The translations under genes were made by a program, and so were the position numbers. A stretch of DNA of 64,000 nt, taken from NCBI GenBank assembly GCA_965197585.1, contig OZ240215.1, positions 1,408,001-1,472,000 of the forward strand, given 5' to 3'. A model generated the notes under the pieces. It made no database searches, was not told the DNA's origin, and saw only the letters and a list, made by a program, of their open reading frames with translations. Positions within the stretch are counted from its first letter, which is position 1; each line of letters opens with the position of its first letter. This stretch comes from Dehalococcoidia bacterium (GTDB lineage Bacteria > Chloroflexota > Dehalococcoidia > Plut-88900). This document shows positions 1 to 64,000 of the stretch, piece by piece.

Positions 1-615
1 CCCGGCCAGGAACCGCCATTTCATCGCCGCCGGGAACGCTGCCCCACCCCGCCCCCTAAGCCCCGACTTCAACACATCCTCAATCGCTTCCGCGGGAGCC
101 ATATCCGAGAGGCAACGGTCGAGTCCGGAATAGCCACCGTTGGCTATGTACTGGTCGATTTCCGATGGATCGATGGTGCCGCAATTCCGCATGGCAACCC
201 GGACCTGGGGTTTAAGGTCGGGGAGGTCGAAGAGCTTGGGGAGACCGTCTACCGACTCATCGCCCCGGATGGCGAGAGCGAGGTCGGGCCTCGGGTTTCC
301 ACCGACCAGATAGTCTTTGACCAGGGTTTCAGCAATCTCTGGGGTAACGTTCGCGTAGGTAATACGGGGTCTGCCGGGCGCGATTATGTCGACTAACACC
401 TCTGCATAGCAGAGGCCGATGCAGCCGACCTGGTGTACCTGCGCCTCGATGCCGCTCTCGGCGATGGCCTTTTCGAAAGCCACCACCACCTGCAGGCCAC
501 CCGCCGCCCGTCCACAGGTCGCCGTCCCGACGAATATCCGGGCCGGGCTACCCTTCATAAGGGAGTCCCAGCTGGCGTCAGCGCGCTGCTTAAGCTGTAT
601 GTAGGCTTCCGTCAT
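1..615 (-). CDS. nuoF: NuoF/HoxF/HydB-like NADH-binding flavoprotein subunit with N-terminal thioredoxin-like [2Fe-2S] domain (5' part; runs off window)
   Basis: Not in the ORF track. Manual translation from ATG 615 (ATGA overlap with upstream stop): MTEAYIQLKQ...VGTATCGRAAG...QVGCIGLCYAE...RNCGTIDP...KSGLRGRGGAAFP, containing the NuoF GLRGRGGAxFP motif. Confidence 0.88.
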   Translation of the reverse strand, partial: MTEAYIQLKQRADASWDSLMKGSPARIFVGTATCGRAAGGLQVVVAFEKAIAESGIEAQVHQVGCIGLCYAEVLVDIIAPGRPRITYANVTPEIAETLVKDYLVGGNPRPDLALAIRGDESVDGLPKLFDLPDLKPQVRVAMRNCGTIDPSEIDQYIANGGYSGLDRCLSDMAPAEAIEDVLKSGLRGRGGAAFPAAMKWRFLAG

Positions 616-1079
616 CGGGCCTTCTTTATAATCTCGACTGCGGCCTCGGGGGTGAGGTCACCATATATCTTTTCGTCAACGATAGCCACGGGTCCGTGGG
701 CGCATGCGGCGGCGCAGGACGTTCGCTTCCAGGTGAATTCTCCGTCGGTAGTCGTGCCTTCCTCTTCCATCCCCATCTCCTTCTTCACCGCCGACATCAC
801 TTCCAGCGCACCCCTCACGTGGCAGGACGGGCCCCAGCACACCTCCACGGTGTGCTTGCCGGGAGGAGTGAAGCGGAAGTGGGTGTAGAAGGTAGCTACG
901 CCGAAAACGTCGTTGACTGAGGCGTCGGTGAAGTCGGCGATGAGGGGAATAGACTCGGAAGGCAGGAAACCGAACTCTTCCTGGACGTGAATGAGGGATG
1001 AGAGAACGGTGATTTCCTCTTTGACCTGTCGATCAAGGGCCTGAGTGACTCTATCTGTCGTAGAGGCCGTTGGCGTCAT
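612..1079 (-). CDS. nuoE: NuoE-like [2Fe-2S] subunit
   Basis: GVATFYTHF, VCWGPSCHVRG and SCAAACAHGP motifs; translationally coupled to the nuoF-like gene. Confidence 0.9.
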   Translation of the reverse strand: MTPTASTTDRVTQALDRQVKEEITVLSSLIHVQEEFGFLPSESIPLIADFTDASVNDVFGVATFYTHFRFTPPGKHTVEVCWGPSCHVRGALEVMSAVKKEMGMEEEGTTTDGEFTWKRTSCAAACAHGPVAIVDEKIYGDLTPEAAVEIIKKAR

Positions 1080-1157
1080 GTGAGGTAGTGTCTGCTCGAA
1101 GTATGAGGCTGCGACCTATTATGCCCTACACGCGCTTGCCGTTCAAGCGGGGCAGGC

Positions 1158-2480
1158 CTATCCGCTCCGGTCTTCAATCACCAGATTGGCAATCCGCTCC
1201 CCGAGCCGTACGGAGTAGTTCGTCCCCCGGTCCTCCGGATAAATCTGGGTAGTGTTCGCTAGGTAGAGGTCTTCAATAGGAGTGCGGTGCGCCGGTATCT
1301 TCTCGCCGTAGTTAGTCGTCACTATGGGCTGCGCCGCCTCCTCCCGGTGATAGTAGTACTCCTCGATCCACGACTCTTCGAAATCGGGGTTGAGGCGTTT
1401 CAGGTGAGGCAGGTACTCGGCCATCAGCTCTTCACGGCTCATCGAGTACATCGGACTTTCCTTGCCCAGGTAGTTGCTCAGATATACGAGGTGCTTCCCG
1501 CCATAGTGTGACTTGTCGATGAAATTCGTGTGCTCAATCACTGCGAGGAATGGTGTCTTGTATCCACTGATGTTCATCCAATATATGCGGGAGAGGGAAC
1601 GCTTCAGCACCATAACCACCAGGATCGCGGCGTGGTATTTGATCCTCTGCAACGTCTCCGTATATTCCTCCGGGAGCTCGGGGACGAGCCTCGGGAATAC
1701 GTAAGACGGCGTAGTGGAGATAATCAGGTCAAAGTCCTCGTATGCTTCCCCACCCCCCGGCTGCCGGATCTCGAGCCCCGTGGCCCGGTTGTTCTCCACT
1801 CTCACTCGGGTCACGGGTGTAGAGAGGTGCACCTCCCCTCCCATCCCTTCGATACGTTCCGTGAGCACTTCGAACACTTCTCCGAAGCTGCCCATCGGGT
1901 AGCCGAGCCTCTCCTTCTGCATGCTCTTGTCCCGGGAGGCGACCCTCAGATAGATCTTGCCCCACAGCCAGGCCATGCTGACGTCATCGGCGCTCGCCCC
2001 GAACTTGCCGCGCAAGAGAGGGCCCCATACCACGTCGTAGGCCTGCTGACCGGCCCACTTCACTATCCACTCCTTGGCCGTGACCCCTTCGAACTTCTTC
2101 CAGTTGGACGTCTTCTGAAGATAGAGGGTCACCAGCCCCAGCCGGATTCGGTTGATGAGGCTCAGGGGCTTGAACTTGAGCAGATCGAAGGGGGTGACGA
2201 AGTTGTAAATCGTGCCGTCGTGGTAGAAGCCGACTTTGGATTCGATCCAGGCCAGCTTCTCTCCGAGACCCAGCTCGTGGATCAGGTCCACCATGTGGGT
2301 GTCGCTCTTGAACAGATGATGGTAGCCGCGCTCCAGGCGGCCGTTGCCAACGTCGAAGGTCGAGGCCTGGCCTCCTACAAAAGGAGCGGCTTCGTAGACC
2401 TTCACCGAGTGGCCCTTCTTAAGCAGCTCGTATGCTGCGGCCAGGCCTGCGGCCCCGGCCCCTATTACGCCTATGTTCAA
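1158..2480 (-). CDS. FAD-dependent oxidoreductase (amino oxidase / protoporphyrinogen oxidase-like family)
   Basis: GAGAAGLAAA Rossmann motif, ERGYHHLF, C-terminal YPEDRGTNYS; last gene of the membrane/glycosylation operon. Confidence 0.8.
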   Translation of the reverse strand: MNIGVIGAGAAGLAAAYELLKKGHSVKVYEAAPFVGGQASTFDVGNGRLERGYHHLFKSDTHMVDLIHELGLGEKLAWIESKVGFYHDGTIYNFVTPFDLLKFKPLSLINRIRLGLVTLYLQKTSNWKKFEGVTAKEWIVKWAGQQAYDVVWGPLLRGKFGASADDVSMAWLWGKIYLRVASRDKSMQKERLGYPMGSFGEVFEVLTERIEGMGGEVHLSTPVTRVRVENNRATGLEIRQPGGGEAYEDFDLIISTTPSYVFPRLVPELPEEYTETLQRIKYHAAILVVMVLKRSLSRIYWMNISGYKTPFLAVIEHTNFIDKSHYGGKHLVYLSNYLGKESPMYSMSREELMAEYLPHLKRLNPDFEESWIEEYYYHREEAAQPIVTTNYGEKIPAHRTPIEDLYLANTTQIYPEDRGTNYSVRLGERIANLVIEDRSG

Positions 2481-3550
2481 TCCTTGTGGTCTCCTTCTAT
2501 AGATATCGGGGCCACGGCGCCTGCGCCCGCAGTTGCGGGCCCGCCTCGCACTAGTTCCATCAGAGAGCGATGTTCAAGCCACAGATACATTATGCCTGCG
2601 ACGACAACCGGTAGCCACAACACCACGTGAAGCGTCGCCGCGTACGCCACCGAGATCTCGGGGCTGTACCCGAAGGACACCAGGGTGACCTTTATCGCCC
2701 ATTCGAATGTGCCGACGTTGCCGGGTGCCGCTGGAAGTGCTCCCACGAGGTTAGACGTAGCCGTCACCACCATAGCCAGCGCGAAGGATACGTCGAAGTC
2801 GTTCCCGAAGGACAGCGTTATCAGGTAGTACATCAAGGATTCCATGATCCACACAGGCAGTGACATTATGAAGATGACCAGCACTTTTTTGGCGCTGTCC
2901 AGGGAACCCAGCCCTTCAATAAAGGTCTCCGCCAACCCCCGGACCCCGACCCTGAACCGGGCTGGCACGAATAGCAGAAGAATTCCTATCGCCCGGTTCG
3001 TCAGGCCGGGTCTCACCGTAAGGGCTACGAATGCCACTATCGCCCCAACGAACACCACCAGCACCACGGCACTCCCCGCCACCCTTGCCCAAGACACCTC
3101 TCCGGCGTCGTTCTTCAGCAGGTCGGCCAAGGGCAGGAAGGGCCAAACTACCAGGATGAAGAATATAAGGGTTAGCCCGTCGAAAACCCGGTCCACTCCC
3201 ACGGTTCCCAGCGCCGAGCTGGTACTCATTCGCTCCCGAGTCGCCAGGTAGTACGAGCGCGCCACCTCTCCAAGACGCACGGGCATGATATTGTTGGCCA
3301 TGTACCCAACTATCGTCACTGGGTAGAGCCGGGATATCGAGACGTCGGCCAGGTGTTTCATCAGGTACTGCCAACGCAGCGTCCTGAACCACAACGACCC
3401 GAAATAGACCAAGATGGCCGGAGCGACGTAAAGGTAGTTCGCACCCTTGAGGGCGTCAAACGTTTCCGAATAGTCGATGCGGAAGAGGAAGAGGGCGAGG
3501 AAAAGGGCGCTTACAGCCAGCCCCAGCCAGACCTTTTTAGACCTTAGCAA
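2477..3550 (-). CDS. Lysylphosphatidylglycerol synthase TM / flippase-like membrane protein (UPF0104)
   Basis: RTLRWQYL, GYMANNIMPVRLGEVAR, DRVFDGL and PAAPGNVGTFE motifs; multiple TM segments. Confidence 0.85.
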   Translation of the reverse strand: MLRSKKVWLGLAVSALFLALFLFRIDYSETFDALKGANYLYVAPAILVYFGSLWFRTLRWQYLMKHLADVSISRLYPVTIVGYMANNIMPVRLGEVARSYYLATRERMSTSSALGTVGVDRVFDGLTLIFFILVVWPFLPLADLLKNDAGEVSWARVAGSAVVLVVFVGAIVAFVALTVRPGLTNRAIGILLLFVPARFRVGVRGLAETFIEGLGSLDSAKKVLVIFIMSLPVWIMESLMYYLITLSFGNDFDVSFALAMVVTATSNLVGALPAAPGNVGTFEWAIKVTLVSFGYSPEISVAYAATLHVVLWLPVVVAGIMYLWLEHRSLMELVRGGPATAGAGAVAPISIEGDHKD

Positions 3551-3695
3551 TGACTGGTACGCCTTGAGGTGGAAGTGATTTCATAGTAAACAGGCGTGCC
3601 CCCAGGCCAGCCCAGTTAAAACGATGTGATGACAATGTTGCTTCAATTATAGGAAGGCCGTCTCTTGTGGGCAACTTGCAGGCATAGACAGCTGT

Positions 3696-6437
3696 CTATT
3701 GCTTTTCTTCCGATTCAAACGGTACAGGCCCCAGACGGAAGAAGACTATGGAATCTTCCGAACCCACGGACTTGTCATCCGCAAGTTCCCTGTTGACGAA
3801 GAAGTTCCACCACTGCCGCCAAGCATCGCCGTTTCCCAGTGCCCCGACGAAATCATCAAGGGGCAAGGGGTCCGACCCGCTCTTATAGGTGGCGAACTCG
3901 GGGAACCACGCCCGATGACCGATCCGTTCTCCCTCGCCGAAAGCGTCCAGGAACTCCGCTGATGCTGCCTCGTTCCTGTAGTGCATCACTATGACCTCGG
4001 CTTCGGGCTCGGCGTTCAGGGATGCGCAAGTGGTATCGGAGGTGTTGGCGTCATAGCAAGGCCATTGAACCCTCTCGTAGTCGCGCAGATACCATCTCCA
4101 CGGATATCCGAACCCGCTGGTCCTGTCGATGATGATGGGTAAGTCATAGCCTAGCCCCGTCTCAATTGCTCTCTCCTCGATGTTGGCCATAGTCCGCGTT
4201 ATGTCGGGTGTGGTCTGGGTGTAGACCAGCATCTCGATGGGGTAGTCACCCGTCCCCGGCCTGCCGACCCCATATGCCGCCTCCACCCCCACCCTCACCG
4301 AGTGGAACCCGACCAACCCCAATACCAATACCCCGACGACAGCCACCGCCAACCGAGCATCCAAGCGCGGCTTCCAATCGACTCGGGCCAACGCCCTGCC
4401 CACGAACCTCGCCGCGAGCAGGGTGATAGGCAGTGCAGTGTGCACCATGAGCCACGGCATCTTCTCCCCCGCCGCCGAGTACAGGATCAGCGTTGAAGCG
4501 AGCCAATAGATCAGGAAGACGTCGATTTTGTTCTCGGGGGTCAAGGACTTGTATGCGATCACTGATAGGGCTATGAAGAGTACGAGGGCATTCAACGGTT
4601 CCTGAGCCGCTGCTATCGAGTTGAAGAAATCGACACTCGTAGCATCGAACAGCCTCGGAGCCGCCCAGTTGAACGCAAGCAGCAGAAGGGCGGCCACGTT
4701 GGCTATCAATAACCTGCTCCGCAGGAACCCCTTGTCGAAAATTGCTCCGTACGTAACCAGGACAAACACTGCCCCGAGCAGCATCATGGCCCCGATGATA
4801 ACTCTGGTATCCGGACTCTCCGGCATCCAGTACGTGTACAGGACCAGGGCCCCGGCAATTACCCAGAATATCCCCTGGTAGAGCAGCAAGCCCGGCTTCA
4901 GTGCCGCCTTCTGCCTCAACAGCAGCCACCCCCCACCTATAAGCACGATGACGAGGGCCAGAAACTCATAGGTCGCGGTCATAATCAGGTAGTAATACCA
5001 CGGCTGCGCTCCCCGCCTGACTTCCTGCTGCGCTACCCAGTACCCGAGCGACTGCCACAGCCCGCTCCCGAGCCCCTGGCCCGTGTTCGTAAAAAAGGTC
5101 GTGAACAGGACTGCGAATATCGACCAGAAGATGACGCTGGATATCAGGAACTTCTTGCGGTCCCACTTCATCCCTATGAATATGCTCGCTGCGAAGAGAT
5201 AGATGACGATTCCCACGGCTATTGCCAGGGTCACGTTGCCGGAGGGCGCTCCGTCGGGGATGCCGGGCACATGGCTTTCGCTCGCTCCGCCAAATCCGTT
5301 TGGGTTGGCGAGGGTGAGGCCGAGAGGCTCCTGAAAAATAGCCGCCGCCGCTCCCATCAAGGGCAGTGCGAGCAAGACCAGCAGCAACCACGGCGTTCTC
5401 CGAAGGTCCCCCATCAACTTCGCAGTATCGATAAACCGTCCAAAGTCCAGCCATCCATTAAGTCGGGACCTTTTCAGCATCCACAACCAGGGCAGGACTC
5501 CCGCGTACACCCCTATAACCACGCCCAGGGAAACAAGGCTGAATGTCGGGTTCACCCTCCCGAAAACGTCGTATATGTCGAAGGACCATAGGATGGCGGC
5601 GACCACCCAGGCCGAAGCGAGGGTGAAGACCAGCGGGTAGGGCGCAATCCGAGGCCAGAACCATCTTGCCGCGTCGGATACTCCGTCGAGAGTTTTTTGA
5701 AGTATCCGTGGGCGCCACTCTCTGCCTCCCTCATTCTCAGACTCTTCCCCGGTTTCCCAACCCTCGCGCCCCGCCTTAAACGACAGCAGGAAGAAGAATC
5801 CACCCATGATGACCATCAGGATGAACGTGCTCTCCTTAGTCGCGAAGGCCATCCCAAACAGTGCGGCGGCGCCGTACAGATACCTCGCCTTTCGGCCGGA
5901 GGTGTACTTCCAGAGGCAGATGGCCAAGCCGAGGGTCCAGACGGCCATATAGGCGTCGTTGCGGGCGAACCGGGTGAAATACAGGATGGACGGGGAGAGG
6001 AGGAGCACGAGGCTCGCAATCATGCAGGCCCAGCGGCCCAAATAGCTCCGCAGGAAGAATGGCAGCCCCACGAGCACCACCCCGAACACCGCCGCCAACC
6101 CCCGAGCCGTCACCTCGCTCTCTCCGAACAGGTTGAAGAACAGGTTAAGGCCGAAGAACTGAAACGGGCCGTGGGTCAGGGGGTTGTGCTGGTACGCATT
6201 CAGGAATTCCAACGCAAAGAAGGCGTGGATGCTCTCGTCGTGGTGTATGGCCCGGGTCCCGAGGTCCCAGAACCTCGTCAAAACCGCCAGTGCCACTACG
6301 CCGACATAGAAAGCGACTTCCCAACCTGGGAGTCCCCTAAGCCACATCTCCAGGCGCGCGCTCGTCCTAGCCAGGCGACTTCTCGGCTCGTCGGCGGACA
6401 TGCCGGCGTCCGTTTCTACTTGGCTCGGTCCAGTCAA
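3696..6437 (-). CDS. TIGR03663 (Agl23-like) GT-C fold membrane protein
   Basis: HHDESIHA, HGPFQF, RFARND, ATKE, GQGLGSGLWQSLGYW and EKMPWL motifs; many TM helices. Confidence 0.8.
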   Translation of the reverse strand: MTGPSQVETDAGMSADEPRSRLARTSARLEMWLRGLPGWEVAFYVGVVALAVLTRFWDLGTRAIHHDESIHAFFALEFLNAYQHNPLTHGPFQFFGLNLFFNLFGESEVTARGLAAVFGVVLVGLPFFLRSYLGRWACMIASLVLLLSPSILYFTRFARNDAYMAVWTLGLAICLWKYTSGRKARYLYGAAALFGMAFATKESTFILMVIMGGFFFLLSFKAGREGWETGEESENEGGREWRPRILQKTLDGVSDAARWFWPRIAPYPLVFTLASAWVVAAILWSFDIYDVFGRVNPTFSLVSLGVVIGVYAGVLPWLWMLKRSRLNGWLDFGRFIDTAKLMGDLRRTPWLLLVLLALPLMGAAAAIFQEPLGLTLANPNGFGGASESHVPGIPDGAPSGNVTLAIAVGIVIYLFAASIFIGMKWDRKKFLISSVIFWSIFAVLFTTFFTNTGQGLGSGLWQSLGYWVAQQEVRRGAQPWYYYLIMTATYEFLALVIVLIGGGWLLLRQKAALKPGLLLYQGIFWVIAGALVLYTYWMPESPDTRVIIGAMMLLGAVFVLVTYGAIFDKGFLRSRLLIANVAALLLLAFNWAAPRLFDATSVDFFNSIAAAQEPLNALVLFIALSVIAYKSLTPENKIDVFLIYWLASTLILYSAAGEKMPWLMVHTALPITLLAARFVGRALARVDWKPRLDARLAVAVVGVLVLGLVGFHSVRVGVEAAYGVGRPGTGDYPIEMLVYTQTTPDITRTMANIEERAIETGLGYDLPIIIDRTSGFGYPWRWYLRDYERVQWPCYDANTSDTTCASLNAEPEAEVIVMHYRNEAASAEFLDAFGEGERIGHRAWFPEFATYKSGSDPLPLDDFVGALGNGDAWRQWWNFFVNRELADDKSVGSEDSIVFFRLGPVPFESEEKQ

Positions 6438-8827
6438 TTCTCCCTCACTTTATATATGGTGATTTGCCCGCTTTCGAAGGCACGATCCATAAATTCGTCG
6501 AAGGTGGTTGCCGTGTCCAGGCCATACAAGTCACGTTCCAGCCCGCCCACGTAGACGTATTCGACGCCGTATTTCTCAAGCAAAGCCTCGACCACCGAGA
6601 CATCGGCCTCCGTGTAGATCGCTCTGACGTCGTCGGCCCTTTCCCGGAACCCGCGCCGGCTCCCTCGCCACTGCTCCTCGTGTCCCGCCCAACCGAGAAT
6701 TGTCGGCACACCGGTGCGCCCCGACACCCGCGCATAGTCGAGCCTGTAGTCTCCGCCGGGTGTGCCCCGGTCGTCTACTGCCACGGCTTCCACAATCACC
6801 GACTCGGGGCCTGAATCTTCCGAGATGAATGCCAGGGCTCGGGTTTCCGTGGACTCGGAGCCACCGAGGAAAGCCAGGCCGTTAAGGGTCGGCTCTGCCG
6901 AAAAGGAGTTCGTCTTGTTGTTCAAAGCGCTCAAAGTAAACATCGCCGATGCAACGATTAGCAATCCTATCAGTCCTACGGCAACCGTGCCCACAGTTCT
7001 TCTATAGATGCCCGACCAGTCCCATCCCGACACCAGGTAGTAGACGCCGAACGCCGACGCCGCGGCTAGCAGTATCCAAGCCTGGTAATAGAACTTGAAC
7101 ACCGTGTTCATCCTGTTGCCAAAAACGTCCACGATTCGAAAAAATTCCGGGCCGAGTGTCGCGAGCAGACCTGCGAATAACAGGATGAGGGCGAAAGTAG
7201 TTGCGGCCCGGCTCTCGTTCTTGGCGTTCAGCCCGAGCTTGAGAATCAGCCATAGGGCTAGCCCTAGAACCAACAGAAGAGGAAATGTCCCAAGGACCCG
7301 TGCCCCGATTTCGTCCAGACCTCCCAAGACATCTCCCTCCACAAGGCTTTTGGGCAGTACGATTGCCGCCCAAATCGCGAAGGGGGCCAGCACCAGCAAC
7401 GTCCCGGAGTGCCACATTCGTCCAGTGTCGGACCTAGCCCGGAGGTAGCGGAAGGTCAAGGCCAGCAGGAAGGGAACGCTTATGAGCAGGAAGAGCCCCA
7501 CAACCAGGAAGTAATGGATGTATCGGGTGTGGACTCCCTCCACGGGGAGCACCCAGGGGAAGAGGGGCGAGGGCCTGTCCCCGAGGTAGAAGGGCAGGTA
7601 CAAGACTACCACCGCAGCCACCAGGACCCCGGCGAACAACCCCCAGCTTTTCATCTGTTCACGTCCCCACCCCACCCCCGACCAGTGGTTCGCGACCAAC
7701 GTCGTCCCCAGGAACAACCCGAGTCCCAGCGGAAGGTCCCAGCTGTTGAGGAATCCCAATCCTCCTATACAAAGCGCTATGACCGCAAACCCGACCTTAT
7801 TCTCCCGCATCCATCGGAGTCTAAATGTCTCTCCCGATGCGAGAGTTCGCAGACCCAGGCCCAACGCGAGAATCAGGAACGGCAGCGACATCACGTGCGG
7901 ATGGAGATCGCCCAGGATGAAGCTGAAGCTGGGGAACTCCGTAATCGCGGGCGTCGACCCGCCTTCTGCGGCCTGGATGACCCGGGTCGTGCGCCACCAC
8001 CACCAAAAGTCCTGGGAGAACCATGATGAGGTCTCCGGTGCCGTCGTCGCTCCCTCGACCCCGATCCACGACCACACACCTTCGCCTCCCACCCCCCATG
8101 CCCGCACAATCTCAGCAACCGACTGGAGGTTCCCTATCCCCACCACCAGCAATGCTGCCAGCAGCCCGACGGCTACCGGAATCTCGCGACCATCCCCGTT
8201 GCCCCGTCGATGTATGCCTACCATCTCCGACACCAGCCCAAACGCCCCAACTACCGACAACGAGAACAACAGGGCAATCGCAAGGTTGTACGCCACCGCC
8301 GCCTCGACGCCCGTGACCTTGGCCAAAACCCCGTGCATCACGTACCCGAAGTAGTAGTAGCTCACCGAATGTCCGCTCAACCAGGGGTCTTGGGGGGGCA
8401 TGGACTCGGCCCTGATAACCGAGTTGAGCAGGGCAAAGTCCATCGGCTGTTCCGTGTGGCTGATTGCGGGGTCGTAGGCCCGAGCGGCGGCCCACCCGGC
8501 GAAAGCCGCCAGGAACAGCACGTCCACGATGACTATCGTCCATCGCTGCTCTCGCACGTACTGCCGGAACTCGTCGAGTCTCCGGCAAACAACCAGGAAC
8601 GAGGCCGCCGCCAGAACCAGCGCCACCCCCGACACCCAATAGCGGTTGAGAGGCACGATTCCAGAGAACCCCACCATCCACACCAGGAAGCTGAACAGCA
8701 GTATCCCAAGGACTTTGGAGAAGGCATAACCACCGTAGGGCAGGCGCGAGAACAGGACGAAGGTGACCGGCAAGGCAATGAGACCCAGGGCCTCGACGGC
8801 GAGCGCCCAGGAGATGAAGTCGATCAT
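6434..8827 (-). CDS. DUF2298 / Chloroflexi-Archaea YYY-domain membrane protein
   Basis: TEQPMDF, DPWLSGHSVSYYYFG, ITEFPSFSFILGDLHPH, RMNTVFKFYYQAW and GWAGHEEQWR motifs. Confidence 0.88.
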   Translation of the reverse strand: MIDFISWALAVEALGLIALPVTFVLFSRLPYGGYAFSKVLGILLFSFLVWMVGFSGIVPLNRYWVSGVALVLAAASFLVVCRRLDEFRQYVREQRWTIVIVDVLFLAAFAGWAAARAYDPAISHTEQPMDFALLNSVIRAESMPPQDPWLSGHSVSYYYFGYVMHGVLAKVTGVEAAVAYNLAIALLFSLSVVGAFGLVSEMVGIHRRGNGDGREIPVAVGLLAALLVVGIGNLQSVAEIVRAWGVGGEGVWSWIGVEGATTAPETSSWFSQDFWWWWRTTRVIQAAEGGSTPAITEFPSFSFILGDLHPHVMSLPFLILALGLGLRTLASGETFRLRWMRENKVGFAVIALCIGGLGFLNSWDLPLGLGLFLGTTLVANHWSGVGWGREQMKSWGLFAGVLVAAVVVLYLPFYLGDRPSPLFPWVLPVEGVHTRYIHYFLVVGLFLLISVPFLLALTFRYLRARSDTGRMWHSGTLLVLAPFAIWAAIVLPKSLVEGDVLGGLDEIGARVLGTFPLLLVLGLALWLILKLGLNAKNESRAATTFALILLFAGLLATLGPEFFRIVDVFGNRMNTVFKFYYQAWILLAAASAFGVYYLVSGWDWSGIYRRTVGTVAVGLIGLLIVASAMFTLSALNNKTNSFSAEPTLNGLAFLGGSESTETRALAFISEDSGPESVIVEAVAVDDRGTPGGDYRLDYARVSGRTGVPTILGWAGHEEQWRGSRRGFRERADDVRAIYTEADVSVVEALLEKYGVEYVYVGGLERDLYGLDTATTFDEFMDRAFESGQITIYKVREN

Positions 8828-8870
8828 GTCGGGCTAACCATGGTCATGGAATGCACACCCATATTATCCA

Positions 8871-8911
8871 TAAAGCCGATGCGTCCGCCTGAGGCGGACG
8901 CATCGGCTTTA
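8871..8911. terminator. Perfect 19-bp inverted repeat downstream of ftsY (likely terminator; core matches a dispersed GTCCGCC-n3-GGCGGA hairpin)
   Basis: TAAAGCCGATGCGTCCGCC-TGA-GGCGGACGCATCGGCTTTA. Confidence 0.7.
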
Positions 8912-8944
8912 AATAACCCGTTGTCGGGTGCCGAGGGCAAGTCT

Positions 8945-9880
8945 CTATCCCAGCAAGGCCGACACAAATTCTTCCGCGTCGAAGGGGGCCATGTCGTCGG
9001 GGCCTTCGCCCGTGCCTATGAACCTGATAGGTATGCCCAGCTCGTCGCAGATGCTAAGGACTACGCCACCCTTTGCGGAGCCATCCAGCTTGGCGAGGAA
9101 GATTCCTGTCACACCCGCCGACTCGATGAACTGTCGGGCCTGGGCCACCGCGTTCTGCCCGATCACCGCATCCAACACCAGCACCACTTCATGAGGCGCG
9201 GATGGATCGAACCGGCTGACGACTCTCTTGATCTTCTGGAGTTCCTGCATCAGGTTGTACTTGGTGTGCAGCCGACCCGCGGTGTCGACTAATACAAGGT
9301 CGGCCTTCCGGTTTTTGGCGCTGCTCAGCGCGTCGAAGGCCACCGCCCCGGGGTCCGACCCCTGCCGGTGGGCCACAACGTGGGCCCCCGACCTTTCACC
9401 CCACACCTCCAGTTGCTCGATAGCCGCCGCCCGAAACGTGTCAGCCGCGGCCAGCACCACGCTTTGCCCCTCCGAACAGTAGGCGTGGGCCATCTTGCCT
9501 ATCGAAGTCGTCTTCCCGCCTCCGTTCACCCCGACCACCAGCACGACACCCGGCCCACCGTTAACGGAGGATAGAAACTCTCGATCTCCTGAGGCCTTGG
9601 ATAGGATCGACGCCATCTCCTCTCGCAGCGCAGCCCGGATATCGTCGGGATTGCCCAGCCTCTCGCTCTTGACCCGTTCCCGCAGGGTCTCGGAGATTCG
9701 CGTGGAAGTCTTGACGCCGACATCCGCGGAGATCAGGACCTCTTCGAGGGTCTCCCAGAACTCCTCGTCTATCTTGGGCGTGTTAAATACGCCGACAATT
9801 CGCCGAAGAAAACCCTGTTTCGTACGCTTGAGGCTCTCCTCGGTCTTCTTTTCACGTCTTCTGAGTCTAAAGAACGGCAT
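8945..9880 (-). CDS. ftsY: Signal recognition particle receptor FtsY
   Basis: [23 protein letters not shown] and [10 protein letters not shown] motifs; ATG 9880 preceded by AGGAG. Confidence 0.96.
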
Positions 9881-10003
9881 GTATGCTCCTGAATCGATGT
9901 TAACACTCGCCAAAAAACACGGTCAACATTTGCCCTCGAATTGACACTCCCTCCCCCCGTTCTTATCCTTCCCTCAATCAGACCCTCCCACCAGGAGTAT
10001 GCC

Positions 10004-11128
10004 ATGCCCGAACCCACCCTCTGGACACCCCTCTGCGATATGCTCGGAATCCGGTTCCCCGTTCTGCAGGCTGGCATGGTACCAGGCGGCTCCCCCGAAC
10101 TAGCCGCCGCAGTCTCTAACGCCGGGGGCCTTGGTGTTCTGGGCGCTTCCGGCTGGGAACCCGAGGACATCCGCCAGAAAATTCGCTGGATCCGCGACCA
10201 CACTAATAATCCTTTCGGCGTCGATCTGCAACTTCCCGTGTCCATGGCTGATGTAGACGACAACCGGGAAGAGGTCAAGGCCACCCTCCACTTCGACTAC
10301 CCTGACCACGTCGCCTGGGTCAAGGACGCTGTCCAAAGGCACTCCGTCCCCGACGCCAAGGCGGGAAAGTCATTCGCCTACAACCCGGCTTTCATCCGAC
10401 GTCAGGTCGAGGTGATTCTCGAAGAAGAAGTCCCCGTGTTCGTATCAGCACTGGGCCCGCCCGGCTGGATGACCGAGGACGCTCATAAGCTCGGAATGAA
10501 GGTCATTGGCATGGCCGGCAGCCCCCGGCACGCCCGCCGTCACGTCGACGCCGGGGTGGACATCGTAGTGGCCCAGGGCAACGAGGCTGGGGGGCACACG
10601 GGAAGAATCGCCACGATGGTACTCGTGCCACAGGTGGTCGACGCCATAGCCCCGGTCCCGGTAGTCGCCGCCGGGGGGATTGGGGATGGGCGGGGAATCG
10701 CCGCCGCTCTTTCTCTCGGGGCCCAGGGAGTATGGTGCGGCACGCTGTTCCTCTCCTCCGACGAAGCAGCCGTCCCCGACATCCACAAGCGCCGCATAGT
10801 CGAGGGCCGTTCCGAGGACTGGGTAATCAGTCGTCTCAGCTCCGGCAAGACGGCCCGCTATTTCAACAACGTCCTCGTCCAGGAATGGGCCGACTCCGGC
10901 CTGCAGGCCCTCCCCATGCCGCTGCAAGGCATGCTCATCGAAGACATGGAGCAGGGTGTTGTTGAAGGCCATTTGGAAGAACTGGAGCTGAATTCCGGCG
11001 GCCAGGTCGGGGGACTGATCGGGAAGCGAAGGCCCGCCGCCCGCATCGTCGAAGACCTGGTGAGTGAGGCGTCGGAGGCCCTCGCGCGACTTAGCCGCTA
11101 TTCCATCGGAGCAGAGGCCCGGAACTAA
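10004..11128 (+). CDS. Nitronate monooxygenase / FabK-like flavoprotein
   Basis: LAAAVSNAGGLG, AQGNEAGGHTG and VAAGGIGDGRG motifs; AGGAG before ATG 10004. Confidence 0.88.
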   Translation: MPEPTLWTPLCDMLGIRFPVLQAGMVPGGSPELAAAVSNAGGLGVLGASGWEPEDIRQKIRWIRDHTNNPFGVDLQLPVSMADVDDNREEVKATLHFDYPDHVAWVKDAVQRHSVPDAKAGKSFAYNPAFIRRQVEVILEEEVPVFVSALGPPGWMTEDAHKLGMKVIGMAGSPRHARRHVDAGVDIVVAQGNEAGGHTGRIATMVLVPQVVDAIAPVPVVAAGGIGDGRGIAAALSLGAQGVWCGTLFLSSDEAAVPDIHKRRIVEGRSEDWVISRLSSGKTARYFNNVLVQEWADSGLQALPMPLQGMLIEDMEQGVVEGHLEELELNSGGQVGGLIGKRRPAARIVEDLVSEASEALARLSRYSIGAEARN

Positions 11129-11154
11129 GCCCCCGATCCACGGAGACTCCTGAC

Positions 11155-11787
11155 ATGTACGTGCCCAAGCTCTATGCCGTAACCGACAAACAGCGCAGCT
11201 ACGACTTCATACGGGATAACGGGTTCGGCATTTTATTCTCGTCTCAAGGCTCGGGCCCGGTGGCTTCTCACCTGCCCTTCGTCCTTTCCGAGGAGCCCGA
11301 CGGTCAAGACTTTCTCCTGGGTCACATGGCAAGGGCCAACGACCACTGGCGTCACGCCGACGGCAATGAGGTCATGGTGGTCTTTCACGGGCCTCACGCC
11401 TACATTTCCCCCACCTGGTACCGGGAACCCGATACCGTCCCCACCTGGAACTATGCCGTCGTACACGTCTACGGCGCCTTCGAGGCGCTGCACGACAGGG
11501 AGGACGCCGTGCAGGTCGTTCAGCAGGTGGTCGACTACTACGAGTCCTTCCTGCCACAACCCTGGAAAGCCGACTTCGATTCCCCCTACAACCGTAAAAT
11601 GATCAAAGGGGTCACCGCCTTTAGGATCAGGATAGACCGGGTGGTGGGCAAATGGAAGTTGGGTCAGAACCGTCCGGAATACATCCGACGCCGTGCCATC
11701 CACGCCCTAAGGACTTTCCCCGGCGACTATGAGCGCAACATCGCCGATATGATGGAGTCGGCAATAGACTCCAACAACGAGGGTTAA
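11155..11787 (+). CDS. PaiB-like FMN-binding protein
   Basis: ASHLPF, GHMARAN, GPHAYISPTWY and VPTWNY motifs. Confidence 0.9.
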   Translation: MYVPKLYAVTDKQRSYDFIRDNGFGILFSSQGSGPVASHLPFVLSEEPDGQDFLLGHMARANDHWRHADGNEVMVVFHGPHAYISPTWYREPDTVPTWNYAVVHVYGAFEALHDREDAVQVVQQVVDYYESFLPQPWKADFDSPYNRKMIKGVTAFRIRIDRVVGKWKLGQNRPEYIRRRAIHALRTFPGDYERNIADMMESAIDSNNEG

Positions 11788-11801
11788 TGGGCGGCGTAAG
11801 C

Positions 11802-12494
11802 CTACGACGCGGCGAAACGGTCCAGGGCTTGTTTGGCAGCTCTCCGTTGCGCTACCCGCTTGGATGTCCCCGTGCCCCTGCCCATTGAACGCCCACCGAT
11901 GATCACCTTAGTGGCGAAAATCGGGTCACCGGTCTCTGACAACTGCTGTGTCGTCTCGTACCGGGGCTGGACTTGAAGCCGCGCCTGGGTGAGCTCCTGA
12001 AGCCGCGACTTATAGTCGGTCTCTCCGCCACCGTTGGATACGGTTTTAATCCTGGCCTTAAGCGCCTGGACAACGAAGCTGCGAGCCGCATCCAGACCGG
12101 CATCCAGCCAGACAGCGCCTATTATCGCTTCCAGGGCCCCCGCCAGGTTGCGCCGCTTAGTCCTCCCCCCCGACTTCTCCTCCCCCCGCCCCAGCCGCAA
12201 ATGCTTGCCGAGGTCCATAGCTTCCGCTGCCGAGGCCAGGGCCTGGGTCGAGACCAACTGGGCGCGCAGGACCGTCATTTCACCTTCGGTGAGTTGCGGC
12301 CATTGTCCATACAGATCGTCGGCGATTATGAACCCGAGAACGGAATCGCCCAGGAATTCCAAACGTTCGTTGGATTCCTGGGCGGCTTCCGGGTGCTCGT
12401 GTAGGTAGGATGAGTGGGTCAGGGCCTGGACCAGCAGGTACTCATCGGCCAATTCCACTACTTTGCTTGGTTCGACACCGTTGTTCGGGGACAT
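11802..12494 (-). CDS. rnc: Ribonuclease III
   Basis: ALTHSS, NERLEFLGDSVL signature, C-terminal dsRBD (DYKSRLQE...GTSKRVAQRRAA). Confidence 0.96.
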   Translation of the reverse strand: MSPNNGVEPSKVVELADEYLLVQALTHSSYLHEHPEAAQESNERLEFLGDSVLGFIIADDLYGQWPQLTEGEMTVLRAQLVSTQALASAAEAMDLGKHLRLGRGEEKSGGRTKRRNLAGALEAIIGAVWLDAGLDAARSFVVQALKARIKTVSNGGGETDYKSRLQELTQARLQVQPRYETTQQLSETGDPIFATKVIIGGRSMGRGTGTSKRVAQRRAAKQALDRFAAS

Positions 12495-12511
12495 ATTCTT
12501 CGGGTGGTGGG

Positions 12512-13132
12512 TTAGTCCCCGGGAGGGGTTGGACGCTTGATCTCCTGGAGGTTCGGCACGCCGTTGACAACGCCGAGAACGCTTTCAAACACCTCTCGGG
12601 CCTGCTCAGCCGGCGGTGGAGGCATCATCTTGAGGAAAGCCGAGGCGCCGGTGTCGGTGAACATGGTGGGAACACCGAAGACACCGTAGTTGGCCTTGGC
12701 TTCTTCGTAGTCGGAGGCAATGGTCTTCAGGGCCTGGGGGTCGTTGATGTCCTCGAGGAACTTGTCGATGTCCAGCCCCGCGTCCTTCGCCACGTCCGTC
12801 AGAATCTCGAGCTTGTCGATGGCCTTCCGTTGCATGTGACGGGCATTAAGCAGTCCAACATGGAACTTTTCGAATTTCTCGGCGCCCTGCTTCTTGGCGG
12901 CCTCTCCGGCCTTCAGGGCAAGGAGACCTTTGCTGGGGAAGGACTCATCCTGTTCCCACAACTTCCAGTCGGGGCCTTCCTTCGAGTTAACCTGCTCCAA
13001 CGGGAAATTCTTCCACGTTATGTTAAGATCGTCTCCGTACGCCTTCTTTACGTCTTGCAGCCAAACTGCCGCAACCCGAACGTAGGGTCAGAGATAGTCG
13101 TAGAACACCGTGAGATTAACTTTTTCAGACAT
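12512..13132 (-). CDS. DsbA/FrnE-like thioredoxin-fold protein, predicted selenoprotein (TGA at 13090-13088 = Sec15)
   Basis: ATG 13132 is in frame with the 162-aa ORF: MSEKVNLTVFYDYL*PYVRVAAVWL...FPLEQ. The TGA sits at the Cys of the FxDxxCP motif. cis-Pro motif GVFGVPT present; SECIS-like hairpin follows. Confidence 0.85.
13055..13074 (-). promoter_or_regulatory. Candidate bacterial SECIS hairpin
   Basis: Begins 13 nt after the UGA: UUGCGGC-AGUUUG-GCUGCAA, a 7-bp stem with a GU-containing loop. Confidence 0.65.
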
Positions 13133-13202
13133 GACGCCCCACCTTTCACACTAGAATCAAGACCATTTTAACATCCGGCCACCCTATAATACACCCCAGA
13201 TC

Positions 13203-14447
13203 ATGGACTACCTGAAGGCACTGCAATACCGGACCCGCCCCGACCTCTGGGCCTTAATCACGCGCTTAGCTGATCTGGCCGCGGACCGAGCGAGCCCCCT
13301 CTACATCGTCGGCGGCCGAGTCCGTGACCTCCTCCTTGAACGTCCCGCCGCGGATTTAGACTTGGTCGTCGAAGGCGACGCTCTGGACCTGGTGCGCGCC
13401 CTGGCCCTCGACCAGGGCGGCGAGGCCGTCGTGCACCCGAGATTTGGCACGGCAACCTACCGTAACGGCACCCTGAGATTCGACCTGGCCACCGCCCGCA
13501 CCGAAACCTACTCGCGCCCCGGCGTCCTCCCCGATGTCCGCCCCGGCCCCATTGAAGAGGATCTGGCGCGTCGGGACTTCACCGTCAACGCCATAGCCCT
13601 GCGCCTCAGCCCTCCCGATGCGGGAACGTTACTGGACAGGTTCGGGAGTCGGCAGGACTTAGAAGACCGCCTGATACGCGTCCTCCACGACGGCAGCTTC
13701 GTAGATGATCCAACGCGCATAATGCGCGCCATCAGATACGAGCAGAGGCTCGGGTTCCAGATCGAATCCTCGACCCTCGCCCTCCTGTCGAGAGACCTCC
13801 ACCTGCTCCCGTCCGTCGGCGTAGACCGACTGCGCCGAGAGATCGACCTCTTTCTCCTGGAGCCCGCCCCCGAGCTACCTCTTCTACGTGCCGAAACCCT
13901 CGGCGTTCTCCCGACAATCGATCCTGCCCTACATCTCGGCGCTCGTCTCTCAGAGATTTTCCAGTCGGCCCGCCATGAATTGGGCCAGGTCGAGCCCACC
14001 ATATTTCTCGCACTGCTTCTCTACTCAGTAGAAACAGGGAAAGCCATTCAATTTCTTGACCGATACCGCTTTCCGAAGGAGTCGATTGGGACGGTGAAAG
14101 GCACACTAGCCTTGAGGGACTCGGAGGTAAGAATCTCGGTAGAGGGACTCAGGGACAGCCAGGTGTACACTCACTTCAAGGGATTCGACAGCGACTCCGT
14201 TAGTGCTTTTGGAATCGCTACCGAGCATGAGGTTGCCAGAACCCGCGCCGCCGACTACCTATCCCGGCTCGCCGACGTTCGACCCGAGCTAACCGGCAAA
14301 GACTTGATCAACTTGGGCGTGCCTCGCGGCCCGGATATAGGCCGCGTCCTGAATCGACTTCTTGAGGCTCGTTTGGACGGGCTGACGTCCTCATGCGAAG
14401 ACGAGGCCGCCCTCGTCAAGGAGTGGCTGGCGGAGTCTGGGAGCTAG
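13203..14447 (+). CDS. cca: CCA tRNA nucleotidyltransferase / poly(A) polymerase family
   Basis: VGGRVRD, DLDLVV, DLARRDFTVNA and DDPTRIMRAIRY motifs. Confidence 0.9.
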   Translation: MDYLKALQYRTRPDLWALITRLADLAADRASPLYIVGGRVRDLLLERPAADLDLVVEGDALDLVRALALDQGGEAVVHPRFGTATYRNGTLRFDLATARTETYSRPGVLPDVRPGPIEEDLARRDFTVNAIALRLSPPDAGTLLDRFGSRQDLEDRLIRVLHDGSFVDDPTRIMRAIRYEQRLGFQIESSTLALLSRDLHLLPSVGVDRLRREIDLFLLEPAPELPLLRAETLGVLPTIDPALHLGARLSEIFQSARHELGQVEPTIFLALLLYSVETGKAIQFLDRYRFPKESIGTVKGTLALRDSEVRISVEGLRDSQVYTHFKGFDSDSVSAFGIATEHEVARTRAADYLSRLADVRPELTGKDLINLGVPRGPDIGRVLNRLLEARLDGLTSSCEDEAALVKEWLAESGS

Positions 14448-15327
14448 CCGACTTCTTCTCCAGCCTTCGCCCTTGGAAAAGGTACTGCTGGGCGTAACCC
14501 GCGTGCACCCCAAAATAGTCCAGGGCCCAGGTCCGGATCGCATCGTAAGAAGGGTTCTCTCCCACCGAGTACCACTCCTCCACCGCCCTCCTGACCCACC
14601 GGTCTATGGGAAAGGAGTCCAGCTTTTCCAGGGAGAAAAGCAATACGCAGTCGGCTACCTTGTCCCCCACCCCGAACAGAGTCCTCAGGTCCTTCTTTGC
14701 GTCGTCGTAGTTGAGTTCCCGCAAGCCCTCCAGGTCATACACGCCGCGGCCGATCCGGTCCGCGGTGTCGGCCAGGTACGGCGCTCTGAACCCCATCCCC
14801 ATCAACCTCAGTCCAGTTTCACCCAACTCCATCACCTTCTCGGGGCCCGGGAAGGAGAACCGGACGTGGCCGTCCATCTCCAGCCGGTCGCCCATCTTGC
14901 CGCACAGCGATTCTATTGACTGGCTTATCCGGGGGATGTTCGATGATATGGAGCAGATGAACGACACCAGGCATTCCCACGGCTCCTGCCTCAGAAGCCG
15001 CAGACCGAAAAACTGGGCAATCGCCCGACGCATCCTGTCGTCCCGGCCTATGACCCGGTAGATTTCCGGCAGATCGTCGTCCAGTCTCAGATAGTAGGCC
15101 AGCCGATTGACGATCTCCTCTTCGGGTAAGGGGTAGCTGTTGAATTCGACGCCCAGGAGCGTCTGTCGAATCTTCAGGATGTTGCCGTAAATGACCCCGT
15201 AGTACCAATCGCCCTCGCGCCTCCACCTGAAGGCCTGGCCGCACTCCAGCGTGTGGGTGAGATTGAATGGCTGGTCGATGGGGATCAGCATAAGGTGGAA
15301 TTGTTGGGCCTTCCCGACCGGCCCCAC
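14416..15327 (-). CDS. 8-oxoguanine DNA glycosylase (OGG1-like; start may be ATG 15291)
   Basis: TLECGQAFRW, LRQEPWECLVSFICS, HhH GVGDKVADC and FPID motifs. The 3' end overlaps convergent cca by 32 nt. Confidence 0.9.
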   Translation of the reverse strand: MGPVGKAQQFHLMLIPIDQPFNLTHTLECGQAFRWRREGDWYYGVIYGNILKIRQTLLGVEFNSYPLPEEEIVNRLAYYLRLDDDLPEIYRVIGRDDRMRRAIAQFFGLRLLRQEPWECLVSFICSISSNIPRISQSIESLCGKMGDRLEMDGHVRFSFPGPEKVMELGETGLRLMGMGFRAPYLADTADRIGRGVYDLEGLRELNYDDAKKDLRTLFGVGDKVADCVLLFSLEKLDSFPIDRWVRRAVEEWYSVGENPSYDAIRTWALDYFGVHAGYAQQYLFQGRRLEKKSASSQTPPATP

Positions 15328-15345
15328 CCCCGACCCTTCCCCAGG

Positions 15346-16023
15346 CTAGACGGGGTTGTAGATGGAAAGGGACCCTTGCCTGAGCCCCGTGCCCGGACGG
15401 TACCGCCCCGCCCTGAGCTCGACGAGAAGGTCCTCGTCGGTGTGAATGTCCCGCTCGAAGACCGTCACGTTGCACCCGACACCGTGATGAGAATGGGCGT
15501 CGCTGCCGGCAGTGCAAGGCTTGCCCAGCATCTGGGCGACTCGGTAGGCGGTCTCGTTCTCTCTCTCGTTGTTGCCGCCATTGAGCGCCTCGATTGCATC
15601 AACATATTCGAAGACGCTGTGGCGGCTCTTCCCTTCCAGAGACTCGGGCTTGGTGCCGTTGGGCCAAAGCAGGCTGCCTCGGTGGTCGTAGAAGCGGCGG
15701 AACGGGTGCATCGACACCATGTAACCGCCGACCTCGTTGATCACCTCCCGCAGCTTGGCGACTTTGTGCATTCCGCTCACATAGTGGTGCAAACCGAAAG
15801 AGCCGATGTGCCCCATTTCGGTGTCGACCTCCAGGGCGTGAAAAACCATGATCTCCTGGGAGGCTGAGAATTCGCGAAACTTGGACCAATCCCAGTTCGC
15901 ACCGTGCTCCGTGAAGCAGATCCCGTCCAGTCCCTGCTTTTTCGCTTCAAGGACTAAGTCCTGCGGCGAAATGCTGCTGTCGCTCCCCCCGATCATCGTA
16001 TGGGAATGTAGGTCTATAAGCAC
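15346..16023 (-). CDS. PHP-domain metallophosphoesterase
   Basis: DLHSHT, TEH, HPFR and GSDAH motifs. Confidence 0.85.
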   Translation of the reverse strand: MLIDLHSHTMIGGSDSSISPQDLVLEAKKQGLDGICFTEHGANWDWSKFREFSASQEIMVFHALEVDTEMGHIGSFGLHHYVSGMHKVAKLREVINEVGGYMVSMHPFRRFYDHRGSLLWPNGTKPESLEGKSRHSVFEYVDAIEALNGGNNERENETAYRVAQMLGKPCTAGSDAHSHHGVGCNVTVFERDIHTDEDLLVELRAGRYRPGTGLRQGSLSIYNPV

Positions 16024-16115
16024 TTGGGCGGTTTTCTCAAATCCCCGCGCCCTGGCTGGGGCGCAAACTGTGAATTATCGAACAAAGCCGCAGTCATTTT
16101 ATCAGCCGGACACCT

Positions 16116-16547
16116 TCACGACAACAGAAGCGGCATCAACCAGCCGAACATCCCTGCAAAGGCCAGGCCCAGTAAGTATCCGTCCCGCCAGATCCATTTA
16201 CGCGTCCATAAAGCCCCGAGCACAACTGCATTCAGGGTGAATGCACAAATCCCGATGGAAAAGGCCATGTTGGGACTGCCGATACCCGAGCCCGGTGCCA
16301 ACGCCTCCGCCCCGATATACAGCGCCCCTATCATCCCACCCCCGAGTCCCCACGCTCCCATTACCACCAGTGGAAGCAGTGCCGAAGCCGGGATGGTCCC
16401 CGGCACCCTGTTCAAGGACCCGAACAAGCCACTGGGTTTGCGGCCCGGCGCGGTAATGTTGATCGCCCAGAGCATAGTGAACAGGGTGCCAATGAAGAAC
16501 CCGCATGCAGTGCCAATCAGTAAGGCCACGGTGTCAGCGCGCCTCAC
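16116..16547 (-). CDS. Hypothetical membrane protein (about 4 TM)
   Basis: ATGA overlap with the ispE stop; hydrophobic segments. Confidence 0.65.
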   Translation of the reverse strand: MRRADTVALLIGTACGFFIGTLFTMLWAINITAPGRKPSGLFGSLNRVPGTIPASALLPLVVMGAWGLGGGMIGALYIGAEALAPGSGIGSPNMAFSIGICAFTLNAVVLGALWTRKWIWRDGYLLGLAFAGMFGWLMPLLLS

Positions 16548-17437
16548 TCATCTGTCAATACACGGGGGCCTTGGCCCGGAGTCAGGGTTCTGACCAAACG
16601 GGAATCCAGCCCTTTTGCAGTACATTCAGTGACGACCCTTTGACCTTGTTCAGACCCGTCAACCCGACAAAACAGCGTTGGGCCAGCCCCCGAAAGATGG
16701 ACCGGCCTGCCCGATGCCTCCTGCAGAATCGACCAGGACCCGTCGATGCCAGGGAATATCTGGGCAGCGACTCTATCGAAGACGTTGAAAAATGAGTCGT
16801 GGGCTATTTCGGAGCCGGCCTCTATTAGTTTGATGAGGTCAGCGGTCCTGCGACCATCGGTGTGGTCGATGAGGCACAGGGTCTTGTAGGCGATGGCGGT
16901 CTTGTTTTCGAGTCGATGGTCCGGGAAGGCGAGCACCAGCCAGAACGTCGGAGGTGTCTTCACATTCGACACCCGTTCTCCCCTCCCCTCCACCAAGGCA
17001 GTCCCCCCTGTCACGAAGAACGGCACGTCCGACCCCAGTTGCGCCGCCAACTCCTTCATTTCCGCCTCCGCAAGCCCGATACTCCATAAACGGTCGAGGC
17101 CCAGGAGAGTGGCCGCCGCGTCGCTGCTGCCGCCACCCAGCCCCGCCGCCAACGGTATCTGCTTATCGAGGCGGATCTCCGCCCCCGCCGACACCCCCGA
17201 AGTCTCCCTGAGCAGCATGCCCGCTCGATAGACCAGGTTGTCCTGCGTCCCCAGGTCTTCTATCTCAGCCAACACCTTGATTTCGTCGGAGGGGCGAATA
17301 GTAAGGGTGTCGAATAGGCTGATTGCCTGCATCACCGACGCAATTTCATGGTAGCCGTCCAGCCGCTTGCCCAACACTTCAAGTGTCAGGTTCACCTTGC
17401 CCGGAGCTTCAATTGTGACCTTCGACACTCCCGTCAC
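16544..17437 (-). CDS. ispE: 4-diphosphocytidyl-2-C-methyl-D-erythritol kinase
   Basis: APGKVNLTL, GYHEI, IPLAAGLGGGSSDAA, LGSDVPFF and SGAGPT motifs; GTGA overlap with rsmA. Confidence 0.95.
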   Translation of the reverse strand: MTGVSKVTIEAPGKVNLTLEVLGKRLDGYHEIASVMQAISLFDTLTIRPSDEIKVLAEIEDLGTQDNLVYRAGMLLRETSGVSAGAEIRLDKQIPLAAGLGGGSSDAAATLLGLDRLWSIGLAEAEMKELAAQLGSDVPFFVTGGTALVEGRGERVSNVKTPPTFWLVLAFPDHRLENKTAIAYKTLCLIDHTDGRRTADLIKLIEAGSEIAHDSFFNVFDRVAAQIFPGIDGSWSILQEASGRPVHLSGAGPTLFCRVDGSEQGQRVVTECTAKGLDSRLVRTLTPGQGPRVLTDE

Positions 17438-18276
17438 CCGAGCTCCTCCGACAACCTCTCCCACTCTTCGATCGTGAGTGTCGATGGCCTTCTTCGCCCG
17501 TCGATACCCACCCGTTCCAAGGCATCCTTCACGAAATCTCCCTCGGCGTCCAGTCCTTTGACCAGGGAGTTGTGCAACTGCTTCCTCGGGGCCCGGAACC
17601 CGGCTTTTGCGACTCTGAAGAAACGGTCCGGGTCGGACACCAAGGGCTCGGGGTGAACGTCGATAGCCACCACCACCGAGTCCACTTTCGGTTTAGGGTG
17701 AAACTTGGCAGCCGGAATGTGTGCCACGATTCTCGGGGCGCCGTACACCTGTACAGCCAGGCTCAACAGGCCTATCTTCCCGGGCTCGGCTACCATGCTC
17801 TCCCCAACCTCCCGCTGCACGGTCACGACCATTTTTACGGGCTTGTGGTCGGATTCCAGGAAGTGCCGGACTATGGGCGATGCGACGTAGTACGGCAGGT
17901 TCCCGGCAACCTTGTAACTGCCATCATTACCCACCAGATCACCCCCGTGCTCCCTGAGCAACTGCTCGGGTGCAAAGTCCCTGACGTCGCCTGATACAGT
18001 GCGAACGTTTGGGAATTCAGTCAGGTTGGTCTGAAGAAGGGAGGCAAGGTTGGAGTCGATCTCTACGGCAATGACCCGCCCAAACCTCCGGACCAGGGCC
18101 CGGGTCAGGACTCCCGTGCCCGGCCCCACCTCTATGACTACTTCATCGGGGCTCGGGTCTGCGGCGTCTACGATTTCCTCGATTATCGCCGCGTCATTGA
18201 GAAAATGTTGGCCCAGGGACTTTTTGGCCCACACACCGGTCACTTGAGCTCGTTTTCCCGTCGCAGACGCCGACAT
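17434..18276 (-). CDS. rsmA: 16S rRNA m6,2A dimethyltransferase
   Basis: KKSLGQHFL, EVGPGTG, NLPYY and PKPKVDS motifs. Confidence 0.96.
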   Translation of the reverse strand: MSASATGKRAQVTGVWAKKSLGQHFLNDAAIIEEIVDAADPSPDEVVIEVGPGTGVLTRALVRRFGRVIAVEIDSNLASLLQTNLTEFPNVRTVSGDVRDFAPEQLLREHGGDLVGNDGSYKVAGNLPYYVASPIVRHFLESDHKPVKMVVTVQREVGESMVAEPGKIGLLSLAVQVYGAPRIVAHIPAAKFHPKPKVDSVVVAIDVHPEPLVSDPDRFFRVAKAGFRAPRKQLHNSLVKGLDAEGDFVKDALERVGIDGRRRPSTLTIEEWERLSEELG

Positions 18277-18360
18277 GGCCTCACACTATACCGAAGCCAA
18301 GCCGCTGTCTAATCAACCGTTTATGGGAGGTTGAAAAAAGGGAATCGGAGAGTGTCAACT

Positions 18361-18801
18361 CTACAAGTTCAGAGGCAGTACGCCCAACTGCTTATAGATG
18401 TTCATGTTGTCCCGGTATGCGCGGAGGGCCCGGAGCTTGCCATCCTTGAACTCGGCGATCTCCATGAACGTCCAGCCGACGCTCTTGCCTGTGCCCGGGA
18501 TGCCCTTGAAGTCTCCCTGGTGAGTACCGGTCACCGTGGCCTCGGCGGCGGCCCAGTTCCCGGACGCTATTATCATTTTCCCCGTAATCTGTGAGTCCGG
18601 GAATGCCTTCCACCATTCCTTCAGCGCCGCCACGAACAGGTCCCTGCCCTCGACAGGCGACGGTTTGGAGGCGTCGTGGAACTGGAAGTCATCGGAGCAG
18701 AAGGCTCGGAATTTTGCGGGATCGTGGCTGTTGAAACAGACGAAAACGTTTTCCAGAAGGGCTACGGTCTCAGCATCTCCGACAGACGGTACGTTACTCA
18801 A
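18361..18801 (-). CDS. SnoaL-like ester cyclase (NTF2 fold)
   Basis: WKAFPD and TGTHQGDFKGIPGTGKSV motifs. Confidence 0.85.
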   Translation of the reverse strand: MSNVPSVGDAETVALLENVFVCFNSHDPAKFRAFCSDDFQFHDASKPSPVEGRDLFVAALKEWWKAFPDSQITGKMIIASGNWAAAEATVTGTHQGDFKGIPGTGKSVGWTFMEIAEFKDGKLRALRAYRDNMNIYKQLGVLPLNL

Positions 18802-18827
18802 GGTTATCTCCGTTCATTTAGGCAGGG

Positions 18828-19667
18828 CTACATGCCCAGCACTTTCTTGGCATTCTCCAGCATAATCAAGGGTCGGGCTTCATCCCAGAAGGGCGCTCCC
18901 TCGAAGTCCCGGACCCATCGCTCGGGGGTGAGGGCCGGGTAGTCCGACCCGAACAATACCTTGTGCTTTATCAGTGTGCTGGCGTACTGGATAAGCAAGG
19001 GATTGAAGTACTTGGGAGACCAACCTGAGATGTCCATATATACGTTCGGTTTGTGCACCAGCACTGCCAACTGCTCCTCCACCCAGGGGAACGCCTGGTG
19101 GGCCATTACTATGGTCAATTCCGGCAGGTCGGCGGCTACGTCGTCGATGTAGGGGATGGGCTTGGTGTATTTCAGGTGGACGCCCCCTCCCCCCGGCAGC
19201 CCAGCCCCGACTCCCGTGGTCCCGGTATGGAACATGGCTATCATGCCCAACTCAGCAATTTTTTCGTAAATCGGGTAGAACCTGCGGTCGTTTGGGTAGA
19301 ACTCCTGGGTCATGGGTATGAACTTGATGCCCTTCATGCCCAGTTCCTTGCCCGCCCGCTCGACTTCCTTTACCGCAAGCTTGCCCATCCACGGGTCGAC
19401 CGATCCGAACCCGATGAAGGTATCGGGGTATCGCCGGCTGATCGATGCAACCCAGTCGTTGCTGTCCCACGCGTCACCCTGGGCTGTGCGGTCGTCGTTG
19501 GCCAGGACCACGGCCATGTAGTCCAGCTCCTTGTACTTGGCCGCCAGTTCTTCGAGCGTAAGCTCCGGGGGCGACTTGAAATACGTGGCCATTGCCGTGT
19601 GGAACCGAGTCGGCGGCGTCCCGGGCTCCTTGGGGGGATGGATGTGGAAGTCTATAGCTTTGGGCAC
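18828..19667 (-). CDS. Amidohydrolase family 2 protein
   Basis: IDFHIH, FHTGTTGVGAG, NVYMDISGWSPKY and FGSDYP motifs. Confidence 0.88.
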   Translation of the reverse strand: MPKAIDFHIHPPKEPGTPPTRFHTAMATYFKSPPELTLEELAAKYKELDYMAVVLANDDRTAQGDAWDSNDWVASISRRYPDTFIGFGSVDPWMGKLAVKEVERAGKELGMKGIKFIPMTQEFYPNDRRFYPIYEKIAELGMIAMFHTGTTGVGAGLPGGGGVHLKYTKPIPYIDDVAADLPELTIVMAHQAFPWVEEQLAVLVHKPNVYMDISGWSPKYFNPLLIQYASTLIKHKVLFGSDYPALTPERWVRDFEGAPFWDEARPLIMLENAKKVLGM

Positions 19668-19694
19668 GGGCGGCCTCCTGGGGAGAAATTTAGA

Positions 19695-19962
19695 TCGTGC
19701 ACCCCCCGTCGATCAAGTCCCCTTGGCCTGTTGTCCGCCGCCGGGCTCAGACCAGGCGACCCTACGGCACCCAGAATTGACCGCTTACCGTTGCTTCCTT
19801 CCGGACCTGGCGGGGTTCACAGTTTTCTGCCGCGTAGGACCCAATCTTCAGCGCCCGCCGAACGGGTACAGCGTCCGAAGGTCCAGGACCTCTAGGGGGA
19901 ATTCAGTCCCGCTTTAGCGGATTGCGGGTTCAGGGCACCGCTAGCTCCCCACCTAGCACGAC
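19695..19962 (-). ncRNA. ffs: Large (Alu-domain-containing) bacterial SRP RNA
   Basis: Minus strand reads CGTGCTAGGTGGGGAGCTAGCGGTGCCCTGAACCCGCAATCCGC...GTGAACCCCGCCAGGTCCGGAAGGAAGCAACGG...GTGCACG. It has the helix 8 motif, a Bacillus-type 5' Alu domain and paired termini. Confidence 0.95.
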
Positions 19963-20089
19963 CTGGACATATGTTATTTGACGCCCATTCCGGTGTCAAT
20001 TAAAAGACGGATATGTGACAGCGCGTGTCTCGGTAGCTGAGCGCCCCGCCAAAATGATCCCGTTCACATAGAGGGGTGACATATCCCCC

Positions 20090-20118
20090 TTGACTTTATA
20101 AGACAGGTGTTCTATTAT
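20090..20118 (+). promoter_or_regulatory. sigma70 promoter with LexA-like box (element copy 1)
   Basis: TTGACT-17-TATTAT; AGAC-AGGT-GTTC at 20101-20112 abuts the -10. Confidence 0.75.
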
Positions 20119-20124
20119 TGGGCC

Positions 20125-20875
20125 AGTCTAGACCCGACACTCACCTTAAGGAGGTAACCACAACCCAGGGAAGCCCACCCGGCCCCACCCGAGGACTCAA
20201 CGTCTAAGCCCATCCCAAAGGGCGGCCCACAAGCCGCCCCACGGCTCAAGCAAACGACGCCATCTCCTCATCCCCACCGGGTCCCGTGCACCCTTCCCTG
20301 ACCCCCAGGCGATGGAAAGACGCCCTGGTTCGCTATCGTTCCATGTGAACCCCCTCTAAGACGCTTCAGCCTCTTACAGGGAAAATCTCCCTTGGGAGTA
20401 ACCTGCTCTTTAGAGCGGAATTGCAGTCGGATAGGCCCGGCGCCGAGGTCCTCTCGGTGCCCCGACTGCTCAATAAAGCCGGGAGCCGGTGGTCCCTGCG
20501 CTCCGGGTCGCACCGGCAAACTTGGACACATTACACCTGCAAGAGGCTCACGCCGGACGCTGGACGAGCCTCCTTGCCGCCCTTATGCGGTGCAGCCAAC
20601 CCCCGGAGTCGGGCTCGGACCTGCTGGCCCTGTCGGTCCCTTCCCATGTCCAGCGTATACAGGGCCACAGGCCGCAGCAGCGGCAAAAGCGGGCCGGACG
20701 CCCTTGCCCCGGGGCGTCGGAGCACCCGAAGCACATGAACGGGGGCATCGTCCAGCAAGCGTCTTCCATCGTCAACCCAAAACCCAACAGACAGAACTGA
20801 AACCGAACCCCCACAATCGAAGATGCTGCAAGTCCGTCGTAGGCGGGGAACATCCTCCTCTGGAGGATCCGCCAC
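20125..20875 (+). ncRNA. Putative large structured ncRNA, family copy 1
   Basis: No credible ORF. 20148-20316 is homologous to 44176-44342. Long-range helix 20308-20323/20759-20773; many internal hairpins; AACTGAA at 20795; terminal hairpin 20842-20873. Confidence 0.6.
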
Positions 20876-21136
20876 TGGAGGACTGAAGAAAAGGCCAGTG
20901 TGTCACTAATCTGCCGAACGAGTACACTCAATTGAGCCGGAGTCCCATTTGTGATAACCTAGCGCCCGTCGGGGCTTGGAACCATTGGCCCGGGAAAGCG
21001 ACGTCAGACAAGCAATACTACGGTTATTTCCTCGCAATTCCTCCTCCAAGCGGACCTTACCCGACAGGCGAAAGCCAACTACAGCTGAATCCGGCGTTGC
21101 GCCAGGTTCAGACTCACATCATGATGGGGTAAGGCA

Positions 21137-22210
21137 TTGGCTAAGGCCGGAAGGCTAGCCGGTAGCGTCATAGGCGCAATAGTGGCCGCCCTGCTGGGGC
21201 TGGGCATCGGCCTTTCTCTTTCAGAAGCCGGCATATTCGAAGGCTGGAACACCTGGATAACCCTTGGCGCGAGCGTTCTGGGATTTGGGTTTGGACTAAT
21301 TGCCACCGCCCTTGTAATCATCCCTGGAGTGCAAAGGGCAGCCGGGAGCCTCTCGTCCCTTCGGCCGGAAGTTGCCTTCTCGGGGACCGTAGGTGCACTG
21401 GTCGGAGTAGTCCTCTCAGGCGTCTTGATCTACGCCTTTGCGGTGGCATCTCTTGCCTACCCCTGGAATGCCATAACCCCCGGCCTGCTGGTGCTCACAC
21501 TGGCTGGCCTCGGGGGCTGGGCCAGTGCATCCAGGGCCACACAGGTGATCTCCATGCTCGCCCGAGGCACTATCCCGGAAAGGGTCGCCGCCCCGGCATC
21601 CGTTAACGGGGCACAGAACGGGCGCTGCATCCTTGTCGACACGTCCGCGATCATCGATGGACGCATCGCCGAGATCACCCACACCGGTTTCGTAGACGGC
21701 GATCTTCTCATACCTCGATTCGTTCTGGAAGAACTCCAGTACGTCGCAGATTCCCCGGACAGCCTCAAGCGCAATAGAGGCCGCAGGGGTCTCGACGTCC
21801 TCAACCAACTCCAGAAAGACAGTAACGTGGAAGTCCAGATTACCGAGATCGACGTCCCCGACCAGGACGGCGTCGACAGCAAGCTCGTGAGCCTGGCAAA
21901 ACGCTCCGATTACTCACTCCTCACCACCGACTTCAACCTGAACAAGGTCGCCGAGCTTCAGGGCATCAGGGTTCTCAACATCAACGACCTTGCCAACTCC
22001 CTTAAACCAACGCTCATACCCGGTGAGGAGCTGAATCTCCACATCACCCAGGAGGGCAAGGAGGAGACCCAGGGAGTCGGGTTCCTGGACGACGGCACCA
22101 TGGTAGTCGTCGAGGGAGGTCACAAATACCTGAACTCCCAGCTGCCGGTGGTAATCACGCGGGTGCTGCAAACCTCGGCGGGCCGGATAATCTTCGCCCA
22201 CTTGAAATAG
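21137..22210 (+). CDS. PIN/TRAM domain membrane protein (YacL-like)
   Basis: LVDTSAIIDGRI, RGRRGLD, DFNLNKVA, GFLDDGTMVVVE and QTSAGRIIFA motifs; conserved position before ispDF-cysS. Confidence 0.92.
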   Translation: MAKAGRLAGSVIGAIVAALLGLGIGLSLSEAGIFEGWNTWITLGASVLGFGFGLIATALVIIPGVQRAAGSLSSLRPEVAFSGTVGALVGVVLSGVLIYAFAVASLAYPWNAITPGLLVLTLAGLGGWASASRATQVISMLARGTIPERVAAPASVNGAQNGRCILVDTSAIIDGRIAEITHTGFVDGDLLIPRFVLEELQYVADSPDSLKRNRGRRGLDVLNQLQKDSNVEVQITEIDVPDQDGVDSKLVSLAKRSDYSLLTTDFNLNKVAELQGIRVLNINDLANSLKPTLIPGEELNLHITQEGKEETQGVGFLDDGTMVVVEGGHKYLNSQLPVVITRVLQTSAGRIIFAHLK

Positions 22211-22215
22211 GGGCT

Positions 22216-22935
22216 GTGGTAGACCAGGAGCGGCCCCCGGCACCCGACCAGTCCGTCGGCGCTTTGGTCCTCGCCGCGGGGCGCAGCCAGCGAATGCAGG
22301 GTATCGACAAGACCTTCGCCTCCATCTTGGGTAAGCCACTCATCCTCCACACTATTTCCGTTTTTCTCGACTGCCCCGACATCCGGAGGGTTGTACTTGT
22401 CCTACCCGAGCCAAATATCGAAAAGGCCCGCGCTCTGCTTGAAGGGCTCAATAATTCCGGGAAGCTCACGCTGTGCGCCGGAGGTGAAAGGCGGCAGGAC
22501 TCCGCAACCAGGGGCCTCGACACCCTTGGACAGTGTGGCTGGGTCGCCGTTCACGATGGCGCACGCCCTTGCCTTTCCCCTGACATTCTCCAGCGTGCAC
22601 TTGCCGACGCCCGACTTCACGGCAGCGCCGTCGTCGCAGTTCCGGTGACCGACACCGTAAAACGCGCAGATTCCGAAGCCTTCATATCTGCTACCGTGAC
22701 CCGCGAAGGTCTCTGGGCCGTTCAGACTCCCCAGGTATTCCCCTTCGCCGTGTTGGAGCGCGCCTATCGAGAAGTTAGCGATAACGCTACCGACGACGCC
22801 TCAATGGTCGAGCGGCTGGGCGTTAAGATAAAGTTGACTCCCGGTTCTCCGACCAACTTGAAAGTAACCAACCCAGAAGACCTGAAACTCGCCGAGATGA
22901 TCCTCAAGTCCCGGGGCCAGGCCTCAGACAGGTAG
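22216..22935 (+). CDS. ispD: 2-C-methyl-D-erythritol 4-phosphate cytidylyltransferase
   Basis: LAAGRSQRM, GGERRQDS, VHDGARP, QTPQ and TDDAS motifs. Confidence 0.95.
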   Translation: MVDQERPPAPDQSVGALVLAAGRSQRMQGIDKTFASILGKPLILHTISVFLDCPDIRRVVLVLPEPNIEKARALLEGLNNSGKLTLCAGGERRQDSATRGLDTLGQCGWVAVHDGARPCLSPDILQRALADARLHGSAVVAVPVTDTVKRADSEAFISATVTREGLWAVQTPQVFPFAVLERAYREVSDNATDDASMVERLGVKIKLTPGSPTNLKVTNPEDLKLAEMILKSRGQASDR

Positions 22936-22949
22936 CCACTCAGAAAATT

Positions 22950-23438
22950 ATGCGCATAGGAATGGGAATCGACGTTCACGCCCTTGTCGAGGGCCGACCC
23001 CTCATATTGGGTGGCGTCACCGTACCGCACTCTCTCGGACTGTCCGGCCACAGCGACGGAGACGTTCTCACCCACGCCGTGGTCGACGCTCTCCTGGGGG
23101 CGGCGGGGATGGGGGATATCGGGGGCCGGTTCCCGTCCTCCGACGACACCTACAAGGACGCAGACAGCCTGACTTTCCTCTCCGCCATTGCCCCGGAACT
23201 CGCTAAGGCAGGTTGGAGCATCGAAAACGTGGATGCTACAATAATCGCCCAACGGCCCGCCCTTTCCCCATTCGTCAAGGAGATAGCAGCAAACATGGCT
23301 CGGGCCCTGGCCATAGACCCAAACCAGATCAACGTAAAGGCCACAACCAGCGACCGGCTGGGAATAGCCGGCAGAGAAGAAGGGATAGTAGCTTTCGCCG
23401 TGGCTCTCCTGGAACGGCAGAAGCCCCCCGACCGGTAA
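22950..23438 (+). CDS. ispF: 2-C-methyl-D-erythritol 2,4-cyclodiphosphate synthase
   Basis: RIGMGIDVH, GHSDGDV, GDIG and NVKATT motifs. Confidence 0.96.
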   Translation: MRIGMGIDVHALVEGRPLILGGVTVPHSLGLSGHSDGDVLTHAVVDALLGAAGMGDIGGRFPSSDDTYKDADSLTFLSAIAPELAKAGWSIENVDATIIAQRPALSPFVKEIAANMARALAIDPNQINVKATTSDRLGIAGREEGIVAFAVALLERQKPPDR

Positions 23439-23443
23439 CGCCA

Positions 23444-24922
23444 ATGCAAATCTACAACACCCTGACCCGTACTAAAGAGGAGTTCGTCCCCCTGGGCGAC
23501 CCCGTCAAGATGTACGTCTGTGGCATCACTCCTTACTCGGCCTCCCACGTAGGCCACGCCATGAGCTACATCACCTTCGACGTGGTCCGCCGCTACCTCG
23601 AGTGGCGCGGCTACAACGTGCTGCACATCCAGAACTTCACCGACGTCGACGACAAGATAATCGATCGTTCCGCATCCATCGGGTCTTCACCGAAAGACCT
23701 CGCCGAGGGCCTGATCCAGGACTATTTCAACGAGATGGACGCCCTTAACATCAAGCGCGCCCACATCTACCCCCGCGCAACCGAGGAGATCGCCAAAATC
23801 CTCGAGATGACCCAGGGCCTGGTAGAAAACGGGACCGCATACGCAGTCGACGGAGACGTCTACTACCGCATCAGCAGCTACGCCGACTACGGCAAACTCA
23901 GCCACCGCACCCTGGAAGGCATGATGTCCGGGGCACGGATCGAGGTCGACAACCGCAAAGAGCACCCGATGGACTTCGCCCTGTGGAAAGCCGCCAAACC
24001 CGGCGAACCTTCCTGGGAAAGTCCTTGGGGCCCCGGCCGACCCGGCTGGCACATGGAATGCAGCGCCATGTCCCTCAAATATCTCGGGGAGAGATTTGAC
24101 ATCCACGGCGGCGGCCTTGATCTGATATTCCCCCACCACGAAAACGAGATAGCACAGACCGAGGCTTTCACCGGCGTATCCCCTTCCGTACAGTATTGGC
24201 TCCACAATGGCCTGCTCCAACTTGATGATGAGAAGATGAGCAAGTCCCTCGGGAACCTGGTAACCGTCAATGAGGTCCTCGACGGCCATTCCGCCGACGC
24301 CCTACGCCTCTTCTTCCTAGGTTCCCACTACCGCAGCCCTCTCAGCTTCAGCGAACGCGGTCTCGAAGCGATGGAGCGGGGCGCAACCCGCCTTCGGAAC
24401 GCCGCACAGCAGGCGGACGCAGGACAAGGCAACGGGGTTCAAGTCTCCACCGACGGCTACCGTGAGCGATTCATCGAGGCCATGGACGACGATTTCGGCA
24501 CCTCCCAGGCCCTCGCCGCACTGTATGACCTAGCCCGCGACATTAATCGCGGCGCCGACTCAGGCTCGAATGTGGCAGACGCCGTAGTAATGCTTCGGGA
24601 GTTGGCCGGTGTCCTGGGCCTCACCCTCGAAGGCCAGACCGCCGGGTCCGGCGTCGATGACAAGAACTTAGCGGAACTGGTCGAGCAGGTGTCCTCCAAT
24701 TTGGAAGCTGCCGGTCAGATGGAGACTGCAGGACAGCTTTCAGCCAGCCTTTCTGGCGAGAGCTCGGGGCCCGACGATTACGTCAAAATCCTGATAAACG
24801 TGCGGGAAAAACTTCGCAAGAGTCGGGAGTTCGCACTAGCCGACCAGATCCGGGACTCCTTAACTGAAAGGGGCGTTGCCCTCAAGGACTCACCTACCGG
24901 CACCACCTGGGAGTTTGTCTAA
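23444..24922 (+). CDS. cysS: Cysteine--tRNA ligase
   Basis: MQIYNTLT, YVCGITPY, HVGH, GRPGWHMEC and KMSKS motifs. Confidence 0.97.
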   Translation: MQIYNTLTRTKEEFVPLGDPVKMYVCGITPYSASHVGHAMSYITFDVVRRYLEWRGYNVLHIQNFTDVDDKIIDRSASIGSSPKDLAEGLIQDYFNEMDALNIKRAHIYPRATEEIAKILEMTQGLVENGTAYAVDGDVYYRISSYADYGKLSHRTLEGMMSGARIEVDNRKEHPMDFALWKAAKPGEPSWESPWGPGRPGWHMECSAMSLKYLGERFDIHGGGLDLIFPHHENEIAQTEAFTGVSPSVQYWLHNGLLQLDDEKMSKSLGNLVTVNEVLDGHSADALRLFFLGSHYRSPLSFSERGLEAMERGATRLRNAAQQADAGQGNGVQVSTDGYRERFIEAMDDDFGTSQALAALYDLARDINRGADSGSNVADAVVMLRELAGVLGLTLEGQTAGSGVDDKNLAELVEQVSSNLEAAGQMETAGQLSASLSGESSGPDDYVKILINVREKLRKSREFALADQIRDSLTERGVALKDSPTGTTWEFV

Positions 24923-24972
24923 CCGGAGCCCTTGGCCCGCCAACCCGTCCCAAGGCCACTCTTTGAGATTCC

Positions 24973-25419
24973 ATGTACAGGGAAATAGAAGTCCCGCCCA
25001 AGGTTACCCCCGACGACGACTCCGGCTATTTTGAGGAGCTAACCAAAGCCATCTTCCGCTCGGGCTTCTCTTGGCGCGTGGTACGCAATAAATGGGCCAA
25101 TTTCCGGGCGGGGTTCGACGACTTCCACATCTTCAAGGTCGCGGCCTACGGAATTGAGGAGATGGAGCGGCTCTTCCAGGACGAGGGGATCGTCCGCAAC
25201 CGCCGCAAGATCATTGCTACGGTGGAAAACGCCAGAAAGTGTCGGGTAATCGTCGCTGACCACAGCTCCTTCTACAACTACCTCCGCTCCATGGACGAAC
25301 TCGACTACCGGGCCAAGGTGAAGGCCCTCACCAAAGAGTTCTGGGGTCTCGGGAACACGGGCGCTTTCGTATTCCTGCATTGCGTCAACGAAGACACGCC
25401 GACCTGGGATGAGCGTTAG
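24973..25419 (+). CDS. DNA-3-methyladenine glycosylase I-like protein
   Basis: FRSGFSW, GFDDF and GIVRNRRKIIATVENA motifs. Confidence 0.8.
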   Translation: MYREIEVPPKVTPDDDSGYFEELTKAIFRSGFSWRVVRNKWANFRAGFDDFHIFKVAAYGIEEMERLFQDEGIVRNRRKIIATVENARKCRVIVADHSSFYNYLRSMDELDYRAKVKALTKEFWGLGNTGAFVFLHCVNEDTPTWDER

Positions 25420-25439
25420 CTTCTCAACTCCGAATAACA

Positions 25440-25470
25440 ATCGGGCGGCTGGCCAAGCCAACCGCCCGAT
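25440..25470. terminator. Hairpin between convergent genes
   Basis: ATCGGGCGGCTGGC-CAA-GCCAACCGCCCGAT. Confidence 0.6.
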
Positions 25471-25494
25471 GATTCTCTCTTTGGCCCGTTGCGG

Positions 25495-26604
25495 CTATGC
25501 GATATCCAGCCTGTCCTTCACCCACTGGTTAAACCGGAGCACGTGAGGCTCCGCCGGCCCGAGCACTCCCTGCTTGTGGGCCCTTGAGCGAATTCCCTGG
25601 TGGGCAAGCTCACACACCCCGAAGTCCTGCTTATTGAACAGGTCCCAGAAGTCAATGGTGTCGCTGCCATCGAAGTTTGGACTGTCCACCTGCTCCGCAT
25701 CGAAGAAGAACTCGTTGGTTATCTTCGTCCTGTTTGGCCCATCCGGCCACATCACAATGGTCACTACGGATTCAGGCTGGAATGCCAGGACCACATTCGG
25801 ATACAGGGATATGCTCCTGAAAAGTCCCATGTCCTCTTCGATAAGGCCCTTTAGCATCGGGCGATTCGTCCTGCCATCGGCAGTCATGGTCGCCCTTTCA
25901 TCCAGGAACCGCGTTCCCATTATTGAATCCCGGCCCGTCAGGCCGGTCTTGTATATCGGCACCACTTCGCACAGTTCCGGATGGACACTCGGGCAGTGGC
26001 CGCACTCGCTGGCATTCTCCCAGATCTCTTTCCAGTTGGACTTTACATCATAGTGAAACACGTGCCCCGACTTAAGGCTCCCCAATCCGTACCTGGCCAG
26101 AATAGGGTTAAGGTCTCCAAAATCTGCCATAAAGGGCTCGGGATTGGGATCCAGGTTGATGAAAATCAGCCCCTGCCAGACCTCAACCGGCACACGATAG
26201 AGGGGGTAATTCCCCTTGGGCAGGTCGTCCATATACATCTCTTTCGGAATCGCGACAAGGTCCCCGTTCATGCCGTAAGTCCAGCCGTGGTATCCGCAAG
26301 TCAGCGCCCCACCCGGCGCCCGACCGGCTTCTTGTGTGCAAATTCTCGATCCACGGTGTCGGCAAACGTTGTAGAAGGCATGGACCTGCATGTCCCGGTC
26401 TCGGGTAATGACGATGCTCTCGTCGCAGATGGTGCGGACAACATAGTCGCCGGGTTCCGGCAAGTTACTGTCGTGGGCCACAAAGAGCCACGACTTGTAG
26501 AAGATGCGCTCTTTCTCAAGCTCGTAGATGTCGGGGCCCCAGTAGTAGCGGCTTGGAAGCGTCTTCCCTATCTCGGACGATTCCCTGACTATCTGACCTA
26601 CCAT
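25495..26604 (-). CDS. Rieske non-heme iron oxygenase alpha subunit (GbcA / choline monooxygenase-like)
   Basis: CRHRG...CGYHGW Rieske motif; NWK..ENASECGHCPSVHP mononuclear Fe site. Confidence 0.88.
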   Translation of the reverse strand: MVGQIVRESSEIGKTLPSRYYWGPDIYELEKERIFYKSWLFVAHDSNLPEPGDYVVRTICDESIVITRDRDMQVHAFYNVCRHRGSRICTQEAGRAPGGALTCGYHGWTYGMNGDLVAIPKEMYMDDLPKGNYPLYRVPVEVWQGLIFINLDPNPEPFMADFGDLNPILARYGLGSLKSGHVFHYDVKSNWKEIWENASECGHCPSVHPELCEVVPIYKTGLTGRDSIMGTRFLDERATMTADGRTNRPMLKGLIEEDMGLFRSISLYPNVVLAFQPESVVTIVMWPDGPNRTKITNEFFFDAEQVDSPNFDGSDTIDFWDLFNKQDFGVCELAHQGIRSRAHKQGVLGPAEPHVLRFNQWVKDRLDIA

Positions 26605-26629
26605 AGCGATTCCTCCGTGTGAACCCGGT

Positions 26630-27469
26630 TCACAGTAAAACTCGCTCCAGGACTACATCGCTTCCCACTCGGGCCCCGGTCCGGGCCGCCGCATTGCCGT
26701 TTCGCTCCGCTATCTCCACGTATCCCGCGCTGCCTACTAGAGGGAATAGGTCTTCTCCCTCGGCAAAAGTACGTGCAAGAGCACTGATGGGAAGTTTGTC
26801 AACCATAGCCCTCACTGCGCCTTCAGGCAACTGGTCTGCGCGTATGCTTGTTATGAGGTTGCCATACCTGTCCACGTGCACCACCTCGCCTACTACCCTA
26901 CCCTGTTCATCGACCTTAGCCGAAGGCCGAGGAAAGGCCAGCACCGACGTAATCGGCTCACCCATGTCTGCAATCTCAACATCCGGCAGTTGGGACGCGA
27001 CCGGGGCGAAGATGTCCCGGCCGTGGAAGGTGTTGCTTACTTCCAGAAGCCAATAACGTGAATCCGTCAACCGGACACCCTCGAAACCCTCTGGTAGGGG
27101 ACACGGGTGGGCTTGATCGTCATCTTCGGACACCGGCGCCTCGTCTTCAGTCCAGACATCGGCTAGTACGTGGCTGAAAACGCCGTTGTCCGGGCCTACG
27201 AAGAACTGGCCCATCCCGCTGAGGCACAGCGCATTTCGCTCAGTCCCAACCCCGGGGTCAACCACCACAAGATGGACGGTATCCTTGGGAAAGTACTTGT
27301 ACGACATCCCCAGGACGAAAGCCGCGCTCTTCACGTTGCCGGGCTCAATATCGTGGGTTATGTCTACTATCTGGGCCTGCGGGCTGATCGCCAGAACAAC
27401 ACCCTTCATCATGCCGACGTAGCCGTCGCTCAGCCCGAAGTCCGTGATCAGCGTTACTATCGAGGCCAA
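26630..27469 (-). CDS. SAM hydroxide adenosyltransferase / chlorinase-fluorinase family (DUF62)
   Basis: LITDFG, VVVDPGVGT, GPDNG, SNTFHGRDIFAP and DRYGN motifs. Confidence 0.92.
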   Translation of the reverse strand: MASIVTLITDFGLSDGYVGMMKGVVLAISPQAQIVDITHDIEPGNVKSAAFVLGMSYKYFPKDTVHLVVVDPGVGTERNALCLSGMGQFFVGPDNGVFSHVLADVWTEDEAPVSEDDDQAHPCPLPEGFEGVRLTDSRYWLLEVSNTFHGRDIFAPVASQLPDVEIADMGEPITSVLAFPRPSAKVDEQGRVVGEVVHVDRYGNLITSIRADQLPEGAVRAMVDKLPISALARTFAEGEDLFPLVGSAGYVEIAERNGNAAARTGARVGSDVVLERVLL

Positions 27470-27524
27470 TTGATTAGCGCAGTTACTGCTCGATGACTAG
27501 TTCGGGCCGAGGGACGCGGGCCTG

Positions 27525-27740
27525 TCAGGAAAAGCGCACACTGAGAAATGAGATGAGGATAAATACGGCGATCAGGCCGATGGTAACCTGAAAAAGGGTC
27601 TTCTCCAACCCGCGGCGTGTGCGGAAACCCGTGCTGGCCCCGCCGAACACTCCACCCATCCCTTGCCCCTTCACCTGGAGCAGGATCACCGCAACCAGGG
27701 CCACCGAAATAATTATCTGGACTACGTTTAGCAATGACAT
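27525..27740 (-). CDS. secG: Preprotein translocase subunit SecG
   Basis: Two TM helices; ILLQVKGQGMGGVFGG and RRGLEKTL motifs. Confidence 0.92.
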   Translation of the reverse strand: MSLLNVVQIIISVALVAVILLQVKGQGMGGVFGGASTGFRTRRGLEKTLFQVTIGLIAVFILISFLSVRFS

Positions 27741-27775
27741 GTAGATAACGCCTTACGATCTCGCCCATTCGCGGG

Positions 27776-29290
27776 CTATTTCATACGCTCCCTGAGAAGC
27801 TCGTTCACTTTTGCCGGGTTCGCTTTGCCCCGGGTCGCCTTCATAACCTGGCCTACCAGGAATCCAATCGCTCGGGCGTTCCCTGCCGCAAAGTCAGCCA
27901 CCGCTTGCGGATTTTGAGCCAGCGCCTCATCAACCACTGCGGATATTTCCCCTGAATCCGTAATCTGCACCAGTCCCCTATCCTTAACGATGTCCGAAGC
28001 AGCCTTGCCGGTCTCGTACATCTCCTGGAATACGTCCTTGGCCATCTTCCCGGAAAGGGTGCTGTCATCTACCAGGTCGATTAGCTTAGAAAGGCCTGAG
28101 GGAGAAATCTTGGCTTGGCCTATGTCTTCTCCGGCAGCGTTAAGGTGCTGTGAGAAGTCTCCCAGCAGCCACACCCCCACGTCCCGTGCCCTCTTCCCCG
28201 CTTTGCCATTCTTGCTTTCGTTACTGCAAGCGACAGCCTCTTCGAAGAAGTCAGCCATCGCCTTGTTGTTGACCAGGGTATCGGCGTCCTTGGGCTGAAG
28301 GCCAAAATCCGAGATGAATCTCTCGACACGGGCTTCCGGCAGCTCCGGGAGCCGAGCCCTGATTTCATCGACCCAGGCAGGGTCGATTTTCATTGCAGGT
28401 AGGTCGGGTTCCGGGAAGTACCTGTAGTCGTGGGCGTATTCCTTGCTCCGCTGGGACACCGTGATTCCCTTGTCTTCCACCCAACCCCGGGTCTCCTGGT
28501 GAATCGGAAGCCCTTCCGAAGTGGCCCGCACCTGCCGTTCGAACTCGTATCTGAGAGCTCGATACACGGCGCGAAAGCTGTTCATGTTCTTAACTTCGAC
28601 CTTCGATTGAAGGCCGGTCGAGCCCCGGGGCCTTATGCTAATGTTGGCGTCGCAGCGGAAGCTGCCTTCTTCCATGTTGCCCGTCGAAACGCCCAGATAT
28701 TGCAAAATGGTGCGCAGCTTTACGAGGTACTGACGCGCTTCTTCGGCTGAACGCAGGTCGGGCTCCCCGACTATCTCCATGAGCGGCGTGCCTGACCGGT
28801 TCACGTCCACCCGAGACCAGCGCTCACCGCCATCCCCATCCACGTGCATTAGTTTCGCCGTGTCTTCTTCAAGGTGCACCCTGGTCAGCCTCGCGTTCCT
28901 GATTCCATCCTCAGCCTCCACGGACAGCCAGCCACCCCCGCAAAGAGGCATGTCGAACTGGGAAATCTGGTATCCCTTCATCAGGTCCGGGTAGGGATAG
29001 TTCTTCCGGTCGAACTTCGTATGCTCGGCAATGGTGCTGTTGAGTGCAAGACCGGTCATGATTGCGTATTCCACCGCCTTGCGATTAATGACAGGAAGGG
29101 TTCCCGGCATCCCGAGACATACGGGGCAGACCCGGGAGTTGGGATCGGTGTCCGTGTAGGCTGACGCGCAGCCACAGAACATCTTGCTCCGGGTCTTGAG
29201 TTGGGAGTGTACTTCCAGTCCGATTACTGCCTCAAACTTATCGAGAGGCAGGTCTTTAGTCTGGACAGTGGCCGTTTTGGTAGTAGTCAA
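27776..29290 (-). CDS. gatB: Asp/Glu-tRNA amidotransferase subunit B
   Basis: IGLEVHSQL, FDRKNYPYPD, HLEED, RCDANIS and YRYFPEPDL motifs. Confidence 0.97.
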   Translation of the reverse strand: MTTTKTATVQTKDLPLDKFEAVIGLEVHSQLKTRSKMFCGCASAYTDTDPNSRVCPVCLGMPGTLPVINRKAVEYAIMTGLALNSTIAEHTKFDRKNYPYPDLMKGYQISQFDMPLCGGGWLSVEAEDGIRNARLTRVHLEEDTAKLMHVDGDGGERWSRVDVNRSGTPLMEIVGEPDLRSAEEARQYLVKLRTILQYLGVSTGNMEEGSFRCDANISIRPRGSTGLQSKVEVKNMNSFRAVYRALRYEFERQVRATSEGLPIHQETRGWVEDKGITVSQRSKEYAHDYRYFPEPDLPAMKIDPAWVDEIRARLPELPEARVERFISDFGLQPKDADTLVNNKAMADFFEEAVACSNESKNGKAGKRARDVGVWLLGDFSQHLNAAGEDIGQAKISPSGLSKLIDLVDDSTLSGKMAKDVFQEMYETGKAASDIVKDRGLVQITDSGEISAVVDEALAQNPQAVADFAAGNARAIGFLVGQVMKATRGKANPAKVNELLRERMK

Positions 29291-29383
29291 CGTCTATCTG
29301 GGTATGAAACTTGTTAATTCAGTATAGCATCGGCCCCCGACCCTAACAACGCGCATAGTCCCGCACCCTACCTGGGACTGGCC

Positions 29384-30040
29384 TCAACTCTTCCACGCCC
29401 CGTCTCCGATAAGCGGGACGAAACGACACTGGGCCAACCCCTTGACCCTGGGCTTGCTCTTTCGCCTTTCAATGAGTTTCAGGTCCTGCACCTCCCTGTC
29501 ACCGACGGGGAGCACCATCTTCCCACCCACCGCCAGCTGCTCCATCAGCACATCCGGTATCCGCGGCGCCGCCGCCGACACCACAATCGCATCATACGGC
29601 GCAAGCTCCGGGTACCCCAATTGCCCTTCCACCCACTCCACCCGGACGTTGCTGAACCCAAGTTGATCCAATCGCACACGGGCATCCCGCGCCAGTTCCG
29701 GCACCCGTTCCACTGTCACCACTCTAGCCGACAGCTGTGCCAGCAGGGCCGTCTGGTACCCGCTCCCCGTCCCAACCTCCAGCACTGACTCGTTTCCATT
29801 TAGAGACAATGCTTGCAGCATCAGGGCCACTATGTATGGCTGGGATATGGTCTGACCGAAGCCTATGGGCAGCGGGTGGTCCCTATAGACGAACTCACGC
29901 GAGACCATCGGTACGAATGCTTCCCGGGGAGTGCGGGCAAAGGCGTCGAGGACTCTTCGGTCTTTTATTCTGGAGGCGAGGTCGTTCATCATCCCTTGTT
30001 GGGCGATGTCCAATGCACCCCAGTCCCCATTTTGAGCCAC
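29384..30040 (-). CDS. pcm: Protein-L-isoaspartate O-methyltransferase
   Basis: GQTISQPY, LEVGTGSGY, APYDAI and RFVPL motifs; GTG 30040 follows GAGGT. Confidence 0.93.
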   Translation of the reverse strand: MAQNGDWGALDIAQQGMMNDLASRIKDRRVLDAFARTPREAFVPMVSREFVYRDHPLPIGFGQTISQPYIVALMLQALSLNGNESVLEVGTGSGYQTALLAQLSARVVTVERVPELARDARVRLDQLGFSNVRVEWVEGQLGYPELAPYDAIVVSAAAPRIPDVLMEQLAVGGKMVLPVGDREVQDLKLIERRKSKPRVKGLAQCRFVPLIGDGAWKS

Positions 30041-30152
30041 GTTTACCTCACCCCCTGGCCCGAGTCGGTGATTCAATTAGAGTGTACCAACGCAGGTGCG
30101 TCTCCGCACCGGTGCTATAATCTCGAGACCCATCCCGTACAGGAGTGTCGAT

Positions 30153-30905
30153 ATCGAGCCGGAGAGAATTAAGTCCATCCTGGAGCAGGTTAAGGGCGGG
30201 TCCTTGAGCGTTGACGAAGCATTCGAGGGGCTCCGATTTCTGCCCTACCAAGACTTGGGATTCGCCAAGATAGACCATCATCGGAGCCTCCGCAAAGGTG
30301 TCCCGGAAGTGGTCTTTGGCGAGGGTAAGACCGTCCCGCAGATCACGGCCATCACCAAGGAGCTCGCCGACCAGGCTGGCCGGTTCATGGTTACCCGCAC
30401 CTCACCGGAAACCTTTGAGGCCGTGTCCAAGCAGATCCCCGACACTCGATACAACGAGCCCGCAAGGATAATCTGGCTTGACCGCCGAGAGAACATCGCC
30501 CTTAAACAGGGAGTGACGATAGTCACCGCAGGCACCGCCGACCTCCCCGTCGCTGAAGAAGCAGCCGTCACCTGCCGAATCATGGGCCACGACCCCCTCA
30601 CCCTCTACGACGTCGGTATAGCCGGCATTCACCGGCTGCTGTCCAACGTTGAACTCCTGCAGAAAGCCAACGTCATCGTGGCCATTGCAGGGATGGAGGG
30701 CGCGCTTCCGAGCGTAGTCGGAGGCCTGGTCCAGGCCCCCGTTATCGCAGTCCCAACAAGCATCGGCTACGGCGTCGGCGTCGGCGGCCTGGGCGCGCTG
30801 ATGACAATGCTCAACAGTTGCTCCCAAGGCGTGGCCGTGGTCAATATCGACAACGGTTTCGGGGCCGGGTACCTGGCCGCGATTATCAACCAGACCCGGT
30901 CGTGA
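30153..30905 (+). CDS. larB: Nickel-pincer cofactor biosynthesis protein LarB (probable ATC start)
   Basis: DHHRSLRKGVPEVVFGEGKT, AGTAD, DVGIAGIHRL, AGMEGALPS, VPTSIGYG and NIDNGFGA motifs. Confidence 0.92.
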   Translation: MEPERIKSILEQVKGGSLSVDEAFEGLRFLPYQDLGFAKIDHHRSLRKGVPEVVFGEGKTVPQITAITKELADQAGRFMVTRTSPETFEAVSKQIPDTRYNEPARIIWLDRRENIALKQGVTIVTAGTADLPVAEEAAVTCRIMGHDPLTLYDVGIAGIHRLLSNVELLQKANVIVAIAGMEGALPSVVGGLVQAPVIAVPTSIGYGVGVGGLGALMTMLNSCSQGVAVVNIDNGFGAGYLAAIINQTRS

Positions 30906-30995
30906 TCACGGCGCTCCCCCCAAGGGACCCAACCAAGACCGCCTTCAGATTCGGTTTTCCCTGAACAGTAATGCGACCGGCGCTTGAGCGCCTCG

Positions 30996-31223
30996 TTATC
31001 CGGCCTTGCGGACTTCGAGTACTTCTCCCGGCGCCAGGGCCACGCGTCTTACGTTAACGCCAAACTTCAGTAACCAGTACCACAATGTGCCCTTGTTGAC
31101 TTCCATGTCCTCCGCCATACCGGGCAGCCCCATGCGGTTGTACATCTCCGGCAGCAGTTCCTCCAGCGGCCGGTTGTAGCGTTCCTCGACGCGACGCATC
31201 AATTTACTCTTGCGAGTAGCCAA
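30996..31223 (-). CDS. Small putative helix-turn-helix protein
   Basis: GGAGG then TTG start; MGLPGMAEDMEVNKGTLWYWLLKFGV fits an HTH pattern. Confidence 0.7.
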   Translation of the reverse strand: MATRKSKLMRRVEERYNRPLEELLPEMYNRMGLPGMAEDMEVNKGTLWYWLLKFGVNVRRVALAPGEVLEVRKAG

Positions 31224-31460
31224 AATAACCTCCCACCTCCTGAGGTTGGCTTCACTCTAGCATCGCTTTAGAACCTGGTCAAGATTTTGTCACAAATGGT
31301 CTAGGTCAGTTACAGTACTGGCTATAGAAACATTCAGAACTTGATTGAAGCTCAATCCGGGCAGGCTTGTTTACCATCCGGCGTCCATGGCAAAATACCC
31401 CCGAGTGGTGACCTATTCCGCCGACTGCCTAACTAGCCAGAGTACAACGAGCATCGAAGA

Positions 31461-31967
31461 GTGTTAAACAAACAACCGCCTAACCCCATCCTGGCCACCC
31501 GCCAGAACCATGCCCTGGAGCACGCTACAATTGCCATTCTCCTCCAGCGCAGTGGTGTCAATACCAGAATCGCGGGTCGAGCCTCCGCGGGTGGATTCCA
31601 CCTTTACGGGAACCTGTCCACCCCCGTGGTCGAGGATGCGGCCCGGGAGGCCCTCCGACGCCTGAGGAACGGTGAGGCAGAATTAGCCCTTTCGCCTTTC
31701 TGTGGCACTAACATCGCCGTCGCGGGTATATTGGCCGGGGTGGCTTCCATCTTGGCTATGGGCTCAGGCAACAGGTTTCTCAACCTGCCCAGAGTCATCC
31801 TTGCCACTATGGTAGCGGTGCTGGCCGCCCAGCCGCTGGGCAAACTGGTGCAGAAGAGGCTGACCACTCACACGGACCTGAGCAGTATGGCAATCACCGC
31901 CGTGTCAAAGTCGGGCCTGGGCCCCTGGTCTTCCCACAGAATAGACACCGCTTTTACGATAGAATAG
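31461..31967 (+). CDS. Conserved hypothetical membrane-associated protein (DUF6391-like)
   Basis: RQNHALEHAT, GFHLYG and LALSPFCGTN motifs; two hydrophobic segments. Confidence 0.7.
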   Translation: MLNKQPPNPILATRQNHALEHATIAILLQRSGVNTRIAGRASAGGFHLYGNLSTPVVEDAAREALRRLRNGEAELALSPFCGTNIAVAGILAGVASILAMGSGNRFLNLPRVILATMVAVLAAQPLGKLVQKRLTTHTDLSSMAITAVSKSGLGPWSSHRIDTAFTIE

Positions 31968-32004
31968 GCCCGGGTGCCGAGCGTCGGGCCACGAGACTGA
32001 GTCC

Positions 32005-32080
<76 letters not shown>

Positions 32081-32151
32081 GCCCCCCAGGTCCGCGCTAC
32101 GCATATCCAAAACCCAAGCTAGTGCAGAGTGAGACGAACAAGGAGGCTACG

Positions 32152-32475
32152 ATGATCTACGAACTCAGGTCCTACTACGCCGCTCCCGGCAAGATGGACG
32201 CCCTTAACAGCAGGTTCCGGGACCACACCTGCGAAATCTTCGAAAGGCACGGAATGACGGTCGTGGGCTTCTGGACGCCCGAGGGCAAAGAGCAGGAGCT
32301 CCTGGTCTACATGCTTGGCTTTGAAGACGCCGAGCACATGAAGAAGTGCTGGGCATCCTTCGGCGCCGACCCCGAGTGGAATAAGGTCCGCGCCGACAGC
32401 GAGGTCGACGGCGAACTCGTATCCAGCCTCGAAAGCTCGGTTTTCATCCCCACCGACTACTCGGCAATCAAATAG
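32152..32475 (+). CDS. NIPSNAP family protein
   Basis: MIYELRSYYAAPGK, RFRDHT, W..F..DPEW and PTDYS motifs; AAGGAGG SD. Confidence 0.9.
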   Translation: MIYELRSYYAAPGKMDALNSRFRDHTCEIFERHGMTVVGFWTPEGKEQELLVYMLGFEDAEHMKKCWASFGADPEWNKVRADSEVDGELVSSLESSVFIPTDYSAIK

Positions 32476-32500
32476 CCCACCGACCGAACAGCGCTAAAGC

Positions 32501-32538
32501 AAGAGAGGGGAGCGGCTCTGCCGCTCCCCTCTCTTTTA
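32501..32538. terminator. Intrinsic terminator between convergent genes
   Basis: AAGAGAGGGGAGCGGC-TCT-GCCGCTCCCCTCTCTTTT. Confidence 0.85.
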
Positions 32539-32587
32539 TCCCGTCCGGCAATGGACCCCGGTCGGGTCTAGTTTCGTATCTTGTTTC

Positions 32588-33961
32588 CTACTGGATGTCG
32601 GCGAGGAATTCTTCCATTCTCTCAGCCAGGGAGTCCAGGTTGGTTCCCAGCCATACCTCGTCAACCACGACGGCCTTTTCAAGCGCTGACGGGGAGGTGG
32701 GGAGGTTGTCTATGGTGAGCTGATCAACGACGTCAGTGTTAACCAACGGCAGGGCCTGAAGGTTCAGGGGGCCGTAGGTGATGTACTTGATCATCTCTAC
32801 GTTGATGTGCGGCTCAGCAGTCCAGGAGATGAAGAGTTCGGCCAGGGTCTTGTTGGGCGAGCCCTTCGGGATGTAGAACACGTCGGTCTGGTTCAGGTGT
32901 CCGCACTCGAAGCAGTAGTGGAGGTTGTCGCCGCCTTCTTCCTGCTGGGCGTTCCAGATTCGACCGTTCCAGGCCGTGCACATGTCCGCTTGGTCGGTTA
33001 TCAAGGCTTGGGGGCAGTCCGTACCGCCGGTCCACCAGAACTGGATGTCATTCTTGATCTTTTCCAGCTCCTCAAAGGACTGGTCAACCTGCTCAGGGGT
33101 GAGCTTGGCTATGGCGTTCCGTCCTTCTACGGTTTCCAGGATCTCAGGGGTGCGCCTGAAGTGGGCGAAGAAGATGTTCTCGTTCACCCTGCGACCCATC
33201 CACCTGGTGCCGGGGAAGTTCTCGGTGTCCCAGAGGGCTTCCCAGTTGGTCGGGGCAACGCCGCCCCAAAGCTCGTCCACCTTGTTCTTCTGGTAGGCGA
33301 GACCCGTGGACCAGAGCACTCCGCCGCCGCCGCTCCAGGGAGTCACCGCAACTTGCGGGAAGAAGGGGAGGTAACGGTTGTGGATAGCCGGGGTCAGCTC
33401 TTCAAGGTCACCCGTCGGGCCAAGCTGGTAAACGGCCCTGGTACCAGAGTCGACTACGTCCCAGGTCACGTTTCCGGTTTCCACCATGGAACGGATCTTC
33501 GCGTACTCAACGGGGCTGTCTTCAATTAGATTGATGTTGAATTTATCCGCGAATGGTATGAAGTAGGCCTGCCTCTGGGCCGCCTGGTATGCGCCGCCCC
33601 AGGAAGTTACGTTGAGGCTCTGGCCGCTGTAGTTCGCCAGCTCCGCCTCAATTTCTTCGAAGGTACCCGGCTCATCTGCCGTCCATTCGGACATGGGACG
33701 GAGCGCAGCGGGTTCGGGTTCGGGTTCGGGTGCGGAGGTCGCCGTTACTACCGCGGCAGGCACTGCCGTGGCCGTGGCCTCGGCCTCCTCCTCCATCGCC
33801 GGCTCAGCCGTCGGCTCTTCCATCGCCGGCTCAGGTGTCGCCGTGGCGGCTTCGCCACAAGCGGCTACCACAAGCATGAGAGCCAGGACTAGTCCCAGCG
33901 CCCCGACGATGGCCCGGCGCCTGCCCAGGCTCATCTTGATTCGTTTCTTTCCTAATTGCAT
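32588..33961 (-). CDS. PotD/PotF-like extracellular solute-binding lipoprotein (paralog 1)
   Basis: Lipobox VAAC, acidic Pro/Ala linker, SWGGAYQAAQ, GNVTWDVVD, WNGR and YITYGP motifs. Confidence 0.85.
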   Translation of the reverse strand: MQLGKKRIKMSLGRRRAIVGALGLVLALMLVVAACGEAATATPEPAMEEPTAEPAMEEEAEATATAVPAAVVTATSAPEPEPEPAALRPMSEWTADEPGTFEEIEAELANYSGQSLNVTSWGGAYQAAQRQAYFIPFADKFNINLIEDSPVEYAKIRSMVETGNVTWDVVDSGTRAVYQLGPTGDLEELTPAIHNRYLPFFPQVAVTPWSGGGGVLWSTGLAYQKNKVDELWGGVAPTNWEALWDTENFPGTRWMGRRVNENIFFAHFRRTPEILETVEGRNAIAKLTPEQVDQSFEELEKIKNDIQFWWTGGTDCPQALITDQADMCTAWNGRIWNAQQEEGGDNLHYCFECGHLNQTDVFYIPKGSPNKTLAELFISWTAEPHINVEMIKYITYGPLNLQALPLVNTDVVDQLTIDNLPTSPSALEKAVVVDEVWLGTNLDSLAERMEEFLADIQ

Positions 33962-34271
33962 AAGCTCTCCTATCTAAAAGTACTTACGCGTCTCACTTTA
34001 GTCGACGCGTCCATCTTCATATGCCAGGGTCCCGTTAGTTCCATAGGCGTTCTCCTCAAGGTTAGGTCTGTTTGTAGTATTGCTCCGATAGTACTGCCGA
34101 TGTTGTCTTTGAACCTTTTCCGGTCACTCAAATTGTGAAGGCAGGTAAAGGATACCACCTGCCGGTTCTAATCGGGTGGAGGCGGAAGAGGTCTGAGCCT
34201 CCTCCGCCTCTATCCTGATTGTTGATTTCTCGTCTTTCGGGGATTATCCACTATATGGGATTTATCTGCAT

Positions 34272-34304
34272 CGAGGTGGAGAAGCATGAAGCTCCTCCAC
34301 CTCT
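34272..34304 (-). terminator. Hairpin downstream of solute-binding paralog 2 (a second hairpin lies at about 34175-34215)
   Basis: GAGGTGGAGAAGC-ATGAA-GCTCCTCCACCTC. Confidence 0.5.
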
Positions 34305-34351
34305 GCGCATACTAGTTGATCTTTAGTCTTTCCTCTGGAGTTAATCGTCAG

Positions 34352-35662
34352 CTACTCCTGCAGTAGTTCCTGGAATTGTTCGATCAGCATTTGACCGTCA
34401 TCCAGGTTGGTGCCCAGCCAGTACTCATCCATGAGCACGACCTTCTCCAACGCGATGGGGGAAGTCGGCAGGGCATCCACAATCTCCGGAGCGAGCACCG
34501 AGGGCGCCAGGGCAACCGCGTCCGCGTGCAGAGGGCCGTAAGTGATGTAGTTGGAAACCTGGACGGCATTCTCCGGGAATCCCATCCACGCCAGGTACAG
34601 CTCCGATAGCTCTTTGTTGGGGGAGCCCTTAACTATCGAGTAGACGCCGGTCTGGTTGATGTGTCCACACTCGTAGCAGTAGTAGAGCGGAGAATTATCA
34701 TCCTCTTGCTGGGCGTTCCAGATCCTGCCGTTCCAGGCGGAGCATGTGTCGAAGTCACCTGCTATCAGTCCCTGGGGGCAATCGGTGCCGGTGTGCCACC
34801 AGTTGACCAGGTCGTCTTTTATCACCCTAAGGTGCTGGAGGGACTCTTCCACCTGTGCGTCGTCCAGGCTGCTTATGCTCTGTCTGCCCTCGACCGTTTC
34901 CAACAGCTCCGGATGGAGCGCCATCTGGGCAAAGATCACGTTCTCGTTGGGCCGGTCACCCAGGGACCTGTATCCGGGAACGCCTTCAACATCCCAGAAG
35001 TCGGCCCAACTCGTGGGAGCGCCGTCGTGATTGGGGTAGGCGTCGAGACTGTAGGCCAGACCGGTTGACCACATGATGCCGGCGCCGCCGCTCCAAGGCG
35101 TGACGGTAATGGCAGGATACCCGTCCAGGTAGCCGCTGTGGATCGCCGGATCCAGTTCTTCCAGGAAGCCGGGAATGCCGAGGGTGTAGACCCACCTGGT
35201 GCCGAAGTCGACGACGTCCCAGGTCACGTTGCCCGTTTCCGCCATCGCCTTTATCTTGGCCAGCTCGACGGGGCTGTCTTCAACTATCCCAATCCCGAAC
35301 TTATCCGCGAAGGGGATCATGTGGCCCTGTCTGACGGCCGCCTGCCAGCCGCCGCCCCAGCTGGTCTGGTTTAAGCTCTGGCCGCGGTATTTGGTCAGCT
35401 CCGCCTCGATCTCAGCCAAGGTGGCCGGATTCTCTTCCGTCCACTCCGACCGAGGCCTGACGTGGCTCACCATCGCATCCCCATCGTCCATGGCATCGCC
35501 ATCGTCCATGGTCGTGTCCGGTTCCTCGGGTTCGGGGGTCGCGGTCGCAGACTCGCCGCACGCTGCGCCTACTAGCAACGCCATCGCCAGGACGCTAAGT
35601 ACGGCAAGCAATGTCCACTTCTCGGTCAATCTTCGTCTCAAGGTCGTAGATATTTGTCTCAT
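34352..35662 (-). CDS. PotD/PotF-like extracellular solute-binding lipoprotein (paralog 2)
   Basis: Lipobox GAAC; collinear with 32588-33961 (SWGGGWQAAV, GNVTWDVVD, GTDCPQ, CYECGH); GGAGG SD. Confidence 0.85.
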   Translation of the reverse strand: MRQISTTLRRRLTEKWTLLAVLSVLAMALLVGAACGESATATPEPEEPDTTMDDGDAMDDGDAMVSHVRPRSEWTEENPATLAEIEAELTKYRGQSLNQTSWGGGWQAAVRQGHMIPFADKFGIGIVEDSPVELAKIKAMAETGNVTWDVVDFGTRWVYTLGIPGFLEELDPAIHSGYLDGYPAITVTPWSGGAGIMWSTGLAYSLDAYPNHDGAPTSWADFWDVEGVPGYRSLGDRPNENVIFAQMALHPELLETVEGRQSISSLDDAQVEESLQHLRVIKDDLVNWWHTGTDCPQGLIAGDFDTCSAWNGRIWNAQQEDDNSPLYYCYECGHINQTGVYSIVKGSPNKELSELYLAWMGFPENAVQVSNYITYGPLHADAVALAPSVLAPEIVDALPTSPIALEKVVLMDEYWLGTNLDDGQMLIEQFQELLQE

Positions 35663-35920
35663 ATTCCCTCCTTCACCGAGTTGTTCATCCGTGTCTGGAT
35701 GGCTTCCATTGGTCTAATGGCAGCCCGTTTTAACGGTTTTGCCTGAAGGTAAAAGAGTAACCTCCCCCCTTATAGAGATTAGGGGATTCTATAGACGGGC
35801 CACTCCATTTGTCAAATTTTGCCCATCCCAGCGCTTCGTCAAACGGCCTCTCAGTACCGCCCAACTACTCGTAAAGTACTGATGGTATACTCCCCCCACC
35901 CAACCCCGAGAGGTAAACCG

Positions 35921-37075
35921 TTGCAGCACAACCCTAATCTTCCCTTCACAGCCGACGAATATCGTATACGGGTCGAAAAGACCCTTGAAGCCATGAATAG
36001 CAAAGGCCTCGACGGCCTGATGATTCACTCGCCTGAAAACATCTACTATCTCACCGGCTACCACAGCGTCGGATATTTCACCTATACCGCACTTATTCTT
36101 ACTTCCAAGGGTGCGACCATAGTGGCGAGAAGCCTGCTATCCAGTATGGTAGAGCACACTTCCTGGGTTGATGACTTCCAAGGCTGGACCGACACCCAGG
36201 ACCCCATCACCACTACTAAAATCGCCCTCGACTCCGCCGGGCTTATCGGCAAGAACGTTGGATATGACCAGCAGGCGTGGTTCTATAACATCGGGCATCA
36301 CAATGCACTGGTTGCCAGCTGCGGCGCCACGAACTTCGTCGAGACGGCAGGCCTCGTCGAGGTTGTCCGCCGGTTCAAGTCACCCCAGGAGGTCGCATAC
36401 ATCCGGGAAGCCGCACGGACTTGCAAGGCCGCTATGCAGGGCTGCATCGACGCTATAGAAGAAGGCGCCACCGAGAATGACGCCGCTGCCTCCGCATATT
36501 ACGAATCCATCAAGGCGGGCAGCGAGTATCTGGGCCACGCTATGCTCGTGGCTACCGGCGCCCGGAGCGGCATCGGATTCACCACCTGGGAGCGGAACCC
36601 CATAAATCGCGGCGACCTTCTCTTCCTGGAAATGGGCGGGACCTATAAGCGCTACAACGCCGCCATGTCCCGCGGTGTCGTTGTCGGCGAGCCTTCCGAT
36701 CTAGCCAAACGCCTGGCCGAAGCTTCGAGAGGCGCTCTCGAACGGGCCATAGAAGCGATGCAGCCCGGCGCGACCTCCGCCTCAGTAGACAGGGCCGCTC
36801 GAGGCTACATGGAAGAAAAGGGCCTCGGCGAGCACTTCCAACACCGCTGCGGCTACCTCATCGGCATCGGCTTTCCCCCCGACTGGGGCGAGGGCCGCTT
36901 GATGAGCATCATCGAGAACGACGAGACTCCCCTGGAACCCGGCCTTGTCTTCCACCTCGTCCCCGACGTCAAAATCGACGGCGAGATCGGTGTAATCTAC
37001 TCCGATACCATACTCGTAACCGACTCGGGCCCCGAGGTCCTGACCGACTTCCCCAGAGACCTGGTAATAAAATAA
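35921..37075 (+). CDS. M24 family hydrolase, ectoine hydrolase DoeA/EutD-like
   Basis: LPFTADEY, ENIYYLTGY, KSPQE and HRCGYLIGIGFPPDWGE motifs; TTG 35921 follows GAGG. Confidence 0.8.
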   Translation: MQHNPNLPFTADEYRIRVEKTLEAMNSKGLDGLMIHSPENIYYLTGYHSVGYFTYTALILTSKGATIVARSLLSSMVEHTSWVDDFQGWTDTQDPITTTKIALDSAGLIGKNVGYDQQAWFYNIGHHNALVASCGATNFVETAGLVEVVRRFKSPQEVAYIREAARTCKAAMQGCIDAIEEGATENDAAASAYYESIKAGSEYLGHAMLVATGARSGIGFTTWERNPINRGDLLFLEMGGTYKRYNAAMSRGVVVGEPSDLAKRLAEASRGALERAIEAMQPGATSASVDRAARGYMEEKGLGEHFQHRCGYLIGIGFPPDWGEGRLMSIIENDETPLEPGLVFHLVPDVKIDGEIGVIYSDTILVTDSGPEVLTDFPRDLVIK

Positions 37076-37117
37076 TACCGCTCCCAAGAACCTCCCCCCA
37101 TCCCTTTCTCTCATGCC

Positions 37118-37590
37118 ATTCCGCGGGGTAGGGCCGCTCACCCTGAGCGAGCTGGAAGTGCGCCGTGCTGTAAGTCCGCCTTTGGCGGAGAGCATCGAAG
37201 GATCGAGCGGGGGTGGCCCACGTACAGCCAATCCGTCACGCCCGCCTTCATCCCAACCCAGCTTCTTTACACTGTCATTCCGAGGCTCCGCGAGGAATCT
37301 AGGACTTGCCCTCTCACACCCTTCCTCGCCTTTCCTCCCCCTCCCCACTTGGTAACGATATATCAATAAAACAGGGCGGGTGGGACTCAACTTATCCCGG
37401 CGGGGTCCGGAGGGGCGTCCCCCCCCCAACCCTCTCCCTCAACCCACCATTCCGAGGCCCCGCGAGGAATCTAGGACTTGCCCACTCACACATCTTACCC
37501 CCTCCCCAGCGTTGGGCCGCTCATGCTGAGGCTCTCGAAGTATGAGCGGGGGGCGGCCCGCGTTTGCCAATCCGTCGCGCCCGTCTTTCC
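37118..37590. repeat. Mosaic of REP-like palindromic repeats (cluster 1)
   Basis: GGGCCGCTCA..CTGAG..TCGAAG..GAGCGG at 37131-37210 and 37514-37549; CATTCCGAGGC.CCGCGAGGAATCTAGGACTTGCCC at about 37276 and 37448. Confidence 0.8.
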
Positions 37591-37651
37591 CCCGGACACC
37601 CCATTCCACCCCATCATCCTCTCACTCCCCGGTAGGTGTGGCATTACCCCC

Positions 37652-37681
37652 TTGACCCGGTATGAACACTTGTGCTATATT
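37652..37681 (+). promoter_or_regulatory. sigma70 promoter with LexA-like box (element copy 2)
   Basis: TTGACC-18-TATATT with extended -10 TG; GAAC-ACTT-GTGC at 37664-37675. Confidence 0.75.
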
Positions 37682-37687
37682 AGCCTC

Positions 37688-38650
37688 CAGGTCCCGACAC
37701 CCCACGTCGGCCCTAATCAAGGAAAGGTGGAACATCCGCCCAGCTGAAAGTCCGCCTTTGGCGGAGCGGAACCAAAGGAGTCCCATGAGTCGCACAAGCC
37801 TTCATAGGCCCCGTCGTTACCGAGCGGTATGTCACCGCCCGGCCCCCGGCACGCGCCTCCTTCCCAGCCCCTTTCCACCCACCATCCCCCAACTCAACTC
37901 CCACTACAAGCGCTGCCCAAAGGCCCTACGCCTACGCCTTCGCAGCGATCAATCACCGTCCTGTCCCCTGTATGGAAGGTTCCCGGACAAATCACGGCAC
38001 GCCCTTTCCAAGGACCACTGCCAAGTGTGCGCCCCATTCAAACGGCGCTTAGGTTTCGCCCCTTCAGGCGACGCCCTGGAGCACAGCGTCATGTCTCCAC
38101 CCTGGGCCATAGCGCCCTGTTCGGACTCCCACGGCCTAGACCTTGCCGGCGAGTCCGAACAGTCGGATGAGCGCCGACTCAAAACCAACGCACCTTTTAC
38201 GGATTCCACCGTCGTCACCATCGGAGATCTCCGGTCTACGAACGCCGGTCTCGGGTCCCCGCTCCCATCCCTTGGGATGGTCGAGCACTTCTGGTGGTCG
38301 GGACTGCCCCACAGCGAGACTTCCTCGCGTCTCTTCCACATCCCCTCAGAAGTTCGGGGCTGTCGCAAAGCCGGCTTCGATGTGGAATATCCGCTGTCGC
38401 GGACAACACCCATCGGTACAGGCGTCGCCGTCTTCCTGCGCAACCGTCCGGGACCTTCCATCCCCTCCCCCCACCGTTTACTCCCTCATTCCCGACTCCG
38501 ATCGGGAATCTATCCCCGGAAGCGGGGCCGGGGCGCTCCCTCCCCCCGTAGGGACGACCGGCTGGTCGCCCTGGGGTGGGGTCCGCCTCTTGTTCCCCCG
38601 CCACCCACGAAAGGAGCCCGCCTACCCGCCAACGCCCACAACTGAATGAC
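37688..38650 (+). ncRNA. Putative large structured ncRNA, family copy 2 (diverged)
   Basis: Long-range helix 37972-37988/38446-38461; shared CCCGACAC, ACTCAAC, CCCAAAGG and CCTG.CCCC leader motifs; AACTGAA at 38640; internal 12-bp helix 38117-38128/38151-38162. Confidence 0.55.
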
Positions 38651-38695
38651 CGCCGCCCCTGCATTCAGGCGTATGTACCGGTCAAAGGCCGGGGA

Positions 38696-39670
38696 TTAAC
38701 GGGTCTCCCGCCTTGCAACCCATCTGGGCTGGTCGCAAATGTCGCCCAGGAACTCCATCACCGTATGGGCCGCCAGGTAGGAGGTCACTCCCGTCCCGAC
38801 GTCCAGCTGCGGATTAACCTCGCACAGGTCAAACCCAATGATGTCGGCGTGCTCGGCCAGCACCTTCAGGGTCTTCTGGAGCTCCGCGTACATCATCCCG
38901 TTCGGCTCCGCCGAGACGCAGCCCGGGACCAGGCTCATATCCAGCACGTCTATGTCTATGGACACGTAACACCTGGCATTCGAGGGCAGCTCCTCCACCA
39001 GGTCCTTATGCCCCCTGTCCCGGAACTCTTCCATGCTTATGACGTGGTTACCGTCACGGAACGAATCATCGATGTACTCCTTGACATTACGCAGGCTGCG
39101 GATTCCAACCTGATATATCGACTCCACGTTCTGCATTGCGTTGATGTGCCGAAAGGCATGGCCGTTGGTGTACTCAAACCCGTGCGAAAACGGCGTGTAG
39201 TCTATGTGAGCGTCGAAGTGGAAGACGTATAGCGGCTCCTCGTAGGCCCGGACCACTGGGAAGGTGATGGCATGGTCGCCGCCCAGAACTACGGGCATTG
39301 CGCCTCTCTCCAGTACCTTCTTTGTCATGGCCGTGATGTTGTAGAAGGAGTCCTCGGCGTTGGTCGGTATGATCGGCGCGTCACCGACATCCGCGATGCG
39401 CCCGTTCTTCATCTCGTATTCCAGGTACTCCTTGTCCTCGGAGAAGTTGTAGAACCCCTCCTGTCCGAAGCGCAACGAGTGCTGCCGGATGCTCTGGGGC
39501 GCGAACCGTGCGCCGCCCATGAACGGCGAGCCCTCGTCCGTCGGGGCGCCCATGACCGCGATGTCGGCCTCCAGCTGGTCCAGATCCGTCACGATCCTCG
39601 ACCTCAAGAACGAAGGAATCCCGCTGAACGGCCAGACCTTCGCGCCACGATACATGTCATGTTGCTGCAT
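38696..39670 (-). CDS. Agmatinase / ureohydrolase family protein
   Basis: Canonical metal motifs GGDHAIT, DAHID, DIDVLD and EVNP. Confidence 0.9.
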   Translation of the reverse strand: MQQHDMYRGAKVWPFSGIPSFLRSRIVTDLDQLEADIAVMGAPTDEGSPFMGGARFAPQSIRQHSLRFGQEGFYNFSEDKEYLEYEMKNGRIADVGDAPIIPTNAEDSFYNITAMTKKVLERGAMPVVLGGDHAITFPVVRAYEEPLYVFHFDAHIDYTPFSHGFEYTNGHAFRHINAMQNVESIYQVGIRSLRNVKEYIDDSFRDGNHVISMEEFRDRGHKDLVEELPSNARCYVSIDIDVLDMSLVPGCVSAEPNGMMYAELQKTLKVLAEHADIIGFDLCEVNPQLDVGTGVTSYLAAHTVMEFLGDICDQPRWVARRETR

Positions 39671-39759
39671 TTCTTAGTCCTTTATGTAAATTGAGGCCGC
39701 TTTATGTAAAATGCTGGCCCTCGACCGCAGAGGTTTCGTGTGATGGCGAACTTAGTCCC

Positions 39760-40839
39760 TCAATTCGCGCTGAACCCGTACAGGGAAGCGGCGTTTGAGC
39801 TGACTATCTGCTGCTTATGTTCCTCCTGCACCCCCGCGAACTGCCTCTCTATCGCCTCCCGGGACTTGGGCCACGTGCCTTCGTGGTGAGGGTAGTCGTT
39901 GCCCCAGAGCAGGCACCCGGCGCCCGTGAACGAGATGTTAGCCAGCCCCACCGCATCCTCCCCGAAGGTCGCATATCCCTGCCTTCGGAAATAATCGCTG
40001 GGCTTCATGTCCAGCTTGGGCCTCACATACATGTGGTGCTTGTCCGCTCCTTCATCCATCGCGAGCATGTTCCAGGCAATCCACCCTATCCCCGACTCCA
40101 CGATCACGAACTTCATCTTCGGGTGATTCATCAGCACCCCCGAGGAGCACAGGTACGTCGTCACGTCTATCCCGTCGACCAGCGCGCCCATCACGTAGTT
40201 GATGATCGCCCCACCGGGCCCCCGCTCGATGCGCGGGTCACGGCCGCTGCTTATGTGAAAGTTCGCAGGCAGCCCCACTTCCTCTATTGCACTCCAGAGG
40301 GGCTCGTACTCGGGTCTGTTGTAGGGGAGGGGCTGCTTGCTGGGCAGGAACATCGACCCCATCCCCATCTTCGCCGTCCGGTAGACCTCTTCAACGGCGC
40401 CCTGGATATCGATCACCGGAATAAGAGCCGCCAATGCGAACCTCTCCCTGTGCGCACCGAAGAGCTCAGCAGCCCAGTCGTTGTAGGTTCGTGCCGCGGC
40501 CAGCTGAAAACCCGGGTCCGGAGACGCCGTCAATTCCAGCCCGTAGTTCGGGTAGATCACCTCTGCCGCTACGCCGTCCGTCTCCTGCGCCTCAAGTCGG
40601 ACGTTGACATTCCATCCACCCTTGACCGCTTCCTCTCGTAATAGGTCGTCCTTCCCCATCTCTTCCGTGCCCAGCTCGACCTTCCTCGGGCGCAGGCCGT
40701 CCCTGATTTCCAGCAGCCTCCCATCGACTACCTTCCTGTGGGGCGCCTTCTCCCGGTAGTCCGCAGGCATCCTTTCCTGCCACATGCTAAGCGGTTCGTC
40801 CACGTGAGAGTCCGCCGATATCAGCTTGTAGTCCATCAT
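39760..40839 (-). CDS. Amidohydrolase family 2 protein
   Basis: ISADSHV, ESGIGW and WGNDYPHHEGTWP motifs. Confidence 0.88.
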   Translation of the reverse strand: MMDYKLISADSHVDEPLSMWQERMPADYREKAPHRKVVDGRLLEIRDGLRPRKVELGTEEMGKDDLLREEAVKGGWNVNVRLEAQETDGVAAEVIYPNYGLELTASPDPGFQLAAARTYNDWAAELFGAHRERFALAALIPVIDIQGAVEEVYRTAKMGMGSMFLPSKQPLPYNRPEYEPLWSAIEEVGLPANFHISSGRDPRIERGPGGAIINYVMGALVDGIDVTTYLCSSGVLMNHPKMKFVIVESGIGWIAWNMLAMDEGADKHHMYVRPKLDMKPSDYFRRQGYATFGEDAVGLANISFTGAGCLLWGNDYPHHEGTWPKSREAIERQFAGVQEEHKQQIVSSNAASLYGFSAN

Positions 40840-40897
40840 GCCACTACTCCTTTCAGGTCGTTCTCACCCGATTATTGTCCACGACTAGGCGTCCAGT

Positions 40898-42106
40898 TTA
40901 GCCGAATGCCCCATCTTCCTTCAAACGGGCAAACTCCTCGGCGCTGAACCCCCCGACGCCCGTCATCACCTCTTCGTTATGCTCCCCCAGGGCCGGAGCC
41001 GCAGCCACCCTGCCCACGGGAGTCCCGGAAAACGCCAGCGGAACACCTGCCGCCGGTATCCTGCCCCGCGTAGGGTGGTCAATGTCGGTGACGTAGTTGT
41101 TGGCTCGAGCCTGGGGGTCGGCCGCCAGTTCCGCCATCGAGTTAACCGGCGAGTACGCCATCTCCAGCCCTGCCTCCTCAAGCGTACTCACCCACTCGGC
41201 CAGCGTCTTCTTGGCGAATATCTCATCGAGTTTGCCCATCAACCCCGCCCACCCCTCATCCTGCGGCGACGTCGCCGCCAGTTCCCCAGCCCCGATTGCG
41301 TTGCAAAACTCCTCCCACCATCGGTCGGGGTCCGGTTCGCAGAACATTAGCCACCGGCCGTCCGCACACTGGTACCAGTTGTATAGCAAACTGGTGGATT
41401 GAGACCTGTCATTCCTGGCATGCAACGGAGACCCTTCGCCCGGCGGCAAGTTCAAATCGGGGAACCTATCCGACCACAAGGCATAGTTAACCGCACCATG
41501 CTGGAAGTGCATCGCGCTCCCCAGCAGCGACCCCTGCACCATCTGCCCGTGCCCCGTCCGCTCCCGATTCACCAGCGCCGCAAGGATTCCATATGTCATT
41601 ACCGTGCCCGTGTTCTGGTCGAAAAGGCCGCCCTCCAAAAGAAGCGGCTCGGCCTCTAATCCTCCACTTATCATTGCGGTGAAACCGCTCCGCGCCTGGA
41701 CCAGCGCCTCGAAGGCCCTCCGGTCCTTGTCCTTGCCCAGGGGCCCCCATGCTCCAACGTGCCCGTAAACGAGCCTGCTGTTTATCCCCGAGAGAGTCTC
41801 GTAGTCAGCACCCAGGCGCTCCAGCAAGGCCGTATGGAAGTTCGATACGAAGACGTCCGCCCTGCCGACCAGCCGATACAGCGCTTCCTTGCCCGATTCC
41901 TTCTTCAAGTCCAGCGTAACGCTCTTCTTGTTCCGGTTCACGGCGTCGAACCAGAAGGTGCCCTTGGACCGGGTCGGGTCTCCGCCGTCAGGGCGCTCTA
42001 TCTTGAGCACCTCGGCCCCGAGGTCGCCCAATATGTACCCGATGGGAGGCCCAACGTGTATAACCGCCATCTCCACAACTCTGATTCCGTCTAATGGTCC
42101 CGGCAT
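40898..42106 (-). CDS. CaiB/BaiF family III CoA-transferase
   Basis: PLDGIRVVE, DLGAEVLKIE, NRNKKSVTLDLK and APALGEHN motifs. Confidence 0.9.
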   Translation of the reverse strand: MPGPLDGIRVVEMAVIHVGPPIGYILGDLGAEVLKIERPDGGDPTRSKGTFWFDAVNRNKKSVTLDLKKESGKEALYRLVGRADVFVSNFHTALLERLGADYETLSGINSRLVYGHVGAWGPLGKDKDRRAFEALVQARSGFTAMISGGLEAEPLLLEGGLFDQNTGTVMTYGILAALVNRERTGHGQMVQGSLLGSAMHFQHGAVNYALWSDRFPDLNLPPGEGSPLHARNDRSQSTSLLYNWYQCADGRWLMFCEPDPDRWWEEFCNAIGAGELAATSPQDEGWAGLMGKLDEIFAKKTLAEWVSTLEEAGLEMAYSPVNSMAELAADPQARANNYVTDIDHPTRGRIPAAGVPLAFSGTPVGRVAAAPALGEHNEEVMTGVGGFSAEEFARLKEDGAFG

Positions 42107-42182
42107 AGCTCCTCCTCAGTCGAGCGTTTGGGTTTCCTTTAATATCGGGTGGGACATTATGTTAAGACTTTCCCTTCCCCGA

Positions 42183-43586
42183 CTAGTTCTTCGCAATCTC
42201 CGGCACCCGACCCGTCCAGGGCCGAGCCTGCTCCAAAGCCGCCGAGGCCCGCAGCACAGTCATCTCATCACCCCACCTCCCCACCACCTGCAGTCCTATC
42301 GGCAGCCCATCCGACGAAAACCCGCAGGGCACGCTGGCCGCGGGATTTCCGGCTATGTTGAAACTTGCGGTGAAAGGCGCTGCTCCCCACAGCTTGCTGA
42401 CCTCCTGCCCGGCAATCTCCCGGGGCCGAGCCCCGATGGGATACGCAGGCACGGCAGTCGTGGGAGTCAATAGCAGGTCGTATTCCTCAAAGAAATCTTC
42501 CATCCTGGCCCGGAACTTCCACAGTTTCGACATGGCCCTGGCGTAGTCCGTCCCCATTGCCCGTTGCCCGGCCTCCAGGGTCGACTTCACGTAGTTCATC
42601 AACTGGTCTCCGTGGCTCTCCAGCAGAGACCCGTTGTTTGCGTACTCTTCCACTATGACTATGGGGCCAAATATACCGAACGGCGCCCCCGACTCCGGCG
42701 TCGCATCCTCCAGCGAGCATCCCATCCCCTCGAAAAGCTCCGCCGTTTCCCGCGTCTTGATCAACACCTCCTCGTCCACCACCCCATACCCCAAGTCCGA
42801 GCTCCACGCCACTTTCAAACCCTTCACCTCACCGTCCAGAGCTTCCAGAAAGTCTGGCGCTTCCGAGCGTATGGCGAGGCTGTCCCGGGAATCGTGGCCC
42901 GATATCTGGTTCAGCATCAGGGCCGCATCCCTCACGCTCCGGCTCATCGGCCCACTGTCCGAAAACAGCGCCCAACCTCCGTCCTTTGACGGGACCCTGC
43001 CGTGCGTCGGCTTGATCCCGTACACCCCACAGAATGCGGCTGGCACCCTGATCGAGCCCCCGCCGTCGCTCCCCGTGGCCAGAGGGCAGATATACGCCGC
43101 CAAGGCTGCTCCTGACCCACCACTCGAACCACCCGGCGTCCGGCCCGTATCCCACGGGTTCCGGCAGTCGTCTCCCAGCCGGTTCTCGGTGCTCGTAGAC
43201 TGCCCGAATTCCGGGGTGTTCGTCTTACCCAGAACTATCGCCCCGGCCTTCCTCAGCCTCTCCACAATTATGGAGTCTTCATCAGGCACGTTGTCCTTAA
43301 ATGCCAGCGAACCGAATGTAGTCCTGATTCCCTTCGTTGCCTCCAGGTCCTTTACGGCGACGGGAATCCCGTGAAGGGACGGCATATCCGGCCCCGCGCT
43401 CTTCTCCGCCTCCCTCGCCGACTCCATAGCCTCGTCACCGCACACCGTGAGAAAGGCGTTGAGAGTCGGGTTGAAGGCCTCGATCCTCCGCAGGCAGGCC
43501 TCGATGAGCTCCACCGGCGACACCTGACGGGACGATATCAGGCCGGCCAGTTCTGTCGTGTCTTTTCTGATTAGATCATTGGTCAC
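42183..43586 (-). CDS. Amidase signature family enzyme
   Basis: VAVKD, GKTNTPEF, GGSSGGS and GSDGGGSIRVPA motifs. Confidence 0.92.
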   Translation of the reverse strand: MTNDLIRKDTTELAGLISSRQVSPVELIEACLRRIEAFNPTLNAFLTVCGDEAMESAREAEKSAGPDMPSLHGIPVAVKDLEATKGIRTTFGSLAFKDNVPDEDSIIVERLRKAGAIVLGKTNTPEFGQSTSTENRLGDDCRNPWDTGRTPGGSSGGSGAALAAYICPLATGSDGGGSIRVPAAFCGVYGIKPTHGRVPSKDGGWALFSDSGPMSRSVRDAALMLNQISGHDSRDSLAIRSEAPDFLEALDGEVKGLKVAWSSDLGYGVVDEEVLIKTRETAELFEGMGCSLEDATPESGAPFGIFGPIVIVEEYANNGSLLESHGDQLMNYVKSTLEAGQRAMGTDYARAMSKLWKFRARMEDFFEEYDLLLTPTTAVPAYPIGARPREIAGQEVSKLWGAAPFTASFNIAGNPAASVPCGFSSDGLPIGLQVVGRWGDEMTVLRASAALEQARPWTGRVPEIAKN

Positions 43587-43730
43587 AGATCGGGTTCCTC
43601 CGGTGCAAGGTTCGGCCGAGCGAGTTCATTCGATAAACTGGACACGGAAAATGAGCGAGTGCGGTTCGGCCCGATTATAGGAATCGCCCGACAACACGGT
43701 CAAGGTTGACGCCCCTCCCCCTTCTCACCC

Positions 43731-44090
43731 CACCATTCCGATGCCCCGCGAGGAACCTAGGGCATAAGCCCGCCACTCACCTATTTAATCCCCAACCCCA
43801 CCCCCGCCCCCGAGCCGGAATCCAGGGAGGGGCCGCTCACACTGAGCCTGTTGTAAGTCCGCTGAGGCGGACCGAAGGGTCGAGCGGGGGCCACCCCACA
43901 CTGCCATCCCCCATCCGTCTTTCCTACGGAGGCAGGTCGCAGATGCGCCAAGGCGTGAACCCATCCCCCCTGAAGGCGCACCCCCGCCGAGCCGGGACTC
44001 CCTTCCCCAGGGGCTGTGGGGCCGCTCACCCTGAGGCACTCGAAGGGTCGAGCGGGAGGCCCCACACTTGCCGACCCGTCGCGCCTTCCC
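43731..44090. repeat. Mosaic of REP-like palindromic repeats (cluster 2)
   Basis: CATTCCGATGCCCCGCGAGGAACCTAG at 43734; GGGCCGCTCAC.CTGAG...CGAAGGGTCGAGCGG at about 43830-43886 and 44019-44055. Confidence 0.8.
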
Positions 44091-44111
44091 CCCAAAAGTG
44101 ACACGAACCCC

Positions 44112-44141
44112 TTGACCTAATCAGGACATCTGTACTATTAT
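44112..44141 (+). promoter_or_regulatory. sigma70 promoter with LexA-like box (element copy 3)
   Basis: TTGACC-18-TATTAT; GGAC-ATCT-GTAC at 44124-44135. Confidence 0.75.
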
Positions 44142-44147
44142 CCCCCT

Positions 44148-44750
44148 TGAATGGCCAATCACACACCCTAAACCCAAGGAGGAACACACAACCCAGGGGG
44201 AACACCAGCCCCGGCCCCGAGGACTCAACGCCTAAGCCCATCCCAACGGCCCTCGCGCAGGCCCGCGGCACAAGCGAAAGTCGCCATCTCCTCATCCCAC
44301 CGGGTCCCGTGTCCTCTTCCCTGACCCCCATCAGGCGATGGATGGTCCACAATTTTAAGCGGCACGCTCCCCTCAAAGGAGCCCTGCCCAAATGAGCCCC
44401 GCTCACGCCGGGCCAAACACCTCGGGCCTTTACGCCCTTGGAAACATCTCCCCCGTCGTTCCCTTCGGAGACCCCCATACAACCAGCGACGGCAGCGAGA
44501 AAACGTGCTCCCCACCCCTCCGAGTGGGTCAGCCAAAACTGGTGGTAGAGATGCCCTCAAGCGAGAACCCCTCGCTTGTCTACCACGTGATAACAGAAGC
44601 ACGGGGCTGAACCAGGCTGGCCTCCCGCCCCCTGAATCCGAGTCCCGGACCTTCCATCGCCTGCCCTCCGTCACCAAGTAACAAAGTGAAAACGAAATCC
44701 CAACTGAATACACAATCCCTGAAGGGAAGACCCGCCGGTCTCCCTGGGAT
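44148..44750 (+). ncRNA. Putative large structured ncRNA, family copy 3
   Basis: Leader homologous to copy 1; 16/17-bp long-range helix 44332-44348/44647-44663; AACTGAA at 44702; terminal hairpin 44715-44750. Confidence 0.6.
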
Positions 44751-44805
44751 GGCAGCACCGCAATTTGTAACCCCCCGAGACGGGGCACTATAATTGCAAC
44801 CTGCC

Positions 44806-45543
44806 ATGCCGGAACCCAAGACTCGCGCCTCCATCTTCATAACCTGCCTCGTTGACCAGTTCTATCCCCAGGTAGGCGAGGCTATGGTAAAGGTACTGCG
44901 GGACCAGGGCGTGCAGCTTTCCTTCCCTCAAGCCCAGACCTGCTGCGGCCAGCCCGCTTTTAACGCGGGTTTCCAGTCCGAGGCCCGAGACCTCGCCAAA
45001 CGCTTCATCTCGATCTTCGAAGGCGACGACTATATCGTGGCCCCTTCCGGTTCATGCACTTCAATGGTCCGGGTCTACTATCCCGACCTCTTCAAAGACG
45101 ACCCCGAGATGCTCGAAAAGGCCCGCAGCCTCGGGGCCCGTACTTATGAGTTCTCCGAGTTTCTCGTTAAGGTTCTCGGCGTCGAGGATGTAAATGCAAC
45201 CCATAATGGCTCGGTGACCTACCACCCTTCCTGCCATCTTTTGAGAGAGCTCAAAGTCCGTAACGAGCCAACGCAGCTTCTAAGTAATGTGAAGAGAATA
45301 GAAATCAAGGACCTCCCCGATGCCGAACAGTGCTGCGGGTTCGGAGGCTCCTTTGCAGTCAAGTATCCTCACATATCGGGCTCCATTCTCCAACGCAAGC
45401 TCGACTGCATCCGTAATTCGGGCGCCGACACCCTCGTCGCCAATGATGCCGGGTGCCTCATGCAGATGGCGGGTGGACTGAAACGCCAAAATATCCCCGT
45501 CCAGGCCCGACACATCGCCGAGATTCTCGCCTCCAGGGAATAG
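44806..45543 (+). CDS. lutA: L-lactate utilization protein LutA (CCG domains)
   Basis: FITCLVD, QTCCGQPAFNAG, PSGSC, YHPSCH and CCGFGG motifs. Confidence 0.92.
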   Translation: MPEPKTRASIFITCLVDQFYPQVGEAMVKVLRDQGVQLSFPQAQTCCGQPAFNAGFQSEARDLAKRFISIFEGDDYIVAPSGSCTSMVRVYYPDLFKDDPEMLEKARSLGARTYEFSEFLVKVLGVEDVNATHNGSVTYHPSCHLLRELKVRNEPTQLLSNVKRIEIKDLPDAEQCCGFGGSFAVKYPHISGSILQRKLDCIRNSGADTLVANDAGCLMQMAGGLKRQNIPVQARHIAEILASRE

Positions 45544-45572
45544 CACTCTGCCTCTTCGATAGAACATATAAC

Positions 45573-47021
45573 ATGGAGATCAAGACCAAAGACTTCAACG
45601 CAGGCTCCCGACGCGCCGTTAAGAACGTGCGAGTCCAGCAGGCCGCCCAACGCGCCACCGGCAACCTCCTCCGGGAGCGCAACAACGCCGCGGCCAACCT
45701 TCCCGAATGGGAGGAACTCCGAGACCGCGCACGGGAGATCAAGGCTCATACCATCGAAAGACTGGACGACTACCTCGCCCTGTTTGCCGACTCCGTAGAG
45801 AAGGCCGGTGGCAAGGTGGTATGGGCGAGCACTGCCCAGGAGGCCGCCGAGTACGTTGTCTCCCTCGCTAGGGAGAAGGGTGTCCGCACCGTGGTCAAGG
45901 GCAAATCCATGGCCACCGAGGAGATAGACCTCAATCACAAGCTTGAAGAGGTGGGCGTCGAGGCCATAGAGACCGACCTCGGTGAATACATGATCCAGCT
46001 CGCCGGCGAGACTCCCTACCACATCATCGCCCCAGCTATTCACAAGACTCGGCAGGACTTCGGCCAACTATTCTCAGAGCACCTATCCATCCCCTACGAG
46101 GAAGACCCCCAGCGCCTGACCCAGATCGCCCGGCACGCCCTCCGGGAGAAGTTCAGCCAGGCCGACATGGGCGTCACGGGCGCAAACTTCGGCATCGCCG
46201 AAACCGGCACCATCGTCCTCGTAGAAAACGAAGGCAACCAGCGGCTCTCCACATCCCTTCCACCCATTCACGTCTCCATAATGGGCATGGAGAAGGTCAT
46301 ACCCACCCTCCAGGACCTGTCCGTATTTCTCGCTCTTCTCCCCCGCAGCGCTACGGGCCAACAGGCAAGCTCTTACGTATCCATGATCACCGGGCCCCGA
46401 GCCCCGGGCGAGATTGACGGCCCCGAAGAGTTCCACATGGTCATCCTGGACAATGGCCGCAGCCGTATCCTCGCCGACCCCGCCATGCGCGAGTCCCTGT
46501 ACTGCATCCGTTGTGCAGCCTGCCTTAACATATGCCCCGTATACAACTCTGTCGGGGGTCACGCCTACGGGTGGGTCTACTCAGGCCCCATCGGTTCGAT
46601 TATCACGCCAGAGATAGTCGGGATCGGGGAGGCTAAGGACCTGCCCGCCGCATCGACTCTGTGCGGGGCGTGCCGGGATGTCTGCCCTATCAAAATCGAC
46701 ATCCCCCACATGCTCCTCAACCTCCGGCACAAGGCCGCCCAACCGAAGCCGAACGATCCCGTTACAAATGGCGCCGGGGCCCCCCTCCTTGAAAAATGGG
46801 TCATGCGTGCCTGGGCCGCGACTATGAAAAGCAAGATGGCCTACTCCACCGCAACCGGCCTCGCACGACTCACCCAGAAACCCCTTTCGAGAAACGGATA
46901 TCTCAGATGGCTCCCACCGTTCCTCAGGGGATGGACTGACCACCGGGAGTTTCCCGCCCTCGCCCCCCGCTCATTTGCGCAGTTGTGGAACGAAAGGCTA
47001 TCCAAAGATGCCCCTGACTAG
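45573..47021 (+). CDS. lutB: L-lactate utilization Fe-S protein LutB
   Basis: KSMATEE, ETDLGE, NEGN, CIRCAACLNICPVY and LCGACRDVCP motifs. Confidence 0.94.
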   Translation: MEIKTKDFNAGSRRAVKNVRVQQAAQRATGNLLRERNNAAANLPEWEELRDRAREIKAHTIERLDDYLALFADSVEKAGGKVVWASTAQEAAEYVVSLAREKGVRTVVKGKSMATEEIDLNHKLEEVGVEAIETDLGEYMIQLAGETPYHIIAPAIHKTRQDFGQLFSEHLSIPYEEDPQRLTQIARHALREKFSQADMGVTGANFGIAETGTIVLVENEGNQRLSTSLPPIHVSIMGMEKVIPTLQDLSVFLALLPRSATGQQASSYVSMITGPRAPGEIDGPEEFHMVILDNGRSRILADPAMRESLYCIRCAACLNICPVYNSVGGHAYGWVYSGPIGSIITPEIVGIGEAKDLPAASTLCGACRDVCPIKIDIPHMLLNLRHKAAQPKPNDPVTNGAGAPLLEKWVMRAWAATMKSKMAYSTATGLARLTQKPLSRNGYLRWLPPFLRGWTDHREFPALAPRSFAQLWNERLSKDAPD

Positions 47022-47715
47022 CCGGGAAGCCTTCCTTACAACCGTCCGCCGAAGCCTCGGCAGGGCCGGGACCACCGCGCCCCCATCAAACGGAGTTACC
47101 CACGCTGAAACCGACAGTTCGATTCCTCCAAAAACTCCCGATCTTGACCGTGAACAGCTAATCTCACGCTTTGCAGAAGAGGTGAAGAAAGTCCACGGCG
47201 TCGTTACACGGGTGTCGGGGCGAAACAAGCTATCCGCACTCTTGGGCGCTCTCATTGAGGAGAAGGGTATAAAAAGAATAGTCAGGTGGGATACCGCGGC
47301 TCTCTCGAGCCTCGACCCTGCTCTCATTGGCGCTGGCGCAGAGGTAATCCCTATCAATCTGAACGAAGACGAAGCCTCTCGTTCCGAACTGAGGAACGCC
47401 CTCATCGACGCTGATATGGGACTCACCGAGGTCGATTACGCCATCGCAGATATCGGCTCCCTGGTACTACGAGCCTCCGGCCCGCAGAGCCGGCTTTCAT
47501 CCGTTCTCCCCCCAATCCACGTAGCGATTGTCGCTTCCGATAGGATCGTCGCTTCCCTGGCACATCTCCTGCCCCTGCTCAATTCTTCGGAGAAACTCCC
47601 GTCCGCCGTGGCCCTGGTCACGGGCCCTTCCCGCACCGCCGACATCGAGACCATCCGCACCGTCGGGATTCACGGGCCCGTTGAGCTCCACGTCGTAATC
47701 CTGGACGTAGAGTGA
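47008..47715 (+). CDS. lutC: LutC (LUD domain)
   Basis: LPPIHVA, TGPSRTADIE and GIHGP motifs. Confidence 0.9.
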   Translation: MPLTSREAFLTTVRRSLGRAGTTAPPSNGVTHAETDSSIPPKTPDLDREQLISRFAEEVKKVHGVVTRVSGRNKLSALLGALIEEKGIKRIVRWDTAALSSLDPALIGAGAEVIPINLNEDEASRSELRNALIDADMGLTEVDYAIADIGSLVLRASGPQSRLSSVLPPIHVAIVASDRIVASLAHLLPLLNSSEKLPSAVALVTGPSRTADIETIRTVGIHGPVELHVVILDVE

Positions 47716-47740
47716 TCCTAATTATCTTGTCGACAACAGC

Positions 47741-47795
47741 TGTTCTTGACTAGCTAACGTTTGTTATTGACTAACTACCTCTGCACCGCTATATT
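47741..47795 (+). promoter_or_regulatory. Promoter of the ABC operon with a tandem direct-repeat operator
   Basis: TTGACT(47767)-17-TATATT(47790); TGTTCTTGACTAGCTA and TGTTATTGACTAACTA repeated at 21-nt spacing. Confidence 0.6.
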
Positions 47796-47856
47796 GCAGC
47801 TTACAGTCCCGTCCTGCGACCCGGTGGGTATAGGATCAGTTGTAAGGAGGGTGTGT

Positions 47857-49047
47857 ATGCGAGTTCAGAAGAAGACCTTGCTGTTCCTGCTGGGACTGTT
47901 AACAGTCCTGGCTGTCTTGGCCCTGGCATGTGGAGGTGGTGATGGGGAGGACGACGAGGGCCCCTTCAGGGTTGGCGTCATGGAATCCGTTACGGGCGCC
48001 GGCGAAACCTACGGCGTGATGGCCGTGCAGGCCAAGCAGATGGCCGTCGACGAGATCAACGAGGCCGGCGGCATCAACGGCCGCATGCTCGAGATTATCG
48101 TCGAGGACGAAAAGTGCAACGCTCAGGACTCCATCACTGCCTACAAGAAACTCACCGAAGTTGATGGCGTGAAGATTATCCTCGGCACGTCCTGCAGCGG
48201 AGCAATGCTCGGCGCAGCCCCATTGGCAGAGGAAGACGGCGTTGTCATTTTCTCCGGCCTAGCCACCAACCCCGACATTGCCGACGCCGGGGACTACATC
48301 TTCAGGACGTCTTTGAACGACGCCCTCGTCGGCATCGACACCGGCAATGCGATGTGGGTGGACGGCCACCGTACAATGGCCACCATTACCGAGAACACTG
48401 ACTACGCAGAAGGCGTGCGACGCACGACCGTGGACAGGTTTGAGGAGCTCGGCGGCTCCGTCGTTGCGGAGGAGCACTACGCCTCCGACGTAACCGACTT
48501 CAGGACCCAGTTGACTAAAATTATCGGCGAGGAACCCGACGCCCTGCATGTCTCCGCTCAGTCTGAGTTCACCGGCGGCACCATAATCAAGCAGGTCCGG
48601 GAGCTTGGCTGGGAAGGCCCCATCTTCGCCGAGATCGTGGCCGTCGGCCCCACCGCCCAGGAGATCGCAGGTGATGCGATCACCGGAGCAAAGGGCATAG
48701 CCGCCGCGGGCTTGGACCCGTCCAACACCAAGGCCATGGAAGTCCTCCAGAACTTCCAGGAGCGCTACGAATACATCGTCTTCCCCTGGTATCTCGGCTC
48801 CGCCTACGACGACGTCTACATCACCGCCGAGTGCCTCAAGCAGACCAATGACGACCAGGACGCCGACGGTTTCAGGGACTGCCTCTACGACATCACCTGG
48901 AGCGGCACCATCGGAGAAAACTACAGCTTCGACGAAAAGGGCGAAGTCGAGGGCCTCTCTAACGTCGTCGTTGAAATCCTGCCCGTGAGCGAGAGGACGA
49001 CGGACAACCAGGGCTTCAAAATCCTCGGTCCTGCGCCCATTCCCTAG
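47857..49047 (+). CDS. HAAT/Liv-type ABC transporter substrate-binding lipoprotein
   Basis: Lipobox LALAC, EINEAGGINGR, YIFRT and TDFRTQLTKI motifs; AAGGAGG SD. Confidence 0.9.
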   Translation: MRVQKKTLLFLLGLLTVLAVLALACGGGDGEDDEGPFRVGVMESVTGAGETYGVMAVQAKQMAVDEINEAGGINGRMLEIIVEDEKCNAQDSITAYKKLTEVDGVKIILGTSCSGAMLGAAPLAEEDGVVIFSGLATNPDIADAGDYIFRTSLNDALVGIDTGNAMWVDGHRTMATITENTDYAEGVRRTTVDRFEELGGSVVAEEHYASDVTDFRTQLTKIIGEEPDALHVSAQSEFTGGTIIKQVRELGWEGPIFAEIVAVGPTAQEIAGDAITGAKGIAAAGLDPSNTKAMEVLQNFQERYEYIVFPWYLGSAYDDVYITAECLKQTNDDQDADGFRDCLYDITWSGTIGENYSFDEKGEVEGLSNVVVEILPVSERTTDNQGFKILGPAPIP

Positions 49048-49176
49048 ACCCGAACAAGACTTAGCGTTGGGTGGTCGGCCCAAACCGGGCCGGCCGCCCG
49101 TCCCAACATAGTCCCTGGCCCTGCTCCCCTGGCCCTCTGTGGTAGGGAGATTCTCAATTGATCAGCAGGTGAAAAA

Positions 49177-50562
49177 TTGATCAGGCAACGCGAAGGCGAG
49201 TCCCGGCTTCCCAGGCTCTCCCAGTACTCCGGCAGCCAGATCCTCGCTGTAGTTCTTACCGTTGTCCTCATAGGCTACATCAGCTGGAAGATCAGCGAAT
49301 CGGCTGATCAGGCCCTGCAATTCGCATTCAACGGCGCTTCCGTGGGCGCCATCTATGCCCTGCTTGCCATCGGCTTCACCCTCGTCTACAGCACGGTTTG
49401 GTTCTTCGATCTCTATTACGGCGCTGCCGCTGCCATCGGCGCATACGGCGTTTTCTACCTCAGGTCCAAAGACGCCCTCCAGGTCGGGCAGTTCGAAGTC
49501 AACGATCTTTACGTTAACGTCGTATTCGCCCTCGTGGTGGCCGGCGTGGCCGGATGGGGTTTCCAGGCAGGCCTCAGGCAGCACATCGCTGCCCGCATAG
49601 GTCGGAGGGGTGGACTTATAGTCCTGGCCCTGACCGCCGCGGCGGCCGGCAGCTATGCCGGCTTCATCCTCAACAATCCGGACGAATTGAACGTCGTCGT
49701 AAGCCCCGCCGTCGGGGCCCTGACCGGCATCGTTGCTTTCTGGGCCGCCAACAGTGTCATCGGAGCCCGCGTTCCGGAAGGCTCCCGGATGCCCTTCATC
49801 GTCCTTGCCGCCATAGGCTCAGCCGCTCTGGGTGCATACTGCGGCCTGCTCACGTCTCAGGCCTCCGGTTCAAGCCTATATCTCAGCTGGGGCGTCTCCT
49901 GCCTGCTAGCCGGATCGGTCAGCCTGGCCCTGTATCGCGGCCTATACTTATACATGCGCCGCCGAGCCCGGTCTCCATTGATAATGCTGGTGGCATCCCT
50001 GGGTGTACTGCTCGCTCTAACTGCATTCACAACCATCATCTTTCAGTCCGCTCCCCGCCCCCTTCCCGAGGCTTTTGGCAGCACTCCATGGCAGATCTTC
50101 GGCGCATACATCAAACCCTTCAACGTCTTCTCCATCGGTGTCGCCATCGTTGGATTTATGGCGCTGATCCTCTTTCTTAGGAAGACCTCTTTCGGAAAGG
50201 CCGTGCGGGCCATAGGTGACGACGAAGAGGTGTCCAAAGTTGTTGGGATAAACACCACCGTCGTCATCGCTATCGTATTCTTCATTGGGGCTATGTATGC
50301 CTCGCTGGCCGGCATACTGAATGGCCATGACACGGCAATACAGCCTCGCATGGGTCTGCTCCTGCTCCTGAAGGGCTGGATCGCATCCGTAATCGGCGGC
50401 ATCGGCAACTTGTACGGGGCAATTGTCGGCGGTTTCGTCCTGGGTATGATCGAACAGTTCGGCATCTGGGACCTCGCCGGCGAGTGGAAAGATGCCATCT
50501 CTTTCATTCTTCTCATCCTGTTCCTGGCCTTCTGGCCCAAGGGCCTAATCCCCAGGAAATAA
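49177..50562 (+). CDS. LivH-like ABC permease with an extra membrane insertion
   Basis: GAIYALLAIGFTLVY, TSFGKAVRAI and GGIGNLYGA motifs; 461 aa. Confidence 0.85.
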   Translation: MIRQREGESRLPRLSQYSGSQILAVVLTVVLIGYISWKISESADQALQFAFNGASVGAIYALLAIGFTLVYSTVWFFDLYYGAAAAIGAYGVFYLRSKDALQVGQFEVNDLYVNVVFALVVAGVAGWGFQAGLRQHIAARIGRRGGLIVLALTAAAAGSYAGFILNNPDELNVVVSPAVGALTGIVAFWAANSVIGARVPEGSRMPFIVLAAIGSAALGAYCGLLTSQASGSSLYLSWGVSCLLAGSVSLALYRGLYLYMRRRARSPLIMLVASLGVLLALTAFTTIIFQSAPRPLPEAFGSTPWQIFGAYIKPFNVFSIGVAIVGFMALILFLRKTSFGKAVRAIGDDEEVSKVVGINTTVVIAIVFFIGAMYASLAGILNGHDTAIQPRMGLLLLLKGWIASVIGGIGNLYGAIVGGFVLGMIEQFGIWDLAGEWKDAISFILLILFLAFWPKGLIPRK

Positions 50563-50565
50563 CTC

Positions 50566-51633
50566 ATGGCTATGGAGTTACAGGCAGAATCTGAAGTCCG
50601 CATCGGCGTCGCCGATGTGCTCCGCGACCCTAGACTGCTCATTCGCGGAGCCAGGTCTAACCTTGAGATCTGGGCCAACCTGATCGTAATACTCTGGGCC
50701 GTCGCGTTCATGCTCTGGCAGGGGACCGGCTTCGCCGTCACCATCGCTACTGTTTTTGCCATCTGGGCGATACTCGCCGTTAGCCTTAATCTGGTGGTCG
50801 GGTTTGCAGGTCTCCTTTCGGTGGCACACATCGGGTTCTTCGGCATCGGCGCCTACACTGTAGCCATCCTGACCTCGGACCAGGATTACGAGCAGCTCCG
50901 CACACAGACCCTTCCTACCTTCGATTTCCCCTTCTTTGCAGCTCTCCCCATCGCTGTGGTTATCGCGGGTCTCGTTGCAATCATTGTCGGAACGGTATTC
51001 AACCGCTTCCGAGACGACATTTTCGTTCTCGTGTCCTTTGGCTTCGCCATCATCGCCTTCAATGTGTTTCTCAACTTGCGCCCCGTCACCCGTGGCGCAT
51101 TCGGGATCCACGAAATAGCCCGGCCCGCCATAGGAGGCTGGGTCTTCGACGGCGATTTCGAATTCCTGCTTCTATCTCTTGTAATACTGGCCCTCGTCAT
51201 GCTCGTCTCCTGGTTCATCGTCTCCTCATCCTTCGGACGCGTTTTGACCGCCATCCGCGAGGATCAACAGGCCATCGAAGTATTCGGCTATCGCGTCACC
51301 TTCTACAAGCTGGCCATCTGGGTCATCTCCGCCATGATGGCGTCCCTAGCCGGCGGCCTGTTCTCAAGCTGGACCAGCTTTATCGACCCCAACTCCTTCA
51401 TACTCCTTGAGTCGATCCTCATGGTATCCATAGTCATTCTTGGCGGCTTGGCCACCATCTGGGGGTCCCTGCTGGGCGCAATGGTCTTTGTCCTGCTTGA
51501 AGAGGGCATGCGATTCCTTCCCTTCCTCCCCACCGAGTACATAGGCCAGGCCCGACAGATCGTCCTGGGAGTCCTTCTTGTTCTCCTAATGCTCTTCAGA
51601 CCACAGGGGCTGGTTGGGAGATATAAGCTTTGA
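50566..51633 (+). CDS. LivM-like ABC permease
   Basis: SLNLVVGFAGLLSVAH, FGRVLTAIRED and LFRPQGL motifs. Confidence 0.88.
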   Translation: MAMELQAESEVRIGVADVLRDPRLLIRGARSNLEIWANLIVILWAVAFMLWQGTGFAVTIATVFAIWAILAVSLNLVVGFAGLLSVAHIGFFGIGAYTVAILTSDQDYEQLRTQTLPTFDFPFFAALPIAVVIAGLVAIIVGTVFNRFRDDIFVLVSFGFAIIAFNVFLNLRPVTRGAFGIHEIARPAIGGWVFDGDFEFLLLSLVILALVMLVSWFIVSSSFGRVLTAIREDQQAIEVFGYRVTFYKLAIWVISAMMASLAGGLFSSWTSFIDPNSFILLESILMVSIVILGGLATIWGSLLGAMVFVLLEEGMRFLPFLPTEYIGQARQIVLGVLLVLLMLFRPQGLVGRYKL

Positions 51634-52391
51634 CCACATCCACGCCTGAAGCTCAAGAACCGTCCATCCTGGCAACCGATGAGGTTTCCAAGCACTTCGG
51701 TGCAGTCCGGGCCGTCGACAGGCTATCCATATCCATCCCAGGCACGGGTGTGACCAGTATCGTAGGGCCCAACGGCTCGGGGAAGTCCACCCTCGTTAAT
51801 CTCCTCTCCGGCACCCTCCCCCTCGACGGCGGCATGGTCATTATCGATGGCAAGGGTCTCAAAGTCGTTCACGCCTTCGAGACCCCTGACCACGGTCTTA
51901 CCCGCACTTTCCAGGAAGTCCGGCTCTTCGACCAGATCACCGTCTGGGACAACATCATGGTCGTCATGACCAGCCGGCCCTGGCTGCCCGCCCTCTTCGA
52001 ACGTGCCAAGCCGGACTATAAGAAAAAGGCCCAGCAGATACTCGAAAACGTCGGCATGTGGCACAAGCGCCGCGCCCTCGCCATGAACCTCTCCTACGGC
52101 CAGCGCAAGCTCCTGGAAATCGGGCGTGCCATGGCCATGGACGTCAAGGTCTACCTCTTCGACGAGCCCTTCGCCGGCCTCTTCCCCCAAATGCTCGAAC
52201 GGGTGAAGGAGATCATGAAGCAGATGCGGGACCAGGACCACACAATTGTCTTCATCTCCCATAACATGGACATCGTACGCGAGCTCTCAGACCACATTTT
52301 CGTCCTGGACAGCGGTACCCTTTTAGCCGAAGGGAAGGTCGAGGACGTCCTGAACCGCCCCGAGGTTATAGAGGCTTACCTGGGTGACTAA
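51630..52391 (+). CDS. LivG-like ABC ATPase
   Basis: GPNGSGKST, RTFQ, LSYGQRK, DEP and EAYLG motifs. Confidence 0.9.
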   Translation: MTTSTPEAQEPSILATDEVSKHFGAVRAVDRLSISIPGTGVTSIVGPNGSGKSTLVNLLSGTLPLDGGMVIIDGKGLKVVHAFETPDHGLTRTFQEVRLFDQITVWDNIMVVMTSRPWLPALFERAKPDYKKKAQQILENVGMWHKRRALAMNLSYGQRKLLEIGRAMAMDVKVYLFDEPFAGLFPQMLERVKEIMKQMRDQDHTIVFISHNMDIVRELSDHIFVLDSGTLLAEGKVEDVLNRPEVIEAYLGD

Positions 52392-52412
52392 CCCCGTGAG
52401 GATAATGCCCTG

Positions 52413-53153
52413 ATGAAAGCGAAAAACGGCAACGGCGAAATGAGGCTGCTAGAGCTCGTGGACATCTCCGTCCACTATGGCGCCGTCATCGCCCTGGACC
52501 AGGCGTCCCTCGGCGTAGAGAAAGGCGAAGTCGTAGCTGTCATGGGCCCCAACGGCGCAGGGAAATCGACCGTACTGCGCGCCATCATGGGTCTGGCGCC
52601 CGTGGTCGGAGGGAAGGTTTACTGGCAGCAAAGCCTCCTCCAGGCCGAGACCCATGAGATCGTCAAAGAGGGTATCGCCTTCGTACCCCAGGGCCGGCGG
52701 GTCTTCACCCACCTTACCATTGAAGAAAACCTCGAGATGGGCTGCCTCTATCTCAACAGCAGCGCCGAGAAACGCCGCCGTATCGACGGGGTAATGGAGT
52801 TATTCCCGATTCTCCACGAGAAGCGCAAGGACTATGCCAGCCAGATGTCGGGAGGTCAGCAGCAGATGCTGGCCCTCGGCCGGGGCCTCATGGCCGACCC
52901 CGAAGTCCTGCTCTTGGACGAGCCGACCCTCGGCCTCGCTCCCATCGTAGTCAAAGAGGTCTTCCAGAAGGTCTCCGAGATCAGCGAAAAGCTCGGCACC
53001 ACGATATTTGTCGTTGAGCACAACATCAAGGGAGTTCTGGACATCGTGAACCGGGCCTACGTCCTCGACAAGGGCCAGGTTGTCCACGACGGCACACCGC
53101 AGTCGGTCCGGGACACGGACATCCTGACCAAGGTCTTCTTGGGCGCGGCGTAG
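52413..53153 (+). CDS. LivF-like ABC ATPase
   Basis: GPNGAGKST, VPQGRRVF, MSGGQQQML and LDEPTLGLAP motifs. Confidence 0.92.
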   Translation: MKAKNGNGEMRLLELVDISVHYGAVIALDQASLGVEKGEVVAVMGPNGAGKSTVLRAIMGLAPVVGGKVYWQQSLLQAETHEIVKEGIAFVPQGRRVFTHLTIEENLEMGCLYLNSSAEKRRRIDGVMELFPILHEKRKDYASQMSGGQQQMLALGRGLMADPEVLLLDEPTLGLAPIVVKEVFQKVSEISEKLGTTIFVVEHNIKGVLDIVNRAYVLDKGQVVHDGTPQSVRDTDILTKVFLGAA

Positions 53154-53163
53154 CGCCTAACCC

Positions 53164-54225
53164 CTACTTCGCCTTCTCCAGCGCCAGACCGGCCATCAGG
53201 TACATGATCACGTACACGATCACCCGGTAAATCACCGCCGACCCCGGCGGTATGCAGATGAATGACATACCGCTCAGGCCGCGCCGCCCGACCTCGTGGG
53301 CAATCCTGATGACCTCGTAGTCCGTCAGGCCGATAGGCTCGGCAAGCTCGCCCATTATGTCGCCCGACGCGGGCCCCGCACCCCCCAGCACATCCATGTC
53401 GAAGTGAACGTAGACACCGTCGGTGCCCTGGTAGGCTCGGTCAAGCTCCTTGATCACGCCCTCGATGCCCAAGCTCCGCACCTCCCATGAGGAGATGAAC
53501 CGCGCCCCATCCCTTAGGTAGCGACGCACGATGTCCTTCTTCTCCAACATGCCACGCTCCCCGATCTCGACCAGGGTGCTCGGGTGCATGTTCTCGAGGA
53601 ACTCGTACATCTTGTGCTTCCAGCTGCCACTTCCGGCGATGCGAGGGTCGTTGGTCATCCGGTCAATCTTTGCCGCATCCCAGTGGGTGTCCAGGCTGAC
53701 GCACCCGACCTGCCCCGCCGTGTGCTCCGAGATCGACTTGGCTATGGCAAAAGACCCCAACGGCGAGTTCTGGCCAATCACAATCGGAATGCCCCCGGCT
53801 TCAAGCACGTCGCCGACCTTCTCCTCCACTGCCGCCTGCGCCCTGAGAATGTTCTCCGGCGTCTGGGAAACGTTGACCTCTTCCGGGATGTCGGCGTCTC
53901 CGTAGTCCACAACATTCAGGTGTTCGAAGACGTCGATATCGAAGTCCTGAATGTATCCCGACCCATACCGCACCGACTGCTGCCTCACCCTCTTGGGCCC
54001 CGATATCCACTCCCACTTGTCTACGCCCGCATACTTGTCCGTAGCCGTCGCAACGTAGGGCGCCCCGATTATCACGACGTCCTGTCCCTTGAGTTCGTCC
54101 TTAGAAGTGACGTGGGGAACGCCCAGGAAGGTGGGCAGTTCGTCGGCTATCAAGGGGAACTTCCGGCGGCCTGCGAAACTGTTGGCCATGAAGTCTTCCC
54201 AGTCGGGGTATTTCATAGAGCACAT
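53164..54225 (-). CDS. Atypical arginase / ureohydrolase family protein
   Basis: DYGDA, SLDTHWD and HFDMDVL motifs, but GQNSP replaces GGDH; AGGAGG SD. Confidence 0.8.
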   Translation of the reverse strand: MCSMKYPDWEDFMANSFAGRRKFPLIADELPTFLGVPHVTSKDELKGQDVVIIGAPYVATATDKYAGVDKWEWISGPKRVRQQSVRYGSGYIQDFDIDVFEHLNVVDYGDADIPEEVNVSQTPENILRAQAAVEEKVGDVLEAGGIPIVIGQNSPLGSFAIAKSISEHTAGQVGCVSLDTHWDAAKIDRMTNDPRIAGSGSWKHKMYEFLENMHPSTLVEIGERGMLEKKDIVRRYLRDGARFISSWEVRSLGIEGVIKELDRAYQGTDGVYVHFDMDVLGGAGPASGDIMGELAEPIGLTDYEVIRIAHEVGRRGLSGMSFICIPPGSAVIYRVIVYVIMYLMAGLALEKAK

Positions 54226-54273
54226 ATTGGTCCTCCTGAGGGTCTTGGTTGGTTGGGAATCCGGGCGGGCCCG

Positions 54274-55443
54274 TCACCCCATTACTTTGGAAGCATAGTC
54301 AACTCTATTCAGGGCATCGTCCCCAAACCGGGACATGCCGAGACTCGAAATGTCTATAGTCGTAGCCTCACCATCCACAATCATCTCCGCAACGAGCATC
54401 CCCACCGCCGGCGACTCCTTGAACCCATGGCCGTTGAACCCCGTGCAGATGTAGAGTCCTTCTATCCCCTCCATCTTGTCGATTATCGGGTGGCCGTCCG
54501 GTGTGTTAGTGTACAGGCCCGCGTAGCCAGTGAAATACTCCGCCTCCCCCAGCCCCGGGACCCGTCTAGCCACCCGGCGCCACATCCTCTCGATATAGTC
54601 CATCCCCGGCTTCTGGTCGTAGTCGTCGGGGTTGGCCTCTATCTCCAGTTCCACGTCACCCACAAGGGTCAGGTCGGGGCTTTCCGGCCTCATGTACGCC
54701 ATGTTCACCAGGTCCCCGATCACCGGGTGCTCAGGTATAACGTTCATCGGGCGTTTCAGGAAGAACACCTCGTGCCGAGTCGCAGTCAGAGGCATGTCCA
54801 TCCCGAGCCCCTTCATCACTCTCACCGACCACGGCCCCGCAGCAACTACCGCAGTATCCGTCTCAATACGACCCTCTCTGGTCTCAACAGCGACAACCCT
54901 GTCATTCACAATCTCTACGTCGAGTGCCGGGTTGTCCAGCAAAACCTGCGCCCCCATGCCCCGCGCCGCCGACGCAAAGCCCTGTCCCACACTCGGAGGA
55001 TCGGCATACCCTGAGTGTGGCTCGAAGCAGATGGCATCCGACTCATCAAATGCGAAGTGTGGCGCAACCTCTCGAGCCTGCTTCATGTCCAGGACTCGGG
55101 TGTCAATCCCCAGCGACTGCTGCATGGCTATGTTGCGTTTGAACGACTCCTCAGCCCCCGGCGGTGCTATGAACATGGCCCCTACGTTCACGAACCCCGA
55201 GTCTCCACCCACAATCTGGTCGAAGTCGCGGATCGTCTCCAGGCTAGTCATCGCCAACCGGGCATTAACCTCGCTGGAGTAGTGCATCCGCACAATCCCC
55301 GACGACCTGCCGGTCGACCCAGCGCCCAGCGATTCCTTTTCGACCAGCACCGTATCCGTCACCCCGCGCCGCGCCAGGTTGAACAAGATACTGCACCCCA
55401 TCACCCCGCCGCCAATGATTACAACGTCAGCCTTGGATTTCAT
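54274..55443 (-). CDS. FAD-dependent oxidoreductase (sarcosine oxidase beta / DAO family)
   Basis: IIGGGVMG, GSTGRSSG, TPDGHPII and GFNGHGFK motifs. Confidence 0.88.
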   Translation of the reverse strand: MKSKADVVIIGGGVMGCSILFNLARRGVTDTVLVEKESLGAGSTGRSSGIVRMHYSSEVNARLAMTSLETIRDFDQIVGGDSGFVNVGAMFIAPPGAEESFKRNIAMQQSLGIDTRVLDMKQAREVAPHFAFDESDAICFEPHSGYADPPSVGQGFASAARGMGAQVLLDNPALDVEIVNDRVVAVETREGRIETDTAVVAAGPWSVRVMKGLGMDMPLTATRHEVFFLKRPMNVIPEHPVIGDLVNMAYMRPESPDLTLVGDVELEIEANPDDYDQKPGMDYIERMWRRVARRVPGLGEAEYFTGYAGLYTNTPDGHPIIDKMEGIEGLYICTGFNGHGFKESPAVGMLVAEMIVDGEATTIDISSLGMSRFGDDALNRVDYASKVMG

Positions 55444-55577
55444 GTCTTCCTCAACGGCTCCTCAATCTCTGAATGCCAACTCGAATCATATTGTCCGAAG
55501 CACCCTCCGTCAATCAATCCATTCCCAACCCTCATGCTACAATAAGCCCACTTCCGAGACCGAAAGAAAGGCCCTCG

Positions 55578-56783
55578 ATGCTGCCTCTCGACGGTATCCG
55601 CGTCATAGACCTATCCCAAGGCGTCGCCGGTCCATTCTCTACCCGACTCCTCGCCGACCAGGGCGCCGACGTAATCAAGGTCGAATCCCCCACTCTTGGA
55701 GACCCCGCCCGACGGCTCGCCCCCTTCGCCAACACTCTCCCTGGCTCCCAGGCAGGCGGCACGTTCCAATACGTAAACCTCGGCAAGCGCGGCATTACCC
55801 TCAACTTAGCCAGCGAGGTCGGTAGGAAGGTTCTTCGGAAACTGGCCGCCGGGGCCCATATTCTCGTTGAGAGCTTCGAGCCGGGAGTTTTGGACACTTT
55901 GGGTGTCGGTTTTCGCGAACTGTCGCAGTCCAACCCGGCCCTCGTGATAACATCGGTCACCAATTTCGGGCAGACGGGCCCCTACCGCCAATTCAAGTCC
56001 GACGAGATAACCCAGTACGGGATGGGCGGACCCATGTCAGTCACAGGCTCACCCGACCACCCGCCTCTCAATCTCGCCGACGGAATAGTCTTCCATCAAG
56101 CAGGCACTGCCGCAGCACTGGCGACGATGATTGCGTTCTTCGAAACAGAGGTGACGGGGGTCGGGGACCATCTCGACATGTCCATCATGGAGATCCAGGC
56201 AGGAAATATAGACCGACGCAGCCTGACCTTTCTCTCCTACCAATACACGGGTGAAAGAGGCGGTCGGCTGCCCGCCGGAGTGAGCGCGGTAAGTGGAGTC
56301 CTGCCTACCAGCAACGGCTACATTGCCTTCGACGCGGGCACTCCGGCTGCCATGGGGCAACTTCCCACGCTGATCGATGCTCCCGAACTGGCCCAGGACC
56401 CTCGCTTTACAGACCCCGACGCACGCCAGGAACCCGAGAACTTGGAGATGCTCCAGTTACGCATCCTGGAGTGGGCTTTGAACCAGGATAATCAGACGGC
56501 GTGGCGAAAGGCGCAGGCCCATCGTTCAATGGCCGCGCCCATCAACAATACTGCCGACCTCCTCGCCGACCCGCACTATACCTATCGTGGGTTCTGGAGC
56601 CGCATCGAAAGCGCTTCGGGGATCACGGCATATCCGGGGTCGCCCCTGACAATGGGCGGGGCCCGTGTCTCGGTCAGAAGACCGGCGCCAAGGCTCGGCC
56701 AGCACAATGCCGAGATCCTCGGCGGCGAACTGGGGTTCAGCCGAGAAGAGCTCAGTAAGCTAAAGCAAGCGGGGGTAATATAG
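55578..56783 (+). CDS. CaiB/BaiF CoA-transferase (probable non-catalytic subunit)
   Basis: PLDGIRVIDL, DQGADVIKVE, FGQTGPY and APRLGQHN motifs. Confidence 0.85.
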   Translation: MLPLDGIRVIDLSQGVAGPFSTRLLADQGADVIKVESPTLGDPARRLAPFANTLPGSQAGGTFQYVNLGKRGITLNLASEVGRKVLRKLAAGAHILVESFEPGVLDTLGVGFRELSQSNPALVITSVTNFGQTGPYRQFKSDEITQYGMGGPMSVTGSPDHPPLNLADGIVFHQAGTAAALATMIAFFETEVTGVGDHLDMSIMEIQAGNIDRRSLTFLSYQYTGERGGRLPAGVSAVSGVLPTSNGYIAFDAGTPAAMGQLPTLIDAPELAQDPRFTDPDARQEPENLEMLQLRILEWALNQDNQTAWRKAQAHRSMAAPINNTADLLADPHYTYRGFWSRIESASGITAYPGSPLTMGGARVSVRRPAPRLGQHNAEILGGELGFSREELSKLKQAGVI

Positions 56784-56786
56784 ACA

Positions 56787-58079
56787 ATGGGTCGTCTTCC
56801 CCTGGAAGGAATCCGAGTCCTGGACATCACGCAGATCTGGGCGGGCCCCTTCACCACCCAACTCCTCGCCGACTGGGGCGCCGAGGTCATACGAATCGAG
56901 TCAACCCAGATTGCGCCCATATCCACGCGGGTGTGGTCTCGGGAAAGGATAGCTCCTCCCCCCGGTGTATGGTGGCTCGCCTATCCTGAGGGGGAGTTGG
57001 GCGACAATCGAGCCAACCGGTTTGCGCTCTTCAACGTCCACGCCCGCAACAAGCAAAGCGTGACTATGGACCTCACCCGCCCGGAGGGCCGGCAAATCTT
57101 CGACAGGCTTCTACAGGTAAGTGATGTACTGGTCGAAAACAACACGCCCACTACAATGGCGAAACTGGAGATCGACTATGAGGCGGTACGTAAGCAGCGA
57201 CCCGACATCGTTATGGTGCGGATGCCGGGTTTCGGGTTGAACGGGCCCTACAGGGACTACCGTTCGATGGGTAACCACGCCGAGGCGATCGCCGGGCATA
57301 CATGGCTTCGAAACTATACGGACACGGATTTCTCGGCAATCAGCACAACCACGGTCGGAGATGGGATCGCGGGCCAGTATGCGGCATTCGCAGCCATGAG
57401 CGCTCTGCGGGCTCGGCGGCACACTGGCAAAGGCTGTCTGATTGAGCTGGCCCAGATCGAGTCTATGGCCTCATTCATGCCTAGGCAGATCCTGGAGTAC
57501 GCCGTCAACCGCCGCATACCCACGGCCCTCGGGAACCGACACTGGTCACTGGCTCCCCACGACTGTTTCCCCTGCAAGGGAGAAGACCAGTGGGTCACCA
57601 TCGCCATCGGGACCGACGATGAGTGGGAGGCATTCGTTCGTGCGCTTGGAAGTCCGGAGTGGGCCACCGACCGCCGTTTCGCCACGGTAACCGGCCGCTA
57701 CAACAACCAGAACGAGATTGGCGAGCATATCACCCGATGGACCCTCGAACGTGACCCCTATGAGGTCGCCACCCTTCTCCAGTCCCACGGGGTAGCCGCC
57801 GGGCCCGTTATCTACAACGAGGACGCCTTCTCCGATCCTCAATACGAGGCCCGAGGCTTCTTCGAAACCGTCACCCAAGAGGACTGCGGAACACACCTGC
57901 ACCCCGGAATCATGTGGAAAGCCTCGGCCCACCCCAACGAGATTCGGATGCCACCCTGCCAACTCGGTGAACACAACCCATACATCTACTCTGATCTTCT
58001 CGGCTACGGTGAAAACGATTACGCTCGAATGGAAACCGAGGGCCACATCGGCACGACTTACGTTGTCGACAACCCGTAG
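56787..58079 (+). CDS. CaiB/BaiF CoA-transferase (catalytic subunit)
   Basis: PLEGIRVLD, WAGP, RNKQSVTMDL and VGDGIAG motifs. Confidence 0.88.
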   Translation: MGRLPLEGIRVLDITQIWAGPFTTQLLADWGAEVIRIESTQIAPISTRVWSRERIAPPPGVWWLAYPEGELGDNRANRFALFNVHARNKQSVTMDLTRPEGRQIFDRLLQVSDVLVENNTPTTMAKLEIDYEAVRKQRPDIVMVRMPGFGLNGPYRDYRSMGNHAEAIAGHTWLRNYTDTDFSAISTTTVGDGIAGQYAAFAAMSALRARRHTGKGCLIELAQIESMASFMPRQILEYAVNRRIPTALGNRHWSLAPHDCFPCKGEDQWVTIAIGTDDEWEAFVRALGSPEWATDRRFATVTGRYNNQNEIGEHITRWTLERDPYEVATLLQSHGVAAGPVIYNEDAFSDPQYEARGFFETVTQEDCGTHLHPGIMWKASAHPNEIRMPPCQLGEHNPYIYSDLLGYGENDYARMETEGHIGTTYVVDNP

Positions 58080-58267
58080 ACTAAACATCCCATCCAAGAA
58101 ACCACTTGAGTTATGGGGCAGAAAACATCGTGCATTCATGCATTCGGCACATGCCGACACAGGTCTTCCGCAGTCCCGAAAGTCTTCCAAAAAACAACCA
58201 TCAATGCTACCATGTGGCAAGCGCGCCATAGTGCCAGAGGGGTGCGCGAATTTCATAAAATTATTAA

Positions 58268-60397
<2,130 letters not shown>

Positions 60398-60439
60398 TTC
60401 CACCGGGTAATCGTAACGGACAGCTAATCGAAGCTACAA

Positions 60440-60470
60440 TGTGGGTGAGGGCTTAAAGCCCTCACCCACA
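60440..60470 (+). terminator. Perfect hairpin after katG
   Basis: TGTGGGTGAGGGCTT-A-AAGCCCTCACCCACA. Confidence 0.65.
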
Positions 60471-60530
60471 AGTTCTGCCCTGGAACTCACGCTGAACCAC
60501 CATAGGAAGAGCTAGGCAGGGAGAAACCAC

Positions 60531-61133
60531 ATGACCACCTCCATAGACATCCGCCCCGAGAAGCTCGCCCGGTTCGTAGAGGGCGTTGTGGAAGTCTCAA
60601 AGATGGGCCTGCCGCCCGAGGAGGCCATCGAACGCATCTACCCCGAGTTCCAGCAGATGCTCGACTCCCCGGACTGGCTCGCCGACGAGTTCAAGGTGCC
60701 CCTCCCCGAAAAATTCGCCCAGTACCTGGTCCACCGGGAGGAGGACAACTCCTTATCTGTAATGGCCATGGTCGTCCCCGCCGGTTGCACCACACCAGTA
60801 CACGACCACCTGGCCTGGGGACTCGTCGGCGTGTACCAGGGCAGTCAACTGGAGACCGTCTACCACCGAGAGGACGACGGCTCGGACCCCGACCGCGCCC
60901 GCCTCACCCACGTCGCCACCAACGTCCTGCGCGTCGGGGACATCACCCGGCTCGTCCCTCCCGACGGCGACATCCACAAGATCGAGACTATGGATAAGGA
61001 CCAGCCTTCCATCTCGATACACATCCTGGGCAACGACATAGGCTGCCGCTGGCGTCACGCTTTCGAGGTGGAAAAGGAAGTGGTGCTGGACTTCAGGTCG
61101 GGGTACGTGAACGCCCCCTGCGAAGAGGACTAG
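60531..61133 (+). CDS. Cysteine dioxygenase-like (3-mercaptopropionate dioxygenase type) cupin
   Basis: TPVHDHLAWGLVG, GDIH, SISIHILG and FRSGY motifs. Confidence 0.82.
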   Translation: MTTSIDIRPEKLARFVEGVVEVSKMGLPPEEAIERIYPEFQQMLDSPDWLADEFKVPLPEKFAQYLVHREEDNSLSVMAMVVPAGCTTPVHDHLAWGLVGVYQGSQLETVYHREDDGSDPDRARLTHVATNVLRVGDITRLVPPDGDIHKIETMDKDQPSISIHILGNDIGCRWRHAFEVEKEVVLDFRSGYVNAPCEED

Positions 61134-61146
61134 GCTCGACTCGGCC

Positions 61147-62142
61147 TTACTGCAAGGCTATCGCGTAGGCATCGCCTACAACTGACAAGCCTGGACCCGA
61201 ACTGCCCCCAATAGAATAGGCAATACCGTCCACCTTCGCGGTGGCCGCCCCATGCAGTGCCGAGGGTAGAGGCTGGTAGTTGTGCCACCGGGCGGCTTTT
61301 GGATCAAAACTCTCCACCGAGTCCAGGGCCGTATCGATGTTTTCGCCGCCCAGAACGAAGAGACGTCCCCGGTGTTCCAAGGCGCCGATACTAGCCCTCC
61401 CGACGTTCAATTCCCGCACCTCGGCCCAGGCCCCGGTTGTCGGGTCCAGCGCCTCTACCAGGTCCAGACTCGCGACTCCCGTCTCGTCCTTGCCGCCGAT
61501 CACGTAGATCAGCCGACCCAAAGTCACAGCACTCATGTGGCTCCGCCCGGTCATCAAGGGAGGCCCTTCCGACCAGGAGTCCGACTCTGGCTCATAGATG
61601 TCTATTCGAGACGAGACCGCATCATCCTCCAACCCGCCGATCACGTAGATCAGGCCGCCGTATACGGTGGCCGTGAGCGCTCCTCGAGCGGCGGGCATTG
61701 GGGCCATTTCGCCCCACCAGTCCAACCGAGGCTCATAGATATACACCGCGTCCGACGCCTCCCCCCTCCTCCCGGATAGCCCGCCAAACAGGTAAATCTT
61801 GTCTAAACCATCAACGCTGAAAGTGACTGCCGTCGCGTGATGCAGTCCCTTTGGCAAAGGCGCGGCGTCGCCCCAGCTGCTGGTGCGGGGTTCGAACACT
61901 TCGACTTTTGTGGATGAACGGCCAAGCTCGTCCAGGCCGCCCATCACGTATATCCTGCCCCCGGCCTCTGCCACCGATGCTGAGGTTCGAGGGGTAGGAA
62001 GGTCCGGTATCGCAGCCCAGGCCTGCTCGGTTACGGAGGTGCCGGTGGGTTCGGGGGTCGGACTGGGAGATATCGAGACCGTGGAGCACCCGGCTGCAAC
62101 CAGGACACAGACAACGGCCAGTACAAGTAACCGGAATTTCAT
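61147..62142 (-). CDS. Kelch-repeat (six-bladed beta-propeller) lipoprotein
   Basis: Lipobox VAAGC; six IYxxGG...YxP..W repeats. Confidence 0.88.
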   Translation of the reverse strand: MKFRLLVLAVVCVLVAAGCSTVSISPSPTPEPTGTSVTEQAWAAIPDLPTPRTSASVAEAGGRIYVMGGLDELGRSSTKVEVFEPRTSSWGDAAPLPKGLHHATAVTFSVDGLDKIYLFGGLSGRRGEASDAVYIYEPRLDWWGEMAPMPAARGALTATVYGGLIYVIGGLEDDAVSSRIDIYEPESDSWSEGPPLMTGRSHMSAVTLGRLIYVIGGKDETGVASLDLVEALDPTTGAWAEVRELNVGRASIGALEHRGRLFVLGGENIDTALDSVESFDPKAARWHNYQPLPSALHGAATAKVDGIAYSIGGSSGPGLSVVGDAYAIALQ

Positions 62143-62157
62143 CTTGCCTATGATACC

Positions 62158-62198
62158 AAAAGGAAAGGGCCTTTCAATAAGAAAGGCCCCCCTTTGGC
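62158..62198 (-). terminator. Intrinsic terminator after the MoaD-like gene
   Basis: GGGCCTTTC-AATAA-GAAAGGCCC followed by a T-rich run on the minus strand. Confidence 0.65.
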
Positions 62199-62216
62199 TT
62201 AACCGGTTCAGATTCA

Positions 62217-62495
62217 TCAGCCGCCGTTGGCTCCCGGGTTCCGGGCCCCGCCCGCGAGGGGCGGAAACACGCTCACGACGTCGCCTTCCTGTAGCAGTTT
62301 CTGTTCCCGCCATTCCTGTTCGGCGGGACAATGCTGGCCGTTAACCAGGGTCATGTGGGCGAGCTCAGCGGGGATTTCCAGCTTGGAAAGAACATCCCAA
62401 AGGTTAGCGCCCTCCTCCAACTCCATCTCTCCCTTTCCGGTGCCGTTGCCCATCCGAGCCCGCAGGCTGGCGAATAGCTTTATCTCTACTTTCAT
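62217..62495 (-). CDS. MoaD/ThiS ubiquitin-like sulfur carrier with C-terminal extension
   Basis: MKVEIKLFASLR...LVNG...LQEGDVVSVFPPLAGG-ARNPGANGG. Confidence 0.85.
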   Translation of the reverse strand: MKVEIKLFASLRARMGNGTGKGEMELEEGANLWDVLSKLEIPAELAHMTLVNGQHCPAEQEWREQKLLQEGDVVSVFPPLAGGARNPGANGG

Positions 62496-62500
62496 GACAT

Positions 62501-63898
62501 CTACTCGGAGCCCGAGTCAGCCTCCGGTATCCCGCCGACCAATACGCCGTGCCAATCGGAGACTTGCGTCTTTGCGCTGACATTGTTGTGTCTGTAGCTT
62601 CGGTCTGCGGACTCACCGCCCGTGAGGGTGCTTTTCAGCAGTCCTTCGGCGACCTTGCAGGCCACGTACGGCTTTCTTACGTCCAGCGGGTTCTCTTTAA
62701 GGTAGTCCTTCCACTTGGCCAGGTGTGTGCCGGCCTGAATGAAGCCCTTGACCATGCCCACGTCGTTGAGTGCTCCGACGTCGGAGGCCCGGCCTATCAT
62801 AACCGCGCCCACTATCCGGTCCCCGTCCCACGACAGTCGCCGGTATACTGAGGTTATCGAGCTTGAAATGACTATGGTGTCCGCATCGCTCTGCCAGTCT
62901 CCGAAACTCGCCACCTGAAGCCCGACCGCATCAACCACGTTAAACCCGACGCTCCCGGCGTAGCTCACGTCGTGTCCGGCCATGTTGCACCCGGCCACCC
63001 TTCCATGCTCGAAAGCGGTGGGTTGAATGGCGTGCACGGCCTTGGAGTCGGAGTGGAGGACCGGGCCCTCTGCCACGTCTCCCGCTGCGTAGATCCCGTC
63101 CACGTTGGTCGCCATTCTCCCGTCCACCAGGATCCCCTGGCCCGTGGCAATCCCCGCGCCCGAGGCGAAGTCCAGGTTGGCCCTGATGCCAGTGGCCATT
63201 ACGACCGCGTCTGCTTCCATCTTATCGCCGTTTCCCAGCTTCACGTCGCGGTGACCGTCGTGCTCACCGATACTGGTGACGCTGGTCCCGGTAATGCACC
63301 TCACCCCGTTCTTCTCCAGCCACGCTTCCACTACTTCAGCGGCTTCGGCGTTGATCATTCTCGGCAATATGTGAGATTCCAGTTCAACGAAAGTGATTGT
63401 GTGCCCGCCACCGTGAAGGCCGTCCAGGATAATCAGGCCAATGAATCCCGCCCCGACGATCACCACCCTGCTCCCCGCCGAGACGCTGGATTTGAAGTTC
63501 CTGGCGTCCTCTATGTCCCACATGTTCTGCACACCCGCCAGGTCGGCCCCGTCAATCGGGGGCCGGGTGGCGGAGGAGCCGGTGGCTATCAGCAGGTCGT
63601 CATATTCAACGGTCGAGCCGTCGCTCAGAGAGACCGACTTCGCCGCCGCGTCGATTCCCGTGACCTGTGCTCCGAACTTCGTCTCCACGTTCAGACCGGC
63701 AAAATAGCCGTCGTCGCCCGTGAATAATGCCTTCTCCTGGATGTCTCCGGCCAGGTAGTAGGGTAATACCATCCTAGAGTACGCCGGCTCATTGCCTATG
63801 AGTGTAATCGAGGAATCGGACTCGTGTGATCTGATCGTCTCGATTGCCCGAAGTCCTGCCGGTCCCGCACCTACGACTACGTGTCTCTTGTTTGCCAT
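62501..63898 (-). CDS. FAD/NAD(P)-dependent oxidoreductase (NirB N-terminal / rubredoxin reductase-like)
   Basis: VVGAGPAG, YSR..LP, ATGS, VGAGFIG and YAAGDVAE motifs. Confidence 0.85.
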   Translation of the reverse strand: MANKRHVVVGAGPAGLRAIETIRSHESDSSITLIGNEPAYSRMVLPYYLAGDIQEKALFTGDDGYFAGLNVETKFGAQVTGIDAAAKSVSLSDGSTVEYDDLLIATGSSATRPPIDGADLAGVQNMWDIEDARNFKSSVSAGSRVVIVGAGFIGLIILDGLHGGGHTITFVELESHILPRMINAEAAEVVEAWLEKNGVRCITGTSVTSIGEHDGHRDVKLGNGDKMEADAVVMATGIRANLDFASGAGIATGQGILVDGRMATNVDGIYAAGDVAEGPVLHSDSKAVHAIQPTAFEHGRVAGCNMAGHDVSYAGSVGFNVVDAVGLQVASFGDWQSDADTIVISSSITSVYRRLSWDGDRIVGAVMIGRASDVGALNDVGMVKGFIQAGTHLAKWKDYLKENPLDVRKPYVACKVAEGLLKSTLTGGESADRSYRHNNVSAKTQVSDWHGVLVGGIPEADSGSE

Positions 63899-63903
63899 TT
63901 CAC

Positions 63904-64000
63904 CTAACCTCCCGGAAAGCCTCTTACGCCGTGGTACAGGAGGGTTACCCTGTCTTCCTTGTCCAACGGCGTTGCCATTCCGTCCAGGAACTTTATATTG
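63904..64000 (-). CDS. Second MoaD/ThiS-like protein (3' end only)
   Basis: Manual translation: ...NIKFLDGMATPLDKEDRVTLLYHGVRGFPGG*, a MoaD-like 'I.fLdG..T.L..gD.V.l' pattern with terminal GG. Confidence 0.7.
   Translation of the reverse strand, partial: NIKFLDGMATPLDKEDRVTLLYHGVRGFPGG

Follow-up and report, generated by a model that had tools for sequence, protein, structure and literature searches.

A probable genus-specific family of mobile elements with terminase-gene cargo that settle upstream of host promoters in Dehalococcoidia

MITEs and other non-autonomous derivatives of insertion sequences may carry promoters, the Correia elements of Neisseria being an example, and MITEs usually measure under about 600 bp. 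In plants, Pack-MULEs and Pack-MITEs are transposons with captured gene fragments. A 5-bp duplication together with TG...CA ends is a hallmark of rve transposases, and the RNase-H-like fold of the terminase nuclease recurs in the DDE transposases. Putative mobile promoters, as presented in "Promoter reuse in prokaryotes" (PMC3575422), are near-identical promoter regions standing before unrelated genes in one genome.

Here we describe three loci (copies 1, 2 and 3) in a 64,000-nucleotide stretch, the window of this analysis, from the genome of an uncultured, sponge-associated Dehalococcoidia genus. Very probably they belong to a genus-specific family of insertion elements, either without an ORF or with a decayed one, that carry a terminase fragment as cargo, possess their own promoter and settle upstream of host promoters. 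A first-pass annotation had counted a three-copy family, but a whole-genome nhmmer search (3.43 Mb) returned 71 copies, 57 with a full-length C-rich leader and 14 reduced to the promoter. The copies are many, dispersed and intergenic, with lengths of 0.6-1.0 kb for the family at large and 700-1100 bp in the size comparison with MITEs. Every one of the 8 other genomes of the genus has the family, and it was found in none of the 22 from relatives outside the genus. The anatomy comprises, in order, TG...CA ends with 27-bp imperfect inverted repeats, a promoter with its operator, a C-rich leader, a core of 300-530 nt bounded by a 13-18-bp inverted repeat, and a CA-rich tail.

These elements resemble MITEs in being dispersed and intergenic, in holding no working transposase gene, and in showing terminal repeats (class I), a 5-bp target duplication and presence or absence at orthologous sites between strains. 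They differ in their larger size, in having an inward-facing promoter, a LexA-box-like operator and a captured gene fragment, in the phase-locking of their right end 5 bp upstream of -35 hexamers, and in that no cognate autonomous IS with the same termini was found by pattern search in nine genomes of the genus, nor with looser motifs in this one. With Pack-MULEs they share a non-autonomous, amplified and decaying body whose interior combines a host-gene fragment with regulatory sequence; unlike Pack-MULEs, they are bacterial, and their cargo comes from one particular gene, a terminase-like one. Compared with the putative mobile promoters (PMC3575422), the vehicle, the ends, the duplication and the target site are all defined here, and what the promoter drives, before the host promoter is reached, is 0.6-0.9 kb of DNA that is non-coding or decayed.

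Copy 1 displays the complete class I arrangement:

20050..20054, no strand: left copy of the target duplication, CAAAA (empty-site and two-ended comparison)
20055..20926, + strand: copy 1, complete class I element of 872 bp with TG...CA termini (boundaries from the analysis of two-ended elements)
20055..20081, + strand: left terminal inverted repeat TGATCCCGTTCACATAGAGGGGTGACA (conserved 5' terminus of 16 copies)
20090..20118, + strand: promoter TTGACT-17-TATTAT, with operator AGACAGGTGTTC at 20101-20112
20125..20307, + strand: C-rich, G-poor leader with AAGGAGG box (putative transcription start; RNA contigs on the leader)
20308..20323, + strand: closing helix, 5' strand, pairing with 20759-20773 (read from sequence)
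20324..20758, + strand: core, probably a strongly decayed terminase nuclease-domain relic (weak matches)
20774..20899, + strand: CA-rich tail bearing the CAGAACTGAAACC motif plus a small hairpin module
20900..20926, + strand: right terminal inverted repeat GTGTCACTAATCTGCCGAACGAGTACA (genus-wide matches)
20932..20960, + strand: host promoter targeted by copy 1, TTGAGC-17-TAACCT (already in empty sites)

The comparison with orthologous empty sites proposed at first pass proved informative, copy 1 being present in genome G005 and exactly absent from G002 and G003 (empty site ...cccccaaaat|tgagcc...); it is also lacking in G001, G004, G006, G007 and G008. Its right duplication, CTCAA (20927-20931), matches the left CAAAA at only 3 of 5 positions. 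Across the 24 elements with both ends, however, 11 match at 5/5 positions and 8 at 4/5, as against 0.4% and 2.8% of random pairings, and the elements are thus insertions that generate 5-bp target duplications. The termini of class I copies, copy 1 included, are TG...CA with imperfect 27-bp inverted repeats, TGATCCCGTTCACATAGAGGGGTGACA agreeing with the reverse complement of the right end, TGTACTCGTTCGGTAGATTAGTGACA, at about 19 of 27 positions by our own count. Roughly 16 of the 71 copies in the genome carry the left repeat (up to 6 mismatches to the 27-mer), the right repeat is matched 22 times in this genome and 56 times in seven others of the genus, and a T precedes GATCC in 23 of the 24 two-ended elements. 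No terminal repeats or duplications are demonstrable for copy 2 or for the class II copies, copy 3 among them, so that the mobility of copies 2 and 3 is read from presence and absence alone.

An unusual target site is used: 5 bp downstream of the right end comes a host TTGAC -35 hexamer, and the element has the same orientation as the host promoter. In the set of 38 distinct right ends, T stands at +6 in 34, T at +7 in 32, G at +8 in 32, A at +9 in 25 and C at +10 in 25. Both a -35 and a -10 hexamer follow with at least 4 of 6 positions matching in 21 of the 38, whereas 17 other offsets gave 0/38 and random genome positions 0.2%; the other 17 right ends failed this two-hexamer test. Besides the copy 1 site, two more empty sites, L031 (TTTCG|TTGACA) and L093, already hold the host promoter. 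Copy 2 is an exception to the rule, sitting between two convergent genes rather than at a promoter. A literature search returned no description of such -35-phase-locked targeting, which, if mechanistic, would be a mode of target choice new to bacterial DDE elements and would offer a natural route to stacking a stress-responsive promoter on many host genes.

An IS481-like IS resident in the genome (1056 bp, about 20 copies at 99-100% identity) matches NCBIfam transpos_IS481 at E 3e-54, below the curated cut-off. Like the elements, it has TG...CA termini, 26-27-bp terminal repeats ending in TGACA and a 5-bp target duplication, and its terminal repeat shares 17 of 26 positions with their right repeat (own count). 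Unlike them, it encodes its own transposase, and it inserts into a REP-like hairpin (GTC|ATTCC|GAGG...) and not at -35 hexamers. A DDE (rve) transposase of IS481 type may act in trans to transpose the elements, and this enzyme might recognise the -35 hexamer. As a tentative proposal, the family could be one of promoter-homing transposons. Their transposase would read the -35 hexamer, perhaps via the contacts it makes where its own terminal repeats end in TGACA, and would set an SOS-type promoter and a leader that loads Rho or antiterminates 5 bp in front of dozens of host promoters. If that is true, a sizeable part of the transcriptome would be rewired in this genus.

Sigma-70-like promoters stand at all three loci where the first-pass annotation had placed them (20090-20118, 37652-37681 and 44112-44141), and the LexA-like box it had noticed is real: a 12-bp palindrome-like operator abuts or overlaps the -10 box, and 51 of the 71 family promoters fall within 2 mismatches of GAAC-N4-GTTC, compared with 0.4% of random 12-mers. 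None of the 71 holds a perfect GAAC-N4-GTTC operator; the lexA gene's own upstream region bears GAACGCCCGTTC. Judging from this likeness, the element promoter may be LexA-repressed. The two intact ORF1-ORF2-terminase-like operons of the genome have the same promoter type, with a LexA-box-like operator, alignable to the element promoters. The promoters of elements and operons are homologous, so that the cargo has the look of a piece of such an operon, either captured or left by internal deletion. Beyond the promoter, the leader has no match in the intact operons.

The parent gene of the cargo is predicted to encode an ATPase domain and an RNase-H-like nuclease domain, as in the large terminase. 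Pfam Terminase_6C is found in 11 of 20 homologs of the protein, a PHROG terminase matches it at 8e-6, and its predicted fold matches the T4 gp17, HK97, Sf6 and D6E terminases with E down to 3e-14. The two-domain fold and Terminase_6C are thus common to the parent and to phage large terminase (TerL: T4 gp17, HK97, Sf6 gp2, D6E), and it is from the nuclease domain that the element cores derive; in contrast to TerL, the elements hold aa 193-375 or less, in decayed form, and the parent lies in a three-gene operon; in the loci read, neither capsid nor portal genes stand close by. The cores had been described as having no clear similarity to one another, whereas all three go back to one and the same segment of this gene, with traces that range from strong to faint. 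Very probably the cores are diverged fragments of the part of a terminase-large-subunit-like gene that encodes the RNase-H-like nuclease domain. The strongest case is copy 2, which retains a long open frame:

37098..38652, + strand: composite insertion of small REP-like modules and copy 2 (presence/absence comparison)
37652..37681, + strand: promoter TTGACC-18-TATATT, with operator GAACACTTGTGC at 37664-37675 (aligns with the intact-operon promoters)
37785..38645, + strand: open frame of 286 aa behind AAGGAG-N5-ATG, with its stop within the AACTGAA motif
37972..37988, + strand: closing helix, 5' strand, pairing with 38447-38462 (read from sequence)

This composite is absent from G003, G001, G004 and G008, where its flanks lie 0-73 nt apart. 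Against the intact terminase-like protein, the 286-aa frame gives a BLASTP E of 1e-36 with 39% identity over 213 aa, a result that contradicts the earlier statement that the loci hold no credible protein; the match covers aa 194-375 only, and the frame does not comprise both the ATPase and the nuclease domain. The roughly 14 copies of this type cover aa 193-374. Copy 2 had also been said to keep some of the leader motifs, yet only model positions 1-98, the promoter part, match it.

Copies 1 and 3 retain only faint terminase traces. In copy 1, one frame of the core matches aa 338-419 of the terminase-like protein weakly (BLASTP E 0.004), as does the DNA profile of its core cluster the terminase-like gene (E 0.012, likewise weak); the core has five paralogs at 78-84% identity. 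Copy 3 belongs to class II:

44085..44762, + strand: copy 3, class II element without canonical terminal repeats (presence/absence comparison)
44112..44141, + strand: promoter TTGACC-18-TATTAT, with operator GGACATCTGTAC at 44124-44135
44332..44348, + strand: closing helix, 5' strand, pairing with 44647-44663 (seen in the minimum-free-energy fold)
44349..44646, + strand: core, probably a decayed terminase nuclease-domain relic (frame match and cluster matches)
44765..44794, + strand: host promoter directly 3' of copy 3, TTGTAA-18-TATAAT

Its frame at 44359-44607 matches terminase-like aa 286-337 (E 4e-4), and 8 of the 23 members of its core cluster match the protein, the best at E 1e-25. The best values for the leader-type core clusters are 1e-25, 1e-19, 4e-14 and 1e-5 against the protein, and their DNA profiles match the gene at 8e-12, 4.5e-5 and 0.012. 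A consistent reading frame was sought among the leader-type copies and none was found, nor did Pfam match any of the 5 longest frames. Copy 3 has an ortholog in G001 at 82% identity and is absent from G007 and G008; in G005 its leader is 86% identical and its tail 95% identical, with the core replaced. Ectopic gene conversion swaps segments among copies: copy 1 shares 91.4% identity with its G005 ortholog, in patches, beside intergenic flanks at 98.9-100%.

The C-rich leader noted earlier in copies 1 and 3 is the one that recurs in full length in 57 copies; its GC skew is -0.30 to -0.39, and, being G-poor, it may load Rho and limit read-through into the host gene. Over these copies conservation reaches about 99% in the promoter hexamers and the leader blocks while the cores decay, a difference for which simple decay does not account. 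Also upheld are the long-range helix, present at all three loci and occurring in at least two mutually compensated versions, GACGC/GCGTC and GGTCC/GGACC, with GACAC/GTGTC in addition, and a common tail motif, CACAAYYGAA. In copy 2 the helix strands correspond to codons of the terminase-like gene (SNDGRFLDN and RLGSSIVKP). In each of the five core clusters the alifold consensus has this helix outermost, and it measures about 8 bp in the intact gene and 13-18 bp in the elements; this sharpening, together with compensatory changes in one cluster (17 compensated base pairs versus 2-5 in shifted controls), hints at structural selection. Conserved leader and sharpened helix leave room for a possible RNA-level role.

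From such features the first-pass annotation had proposed an undescribed family of large functional ncRNAs, and a related reading, which we consider unlikely, makes the elements vehicles for a functional RNA, either a selected large ncRNA or a cis-acting leader, with transposition only the means of spreading; its possible roles would be to load Rho, to antiterminate or to permit SOS-timed read-through into host genes. Besides the conservation and the 17-pair cluster, it can draw on compensated variants of the leader hairpin and closing helix (6 pairs, versus 1-4 in shifted controls), on folding z-scores of -4.4 and -4.2, on the presence of Rho in the genome alongside the leader skew, on the lack of intrinsic terminators within the elements, and on sponge-metatranscriptome RNA contigs. 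The transcript check suggested earlier is thereby answered as to coverage of the elements; the contigs are assembled ones in which strand and ends are not shown and DNA carry-over is possible. However, in 4 of 5 clusters the antisense strand folds equally well or better and covaries equally, the leader conservation may stem from gene conversion, and the orthologous copy 1 of G005 diverges, patchily, faster than its neutral flanks (91.4% identity, as against 98.9-100% for the flanking intergenic DNA). No Rfam family matches, as already stated at first pass and confirmed by covariance-model scans: at the gathering threshold the whole window yields SRP RNA and a tRNA only, and E-value scans of the three loci yield nothing below 0.078.

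Against the ncRNA family it counts that its own proponents had named decayed protein-coding sequence as refuting it: the cores are decayed terminase nuclease-domain coding sequence, and the units are insertions with inverted repeats and target duplications. Of the proposed non-autonomous mobile RNA cassettes, mobility and non-autonomy stand, whereas the evidence favours transposition as DNA. A new family of large functional RNAs is disfavoured relative to mobile, protein-less DNA elements. It is tempting to read an RNA into such a combination of promoter, conserved scaffold, covarying closing helix and "variable core", all of which a transposon with a decaying gene fragment can produce. Retron-like templates for a trans-encoded reverse transcriptase, another early suggestion, are unlikely because RVT_1 has 0 matches in the single closed 3.43 Mb contig (marker completeness 91.9%).

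That elements of the copy 2 type code for a functioning protein, namely a truncated terminase nuclease-domain paralog retained in many copies, seems to us quite improbable. Open frames of 255-471 aa without internal stops do occur at 12 of about 14 loci, with in-frame internal duplications and, in 7 copies, a conserved ribosome-binding site and ATG. Simulated neutral copies remain open only 25-47% of the time each, the product of seven such probabilities being 9e-4, and 477 database proteins match the copy 2 frame, a count biased because the database holds only frames that remained open. The substitutions tell against it, with flat differences over codon positions (613/635/657) and an omega-like ratio of 0.71, as do the lack of the ATPase domain and of the nuclease domain's C-terminal third, where the HDD motif region lies, the R/P/S-rich, junk-like 33 N-terminal residues and the absence of a Pfam match. 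The copy 2 frame is a truncated, near-neutrally evolving terminase fragment and not a transposase.

It is highly improbable that the family consists of deletion derivatives of an autonomous ORF1-ORF2-terminase operon whose terminase nuclease/ATPase cuts and joins the DNA, as a terminase-driven transposon or satellite, for although the promoter type is common to operons and elements, full-length copies number 2-4 per genome in the genus versus usually one elsewhere in the class, and the RNase-H-like fold is shared with DDE transposases, the intact operons lack element-type terminal repeats, the 5-bp duplications and TG...CA ends are typical of rve transposases, an IS481-like IS with related ends is active here, and the distribution of the gene suggests a resident one. 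The conserved orphan terminase-like operon, or its gene, is itself worth flagging: it occurs in 80 of 121 sampled Dehalococcoidia genomes, mostly as a single match.

The three intergenic loci are most probably copies of a genus-specific insertion element, non-autonomous and carrying a promoter, with a decaying fragment of a terminase gene as its interior. The observations of the first-pass annotation largely held, while its reading of them as a new family of large non-coding RNAs found no support. The element, which comprises a left repeat, a promoter with a LexA-box-like operator, a C-rich leader, a helix-closed core, a CA-rich tail and a right repeat, is unusual in its phase-locked site upstream of -35 hexamers, its LexA-like operator, its strongly conserved leader and its sharpened closing helix; the abstract openings and listings consulted hold no account of such elements.

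Copies of the element in the window
20055-20926, plus strand: copy 1
37098-38652, plus strand: copy 2 (composite)
44085-44762, plus strand: copy 3

The family had been described as having three copies, a number that proved far too low: a leader profile built from copy 1 recovers 57 full-length copies at E 5e-47 or better in the 3.43 Mb genome, and 14 further loci, copy 2 among them, match its promoter part alone. A tail profile likewise finds 57 places, 47 of which lie 299-529 nt downstream of a same-strand leader. By BLAST, the cores fall into clusters of 21, 12, 10, 8, 6, 6, 2 and 2 members plus four singletons, the largest linking copies 2 and 3, with the core of copy 1 in a cluster of six. 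The leader is present in all eight other genomes of the genus (46-91 first-look candidates per genome) and was found in none of three other genera of the family and none of 19 genomes from other families of the class. When one genome per species was scanned for the exact pattern, at least 93 stretches came back, and among the 80 matches listed all are titled "MAG: Dehalococcoidia bacterium".

Comparison of orthologous sites, which the first-pass annotation had proposed, provided evidence of insertion. With G000 denoting the window's own genome and G001-G008 the other eight of the genus, a 3.3 kb query that includes copy 1 aligns over its full length in G005, while G002 and G003 carry exact empty sites in which the flanks abut (cccccaaaat followed directly by tgagcc) and precisely the 872-bp element is missing; copy 1 is also absent from G001, G004, G006, G007 and G008. 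The 1.55 kb composite at 37098-38652 that contains copy 2 is absent from G003, G001, G004 and G008. Copy 3 is collinear in G001 (82% identity), absent from G007 and G008, and a mosaic in G005, where the leader is 86% identical, the core different and the tail 95% identical. Reverse cases, such as loci L031 and L093, are empty here and occupied in other genomes.

The left end of class I elements, TGATCCCGTTCACATAGAGGGGTGACA, occurs in about 16 copies in this genome, copy 1 included, and also in G001, G002, G003 and G005; for the right end, GTGTCACTAAYCTNYCGAACGAGTACA, there are 22 occurrences here and 56 across seven further genomes of the genus. With both ends read inward, they make up an imperfect inverted repeat whose termini are TG...CA, agreeing at about 19 of 27 positions as counted by eye. 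The five bases outside each end were compared in 24 elements with both ends (17 in this genome and 7 at other loci), copy 1 being one of those that match at three positions.

Agreement of the flanking 5-mers in 24 elements
5 of 5 bases: 11 elements; 0.4% of random pairings
4 of 5 bases: 8 elements; 2.8% of random pairings
3 of 5 bases: 2 elements; random pairings not compared
2 of 5 bases: 2 elements; random pairings not compared
1 of 5 bases: 1 element; random pairings not compared

Class II copies, to which copy 3 belongs, start with CCCCAAAAGTGACAC without the left repeat and follow one of about five other small repeat modules. The intergenic regions upstream of copies 2 and 3 (37100-37640 and 43600-44090) are mosaics of several small repeat modules, for example GGGCCGCTCACCCTGAGC...GTCGAAGGGTCGAGCGG, TATCAATAAAACAGGGCGGGTGGG and, as a nested mini-hairpin, GTAAGTCCGCCTTTGGCGGA, and these modules recur upstream of many family members.

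The elements lie upstream of host -35 hexamers at a distance of 5 bp, co-oriented with the host promoter. Across 38 distinct right ends, the bases following the duplication are T, T, G, A and C in 34, 32, 32, 25 and 25 cases, and 21 pass a two-hexamer test (-35 and -10 each matching at four or more of six positions, spaced 16-19 nt); at any of 17 other offsets none of the 38 passes, and of 20,000 random positions in the genome 0.2% do. Since the -35 hexamer is already there in the empty sites, it is part of the target and not of the element. This phasing may stem from recognition by the transposase or from the survival of harmless insertions, and its exactness argues for a mechanistic component. 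Against a strict targeting rule, however, 17 of the 38 right ends fail the test, copy 2 lies between two convergent genes, and the class II copies, copy 3 included, lack the left repeat. Among extra copies of the left terminus, the one at G000:659305 belongs to an element split by an unrelated insertion sequence (IS) encoding a 438-aa protein of the integrase-core (rve) type, which lies between the left repeat and the -35 hexamer (G000:C1:659305-661380). Another, at G000:3404962, is a solo 33-nt left end directly adjoining the -35 hexamer of the groES-groEL promoter (G000:C1:3404962-3405100), after which follows the CIRCE-like inverted repeat TTAGCACTC-N9-GAGTGCTAA. The remaining extra copies are chance matches.

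Pairing of the ends across the nine genomes yielded no gene-bearing element with family ends, giving units of 700-1100 bp only and two units broken by unrelated insertions; an apparent autonomous copy at G000:3313360-3316207 is a chance motif within a cadherin-like repeat gene. The genome holds 29 matches to rve-type integrase cores, about 20 of them from one 1056-bp IS at 99-100% identity, whose 320-aa product most resembles IS481 transposases (E 3e-54, below the NCBIfam cut-off). Like the elements, this IS has TG...CA ends and duplicates 5 bp (ATTCC in its case); its terminal repeat and the right repeat of the elements agree at 17 of 26 positions as counted by eye and both end in TGACA, whereas the target of the IS is strictly the REP-like hairpin GTCATTCCGAGGCTCCGCGAGGAAT. 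From these resemblances in sequence we infer that the elements would be mobilised in trans by a transposase of the IS481-like type. One copy of the IS lies at G000:C1:1679032-1680087, with about 20 others elsewhere and none in the window, while copies of its target hairpin occur in the window at 37276-37319, 37448-37491 and 43734-43777.

The variable interior, which had been taken for the core of an RNA devoid of any credible protein, is instead a decayed gene fragment. Sense frames of 270-341 aa are open in 9 of 10 copy 2-type copies, where shuffled sequences average about 150, and the frame of copy 2, with an ATG at 37785 behind AAGGAG, matches 477 database proteins and about 14 loci in this genome. 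Two of these loci, L148 and L149, which are just 51-52% identical and whose open frames span 504 and 540 aa, carry a normal-looking 461-aa gene as part of a three-gene operon.

Terminase-like operons
G000:C1:1116800-1120300 (L148): 132-aa ORF, 69-aa ORF, 461-aa terminase-like gene
G000:C1:2871300-2874800 (L149): 132-aa ORF, 69-aa ORF, 461-aa terminase-like gene

The 461-aa gene is identified as a large terminase because of weak PHROG matches to large terminases (8e-6), the Pfam domain Terminase_6C in 11 of 20 aligned homologs (best 4e-8), and a predicted structure (mean pLDDT 71) resembling the T4 gp17, HK97, Sf6 and D6E large terminases, with Foldseek E values of 3e-14 to 1e-11 and both domains covered. 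Its own product has no Pfam match, and a sequence-profile search against solved structures returned none. The 132-aa ORF has a Pro/Arg-rich N-terminus, the 69-aa ORF a hydrophobic stretch, and the operon promoter is of the same type as those of the elements; no capsid or portal gene was found in the 3.5 kb read around either operon. The protein database contains more than 3,346 homologs of about 460 aa; of 121 Dehalococcoidia genomes sampled, 80 have them, mostly with one match per genome, while this genus has 2-4 full-length matches per genome and many partial ones. The operon may represent a domesticated packaging motor, a gene-transfer agent or a satellite.

The copy 2 frame aligns to residues 194-375 of the terminase-like protein (39% identity over 213 aa, E 1e-36). 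In the core cluster of copy 3, 8 of 23 members match the protein (best E 1e-25), and other leader-type clusters reach 1e-19 (4 of 4 members), 4e-14 (2 of 2) and 1e-5 (2 of 2), individual leader-type cores having 1-3 stops each. DNA profiles of these clusters match the gene at E 8e-12, 4.5e-5 and 0.012, the last being the cluster of copy 1, and those of two clusters have no gene match below 0.05. Taken singly, copy 3 matches residues 286-337 in one frame (E 4e-4) and nothing in another, and copy 1 matches residues 338-419 in one frame (E 0.004). As for the leader, a coding role is rejected, the frames of copies 1, 3 and others being mutually shifted; the ORF1 and ORF2 proteins of the terminase operon had no tblastn match at E 0.1 in 122 elements, and the leader profile matches the operons in the promoter alone.

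Copy 2 may still encode a working truncated protein, in that simulated neutral copies remain open in just 25-47% of trials each (product 9e-4). However, when seven copies are compared at 203 gap-free codons, differences are spread evenly across codon positions (613/635/657), and the share of single changes that are synonymous is 0.344 where 0.273 would be expected, giving an omega-like ratio of 0.71; the ATPase domain and the final third of the nuclease domain are missing from the frame. It reads as a near-neutral relic, under at most weak selection against stops.

Identity between copy 1 and its G005 ortholog is only 91.4%, with 87 positions in gaps, compared with 98.9% and 100% in the intergenic flanks and 96.6-97.5% at third codon positions in the neighbouring genes. 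The differences are patchy and the patches match paralog variants, which indicates that the copies exchange sequence by ectopic gene conversion, a process that accounts for the core swap of copy 3 in G005 as well. Arguments from conservation, including that of the leader, are thereby weakened.

The long-range helix reported around the core is real in every one of the three copies.

Closing helices
20308-20323 with 20759-20773, plus strand: copy 1
37972-37988 with 38447-38462, plus strand: copy 2
44332-44348 with 44647-44663, plus strand: copy 3 (in the minimum-free-energy fold)

Its strands correspond to terminase-like gene codons for SNDGRFLDN and RLGSSIVKP, and it measures about 8 bp in that gene versus 13-18 bp in the elements. 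Folding z-scores are -4.4 and -4.2, and all five cluster consensus folds have the helix as their outermost pair set. One cluster has 17 compensated pairs versus 2-5 in shifted controls, the other four hardly exceeding controls; antisense alifold energies and covariation resemble those of the sense strand, so the strand of the structure is not callable. Were the helix the terminal repeat of a nested MITE, solo cores might be expected, but BLAST matches of the three cores all lie at or beside family-promoter loci, with no solo core among them; an 11-mer scan aimed at solo strands of the helix returned too much noise to be informative.

The sigma-70-type promoters stand where the first-pass annotation had placed them, and no intrinsic-terminator-like site was found on the sense strand inside the three loci.

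Promoters
20090-20118, plus strand: copy 1, TTGACT-17-TATTAT
37652-37681, plus strand: copy 2, TTGACC-18-TATATT
44112-44141, plus strand: copy 3, TTGACC-18-TATTAT

The operator adjoining the -10 box has the consensus G-n-A-C-A-n-n-T-G-T-n-C. Compared with GAAC-N4-GTTC, 20 of the 71 operators have one mismatch, 31 have two and none is perfect, while 19 have 4-7, some probably mis-registered by the search pattern. The region upstream of lexA contains GAACGCCCGTTC, and that of recA a half-match overlapping its own -10 box. LexA control of the element promoters is plausible. The leader (GC skew -0.30 to -0.39) and tail (-0.33) are C-rich and G-poor, the genome has a Rho gene, and the leader may load Rho on an untranslated transcript.

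Metatranscriptome contigs from four sponge runs of one study, in which neighbouring-gene contigs at 0-3 mismatches confirm the presence of the organism, cover copies 1 and 2 at the leader and the cores. Their depths add up to 5-9 across copy 1 and to 2.5-14.5 across the latter half of copy 2, values in which leader depth pools many paralogs, neither strand nor ends are given and DNA carry-over may be included; parts of the window without contig cover were not counted as evidence. Contig joints from 38360 to 38201 (going back 160), 38519 to 37514 and 37580 to 38594, at 88% likeness in a repeat-rich region, are read not as circles or excision but as paralogs with internal duplications or REP-like repeats. 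The first of these (38201-38360) occurs in two runs, and in-frame tandem duplications of 25-32 codons in copy 2 paralogs probably explain it.

A retron, group II intron or DGR template is rejected, the co-occurring reverse transcriptase that had been suggested (RVT_1) not being found in the genome, and a known RNA family is ruled out by Rfam at gathering and E-value thresholds: the whole window at gathering threshold gave an SRP RNA and a tRNA-Arg only, and permissive scans of the three loci nothing below E 0.078. The SRP RNA is of the bacterial large type (19695-19961, minus strand, 187 bits), by far the most abundant RNA in the contig runs, and its promoter (TTGACA-17-TAACAT at 19999-19971) stands back to back with copy 1. 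Two paralogous genes at 32588-33961 and 34352-35662, both on the minus strand, share about 71% DNA identity over several stretches, the former having the highest contig depth among protein genes of the stretch examined for RNA contigs.

What the first reader, a model, noticed from the sequence alone, without database searches (positions are those of the whole stretch)
20308..20773. Copy 1: long-range stem enclosing a 435-nt multibranch domain
GGCGATGGAAAGACGC (20308-20323) pairs with GCGTCTTCCATCGTC (20759-20773). Nested helices inside: 20337-20347/20732-20741, 20423-20430/20462-20469 (capped by 20439-20447/20453-20461), 20485-20491/20511-20517, 20539-20549/20566-20577, 20625-20633/20659-20667 and 20697-20703/20712-20718. 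These are mutually compatible, as expected of a folded RNA. The element lies divergently from the SRP RNA gene and upstream of yacL-ispDF-cysS.
Basis: seen in the sequence. Interest (0 to 1): 0.75.

Follow-up and report, generated by a model that had tools for sequence, protein, structure and literature searches.

The report
Mobile structured RNA gene beside promoters
The stem-enclosed fold is real and is the core of a roughly 700-base non-coding RNA gene carried by an 872-bp jumping element that is present in dozens of copies per genome and lands exactly in front of host promoters.

Summary
The eight helices exist as described. The region folds better than shuffles, z -5.5. The long-range stem is the best-supported part. 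GGCGATGGA...TCCATCGCC encloses a 325-553-nt domain in 56 of 57 copies in this genome, and its inner base pairs differ between subfamilies in a matching way.

The region is part of a larger unit, an 872-bp insertion at window 20055-20926. This unit has:
- imperfect TG...CA terminal inverted repeats and 5-bp target duplications;
- empty orthologous sites in three sister genomes;
- its own promoter, seen in 57 of 57 copies, and an AAGGAGG motif, also 57 of 57;
- no conserved ORF and no Rfam match.

Copies sit 5 bp upstream of host sigma-70-type promoters. A -10-like hexamer lies at the right spacing after 52 of 61 right ends, against 1.8% at random positions.

The family was found only in this uncultured Dehalococcoidia genus. 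No reverse transcriptase was found, and no autonomous partner with the same ends.

Best reading: a non-autonomous DNA transposon whose cargo is a selected, structured RNA gene. The RNA's function is unknown.

The parts
20050..20054 (.). Left copy of the 5-bp target duplication (CAAAA)
   Evidence: Empty sites in G002 and G003 read ...CCCCCAAAA|TTGAGCC. The right copy here is CTCAA, a 3 of 5 match. Of 35 other complete elements, 19 have perfect 5-bp duplications.
20055..20089 (+). Left terminal inverted repeat (TGATCCCGTTCACATAGAGGGGTGACA...)
   Evidence: It shares the blocks TG, CGTTC and GTGACA with the reverse complement of the right end. The 19-mer is found 16 times in G000 and in 4 other genomes of the genus. 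The reversed control pattern is found 0 times.
20090..20118 (+). The element's own sigma-70-type promoter: TTGACT, 17 nt, TATTAT
   Evidence: Matches 10 of 12 consensus positions. TTGAY-N-TANNNT is present in 57 of 57 copies and conserved in the alignment.
20125..20307 (+). Conserved 5' module of the RNA. The start at about 20125 is inferred from the promoter. It includes AAGGAGG at 20148-20154.
   Evidence: Blocks that are nearly invariant in 56 copies: CCCGAGGACTCAACG, AGCCCATCCCAA, CGCCATCTCCTC, CAGGCGATGGAAG. AAGGAGG is present in 57 of 57 copies. The covariance model R1 built from this module finds the genus only.
20308..20323 (+). 5' strand of the closing stem (GGCGATGGAAAGACGC)
20324..20758 (+). 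Multibranched central domain, which varies between subfamilies
   Evidence: Domain length is 325-553 nt. There are 7 subfamilies and 5 singletons. Shared motifs: CAGCCNA[AC] in 37 of 56 domains (shuffles 5.0) and CCGAG-N3-8-CTCGG in 28 of 56 (shuffles 0.39).
20759..20773 (+). 3' strand of the closing stem (GCGTCTTCCATCGTC)
20774..20894 (+). C/A-rich tail, a hairpin (20853-20882 region) and GGAGGACTGAAG. The 3' end of the RNA is not mapped.
   Evidence: Conserved in roughly half of the copies. The hairpin shows matching changes in the six-copy alignment. Inverted repeat I7. No terminator-like site was found.
20895..20926 (+). Right terminal inverted repeat (...GTGTCACTAATCTGCCGAACGAGTACA)
   Evidence: There are 22 matches in G000 at up to 3 mismatches, and 0 for the reversed control.
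20927..20931 (.). Right copy of the target duplication (CTCAA)
20932..20960 (+). Host promoter of the PIN(yacL-like)-ispD-ispF-cysS genes, abutted by the insertion: TTGAGC, 17 nt, TAACCT
   Evidence: Present without the element at the empty sites of G002, G003 and G001. The same geometry is seen at 52 of 61 right ends.
44112..44661 (+). Second copy in the window, of a different subfamily and without the left inverted repeat. Promoter TTGACC at 44112-44117, AAGGAGG at 44176-44182, closing stem 44334-44348 / 44647-44661.
   Evidence: (L174, 328-nt domain).

Best explanation
The stem and its 435-nt domain are the core of a non-coding RNA gene of roughly 650-750 nt. The gene is carried by an 872-bp non-autonomous DNA transposon at window 20055-20926.

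Shown:
- The element has imperfect TG...CA terminal inverted repeats and makes 5-bp target duplications.
- It is absent from the orthologous site in three sister genomes.
- It is one of 57 copies here, with dozens in each of eight congeneric genomes.
- Copies lie in one orientation with their right end 5 bp upstream of the -35 hexamer of a host sigma-70-type promoter.
- Every copy keeps its own sigma-70-type promoter, an AAGGAGG motif near the predicted 5' end, and a conserved 5' module of about 190 nt.
- All but one copy keep the closing stem GGCGAUGGAA.../...UUCCAUCGCC around a branched domain. That domain has split into at least 7 subfamilies but retains shared motifs.

Inferred:
- The element is moved by a DDE (rve-type) transposase supplied in trans. 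I did not identify it.
- The RNA is transcribed from the internal promoter and is under selection. It is the cargo that the element propagates, a selfish mobile RNA gene comparable to ssr9 riding on ISPpu9.
- The AAGGAGG motif may act as a 5' stabiliser and not as a translation start. This idea rests on recalled Bacillus literature.
- What the RNA does in the cell is not known.
For: Family and architecture:
- 57 copies share the 5' module, with a uniform layout and no long variant.
- 56 of 57 have both closing-stem 9-mers.
- The inner stem pairs better with its own partner than with partners from other subfamilies: mean -13.9 against -9.5 kcal/mol, from 56 cognate and 2716 non-cognate pairs. 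The three main pair classes are GACGCC/GGCGTC, GGTCC/GGACC and GGTTCCCGG/CCGGGAACC.
- Conservation is uneven. Blocks are near-invariant next to a core that cannot be aligned between subfamilies.
- Shared domain motifs lie far above shuffle expectation.
- Promoter in 57 of 57 copies and AAGGAGG in 57 of 57.

Not coding:
- Indels of 1 nt and no ORF shared by six close copies.
- tblastx hits between subfamilies fall in all frames and on both strands.
- No Pfam family for the two longest ORFs.

Mobility:
- Empty sites in G002, G003 and G001; filled sites in G000 and G005.
- Perfect 5-bp duplications in 19 of 35 complete elements, and at least 4 of 5 matching bases in 27 of 35. Some of these are orthologous copies and so not independent.

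Targeting:
- Of 61 distinct right ends, 39 are followed after 5 bp by a -35-like hexamer, against 1.2% of 20,000 random positions.
- 52 of the 61 have TANNNT 16-18 nt further on, against 1.8% at random.

Other:
- No RVT_1 match in the genome, and 29 rve matches.
- Contigs from two RNA libraries cover parts of the element, including pieces with no differences (20667-20754, 20202-20287).
Against: - No autonomous element with these ends was found in any of the nine genomes (and my pairing of the coordinates). The transposase is therefore unnamed.
- About two thirds of the copies lack a recognisable left repeat.
- Within the window's own subfamily covariation is modest.
- The G-U excess on the + strand is weak: 79 G-U cells against 57 A-C cells.
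- The fold z-score is as good on the reverse strand.
- The MFE fold of the whole putative transcript drops the closing stem.
- Transcription is not demonstrated. The RNA evidence is low-depth assembled contigs from libraries that may contain DNA, without strand information.
- Conserved blocks in the 5' module could be DNA-level protein sites and not RNA features.
- Conservation could reflect selection on master copies for transposition and not any cellular role of the RNA.
Confidence: 0.6

Rival explanations
1. Ordinary MITE-like repeat. The element is a decaying non-autonomous insertion sequence. The predicted fold is a by-product of GC-rich palindromic DNA, and the conserved blocks are DNA-level sites such as transposase or host-factor binding sites. 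No functional RNA is made.
For: - Inverted-repeat ends, target duplications and the lack of any ORF fit a MITE.
- The fold z-score is equal on both strands.
- The G-U asymmetry is weak.
- Compensatory changes within the subfamily are few.
- Other repeat modules and hairpins abound in this genome.
Against: - The promoter is intact in 57 of 57 copies although the cores have diverged beyond alignment.
- The closing stem is kept in 56 of 57 copies with matching inner-stem changes between subfamilies.
- Shared motifs sit at similar relative positions in 10 of 12 clusters.
- RNA-library contigs cover parts of the element.
- At 872 bp the element is much larger than the MITEs I recall, which are mostly under about 500 bp. 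That size range is recalled and was not seen in a call.
Confidence: 0.15
2. Portable promoter and leader. The element's role is in cis: transcription from its strong promoter reads through the structured region into the downstream host gene, changing that gene's expression. This does not exclude the best explanation.
For: - Right ends abut host promoters in a fixed, co-directional orientation.
- No terminator-like site lies at the 3' end.
- By a crude ORF call, the first ORF downstream is on the same strand in 38 of 57 copies.
- MITEs with outward promoters are known (Correia and others; review PMC10969869, passages seen).
Against: - The host promoter is left intact, so the host gene needs no new promoter.
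- A leader of 650 nt or more with a conserved closing stem and 5' module is more than a promoter needs.
- 19 of 57 copies have an opposite-strand ORF next by the same crude call.
Confidence: 0.15
3. RNA cofactor of transposition. The RNA is needed by the element's transposase, for example to assemble the transposition complex or to direct it to promoter DNA or promoter-bound RNA polymerase. It would then be comparable in principle to IS110 bridge RNAs or IS200/605 guide RNAs.
For: - Selection for an expressed structured RNA inside a transposon.
- Unusually exact, oriented targeting 5 bp upstream of the -35 hexamer.
- A separate IS (here called ISx, with a 402-aa rve transposase) uses the same geometry at this RNA gene's own promoter in three genomes.
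Against: - I found no segment of the RNA that is conserved and complementary to the TTGAC target (reading).
- ISx has different ends, moves without the RNA in 3 of 10 intact G005 copies, and is not found in six of nine genomes.
- Relatives of its transposase in other genera are compact and lack the RNA: 0 of 29 loci match model R1.
- DDE transposases are not known to need RNA (recalled).
Confidence: 0.1
4. Small protein gene. AAGGAGG is a true ribosome-binding site and the element encodes a peptide or small protein.
For: AAGGAGG is present in 57 of 57 copies. ORFs of 100-190 codons exist in single copies.
Against: - No ATG, GTG or TTG lies within normal spacing after AAGGAGG.
- Indels in the conserved module are 1 nt long.
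- ORFs differ in frame and position among six close copies.
- Similarity between subfamilies shows no frame preference.
- No Pfam match.
Confidence: 0.02

Closest known systems
MITEs / non-autonomous IS derivatives that carry promoters (Correia, MITEAba12, QMITE1; review PMC10969869, passages read)
   Same: Terminal inverted repeats, target duplications, no transposase, many intergenic copies, and an internal sigma-70-type promoter.
   Different: - About 870 bp, not the tens to a few hundred bp that I recall for MITEs (recalled).
- The interior is a large RNA domain that looks selected and has diverged into subfamilies.
- No partner IS with the same ends was found.
- Insertion is phased to 5 bp upstream of promoter -35 hexamers.
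ISPpu9 / ssr9 of Pseudomonas putida (PMC12288879, abstract read)
   Same: A small-RNA gene exists both next to an IS transposase gene and as free-standing copies. The authors read it as a selfish module that uses the IS transposase. Ssr9 was not needed for transposition.
   Different: - ISPpu9 is an IS110-family element that moves through circles into REP sequences. This element has inverted-repeat ends and 5-bp duplications and targets promoters.
- The RNA here is several times larger, and there are 57 copies against 8.
IS481/IS3-type rve (DDE) insertion sequences
   Same: TG...CA ends and short target duplications, which I recall as typical of these families. Two rve IS types in this genus also make 5-bp duplications. 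One, a 1056-bp IS, has ends that match the element's right end at 19 of 32 positions by my hand alignment of the ends printed.
   Different: - The element encodes no transposase.
- The 1056-bp IS targets REP-like hairpins and is absent from G005, which holds 14 left ends of the element.
- ISx shares the target geometry but not the ends.
Transposon-encoded structured RNAs that serve the element (IS200/605 guide RNAs, IS110 bridge RNAs)
   Same: A structured non-coding RNA is encoded inside a mobile element and conserved with it.
   Different: Those RNAs lie beside their nuclease or recombinase gene and carry guide segments. Here no protein gene is linked, no guide segment was found, and no Rfam family, HEARO and group II intron models included, matches even at E up to 10 in the intergenic region 19960-21140. 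What I say about those systems is recalled, apart from an abstract start listed.
Large bacterial ncRNAs of unknown function (OLE, GOLLD, ROOL, raiA)
   Same: Size class (several hundred nt), a multibranched fold and conserved single-stranded motifs.
   Different: No Rfam match. Those classes are single-copy or low-copy genes as I recall. This one is multicopy, mobile and confined to one genus in the genomes searched.
Promoter-targeting retrotransposons of eukaryotes (Ty3, Ty1; recalled)
   Same: Integration at a fixed short distance upstream of transcription start sites, sparing genes.
   Different: Those are retroelements directed by polymerase III factors. This is a bacterial DNA element, and how it selects its target is unknown.

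Membership tests
MITE / non-autonomous DNA transposon | Terminal inverted repeats | tested here: met
   The left end TGATCCCGTTC-N10-GTGACA matches the reverse complement of the right end, TGTACTCGTTC-N9-GTGACA. The repeats are imperfect. A left repeat is recognisable in only 16 G000 places, which include one solo end and one composite.
MITE / non-autonomous DNA transposon | Target-site duplication, and presence/absence polymorphism at orthologous sites | tested here: met
   Perfect 5-bp duplication in 19 of 35 elements and at least 4 of 5 matching bases in 27 of 35. Empty sites in G002, G003 and G001 against filled sites in G000 and G005.
MITE / non-autonomous DNA transposon | No transposase gene inside | tested here: met
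   No conserved ORF and no Pfam match.
MITE / non-autonomous DNA transposon | Derivation from an autonomous IS with the same ends | tested here: not met
   No longer element with these ends was found in G000 or in the eight sister genomes (coordinates, paired by hand). The only longer forms are 2.1-kb composites that hold ISx, which has its own, different ends.
MITE / non-autonomous DNA transposon | Miniature size | tested here: not met
   The element is 872 bp here, and 699-1029 bp among the 35 complete elements. The usual size limit is recalled and not taken from a call.
Any Rfam 15 family (including group II introns, HEARO, OLE, GOLLD, ROOL, 6S) | Covariance-model match | tested here: not met
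   In the window only SRP RNA and one tRNA reach gathering scores. In 19960-21140 nothing scores above 21.6 bits at E up to 10. Eleven other copies give 0 matches at E up to 1.
Retroelement (group II intron, retron, SINE-like) | A reverse transcriptase in the genome, and ends created by reverse transcription | tested here: not met
   No RVT_1 match in G000, which is 91.9% complete by marker genes. The promoter lies inside the element and is copied with it. Inverted-repeat ends with 5-bp duplications also speak against this.
Selfish RNA-gene module riding on an IS (ISPpu9/ssr9 type) | The RNA gene is found both linked to a transposase gene and free-standing, and is mobilised by that transposase | tested here: inconclusive
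   Linked (with ISx) and free forms both exist. However, ISx has different ends and looks like an insertion into the RNA gene's promoter region. Mobilisation cannot be tested with these tools.

The most novel reading that the evidence does not exclude
This is a bacterial DNA transposon family that reads promoters. It integrates, in one orientation, exactly 5 bp upstream of the -35 hexamer of sigma-70 promoters. Its large structured RNA, made from a promoter placed in the same geometry next to its own left end, is part of that mechanism, for example by tethering the transposition complex to promoter-bound RNA polymerase. That would make it an RNA-assisted, promoter-directed DDE transposition system.
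Probability: 0.12. Interest if true: 0.92.

Novelty: new variant of a known kind. Interest (0 to 1): 0.7.

Why it matters
If the RNA is functional, this is a new large structured RNA class of roughly 700 nt. It has an unusual life style, being multicopy, mobile and diversified into subfamilies within one uncultured genus.

The exact placement of the copies 5 bp upstream of promoter -35 hexamers also matters on its own. It would be a bacterial case of promoter-directed safe-haven integration. I found no description of this in the listings of my searches.

Both points can be tested with a mini-element and candidate transposases in a laboratory host. The element also explains a 1.2-kb gap between genes that annotation would leave blank. 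It accounts for about 45 kb of this genome (57 copies of about 0.8 kb, my arithmetic).

Tried and rejected
Tests that gave no usable signal:
- Pseudoknot between the 5' module and the domain. Inverted repeat I5 (20274-86/20480-92) suggested one. Duplex energies of each copy's 5' segment with its own domain were no better than with domains of other subfamilies. The script hit the 60-s limit after about 45 of 56 copies. No support.
- Strand from wobble pairs.
- Orientation relative to replication. Only 21 of 57 copies are co-oriented with the arms inferred from GC skew. No pattern.
- Downstream gene orientation. A crude ORF and GC3 call gave 38 same-strand and 19 opposite-strand. Used only as a rough figure.

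Parts of the stretch without RNA cover:
- No contig of the two RNA libraries lay on 19966-20148 or on 20820-21124, although the two other runs cover these bins.
- Both RNA runs belong to one study and are assembled contigs, so this is no evidence for transcript ends.

Search for an autonomous partner:
- A regex and a blastn-short scan of G000 and pattern scans of the genus found only the known copies, one solo left end upstream of groES, one truncated copy and the ISx composites.
- ISx as the autonomous form was considered and rejected. It has its own ends with GGTTACCG repeats and occurs without the RNA.
- Flanks of ISx relatives in other genera could not be read for promoter targeting, because the borders from BLAST were too rough.

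Searches elsewhere:
- A 17-mer of the left end found 84 stretches in metagenome contigs, of which 80 loci were listed. None of those 80 matched model R1, so I treat them as chance matches.
- Plasmid and phage collections gave no match.

Literature: five searches. I saw listings and abstract starts only, except one full abstract (PMC12288879) and passages of one review (PMC10969869). Nothing on this element or on -35-phased insertion appeared in those listings. Supplementary files were not consulted.

Calls not used: structure prediction, fold search, complex prediction and the protein atlas.
Full report
**1. The observation**

The region lies in a 1175-nt gap between the SRP RNA gene (19695-19961, minus strand, 187 bits) and a PIN-domain ORF at 21137. 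That ORF is followed by ispD, ispF and cysS.

- The stretch 20308-20773 folds to -225.6 kcal/mol, against -188.7 +/- 6.7 for 100 dinucleotide shuffles. This gives z = -5.48.
- The reverse strand gives z = -5.33, so energy alone does not say which strand matters.
- In a 766-nt putative transcript (z = -5.79, 20 shuffles) the long-range stem appears in the centroid structure but not in the MFE structure.

**2. Comparative support within the subfamily**

A search of the genus with 20300-20790 found relatives in 7 of 9 genomes. I aligned the 24 that cover nearly the whole query, out of 30 loci fetched.
- Nine pairs show changes on both sides. The 21 doubly changed cells exceed all 500 shuffles.
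- The covariation score was reached by 89 of 500 shuffles and the count of pair types by 500 of 500. The within-subfamily signal is therefore modest.
- The structure was derived from one of the aligned sequences, which favours it.
- The outer stem is 98.2% paired.
- RNAalifold keeps the outer stem and several hairpins and re-pairs other parts.

**3. A large family**

The 5' flank of the stem (window about 20142-20330) has 57 copies in this 3.43-Mb genome. One more of these lies in the window, at about 44112-44661.

All copies share one layout:
- a promoter;
- a conserved 5' module of about 190 nt;
- a core that varies in sequence but not much in size;
- in about half of them, a conserved 3' module.

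No copy has a long insert apart from the ISx composites described in section 7.

Conservation across the copies:
- Both closing-stem 9-mers (GGCGATGGA and TCCATCGCC, up to 1 mismatch each) are present in 56 of 57 copies. They enclose 325-553 nt.
- The cores fall into seven subfamilies of 12, 10, 7, 6, 6, 5 and 5 members, plus five singletons.
- Inside the invariant 9 bp the stem continues with different but matching sequences in different subfamilies. Cognate inner strands pair at a mean of -13.9 kcal/mol, and non-cognate strands from other subfamilies at -9.5.
- The cores are not unrelated. CAGCCNA[AC] occurs in 37 of 56 domains, in 10 of 12 clusters and at similar relative positions, against 5.0 in shuffles. 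A CCGAG-loop-CTCGG hairpin occurs in 28 of 56, against 0.39.
- Each subfamily's consensus folds into a multibranched domain closed by the same stem.
- The promoter (TTGAY, spacer, TANNNT) and AAGGAGG are each present in 57 of 57 copies. For this copy the scan gives TTGACT-17-TATTAT at 20090-20118.

**4. Not coding, not a known RNA**

- Six close copies differ by 1-nt indels and share no ORF in position or frame.
- tblastx similarity between subfamilies appears in all frames and on both strands and mirrors residual nucleotide similarity.
- The two longest ORFs have no Pfam family.
- No start codon follows AAGGAGG at normal spacing.
- Rfam gives nothing for the window region, even at E up to 10, nor for 11 further copies at E up to 1.

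**5. It is a transposable element**

About 16 places in G000 carry the left end TGATCCCGTTCACATAGAG, and 22 carry the right end ...GTGTCAC-N13-GAACGAGTACA. The two ends are imperfect inverted repeats (TG, CGTTC, GTGACA blocks).

Among 35 distinct complete elements in the loci I held, 19 have perfect 5-bp flanking duplications and 27 match in at least 4 of 5 positions. Some of these are orthologous copies in different genomes.

At the SRP/PIN-gene locus the element is present in G000 and G005. In G002, G003 and G001 the flanks instead join as ...CCCCCAAAA|TTGAGCC.... This fixes the element here at 20055-20926.

**6. Where it lands**

I collected 61 distinct right ends.
- In 39 of them, the 5 bp after the end are followed by a -35-like hexamer. 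The rate at 20,000 random genome positions is 1.2%.
- In 52 of them, a TANNNT hexamer follows 16-18 nt later. The random rate is 1.8%.

The promoters differ in sequence from copy to copy. The one at this locus exists at the empty sites too. They are therefore host promoters and not part of the element. The phasing is too exact to be explained by survival of harmless insertions alone. That last step is my inference.

**7. Who moves it**

The genome has no RVT_1 match and 29 rve matches.

ISx is a 1.33-kb IS with a 402-aa rve transposase.
- Pfam gives rve at 36 bits. NCBIfam gives IS481 at 50 bits, far below its cut-off.
- It sits exactly between ...ACCCCC and the TTGAC of the RNA gene's promoter in G000, G001 and G005.
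- In 7 of the 10 intact G005 copies, and in the one broken copy, the similarity to the G000 locus runs on into the RNA 5' module.
- ISx has its own ends with GGTTACCG repeats. It is not found at E up to 1e-20 in six of the nine genomes.
- Relatives of its transposase occur in 50 of 401 Chloroflexota genomes sampled. They are compact, 1.3-1.7 kb where two copies allowed me to measure. They lack the RNA module: 0 of 29 loci match model R1.

I read ISx as a second element that uses the same landing geometry, and not as the autonomous form of this one.

A second candidate is a 1056-bp IS481-like IS.
- It has a 329-aa ORF and about 16 copies.
- It has TGT...ACA ends that match the element's right end at 19 of 32 positions, by my hand alignment of the ends printed.
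- It makes 5-bp duplications but targets REP-like hairpins.
- It is absent from G005.

No element with the RNA element's own ends carries a transposase in any of the nine genomes.

**8. Distribution**

- BLAST found the 5' module in 8 of 8 sister genomes and in 0 of 32 other genera of the class sample.
- Covariance model R1 found it in 5 of 5 sister genomes sampled and otherwise gave one marginal hit (22 bits) among 151 class genomes.
- Record titles of matching public contigs read 'MAG: Dehalococcoidia bacterium'.
- Plasmid, phage and metagenome-contig searches were negative.

**9. Expression**

- Twenty public runs hold parts of the element. Two of them are RNA libraries labelled sponge metagenome, and both come from one study.
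- When laid on the window, their contigs cover parts of the element at low depth. Some pieces have no differences (20667-20754, 20202-20287), as does one piece on the neighbouring PIN gene. Cover on the SRP RNA is very deep.
- These are assembled contigs without strand information, from libraries that may hold DNA. They show presence in an RNA library, not a defined transcript.

**10. Reading**

Shown: a mobile, promoter-targeting, non-coding element whose interior keeps a promoter, a sequence-conserved 5' module and a stem-closed branched domain, despite deep divergence between subfamilies.

Inferred: the interior is an expressed RNA gene under selection, moved by a DDE transposase acting in trans. 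The closest analogue in print is the ssr9 module of ISPpu9 (PMC12288879, abstract seen).

The uneven conservation argues against neutral decay of a dead repeat. It cannot tell whether selection acts through the host or through the element's own spread. The cis reading (portable promoter and leader) and the RNA-cofactor reading remain open.

I rate the element as a new variant of a known kind. It has two features I did not find described: the large, apparently selected RNA cargo and the -35-phased integration.

Noticed in passing
window 44112-44661 (flanks seen from 43900 to 44960): A second copy of the RNA element, of another subfamily (328-nt domain) and without the left inverted repeat. A TATAAT-bearing promoter-like site and an ATG at about 44807 follow its 3' end.
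   Followed up: partly
G000:C1:659304-661379 (L153); G005 loci L226, L228-L236; G001 locus L227: ISx, a 1.33-kb IS with a 402-aa rve transposase, is inserted at the same spot, ...ACCCCC|ISx|...TTGAC, directly upstream of the -35 of the RNA gene's promoter, in three genomes. G005 holds 10 intact copies at 99% protein identity. ISx therefore looks site-specific for this promoter.
   Followed up: partly
G000:C1:3404961-3404998 (L154): A solo left inverted repeat of the element directly abuts the groES promoter (TTGCGA-17-TAAAAT), which is followed by a CIRCE-like inverted repeat (TTAGCACTC-N9-GAGTGCTAA). It may be a remnant of an element lost by deletion.
   Followed up: no
G005:C1:1879625-1880495 (L144, L120) against window 20055-20926: The orthologous copy in G005 is only about 85% identical in the domain, while the adjacent PIN gene region is 99% identical. 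The window copy's closest G005 relative (93%) lies at another locus. This suggests exchange or conversion between copies.
   Followed up: no
G000, about 16 places, e.g. C1:1679025-1680080 (L276): A 1056-bp IS481-like IS (329-aa ORF, TGT...ACA ends) is inserted in REP-like hairpins GTCATTCC...GGAATGAC with a GGAAT duplication. Several copies lie just upstream of RNA elements.
   Followed up: partly
Upstream of 15 G000 copies, e.g. L175 and L186: Copies without the left repeat are preceded by a shared array of 230-300 nt of small repeats. The array holds a GTCATTCCCGA...TCGGGAATCC hairpin, a long perfect hairpin followed by a T-rich run (terminator-like, with matching changes between copies) and a CCCCCTCTCCC...GGGAGAGGGGG hairpin.
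   Followed up: no
G000:C1:about 3315900-3316207 (L155): A truncated copy: only the 3' part of a domain, the closing-stem 3' strand, the tail and the right repeat, followed by CTCCC and TTGACG.
   Followed up: no
window 19971-19999 (minus strand): A promoter-like site TTGACA-17-TAACAT reads into the SRP RNA gene. The element's insertion point is about 50 nt from it, between two divergent promoters.
   Followed up: no
L263, L270, L271 (G198) and L258, L273 (G252): Relatives of ISx in two other Chloroflexota genomes are about 1.7 kb long, with 450-550 nt of extra sequence beyond the 3' end of the transposase gene. I did not examine this sequence.
   Followed up: no

Follow-up and report, generated by a model that had tools for sequence, protein, structure and literature searches.

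A promoter-bearing, terminase-derived repeat with a predicted RNA fold and a maintained reading frame in one genus of Dehalococcoidia

A 1.6-kb gap between a peptidase-like ORF (35819-37075, + strand) and an agmatinase-like ORF (38696-39670, - strand) houses a 490-nt stretch (37972-38461) that is closed by a long-range stem and read through by an open reading frame. The question raised by this locus is whether the RNA, the peptide or neither of the two is being maintained. Coordinates refer to the window, the whole stretch of 64,000 nucleotides of Dehalococcoidia DNA that was analysed, except for the two intact terminase genes, which are given by genome position. The stem-closed stretch forms the downstream two-thirds of a unit of approximately 820 nt (37652-38475, + strand), and the features of the locus are collected in Table 1. 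On the reading preferred here, to which a probability of roughly 0.6 is assigned, the unit is a terminase-derived, promoter-bearing repeat whose + strand RNA folds and whose frame is kept open for the sake of the RNA and not of the peptide.

Table 1. Features of the repeat unit and its surroundings (window coordinates)
Feature	Position	Strand	Basis or remark
Whole 1.6-kb block (REP-like repeats and unit)	37076-38695		Inserted between two convergent genes
Sigma-70-like promoter (TTGACC, 18-nt spacer with TG, TATATT)	37652-37681	+	10 of 12 consensus matches
5'-UTR hairpin, CCGAC-N7-GTCGG	37694-37710	+	Right after the inferred transcription start
REP-like hairpin in the 5' UTR, upstream of the start codon	37737-37775	+	Repeat family D5
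Ribosome-binding site AAAGGAG, 4-nt spacer and ATG at 37785	37774-37787	+	Conserved across the genus
Segment homologous to TerL-like residues ~213-400	37779-38462	+	tblastn, BLASTP, nhmmer, nucleotide alignment
ORF of 286 codons, through both stem arms and out of the repeat	37785-38645	+	Stop codon in flanking non-repeat DNA
5' arm of the closing stem	37972-37988	+	Parent-gene codons D-G-R-F-L-D
72-nt in-frame stretch, absent from the two terminase genes	38060-38131	+	Alignment; holds the 5' strand of the 12-bp helix
CCATCC/GGATGG hairpin	38265-38280	+	95% paired, 2 pairs changed on both sides (21 copies)
3' arm of the closing stem	38446-38461	+	Parent-gene codons G-P/T/S-S-I
Short C-rich tail (CCCCTCCCCCC-like)	38462-38475	+	Last stretch common to copies (33 flanks)

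A repeat family restricted to one genus

A search of the 3.43-Mb genome with the stretch 37640-38480 gave 72 matches, nhmmer gave 37 hits for the same repeat, and a census by promoter pattern counted 67 promoter-bearing loci. A long-range ATGGA.../...TCCAT duplex with arms 300-900 nt apart was present in 54 of these 67. Two of these 54 are the other copies in the window, at approximately 20085-20775 (arms near 20310 and 20773) and 44112-44662 (arms near 44341 and 44661); the claim of the first-pass annotation that the same closing stem encloses different cores was confirmed. Similar DNA was found in all eight other species of the genus and in none of three other genera of the family, and the 29 further families of the class that were searched yielded a single weak match. 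Among the genomes searched, the repeat family is therefore restricted to one Dehalococcoidia genus. The Rfam models returned only an SRP RNA and a tRNA at gathering score over the whole window, and three chance-level matches to eukaryotic families at E <= 10 over 36900-38900. A full-text literature search gave nothing on such a repeat family among the matches listed.

The subfamily to which the present copy belongs comprises 13 loci in this genome. Copies within it differ by 16-19%, as against a nucleotide identity of approximately 68-71% to the parent gene described below. A sister family, B, comprises 39 copies of the same composition with the leader AAGGAGG and without a start codon. The flanks of 33 distinct copies diverge 12-16 nt past the 3' arm of the stem, and the C-rich tail that follows this arm, being the last sequence common to the copies, marks the 3' edge of the repeat. 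REP-like hairpins had been proposed in both the leader and the tail. The leader hairpin was recovered as a D5 repeat that only some subfamily copies have, and which recurs at 37161-37199; beyond approximately 38475 the sequence differs between copies.

The whole block was missing from the matching site in six of the eight congeners. Filled sites, found in this genome, G005 and G002 (the closest three species), measured 1.6-2.3 kb including one repeat copy, and the empty sites of the other six species held 64-81 nt with a terminator-like hairpin between the same two genes. Comparison of filled and empty sites indicated a composite 1.6-kb insertion into the terminator hairpin, without a clean duplication. 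A contig from the RNA-library run X3 joins 37071 to 38653. The G005 copy at the orthologous site was only 84-87% identical to the present one, and the adjacent sequence was 90-93% identical. REP-like repeats are inserted in and around the repeat copies.

No terminal repeats were seen, nor was any target duplication. The inverted repeats do not lie at the unit ends: the 5' arm sits approximately 320 nt inside the unit, and similarity between copies begins upstream of the promoter. With no mobility enzyme found either, the label 'mobile' is used here solely for the presence and absence of the repeat between species. Retro-mobility was rejected, since a search of the genome (one contig, 92% complete by marker genes) with the reverse transcriptase model PF00078 gave no match.

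The promoter is the sole such site in 36900-38900 (shuffle mean 0.3). It is kept in the subfamily copies, and the similarity between copies starts approximately 15 nt upstream of the -35 hexamer. The hairpin that follows the inferred transcription start has one copy with CCGGC/GCCGG, in which both sides are altered. Nearly all copies start with ATG, a few with GTG, and conservation of promoter, ribosome-binding site and start extends over nine species. In contigs from four sponge metatranscriptome runs the summed depth over the covered parts of the repeat was approximately 20-26 compared with 0-3 over the flanks; this may reflect copy number or DNA carry-over, and it was consequently not counted as evidence for transcription, strand or RNA ends.

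Relationship to the large terminase subunit

Similarity to the large subunit of phage-type terminases (TerL) was recovered by several methods. In tblastn, residues 86-254 of the protein P0224 matched window positions 37779-38342 with E = 3e-11, and in BLASTP, residues 117-237 of the ORF matched residues 290-403 of P0211 with 32% identity over 124 aa (E = 3e-15). A search of 1.84 billion representative sequences with a profile built from the ORF family collected 167 proteins, with proteins of 485-586 aa at the weak end of the list. These long proteins are genuine ones. Of six, three match PHROG families named 'terminase large subunit'; Pfam names none of them.

Two intact TerL-like genes were located in the genome by tblastn, at 1117877-1119202 and 2872322-2873647. 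All subfamily copies match residues ~213-400 of the intact TerL in the same frame as the ORF, and the link between the repeat and these genes was also found by nhmmer. An SPP1-type portal gene lies 1.5 kb downstream of one of the two genes; the second stands alone, with PEPCK-like and UbiA-like genes on either side. Across the genus there are 1-4 TerL-like genes per genome, at 22 places, all free of internal stops; the match to one of them, in G001, is split in two. TerL homologues were found at at least 560 further loci, assigned by record titles to Dehalococcoidia and other Chloroflexota.

The similarity between gene and repeat stops exactly at the end of the 3' arm, approximately 75 codons before the GHDD-type acidic motif. 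The repeat begins after the ATPase motifs and thus has no Walker A/Walker B ATPase, nor has it a complete RNase H-like nuclease domain, the C-terminal GHDD-type motif of the full genes being missing. The TerL piece spans the end of the ATPase half and continues into the first half of the nuclease domain. Judged by homology, approximately 680 nt of the unit evidently descend from an internal piece of the genome's own TerL gene. For the window copy at 20300-20780, nhmmer returned 24 family copies and no terminase gene, and a terminase origin was not detectable.

Both stem arms are carried by the intact TerL genes within their coding sequence, 384 nt apart in the nucleotide alignment, so the closing stem was not invented by the repeat. 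By pattern, the arms were found in nine of the 22 TerL genes of the genus; in all nine the spacing is 384 nt, and the duplexes, which fall into two registers, have energies of -19 to -23 kcal/mol. For the two TerL genes of this genome, the segments between the arms gave folding z-scores of -4.0 and -4.4, compared with -0.9 and -1.1 for upstream segments of equal length from the same genes. Both anchor motifs were present in 60 of 80 fetched loci. The duplex z-score was below -2.5 in six of the nine genus genes, and below -2 in only three of 51 distant homologues (mean -0.22). Arm complementarity in TerL is thus special to the genus that bears the repeat.

A frame kept open without amino-acid constraint

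Stops were counted per frame from the ATG to the end of the 3' arm. In the 11 copies of this genome that have both arms (two armless loci being left out) the counts were 0/45/46, where approximately 39 per frame were expected from dinucleotide shuffles, and in 23 arm-bearing copies from other species they were 1/107/85. Every ORF was at least 201 aa long in the 27 other-species copies with the strict start motif; the other foreign copies share this ribosome-binding site and start with ATG or, occasionally, GTG. A looser pattern applied to nine congeneric genomes, with 12 unrelated matches rejected, gave ORFs of 201-579 aa in 54 of 57 copies and of 46-100 aa in the other three. These counts are not independent events, as the copies share ancestry.

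Length changes respect the frame. The distance from ATG to arm varies from 524 to 1076 nt and left a remainder of 2 on division by 3 in all 11 copies here and in 21 of 23 in other species. The frame is also preserved across internal duplications (96 and 162 nt) and across a REP-like insertion of approximately 100 nt, and distances between anchors fell into one residue class in 211 of 213 cases. Naive pairwise gap lengths had no bias towards multiples of three (132/124/109); the frame signal appears only in the net anchor distances, so small compensating gaps or alignment noise must be common.

Base composition does not account for the open frame. From position-specific base frequencies, 336 stops would be expected in 18,248 codons, and the 39 copies of family B have 101/119/138 stops per frame. 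Within the family, only this subfamily has a frame that stays open from the ATG, across both arms and beyond the end of the repeat. These counts weigh against the proposal that the unit is a purely non-coding structured RNA, with a pseudoknot or switch core inside the closing stem and an ORF that is an accident of C-rich composition. Family B, which has the same architecture without an ORF, would fit that proposal; composition nevertheless fails as its explanation of the frame, as stops occur in the expected numbers in family B and in frames 2 and 3, and it must also reckon with a conserved start codon and ribosome-binding site and with length changes in multiples of three. The evidence from folding is given in the next section.

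Two further candidates were tried here. Gene conversion from the intact genes was rejected as the cause of the open frame because identity to the genes is only approximately 70% and the frame crosses stretches that the genes lack. An ORF on the minus strand, starting at the ATG of the 3' arm (170 aa here), was also rejected; it measures 41-178 aa in other copies and is not kept.

That the frame and stem are simply inherited and not yet eroded, in a functionless selfish repeat or decaying terminase pseudogene, is quite improbable. Such a history would be in keeping with the existence of parent genes with the same arms and frame, the differences in presence and absence between species, the REP-like repeats in and around copies and the neutral amino-acid evolution described below. 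Against it, copies that have only approximately 68-71% identity to the parent and differ among themselves by 16-19% contain 0 and 1 in-frame stops versus 45-107 in the other frames. In a simulation with point changes alone, 8% divergence left 28% of copies open, and 16% divergence left 9%. Across the nine species, moreover, the promoter, the start and the ribosome-binding site have been conserved, and new helices with compensatory changes, presented below, postdate the split from the gene.

Constraint on the encoded peptide was measured on 400 random pairs of the 54 long ORFs. The pN/pS was 0.86 in frame compared with 0.98 and 0.86 in the shifted frames, and ten-codon windows ranged from 0.44 to 1.44. 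As a positive control, the two intact terminase genes were put through the same calculation, which gave 0.33 in frame, and 1.13 and 1.76 in the shifted frames. Substitutions in the repeat were spread evenly over the codon positions (1208/1298/1132). The first-pass annotation had set codon-level conservation of this ORF, as opposed to base-pair covariation, against its reading of the locus; the frame is indeed kept open, but codon-level conservation is absent. Amino-acid constraint has been lost in the repeat since its origin.

These values bear directly on the reading of the ORF as a real protein gene, which is rather unlikely. What it encodes would be a small, basic and mostly disordered protein built from a truncated terminase nuclease domain; it might act, for instance, as a dominant-negative inhibitor of phage or GTA packaging, and the helices would be incidental. 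The conserved ribosome-binding site and ATG/GTG start, the frame open in 54 of 57 copies and the frame-keeping indels are what a gene would show, and C is slightly enriched at codon position 3 (46.7%, compared with 36.5% and 34.5%). Gene callers have also predicted 477 proteins of this kind in the databases; among the 120 listed, not one carries a name or a Pfam domain. The TerL motif blocks DLAG, DSTVVT, VEHFWW and GTGV are nearly invariant in 118 proteins; however, these blocks are conserved at all three codon positions, which argues against a protein gene. So does a pN/pS equal to that of the shifted frames, with no ten-codon window below 0.44 where the intact TerL pair as a whole gave 0.33.

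AlphaFold2, run with 118 sequences, gave a pLDDT of 52 and a pTM of 0.13 without secondary structure, which counts against a protein gene, as do the presence of only half of the nuclease fold and the missing GHDD motif. The stop codon lies outside the repeat: as the repeat ends 12-16 nt past the 3' arm and the ORF continues into unrelated flank, both stop codon and C-terminus are accidental. Neither Pfam nor PHROGs had a family at E <= 1 for the main ORF or for five further ORFs taken from both strands, and a profile search of PDB sequences gave no match.

Predicted folding of the putative transcript and its possible role

The 490-nt stretch folded to -208.7 kcal/mol compared with -172.0 +/- 5.8 kcal/mol for 100 dinucleotide shuffles, none of which folded as well (z = -6.3). 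The closing stem was found where the first-pass annotation placed it. ATGGAAGGTTCCCGGAC pairs with GTCCGGGACCTTCCAT over 16 bp with one bulged T at 37981, and the four other pairings listed in that annotation (a 12-bp helix, the CCATCC hairpin and two crossing pairings) are perfect complements at their coordinates. The helices were then followed through an alignment of 21 of the 27 arm-to-arm cores, six with large duplications being left out.

In these 21 copies the closing stem was paired in 98.8% of cells and is invariant, so that it offers no variation by which pairing could be tested. Between subfamilies, the outer seven pairs are fixed and the inner pairs vary compensatorily (GGTCC/GGACC, GACGC/GCGTC and GACAC/GTGTC). 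An inner variant GATGC/GCGTC contains a U.G pair that is possible only on the + strand, and G.U variants are many on the + strand. The 12-bp helix (38117-38128/38151-38162) was 56-68% paired, and accordingly only approximately 7 bp of it are common to the copies. Best supported by compensatory change among the internal helices is the CCATCC hairpin; it is weak or unpaired in the terminase genes and therefore arose in the repeat. Extra helices of this kind were gained by the repeat after its origin.

The two crossing pairings, ACTTCTG/CAGAAGT (38287-38293/38347-38353) and TTCCACATC/GATGTGGAA (38334-38342/38379-38387), do cross, and a pseudoknot or switch had been proposed on their account. The first was 92% paired and almost invariant; its one pair with a two-sided change lies in a column that is unpaired in nine of the 21 copies. 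The second was 67-91% paired without any compensatory change, and its 3' strand falls within a deletion in four of the 21 copies. Its 5' strand pairs elsewhere in both the single-sequence and the consensus folds, and its two strands are non-complementary in the parent gene. The pseudoknot or switch is thus unsupported. RNAalifold predicted 87 pairs, of which 4 are compensatory, and gave a covariation term of -0.19. Covariation within the subfamily is thin, at only 4-5 compensatory pairs, and most helices are backed by invariance alone. A fold of the stem-closed stretch is likely.

On this evidence the earlier description of a structured, multi-copy element holds for the family, its closing stem and its folding (the z-score and the compensatory hairpin), and its pure non-coding reading does not, as the frame is kept open. 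The purely non-coding proposal introduced above is highly improbable. The folding z-score, a closing stem that is conserved and covaries between subfamilies, and the compensatory changes in one hairpin all speak for it. To the difficulties already given are added a crossing helix that has no compensatory support and is partly deleted in four of 21 copies, and the lack of any meaningful Rfam match at gathering score or at E <= 10.

On the preferred reading, of a terminase-derived repeat whose frame serves the RNA, the + strand would be transcribed from the promoter and fold into the stem-closed domain. Ribosomes would in this subfamily also read through the RNA, as the ribosome-binding site, start and open frame suggest. 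The frame may be kept open because premature termination would harm the RNA; the peptide would be irrelevant, presumably a disordered by-product. The RNA is 39% C and the genome has genes for Rho and tmRNA, and an untranslated stretch of so C-rich an RNA would be expected to face Rho-dependent termination or decay. We know of no description of translation kept only to shield the RNA for a bacterial regulatory RNA. Family B is equally C-rich and has no ORF, and its full-length production is left unexplained by the idea of a shield against Rho.

As to what a folded RNA might do, the favoured conjecture is mimicry: the RNA would imitate the stem-closed part of the terminase gene or its message and act on resident phage-like or GTA-like packaging; alternatively, it may simply belong to a selfish, spreading repeat. 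In its full form, the former proposal is that promoter-driven copies titrate or mislead a recogniser (the terminase, a regulator or a nuclease), and so control resident packaging or block related phages, with the frame only keeping ribosomes on the C-rich RNA. It is speculative and unlikely to be correct in this form. It fits one observation, namely that the stem arms in TerL are confined to the repeat-bearing genus (six of nine compared with three of 51).

If the preferred reading is right, nature offers here a clear example of a fragment of a protein gene that became a proliferating RNA unit with its own promoter, is still translated in one branch, and is under selection for frame, start codon and length class but not for amino acids. 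Such a signature defeats both gene callers, which record hundreds of 'hypothetical proteins', and RNA screens, which would discard it as coding. It would tie a repeat family of dozens of copies to a TerL gene conserved across hundreds of species of Dehalococcoidia and other Chloroflexota. The stem within TerL, in this genus only, would be a handle on the control of phage-like or GTA-like packaging in uncultured bacteria. In practice, annotation should not treat the family's ORFs as ordinary proteins.

The unit was compared with known systems. With the TerL genes of tailed phages and GTA-like elements it shares the homologous in-frame residues ~213-400, including the four motif blocks; it differs in being an internal fragment with its own promoter and start, in many copies, whose product lacks constraint and a predicted fold. 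Large structured non-coding RNAs of bacteria include OLE, GOLLD, ROOL, raiA and HEARO/omega RNA. Like these, the unit is several hundred nucleotides long, intergenic and apparently promoter-driven, has a long-range helix that closes a multi-hairpin domain, and folds better than its shuffles. Unlike them, it occurs in dozens of copies per genome, descends by homology from a protein gene, maintains a frame and has no Rfam match.

Retron msr-msd RNAs are likewise promoter-driven, as transcription of the unit would be, with a pair of inverted repeats closing a variable middle. The repeat differs in that a reverse transcriptase is absent both nearby and genome-wide, and in being three times larger, multi-copy and, as predicted, translated.

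Non-autonomous repeats that carry promoters or stay in frame include MITEs, Correia elements and Rickettsia palindromic elements. The unit resembles MITEs and Correia elements in being multi-copy, in landing between genes, in being polymorphic between species and in containing an inverted repeat. It differs from them in that the inverted repeat is internal, with approximately 320 nt of conserved promoter and leader outside it, and in that no target duplication was seen. Rickettsia palindromic elements are similarly tolerated inside an unbroken reading frame, whereas the frame kept here is that of the repeat itself and not of a host gene. In the dual-function RNAs SgrS/SgrT and RNAIII/hld, a single transcript has both a conserved fold and a translated frame. 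The unit would likewise combine fold and frame on one RNA, if it is translated as its signatures suggest; its frame, by contrast, is 220-490 codons long, extends across the entire fold, lacks its own stop codon and encodes an unconstrained peptide.

Terminase large-subunit-like genes

Intact terminase large-subunit-like genes are present at one to four per genome within the genus. Among Dehalococcoidia and other Chloroflexota, the gene is conserved at 50-58% identity in at least 560 loci. One of the copies in the genome itself is an orphan with housekeeping genes on both sides. The gene looks like a domesticated or gene transfer agent (GTA)-like packaging gene.

Further family copies and a family-type promoter

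The core of the second copy in the window was searched against the genome; 24 family copies were matched, and no gene was matched in this same search. In the core of the third copy (approximately 44397-44610), similarity to the segment of the terminase gene can still be detected (nhmmer E = 2.5e-8). At locus L006, a family copy elsewhere on the contig (G000:C1:1577674-1578873), a 96-nt unit is repeated three times in tandem and in frame, and the ORF comprises 455 aa. REP-like hairpins were also found inserted within family copies, in frame where the ORF is hit.

A family-type promoter was additionally observed at G000:C1:2865325 (- strand), followed by AAGGAGACCAC and ATG, approximately 7 kb away from the terminase-portal cluster. 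This promoter may drive an ordinary gene.

Features of the window and related loci (window coordinates, except G000:C1, positions on the whole contig)
Feature	Position	Strand	Remarks
Second family copy	20085-20775		Promoter of the same type; AAGGAGG leader without start codon; arms ATGGAAAGACGCC/GGCGTCTTCCAT
Third family copy	44112-44662		ORF absent
REP-like hairpin repeats, several families	37113-37600, 38488-38650, 43734-44067		Intergenic, crowded around family copies
Bacterial large SRP RNA	19695-19961	-	187 bits
tRNA-Arg(TCT)	32005-32080	+	
Terminase large-subunit-like genes, intact	G000:C1:1117877-1119202, 2872322-2873647		Homologous loci L091-L170

Other features of the window

The stretches 32634-33668 and 34401-35426 are approximately 71% identical at a spacing of 1758-1767 nt, and are probably paralogous genes in tandem. 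A palindrome, perfect over 20 bp and with a loop of 1 nt, lies at 8871-8911.
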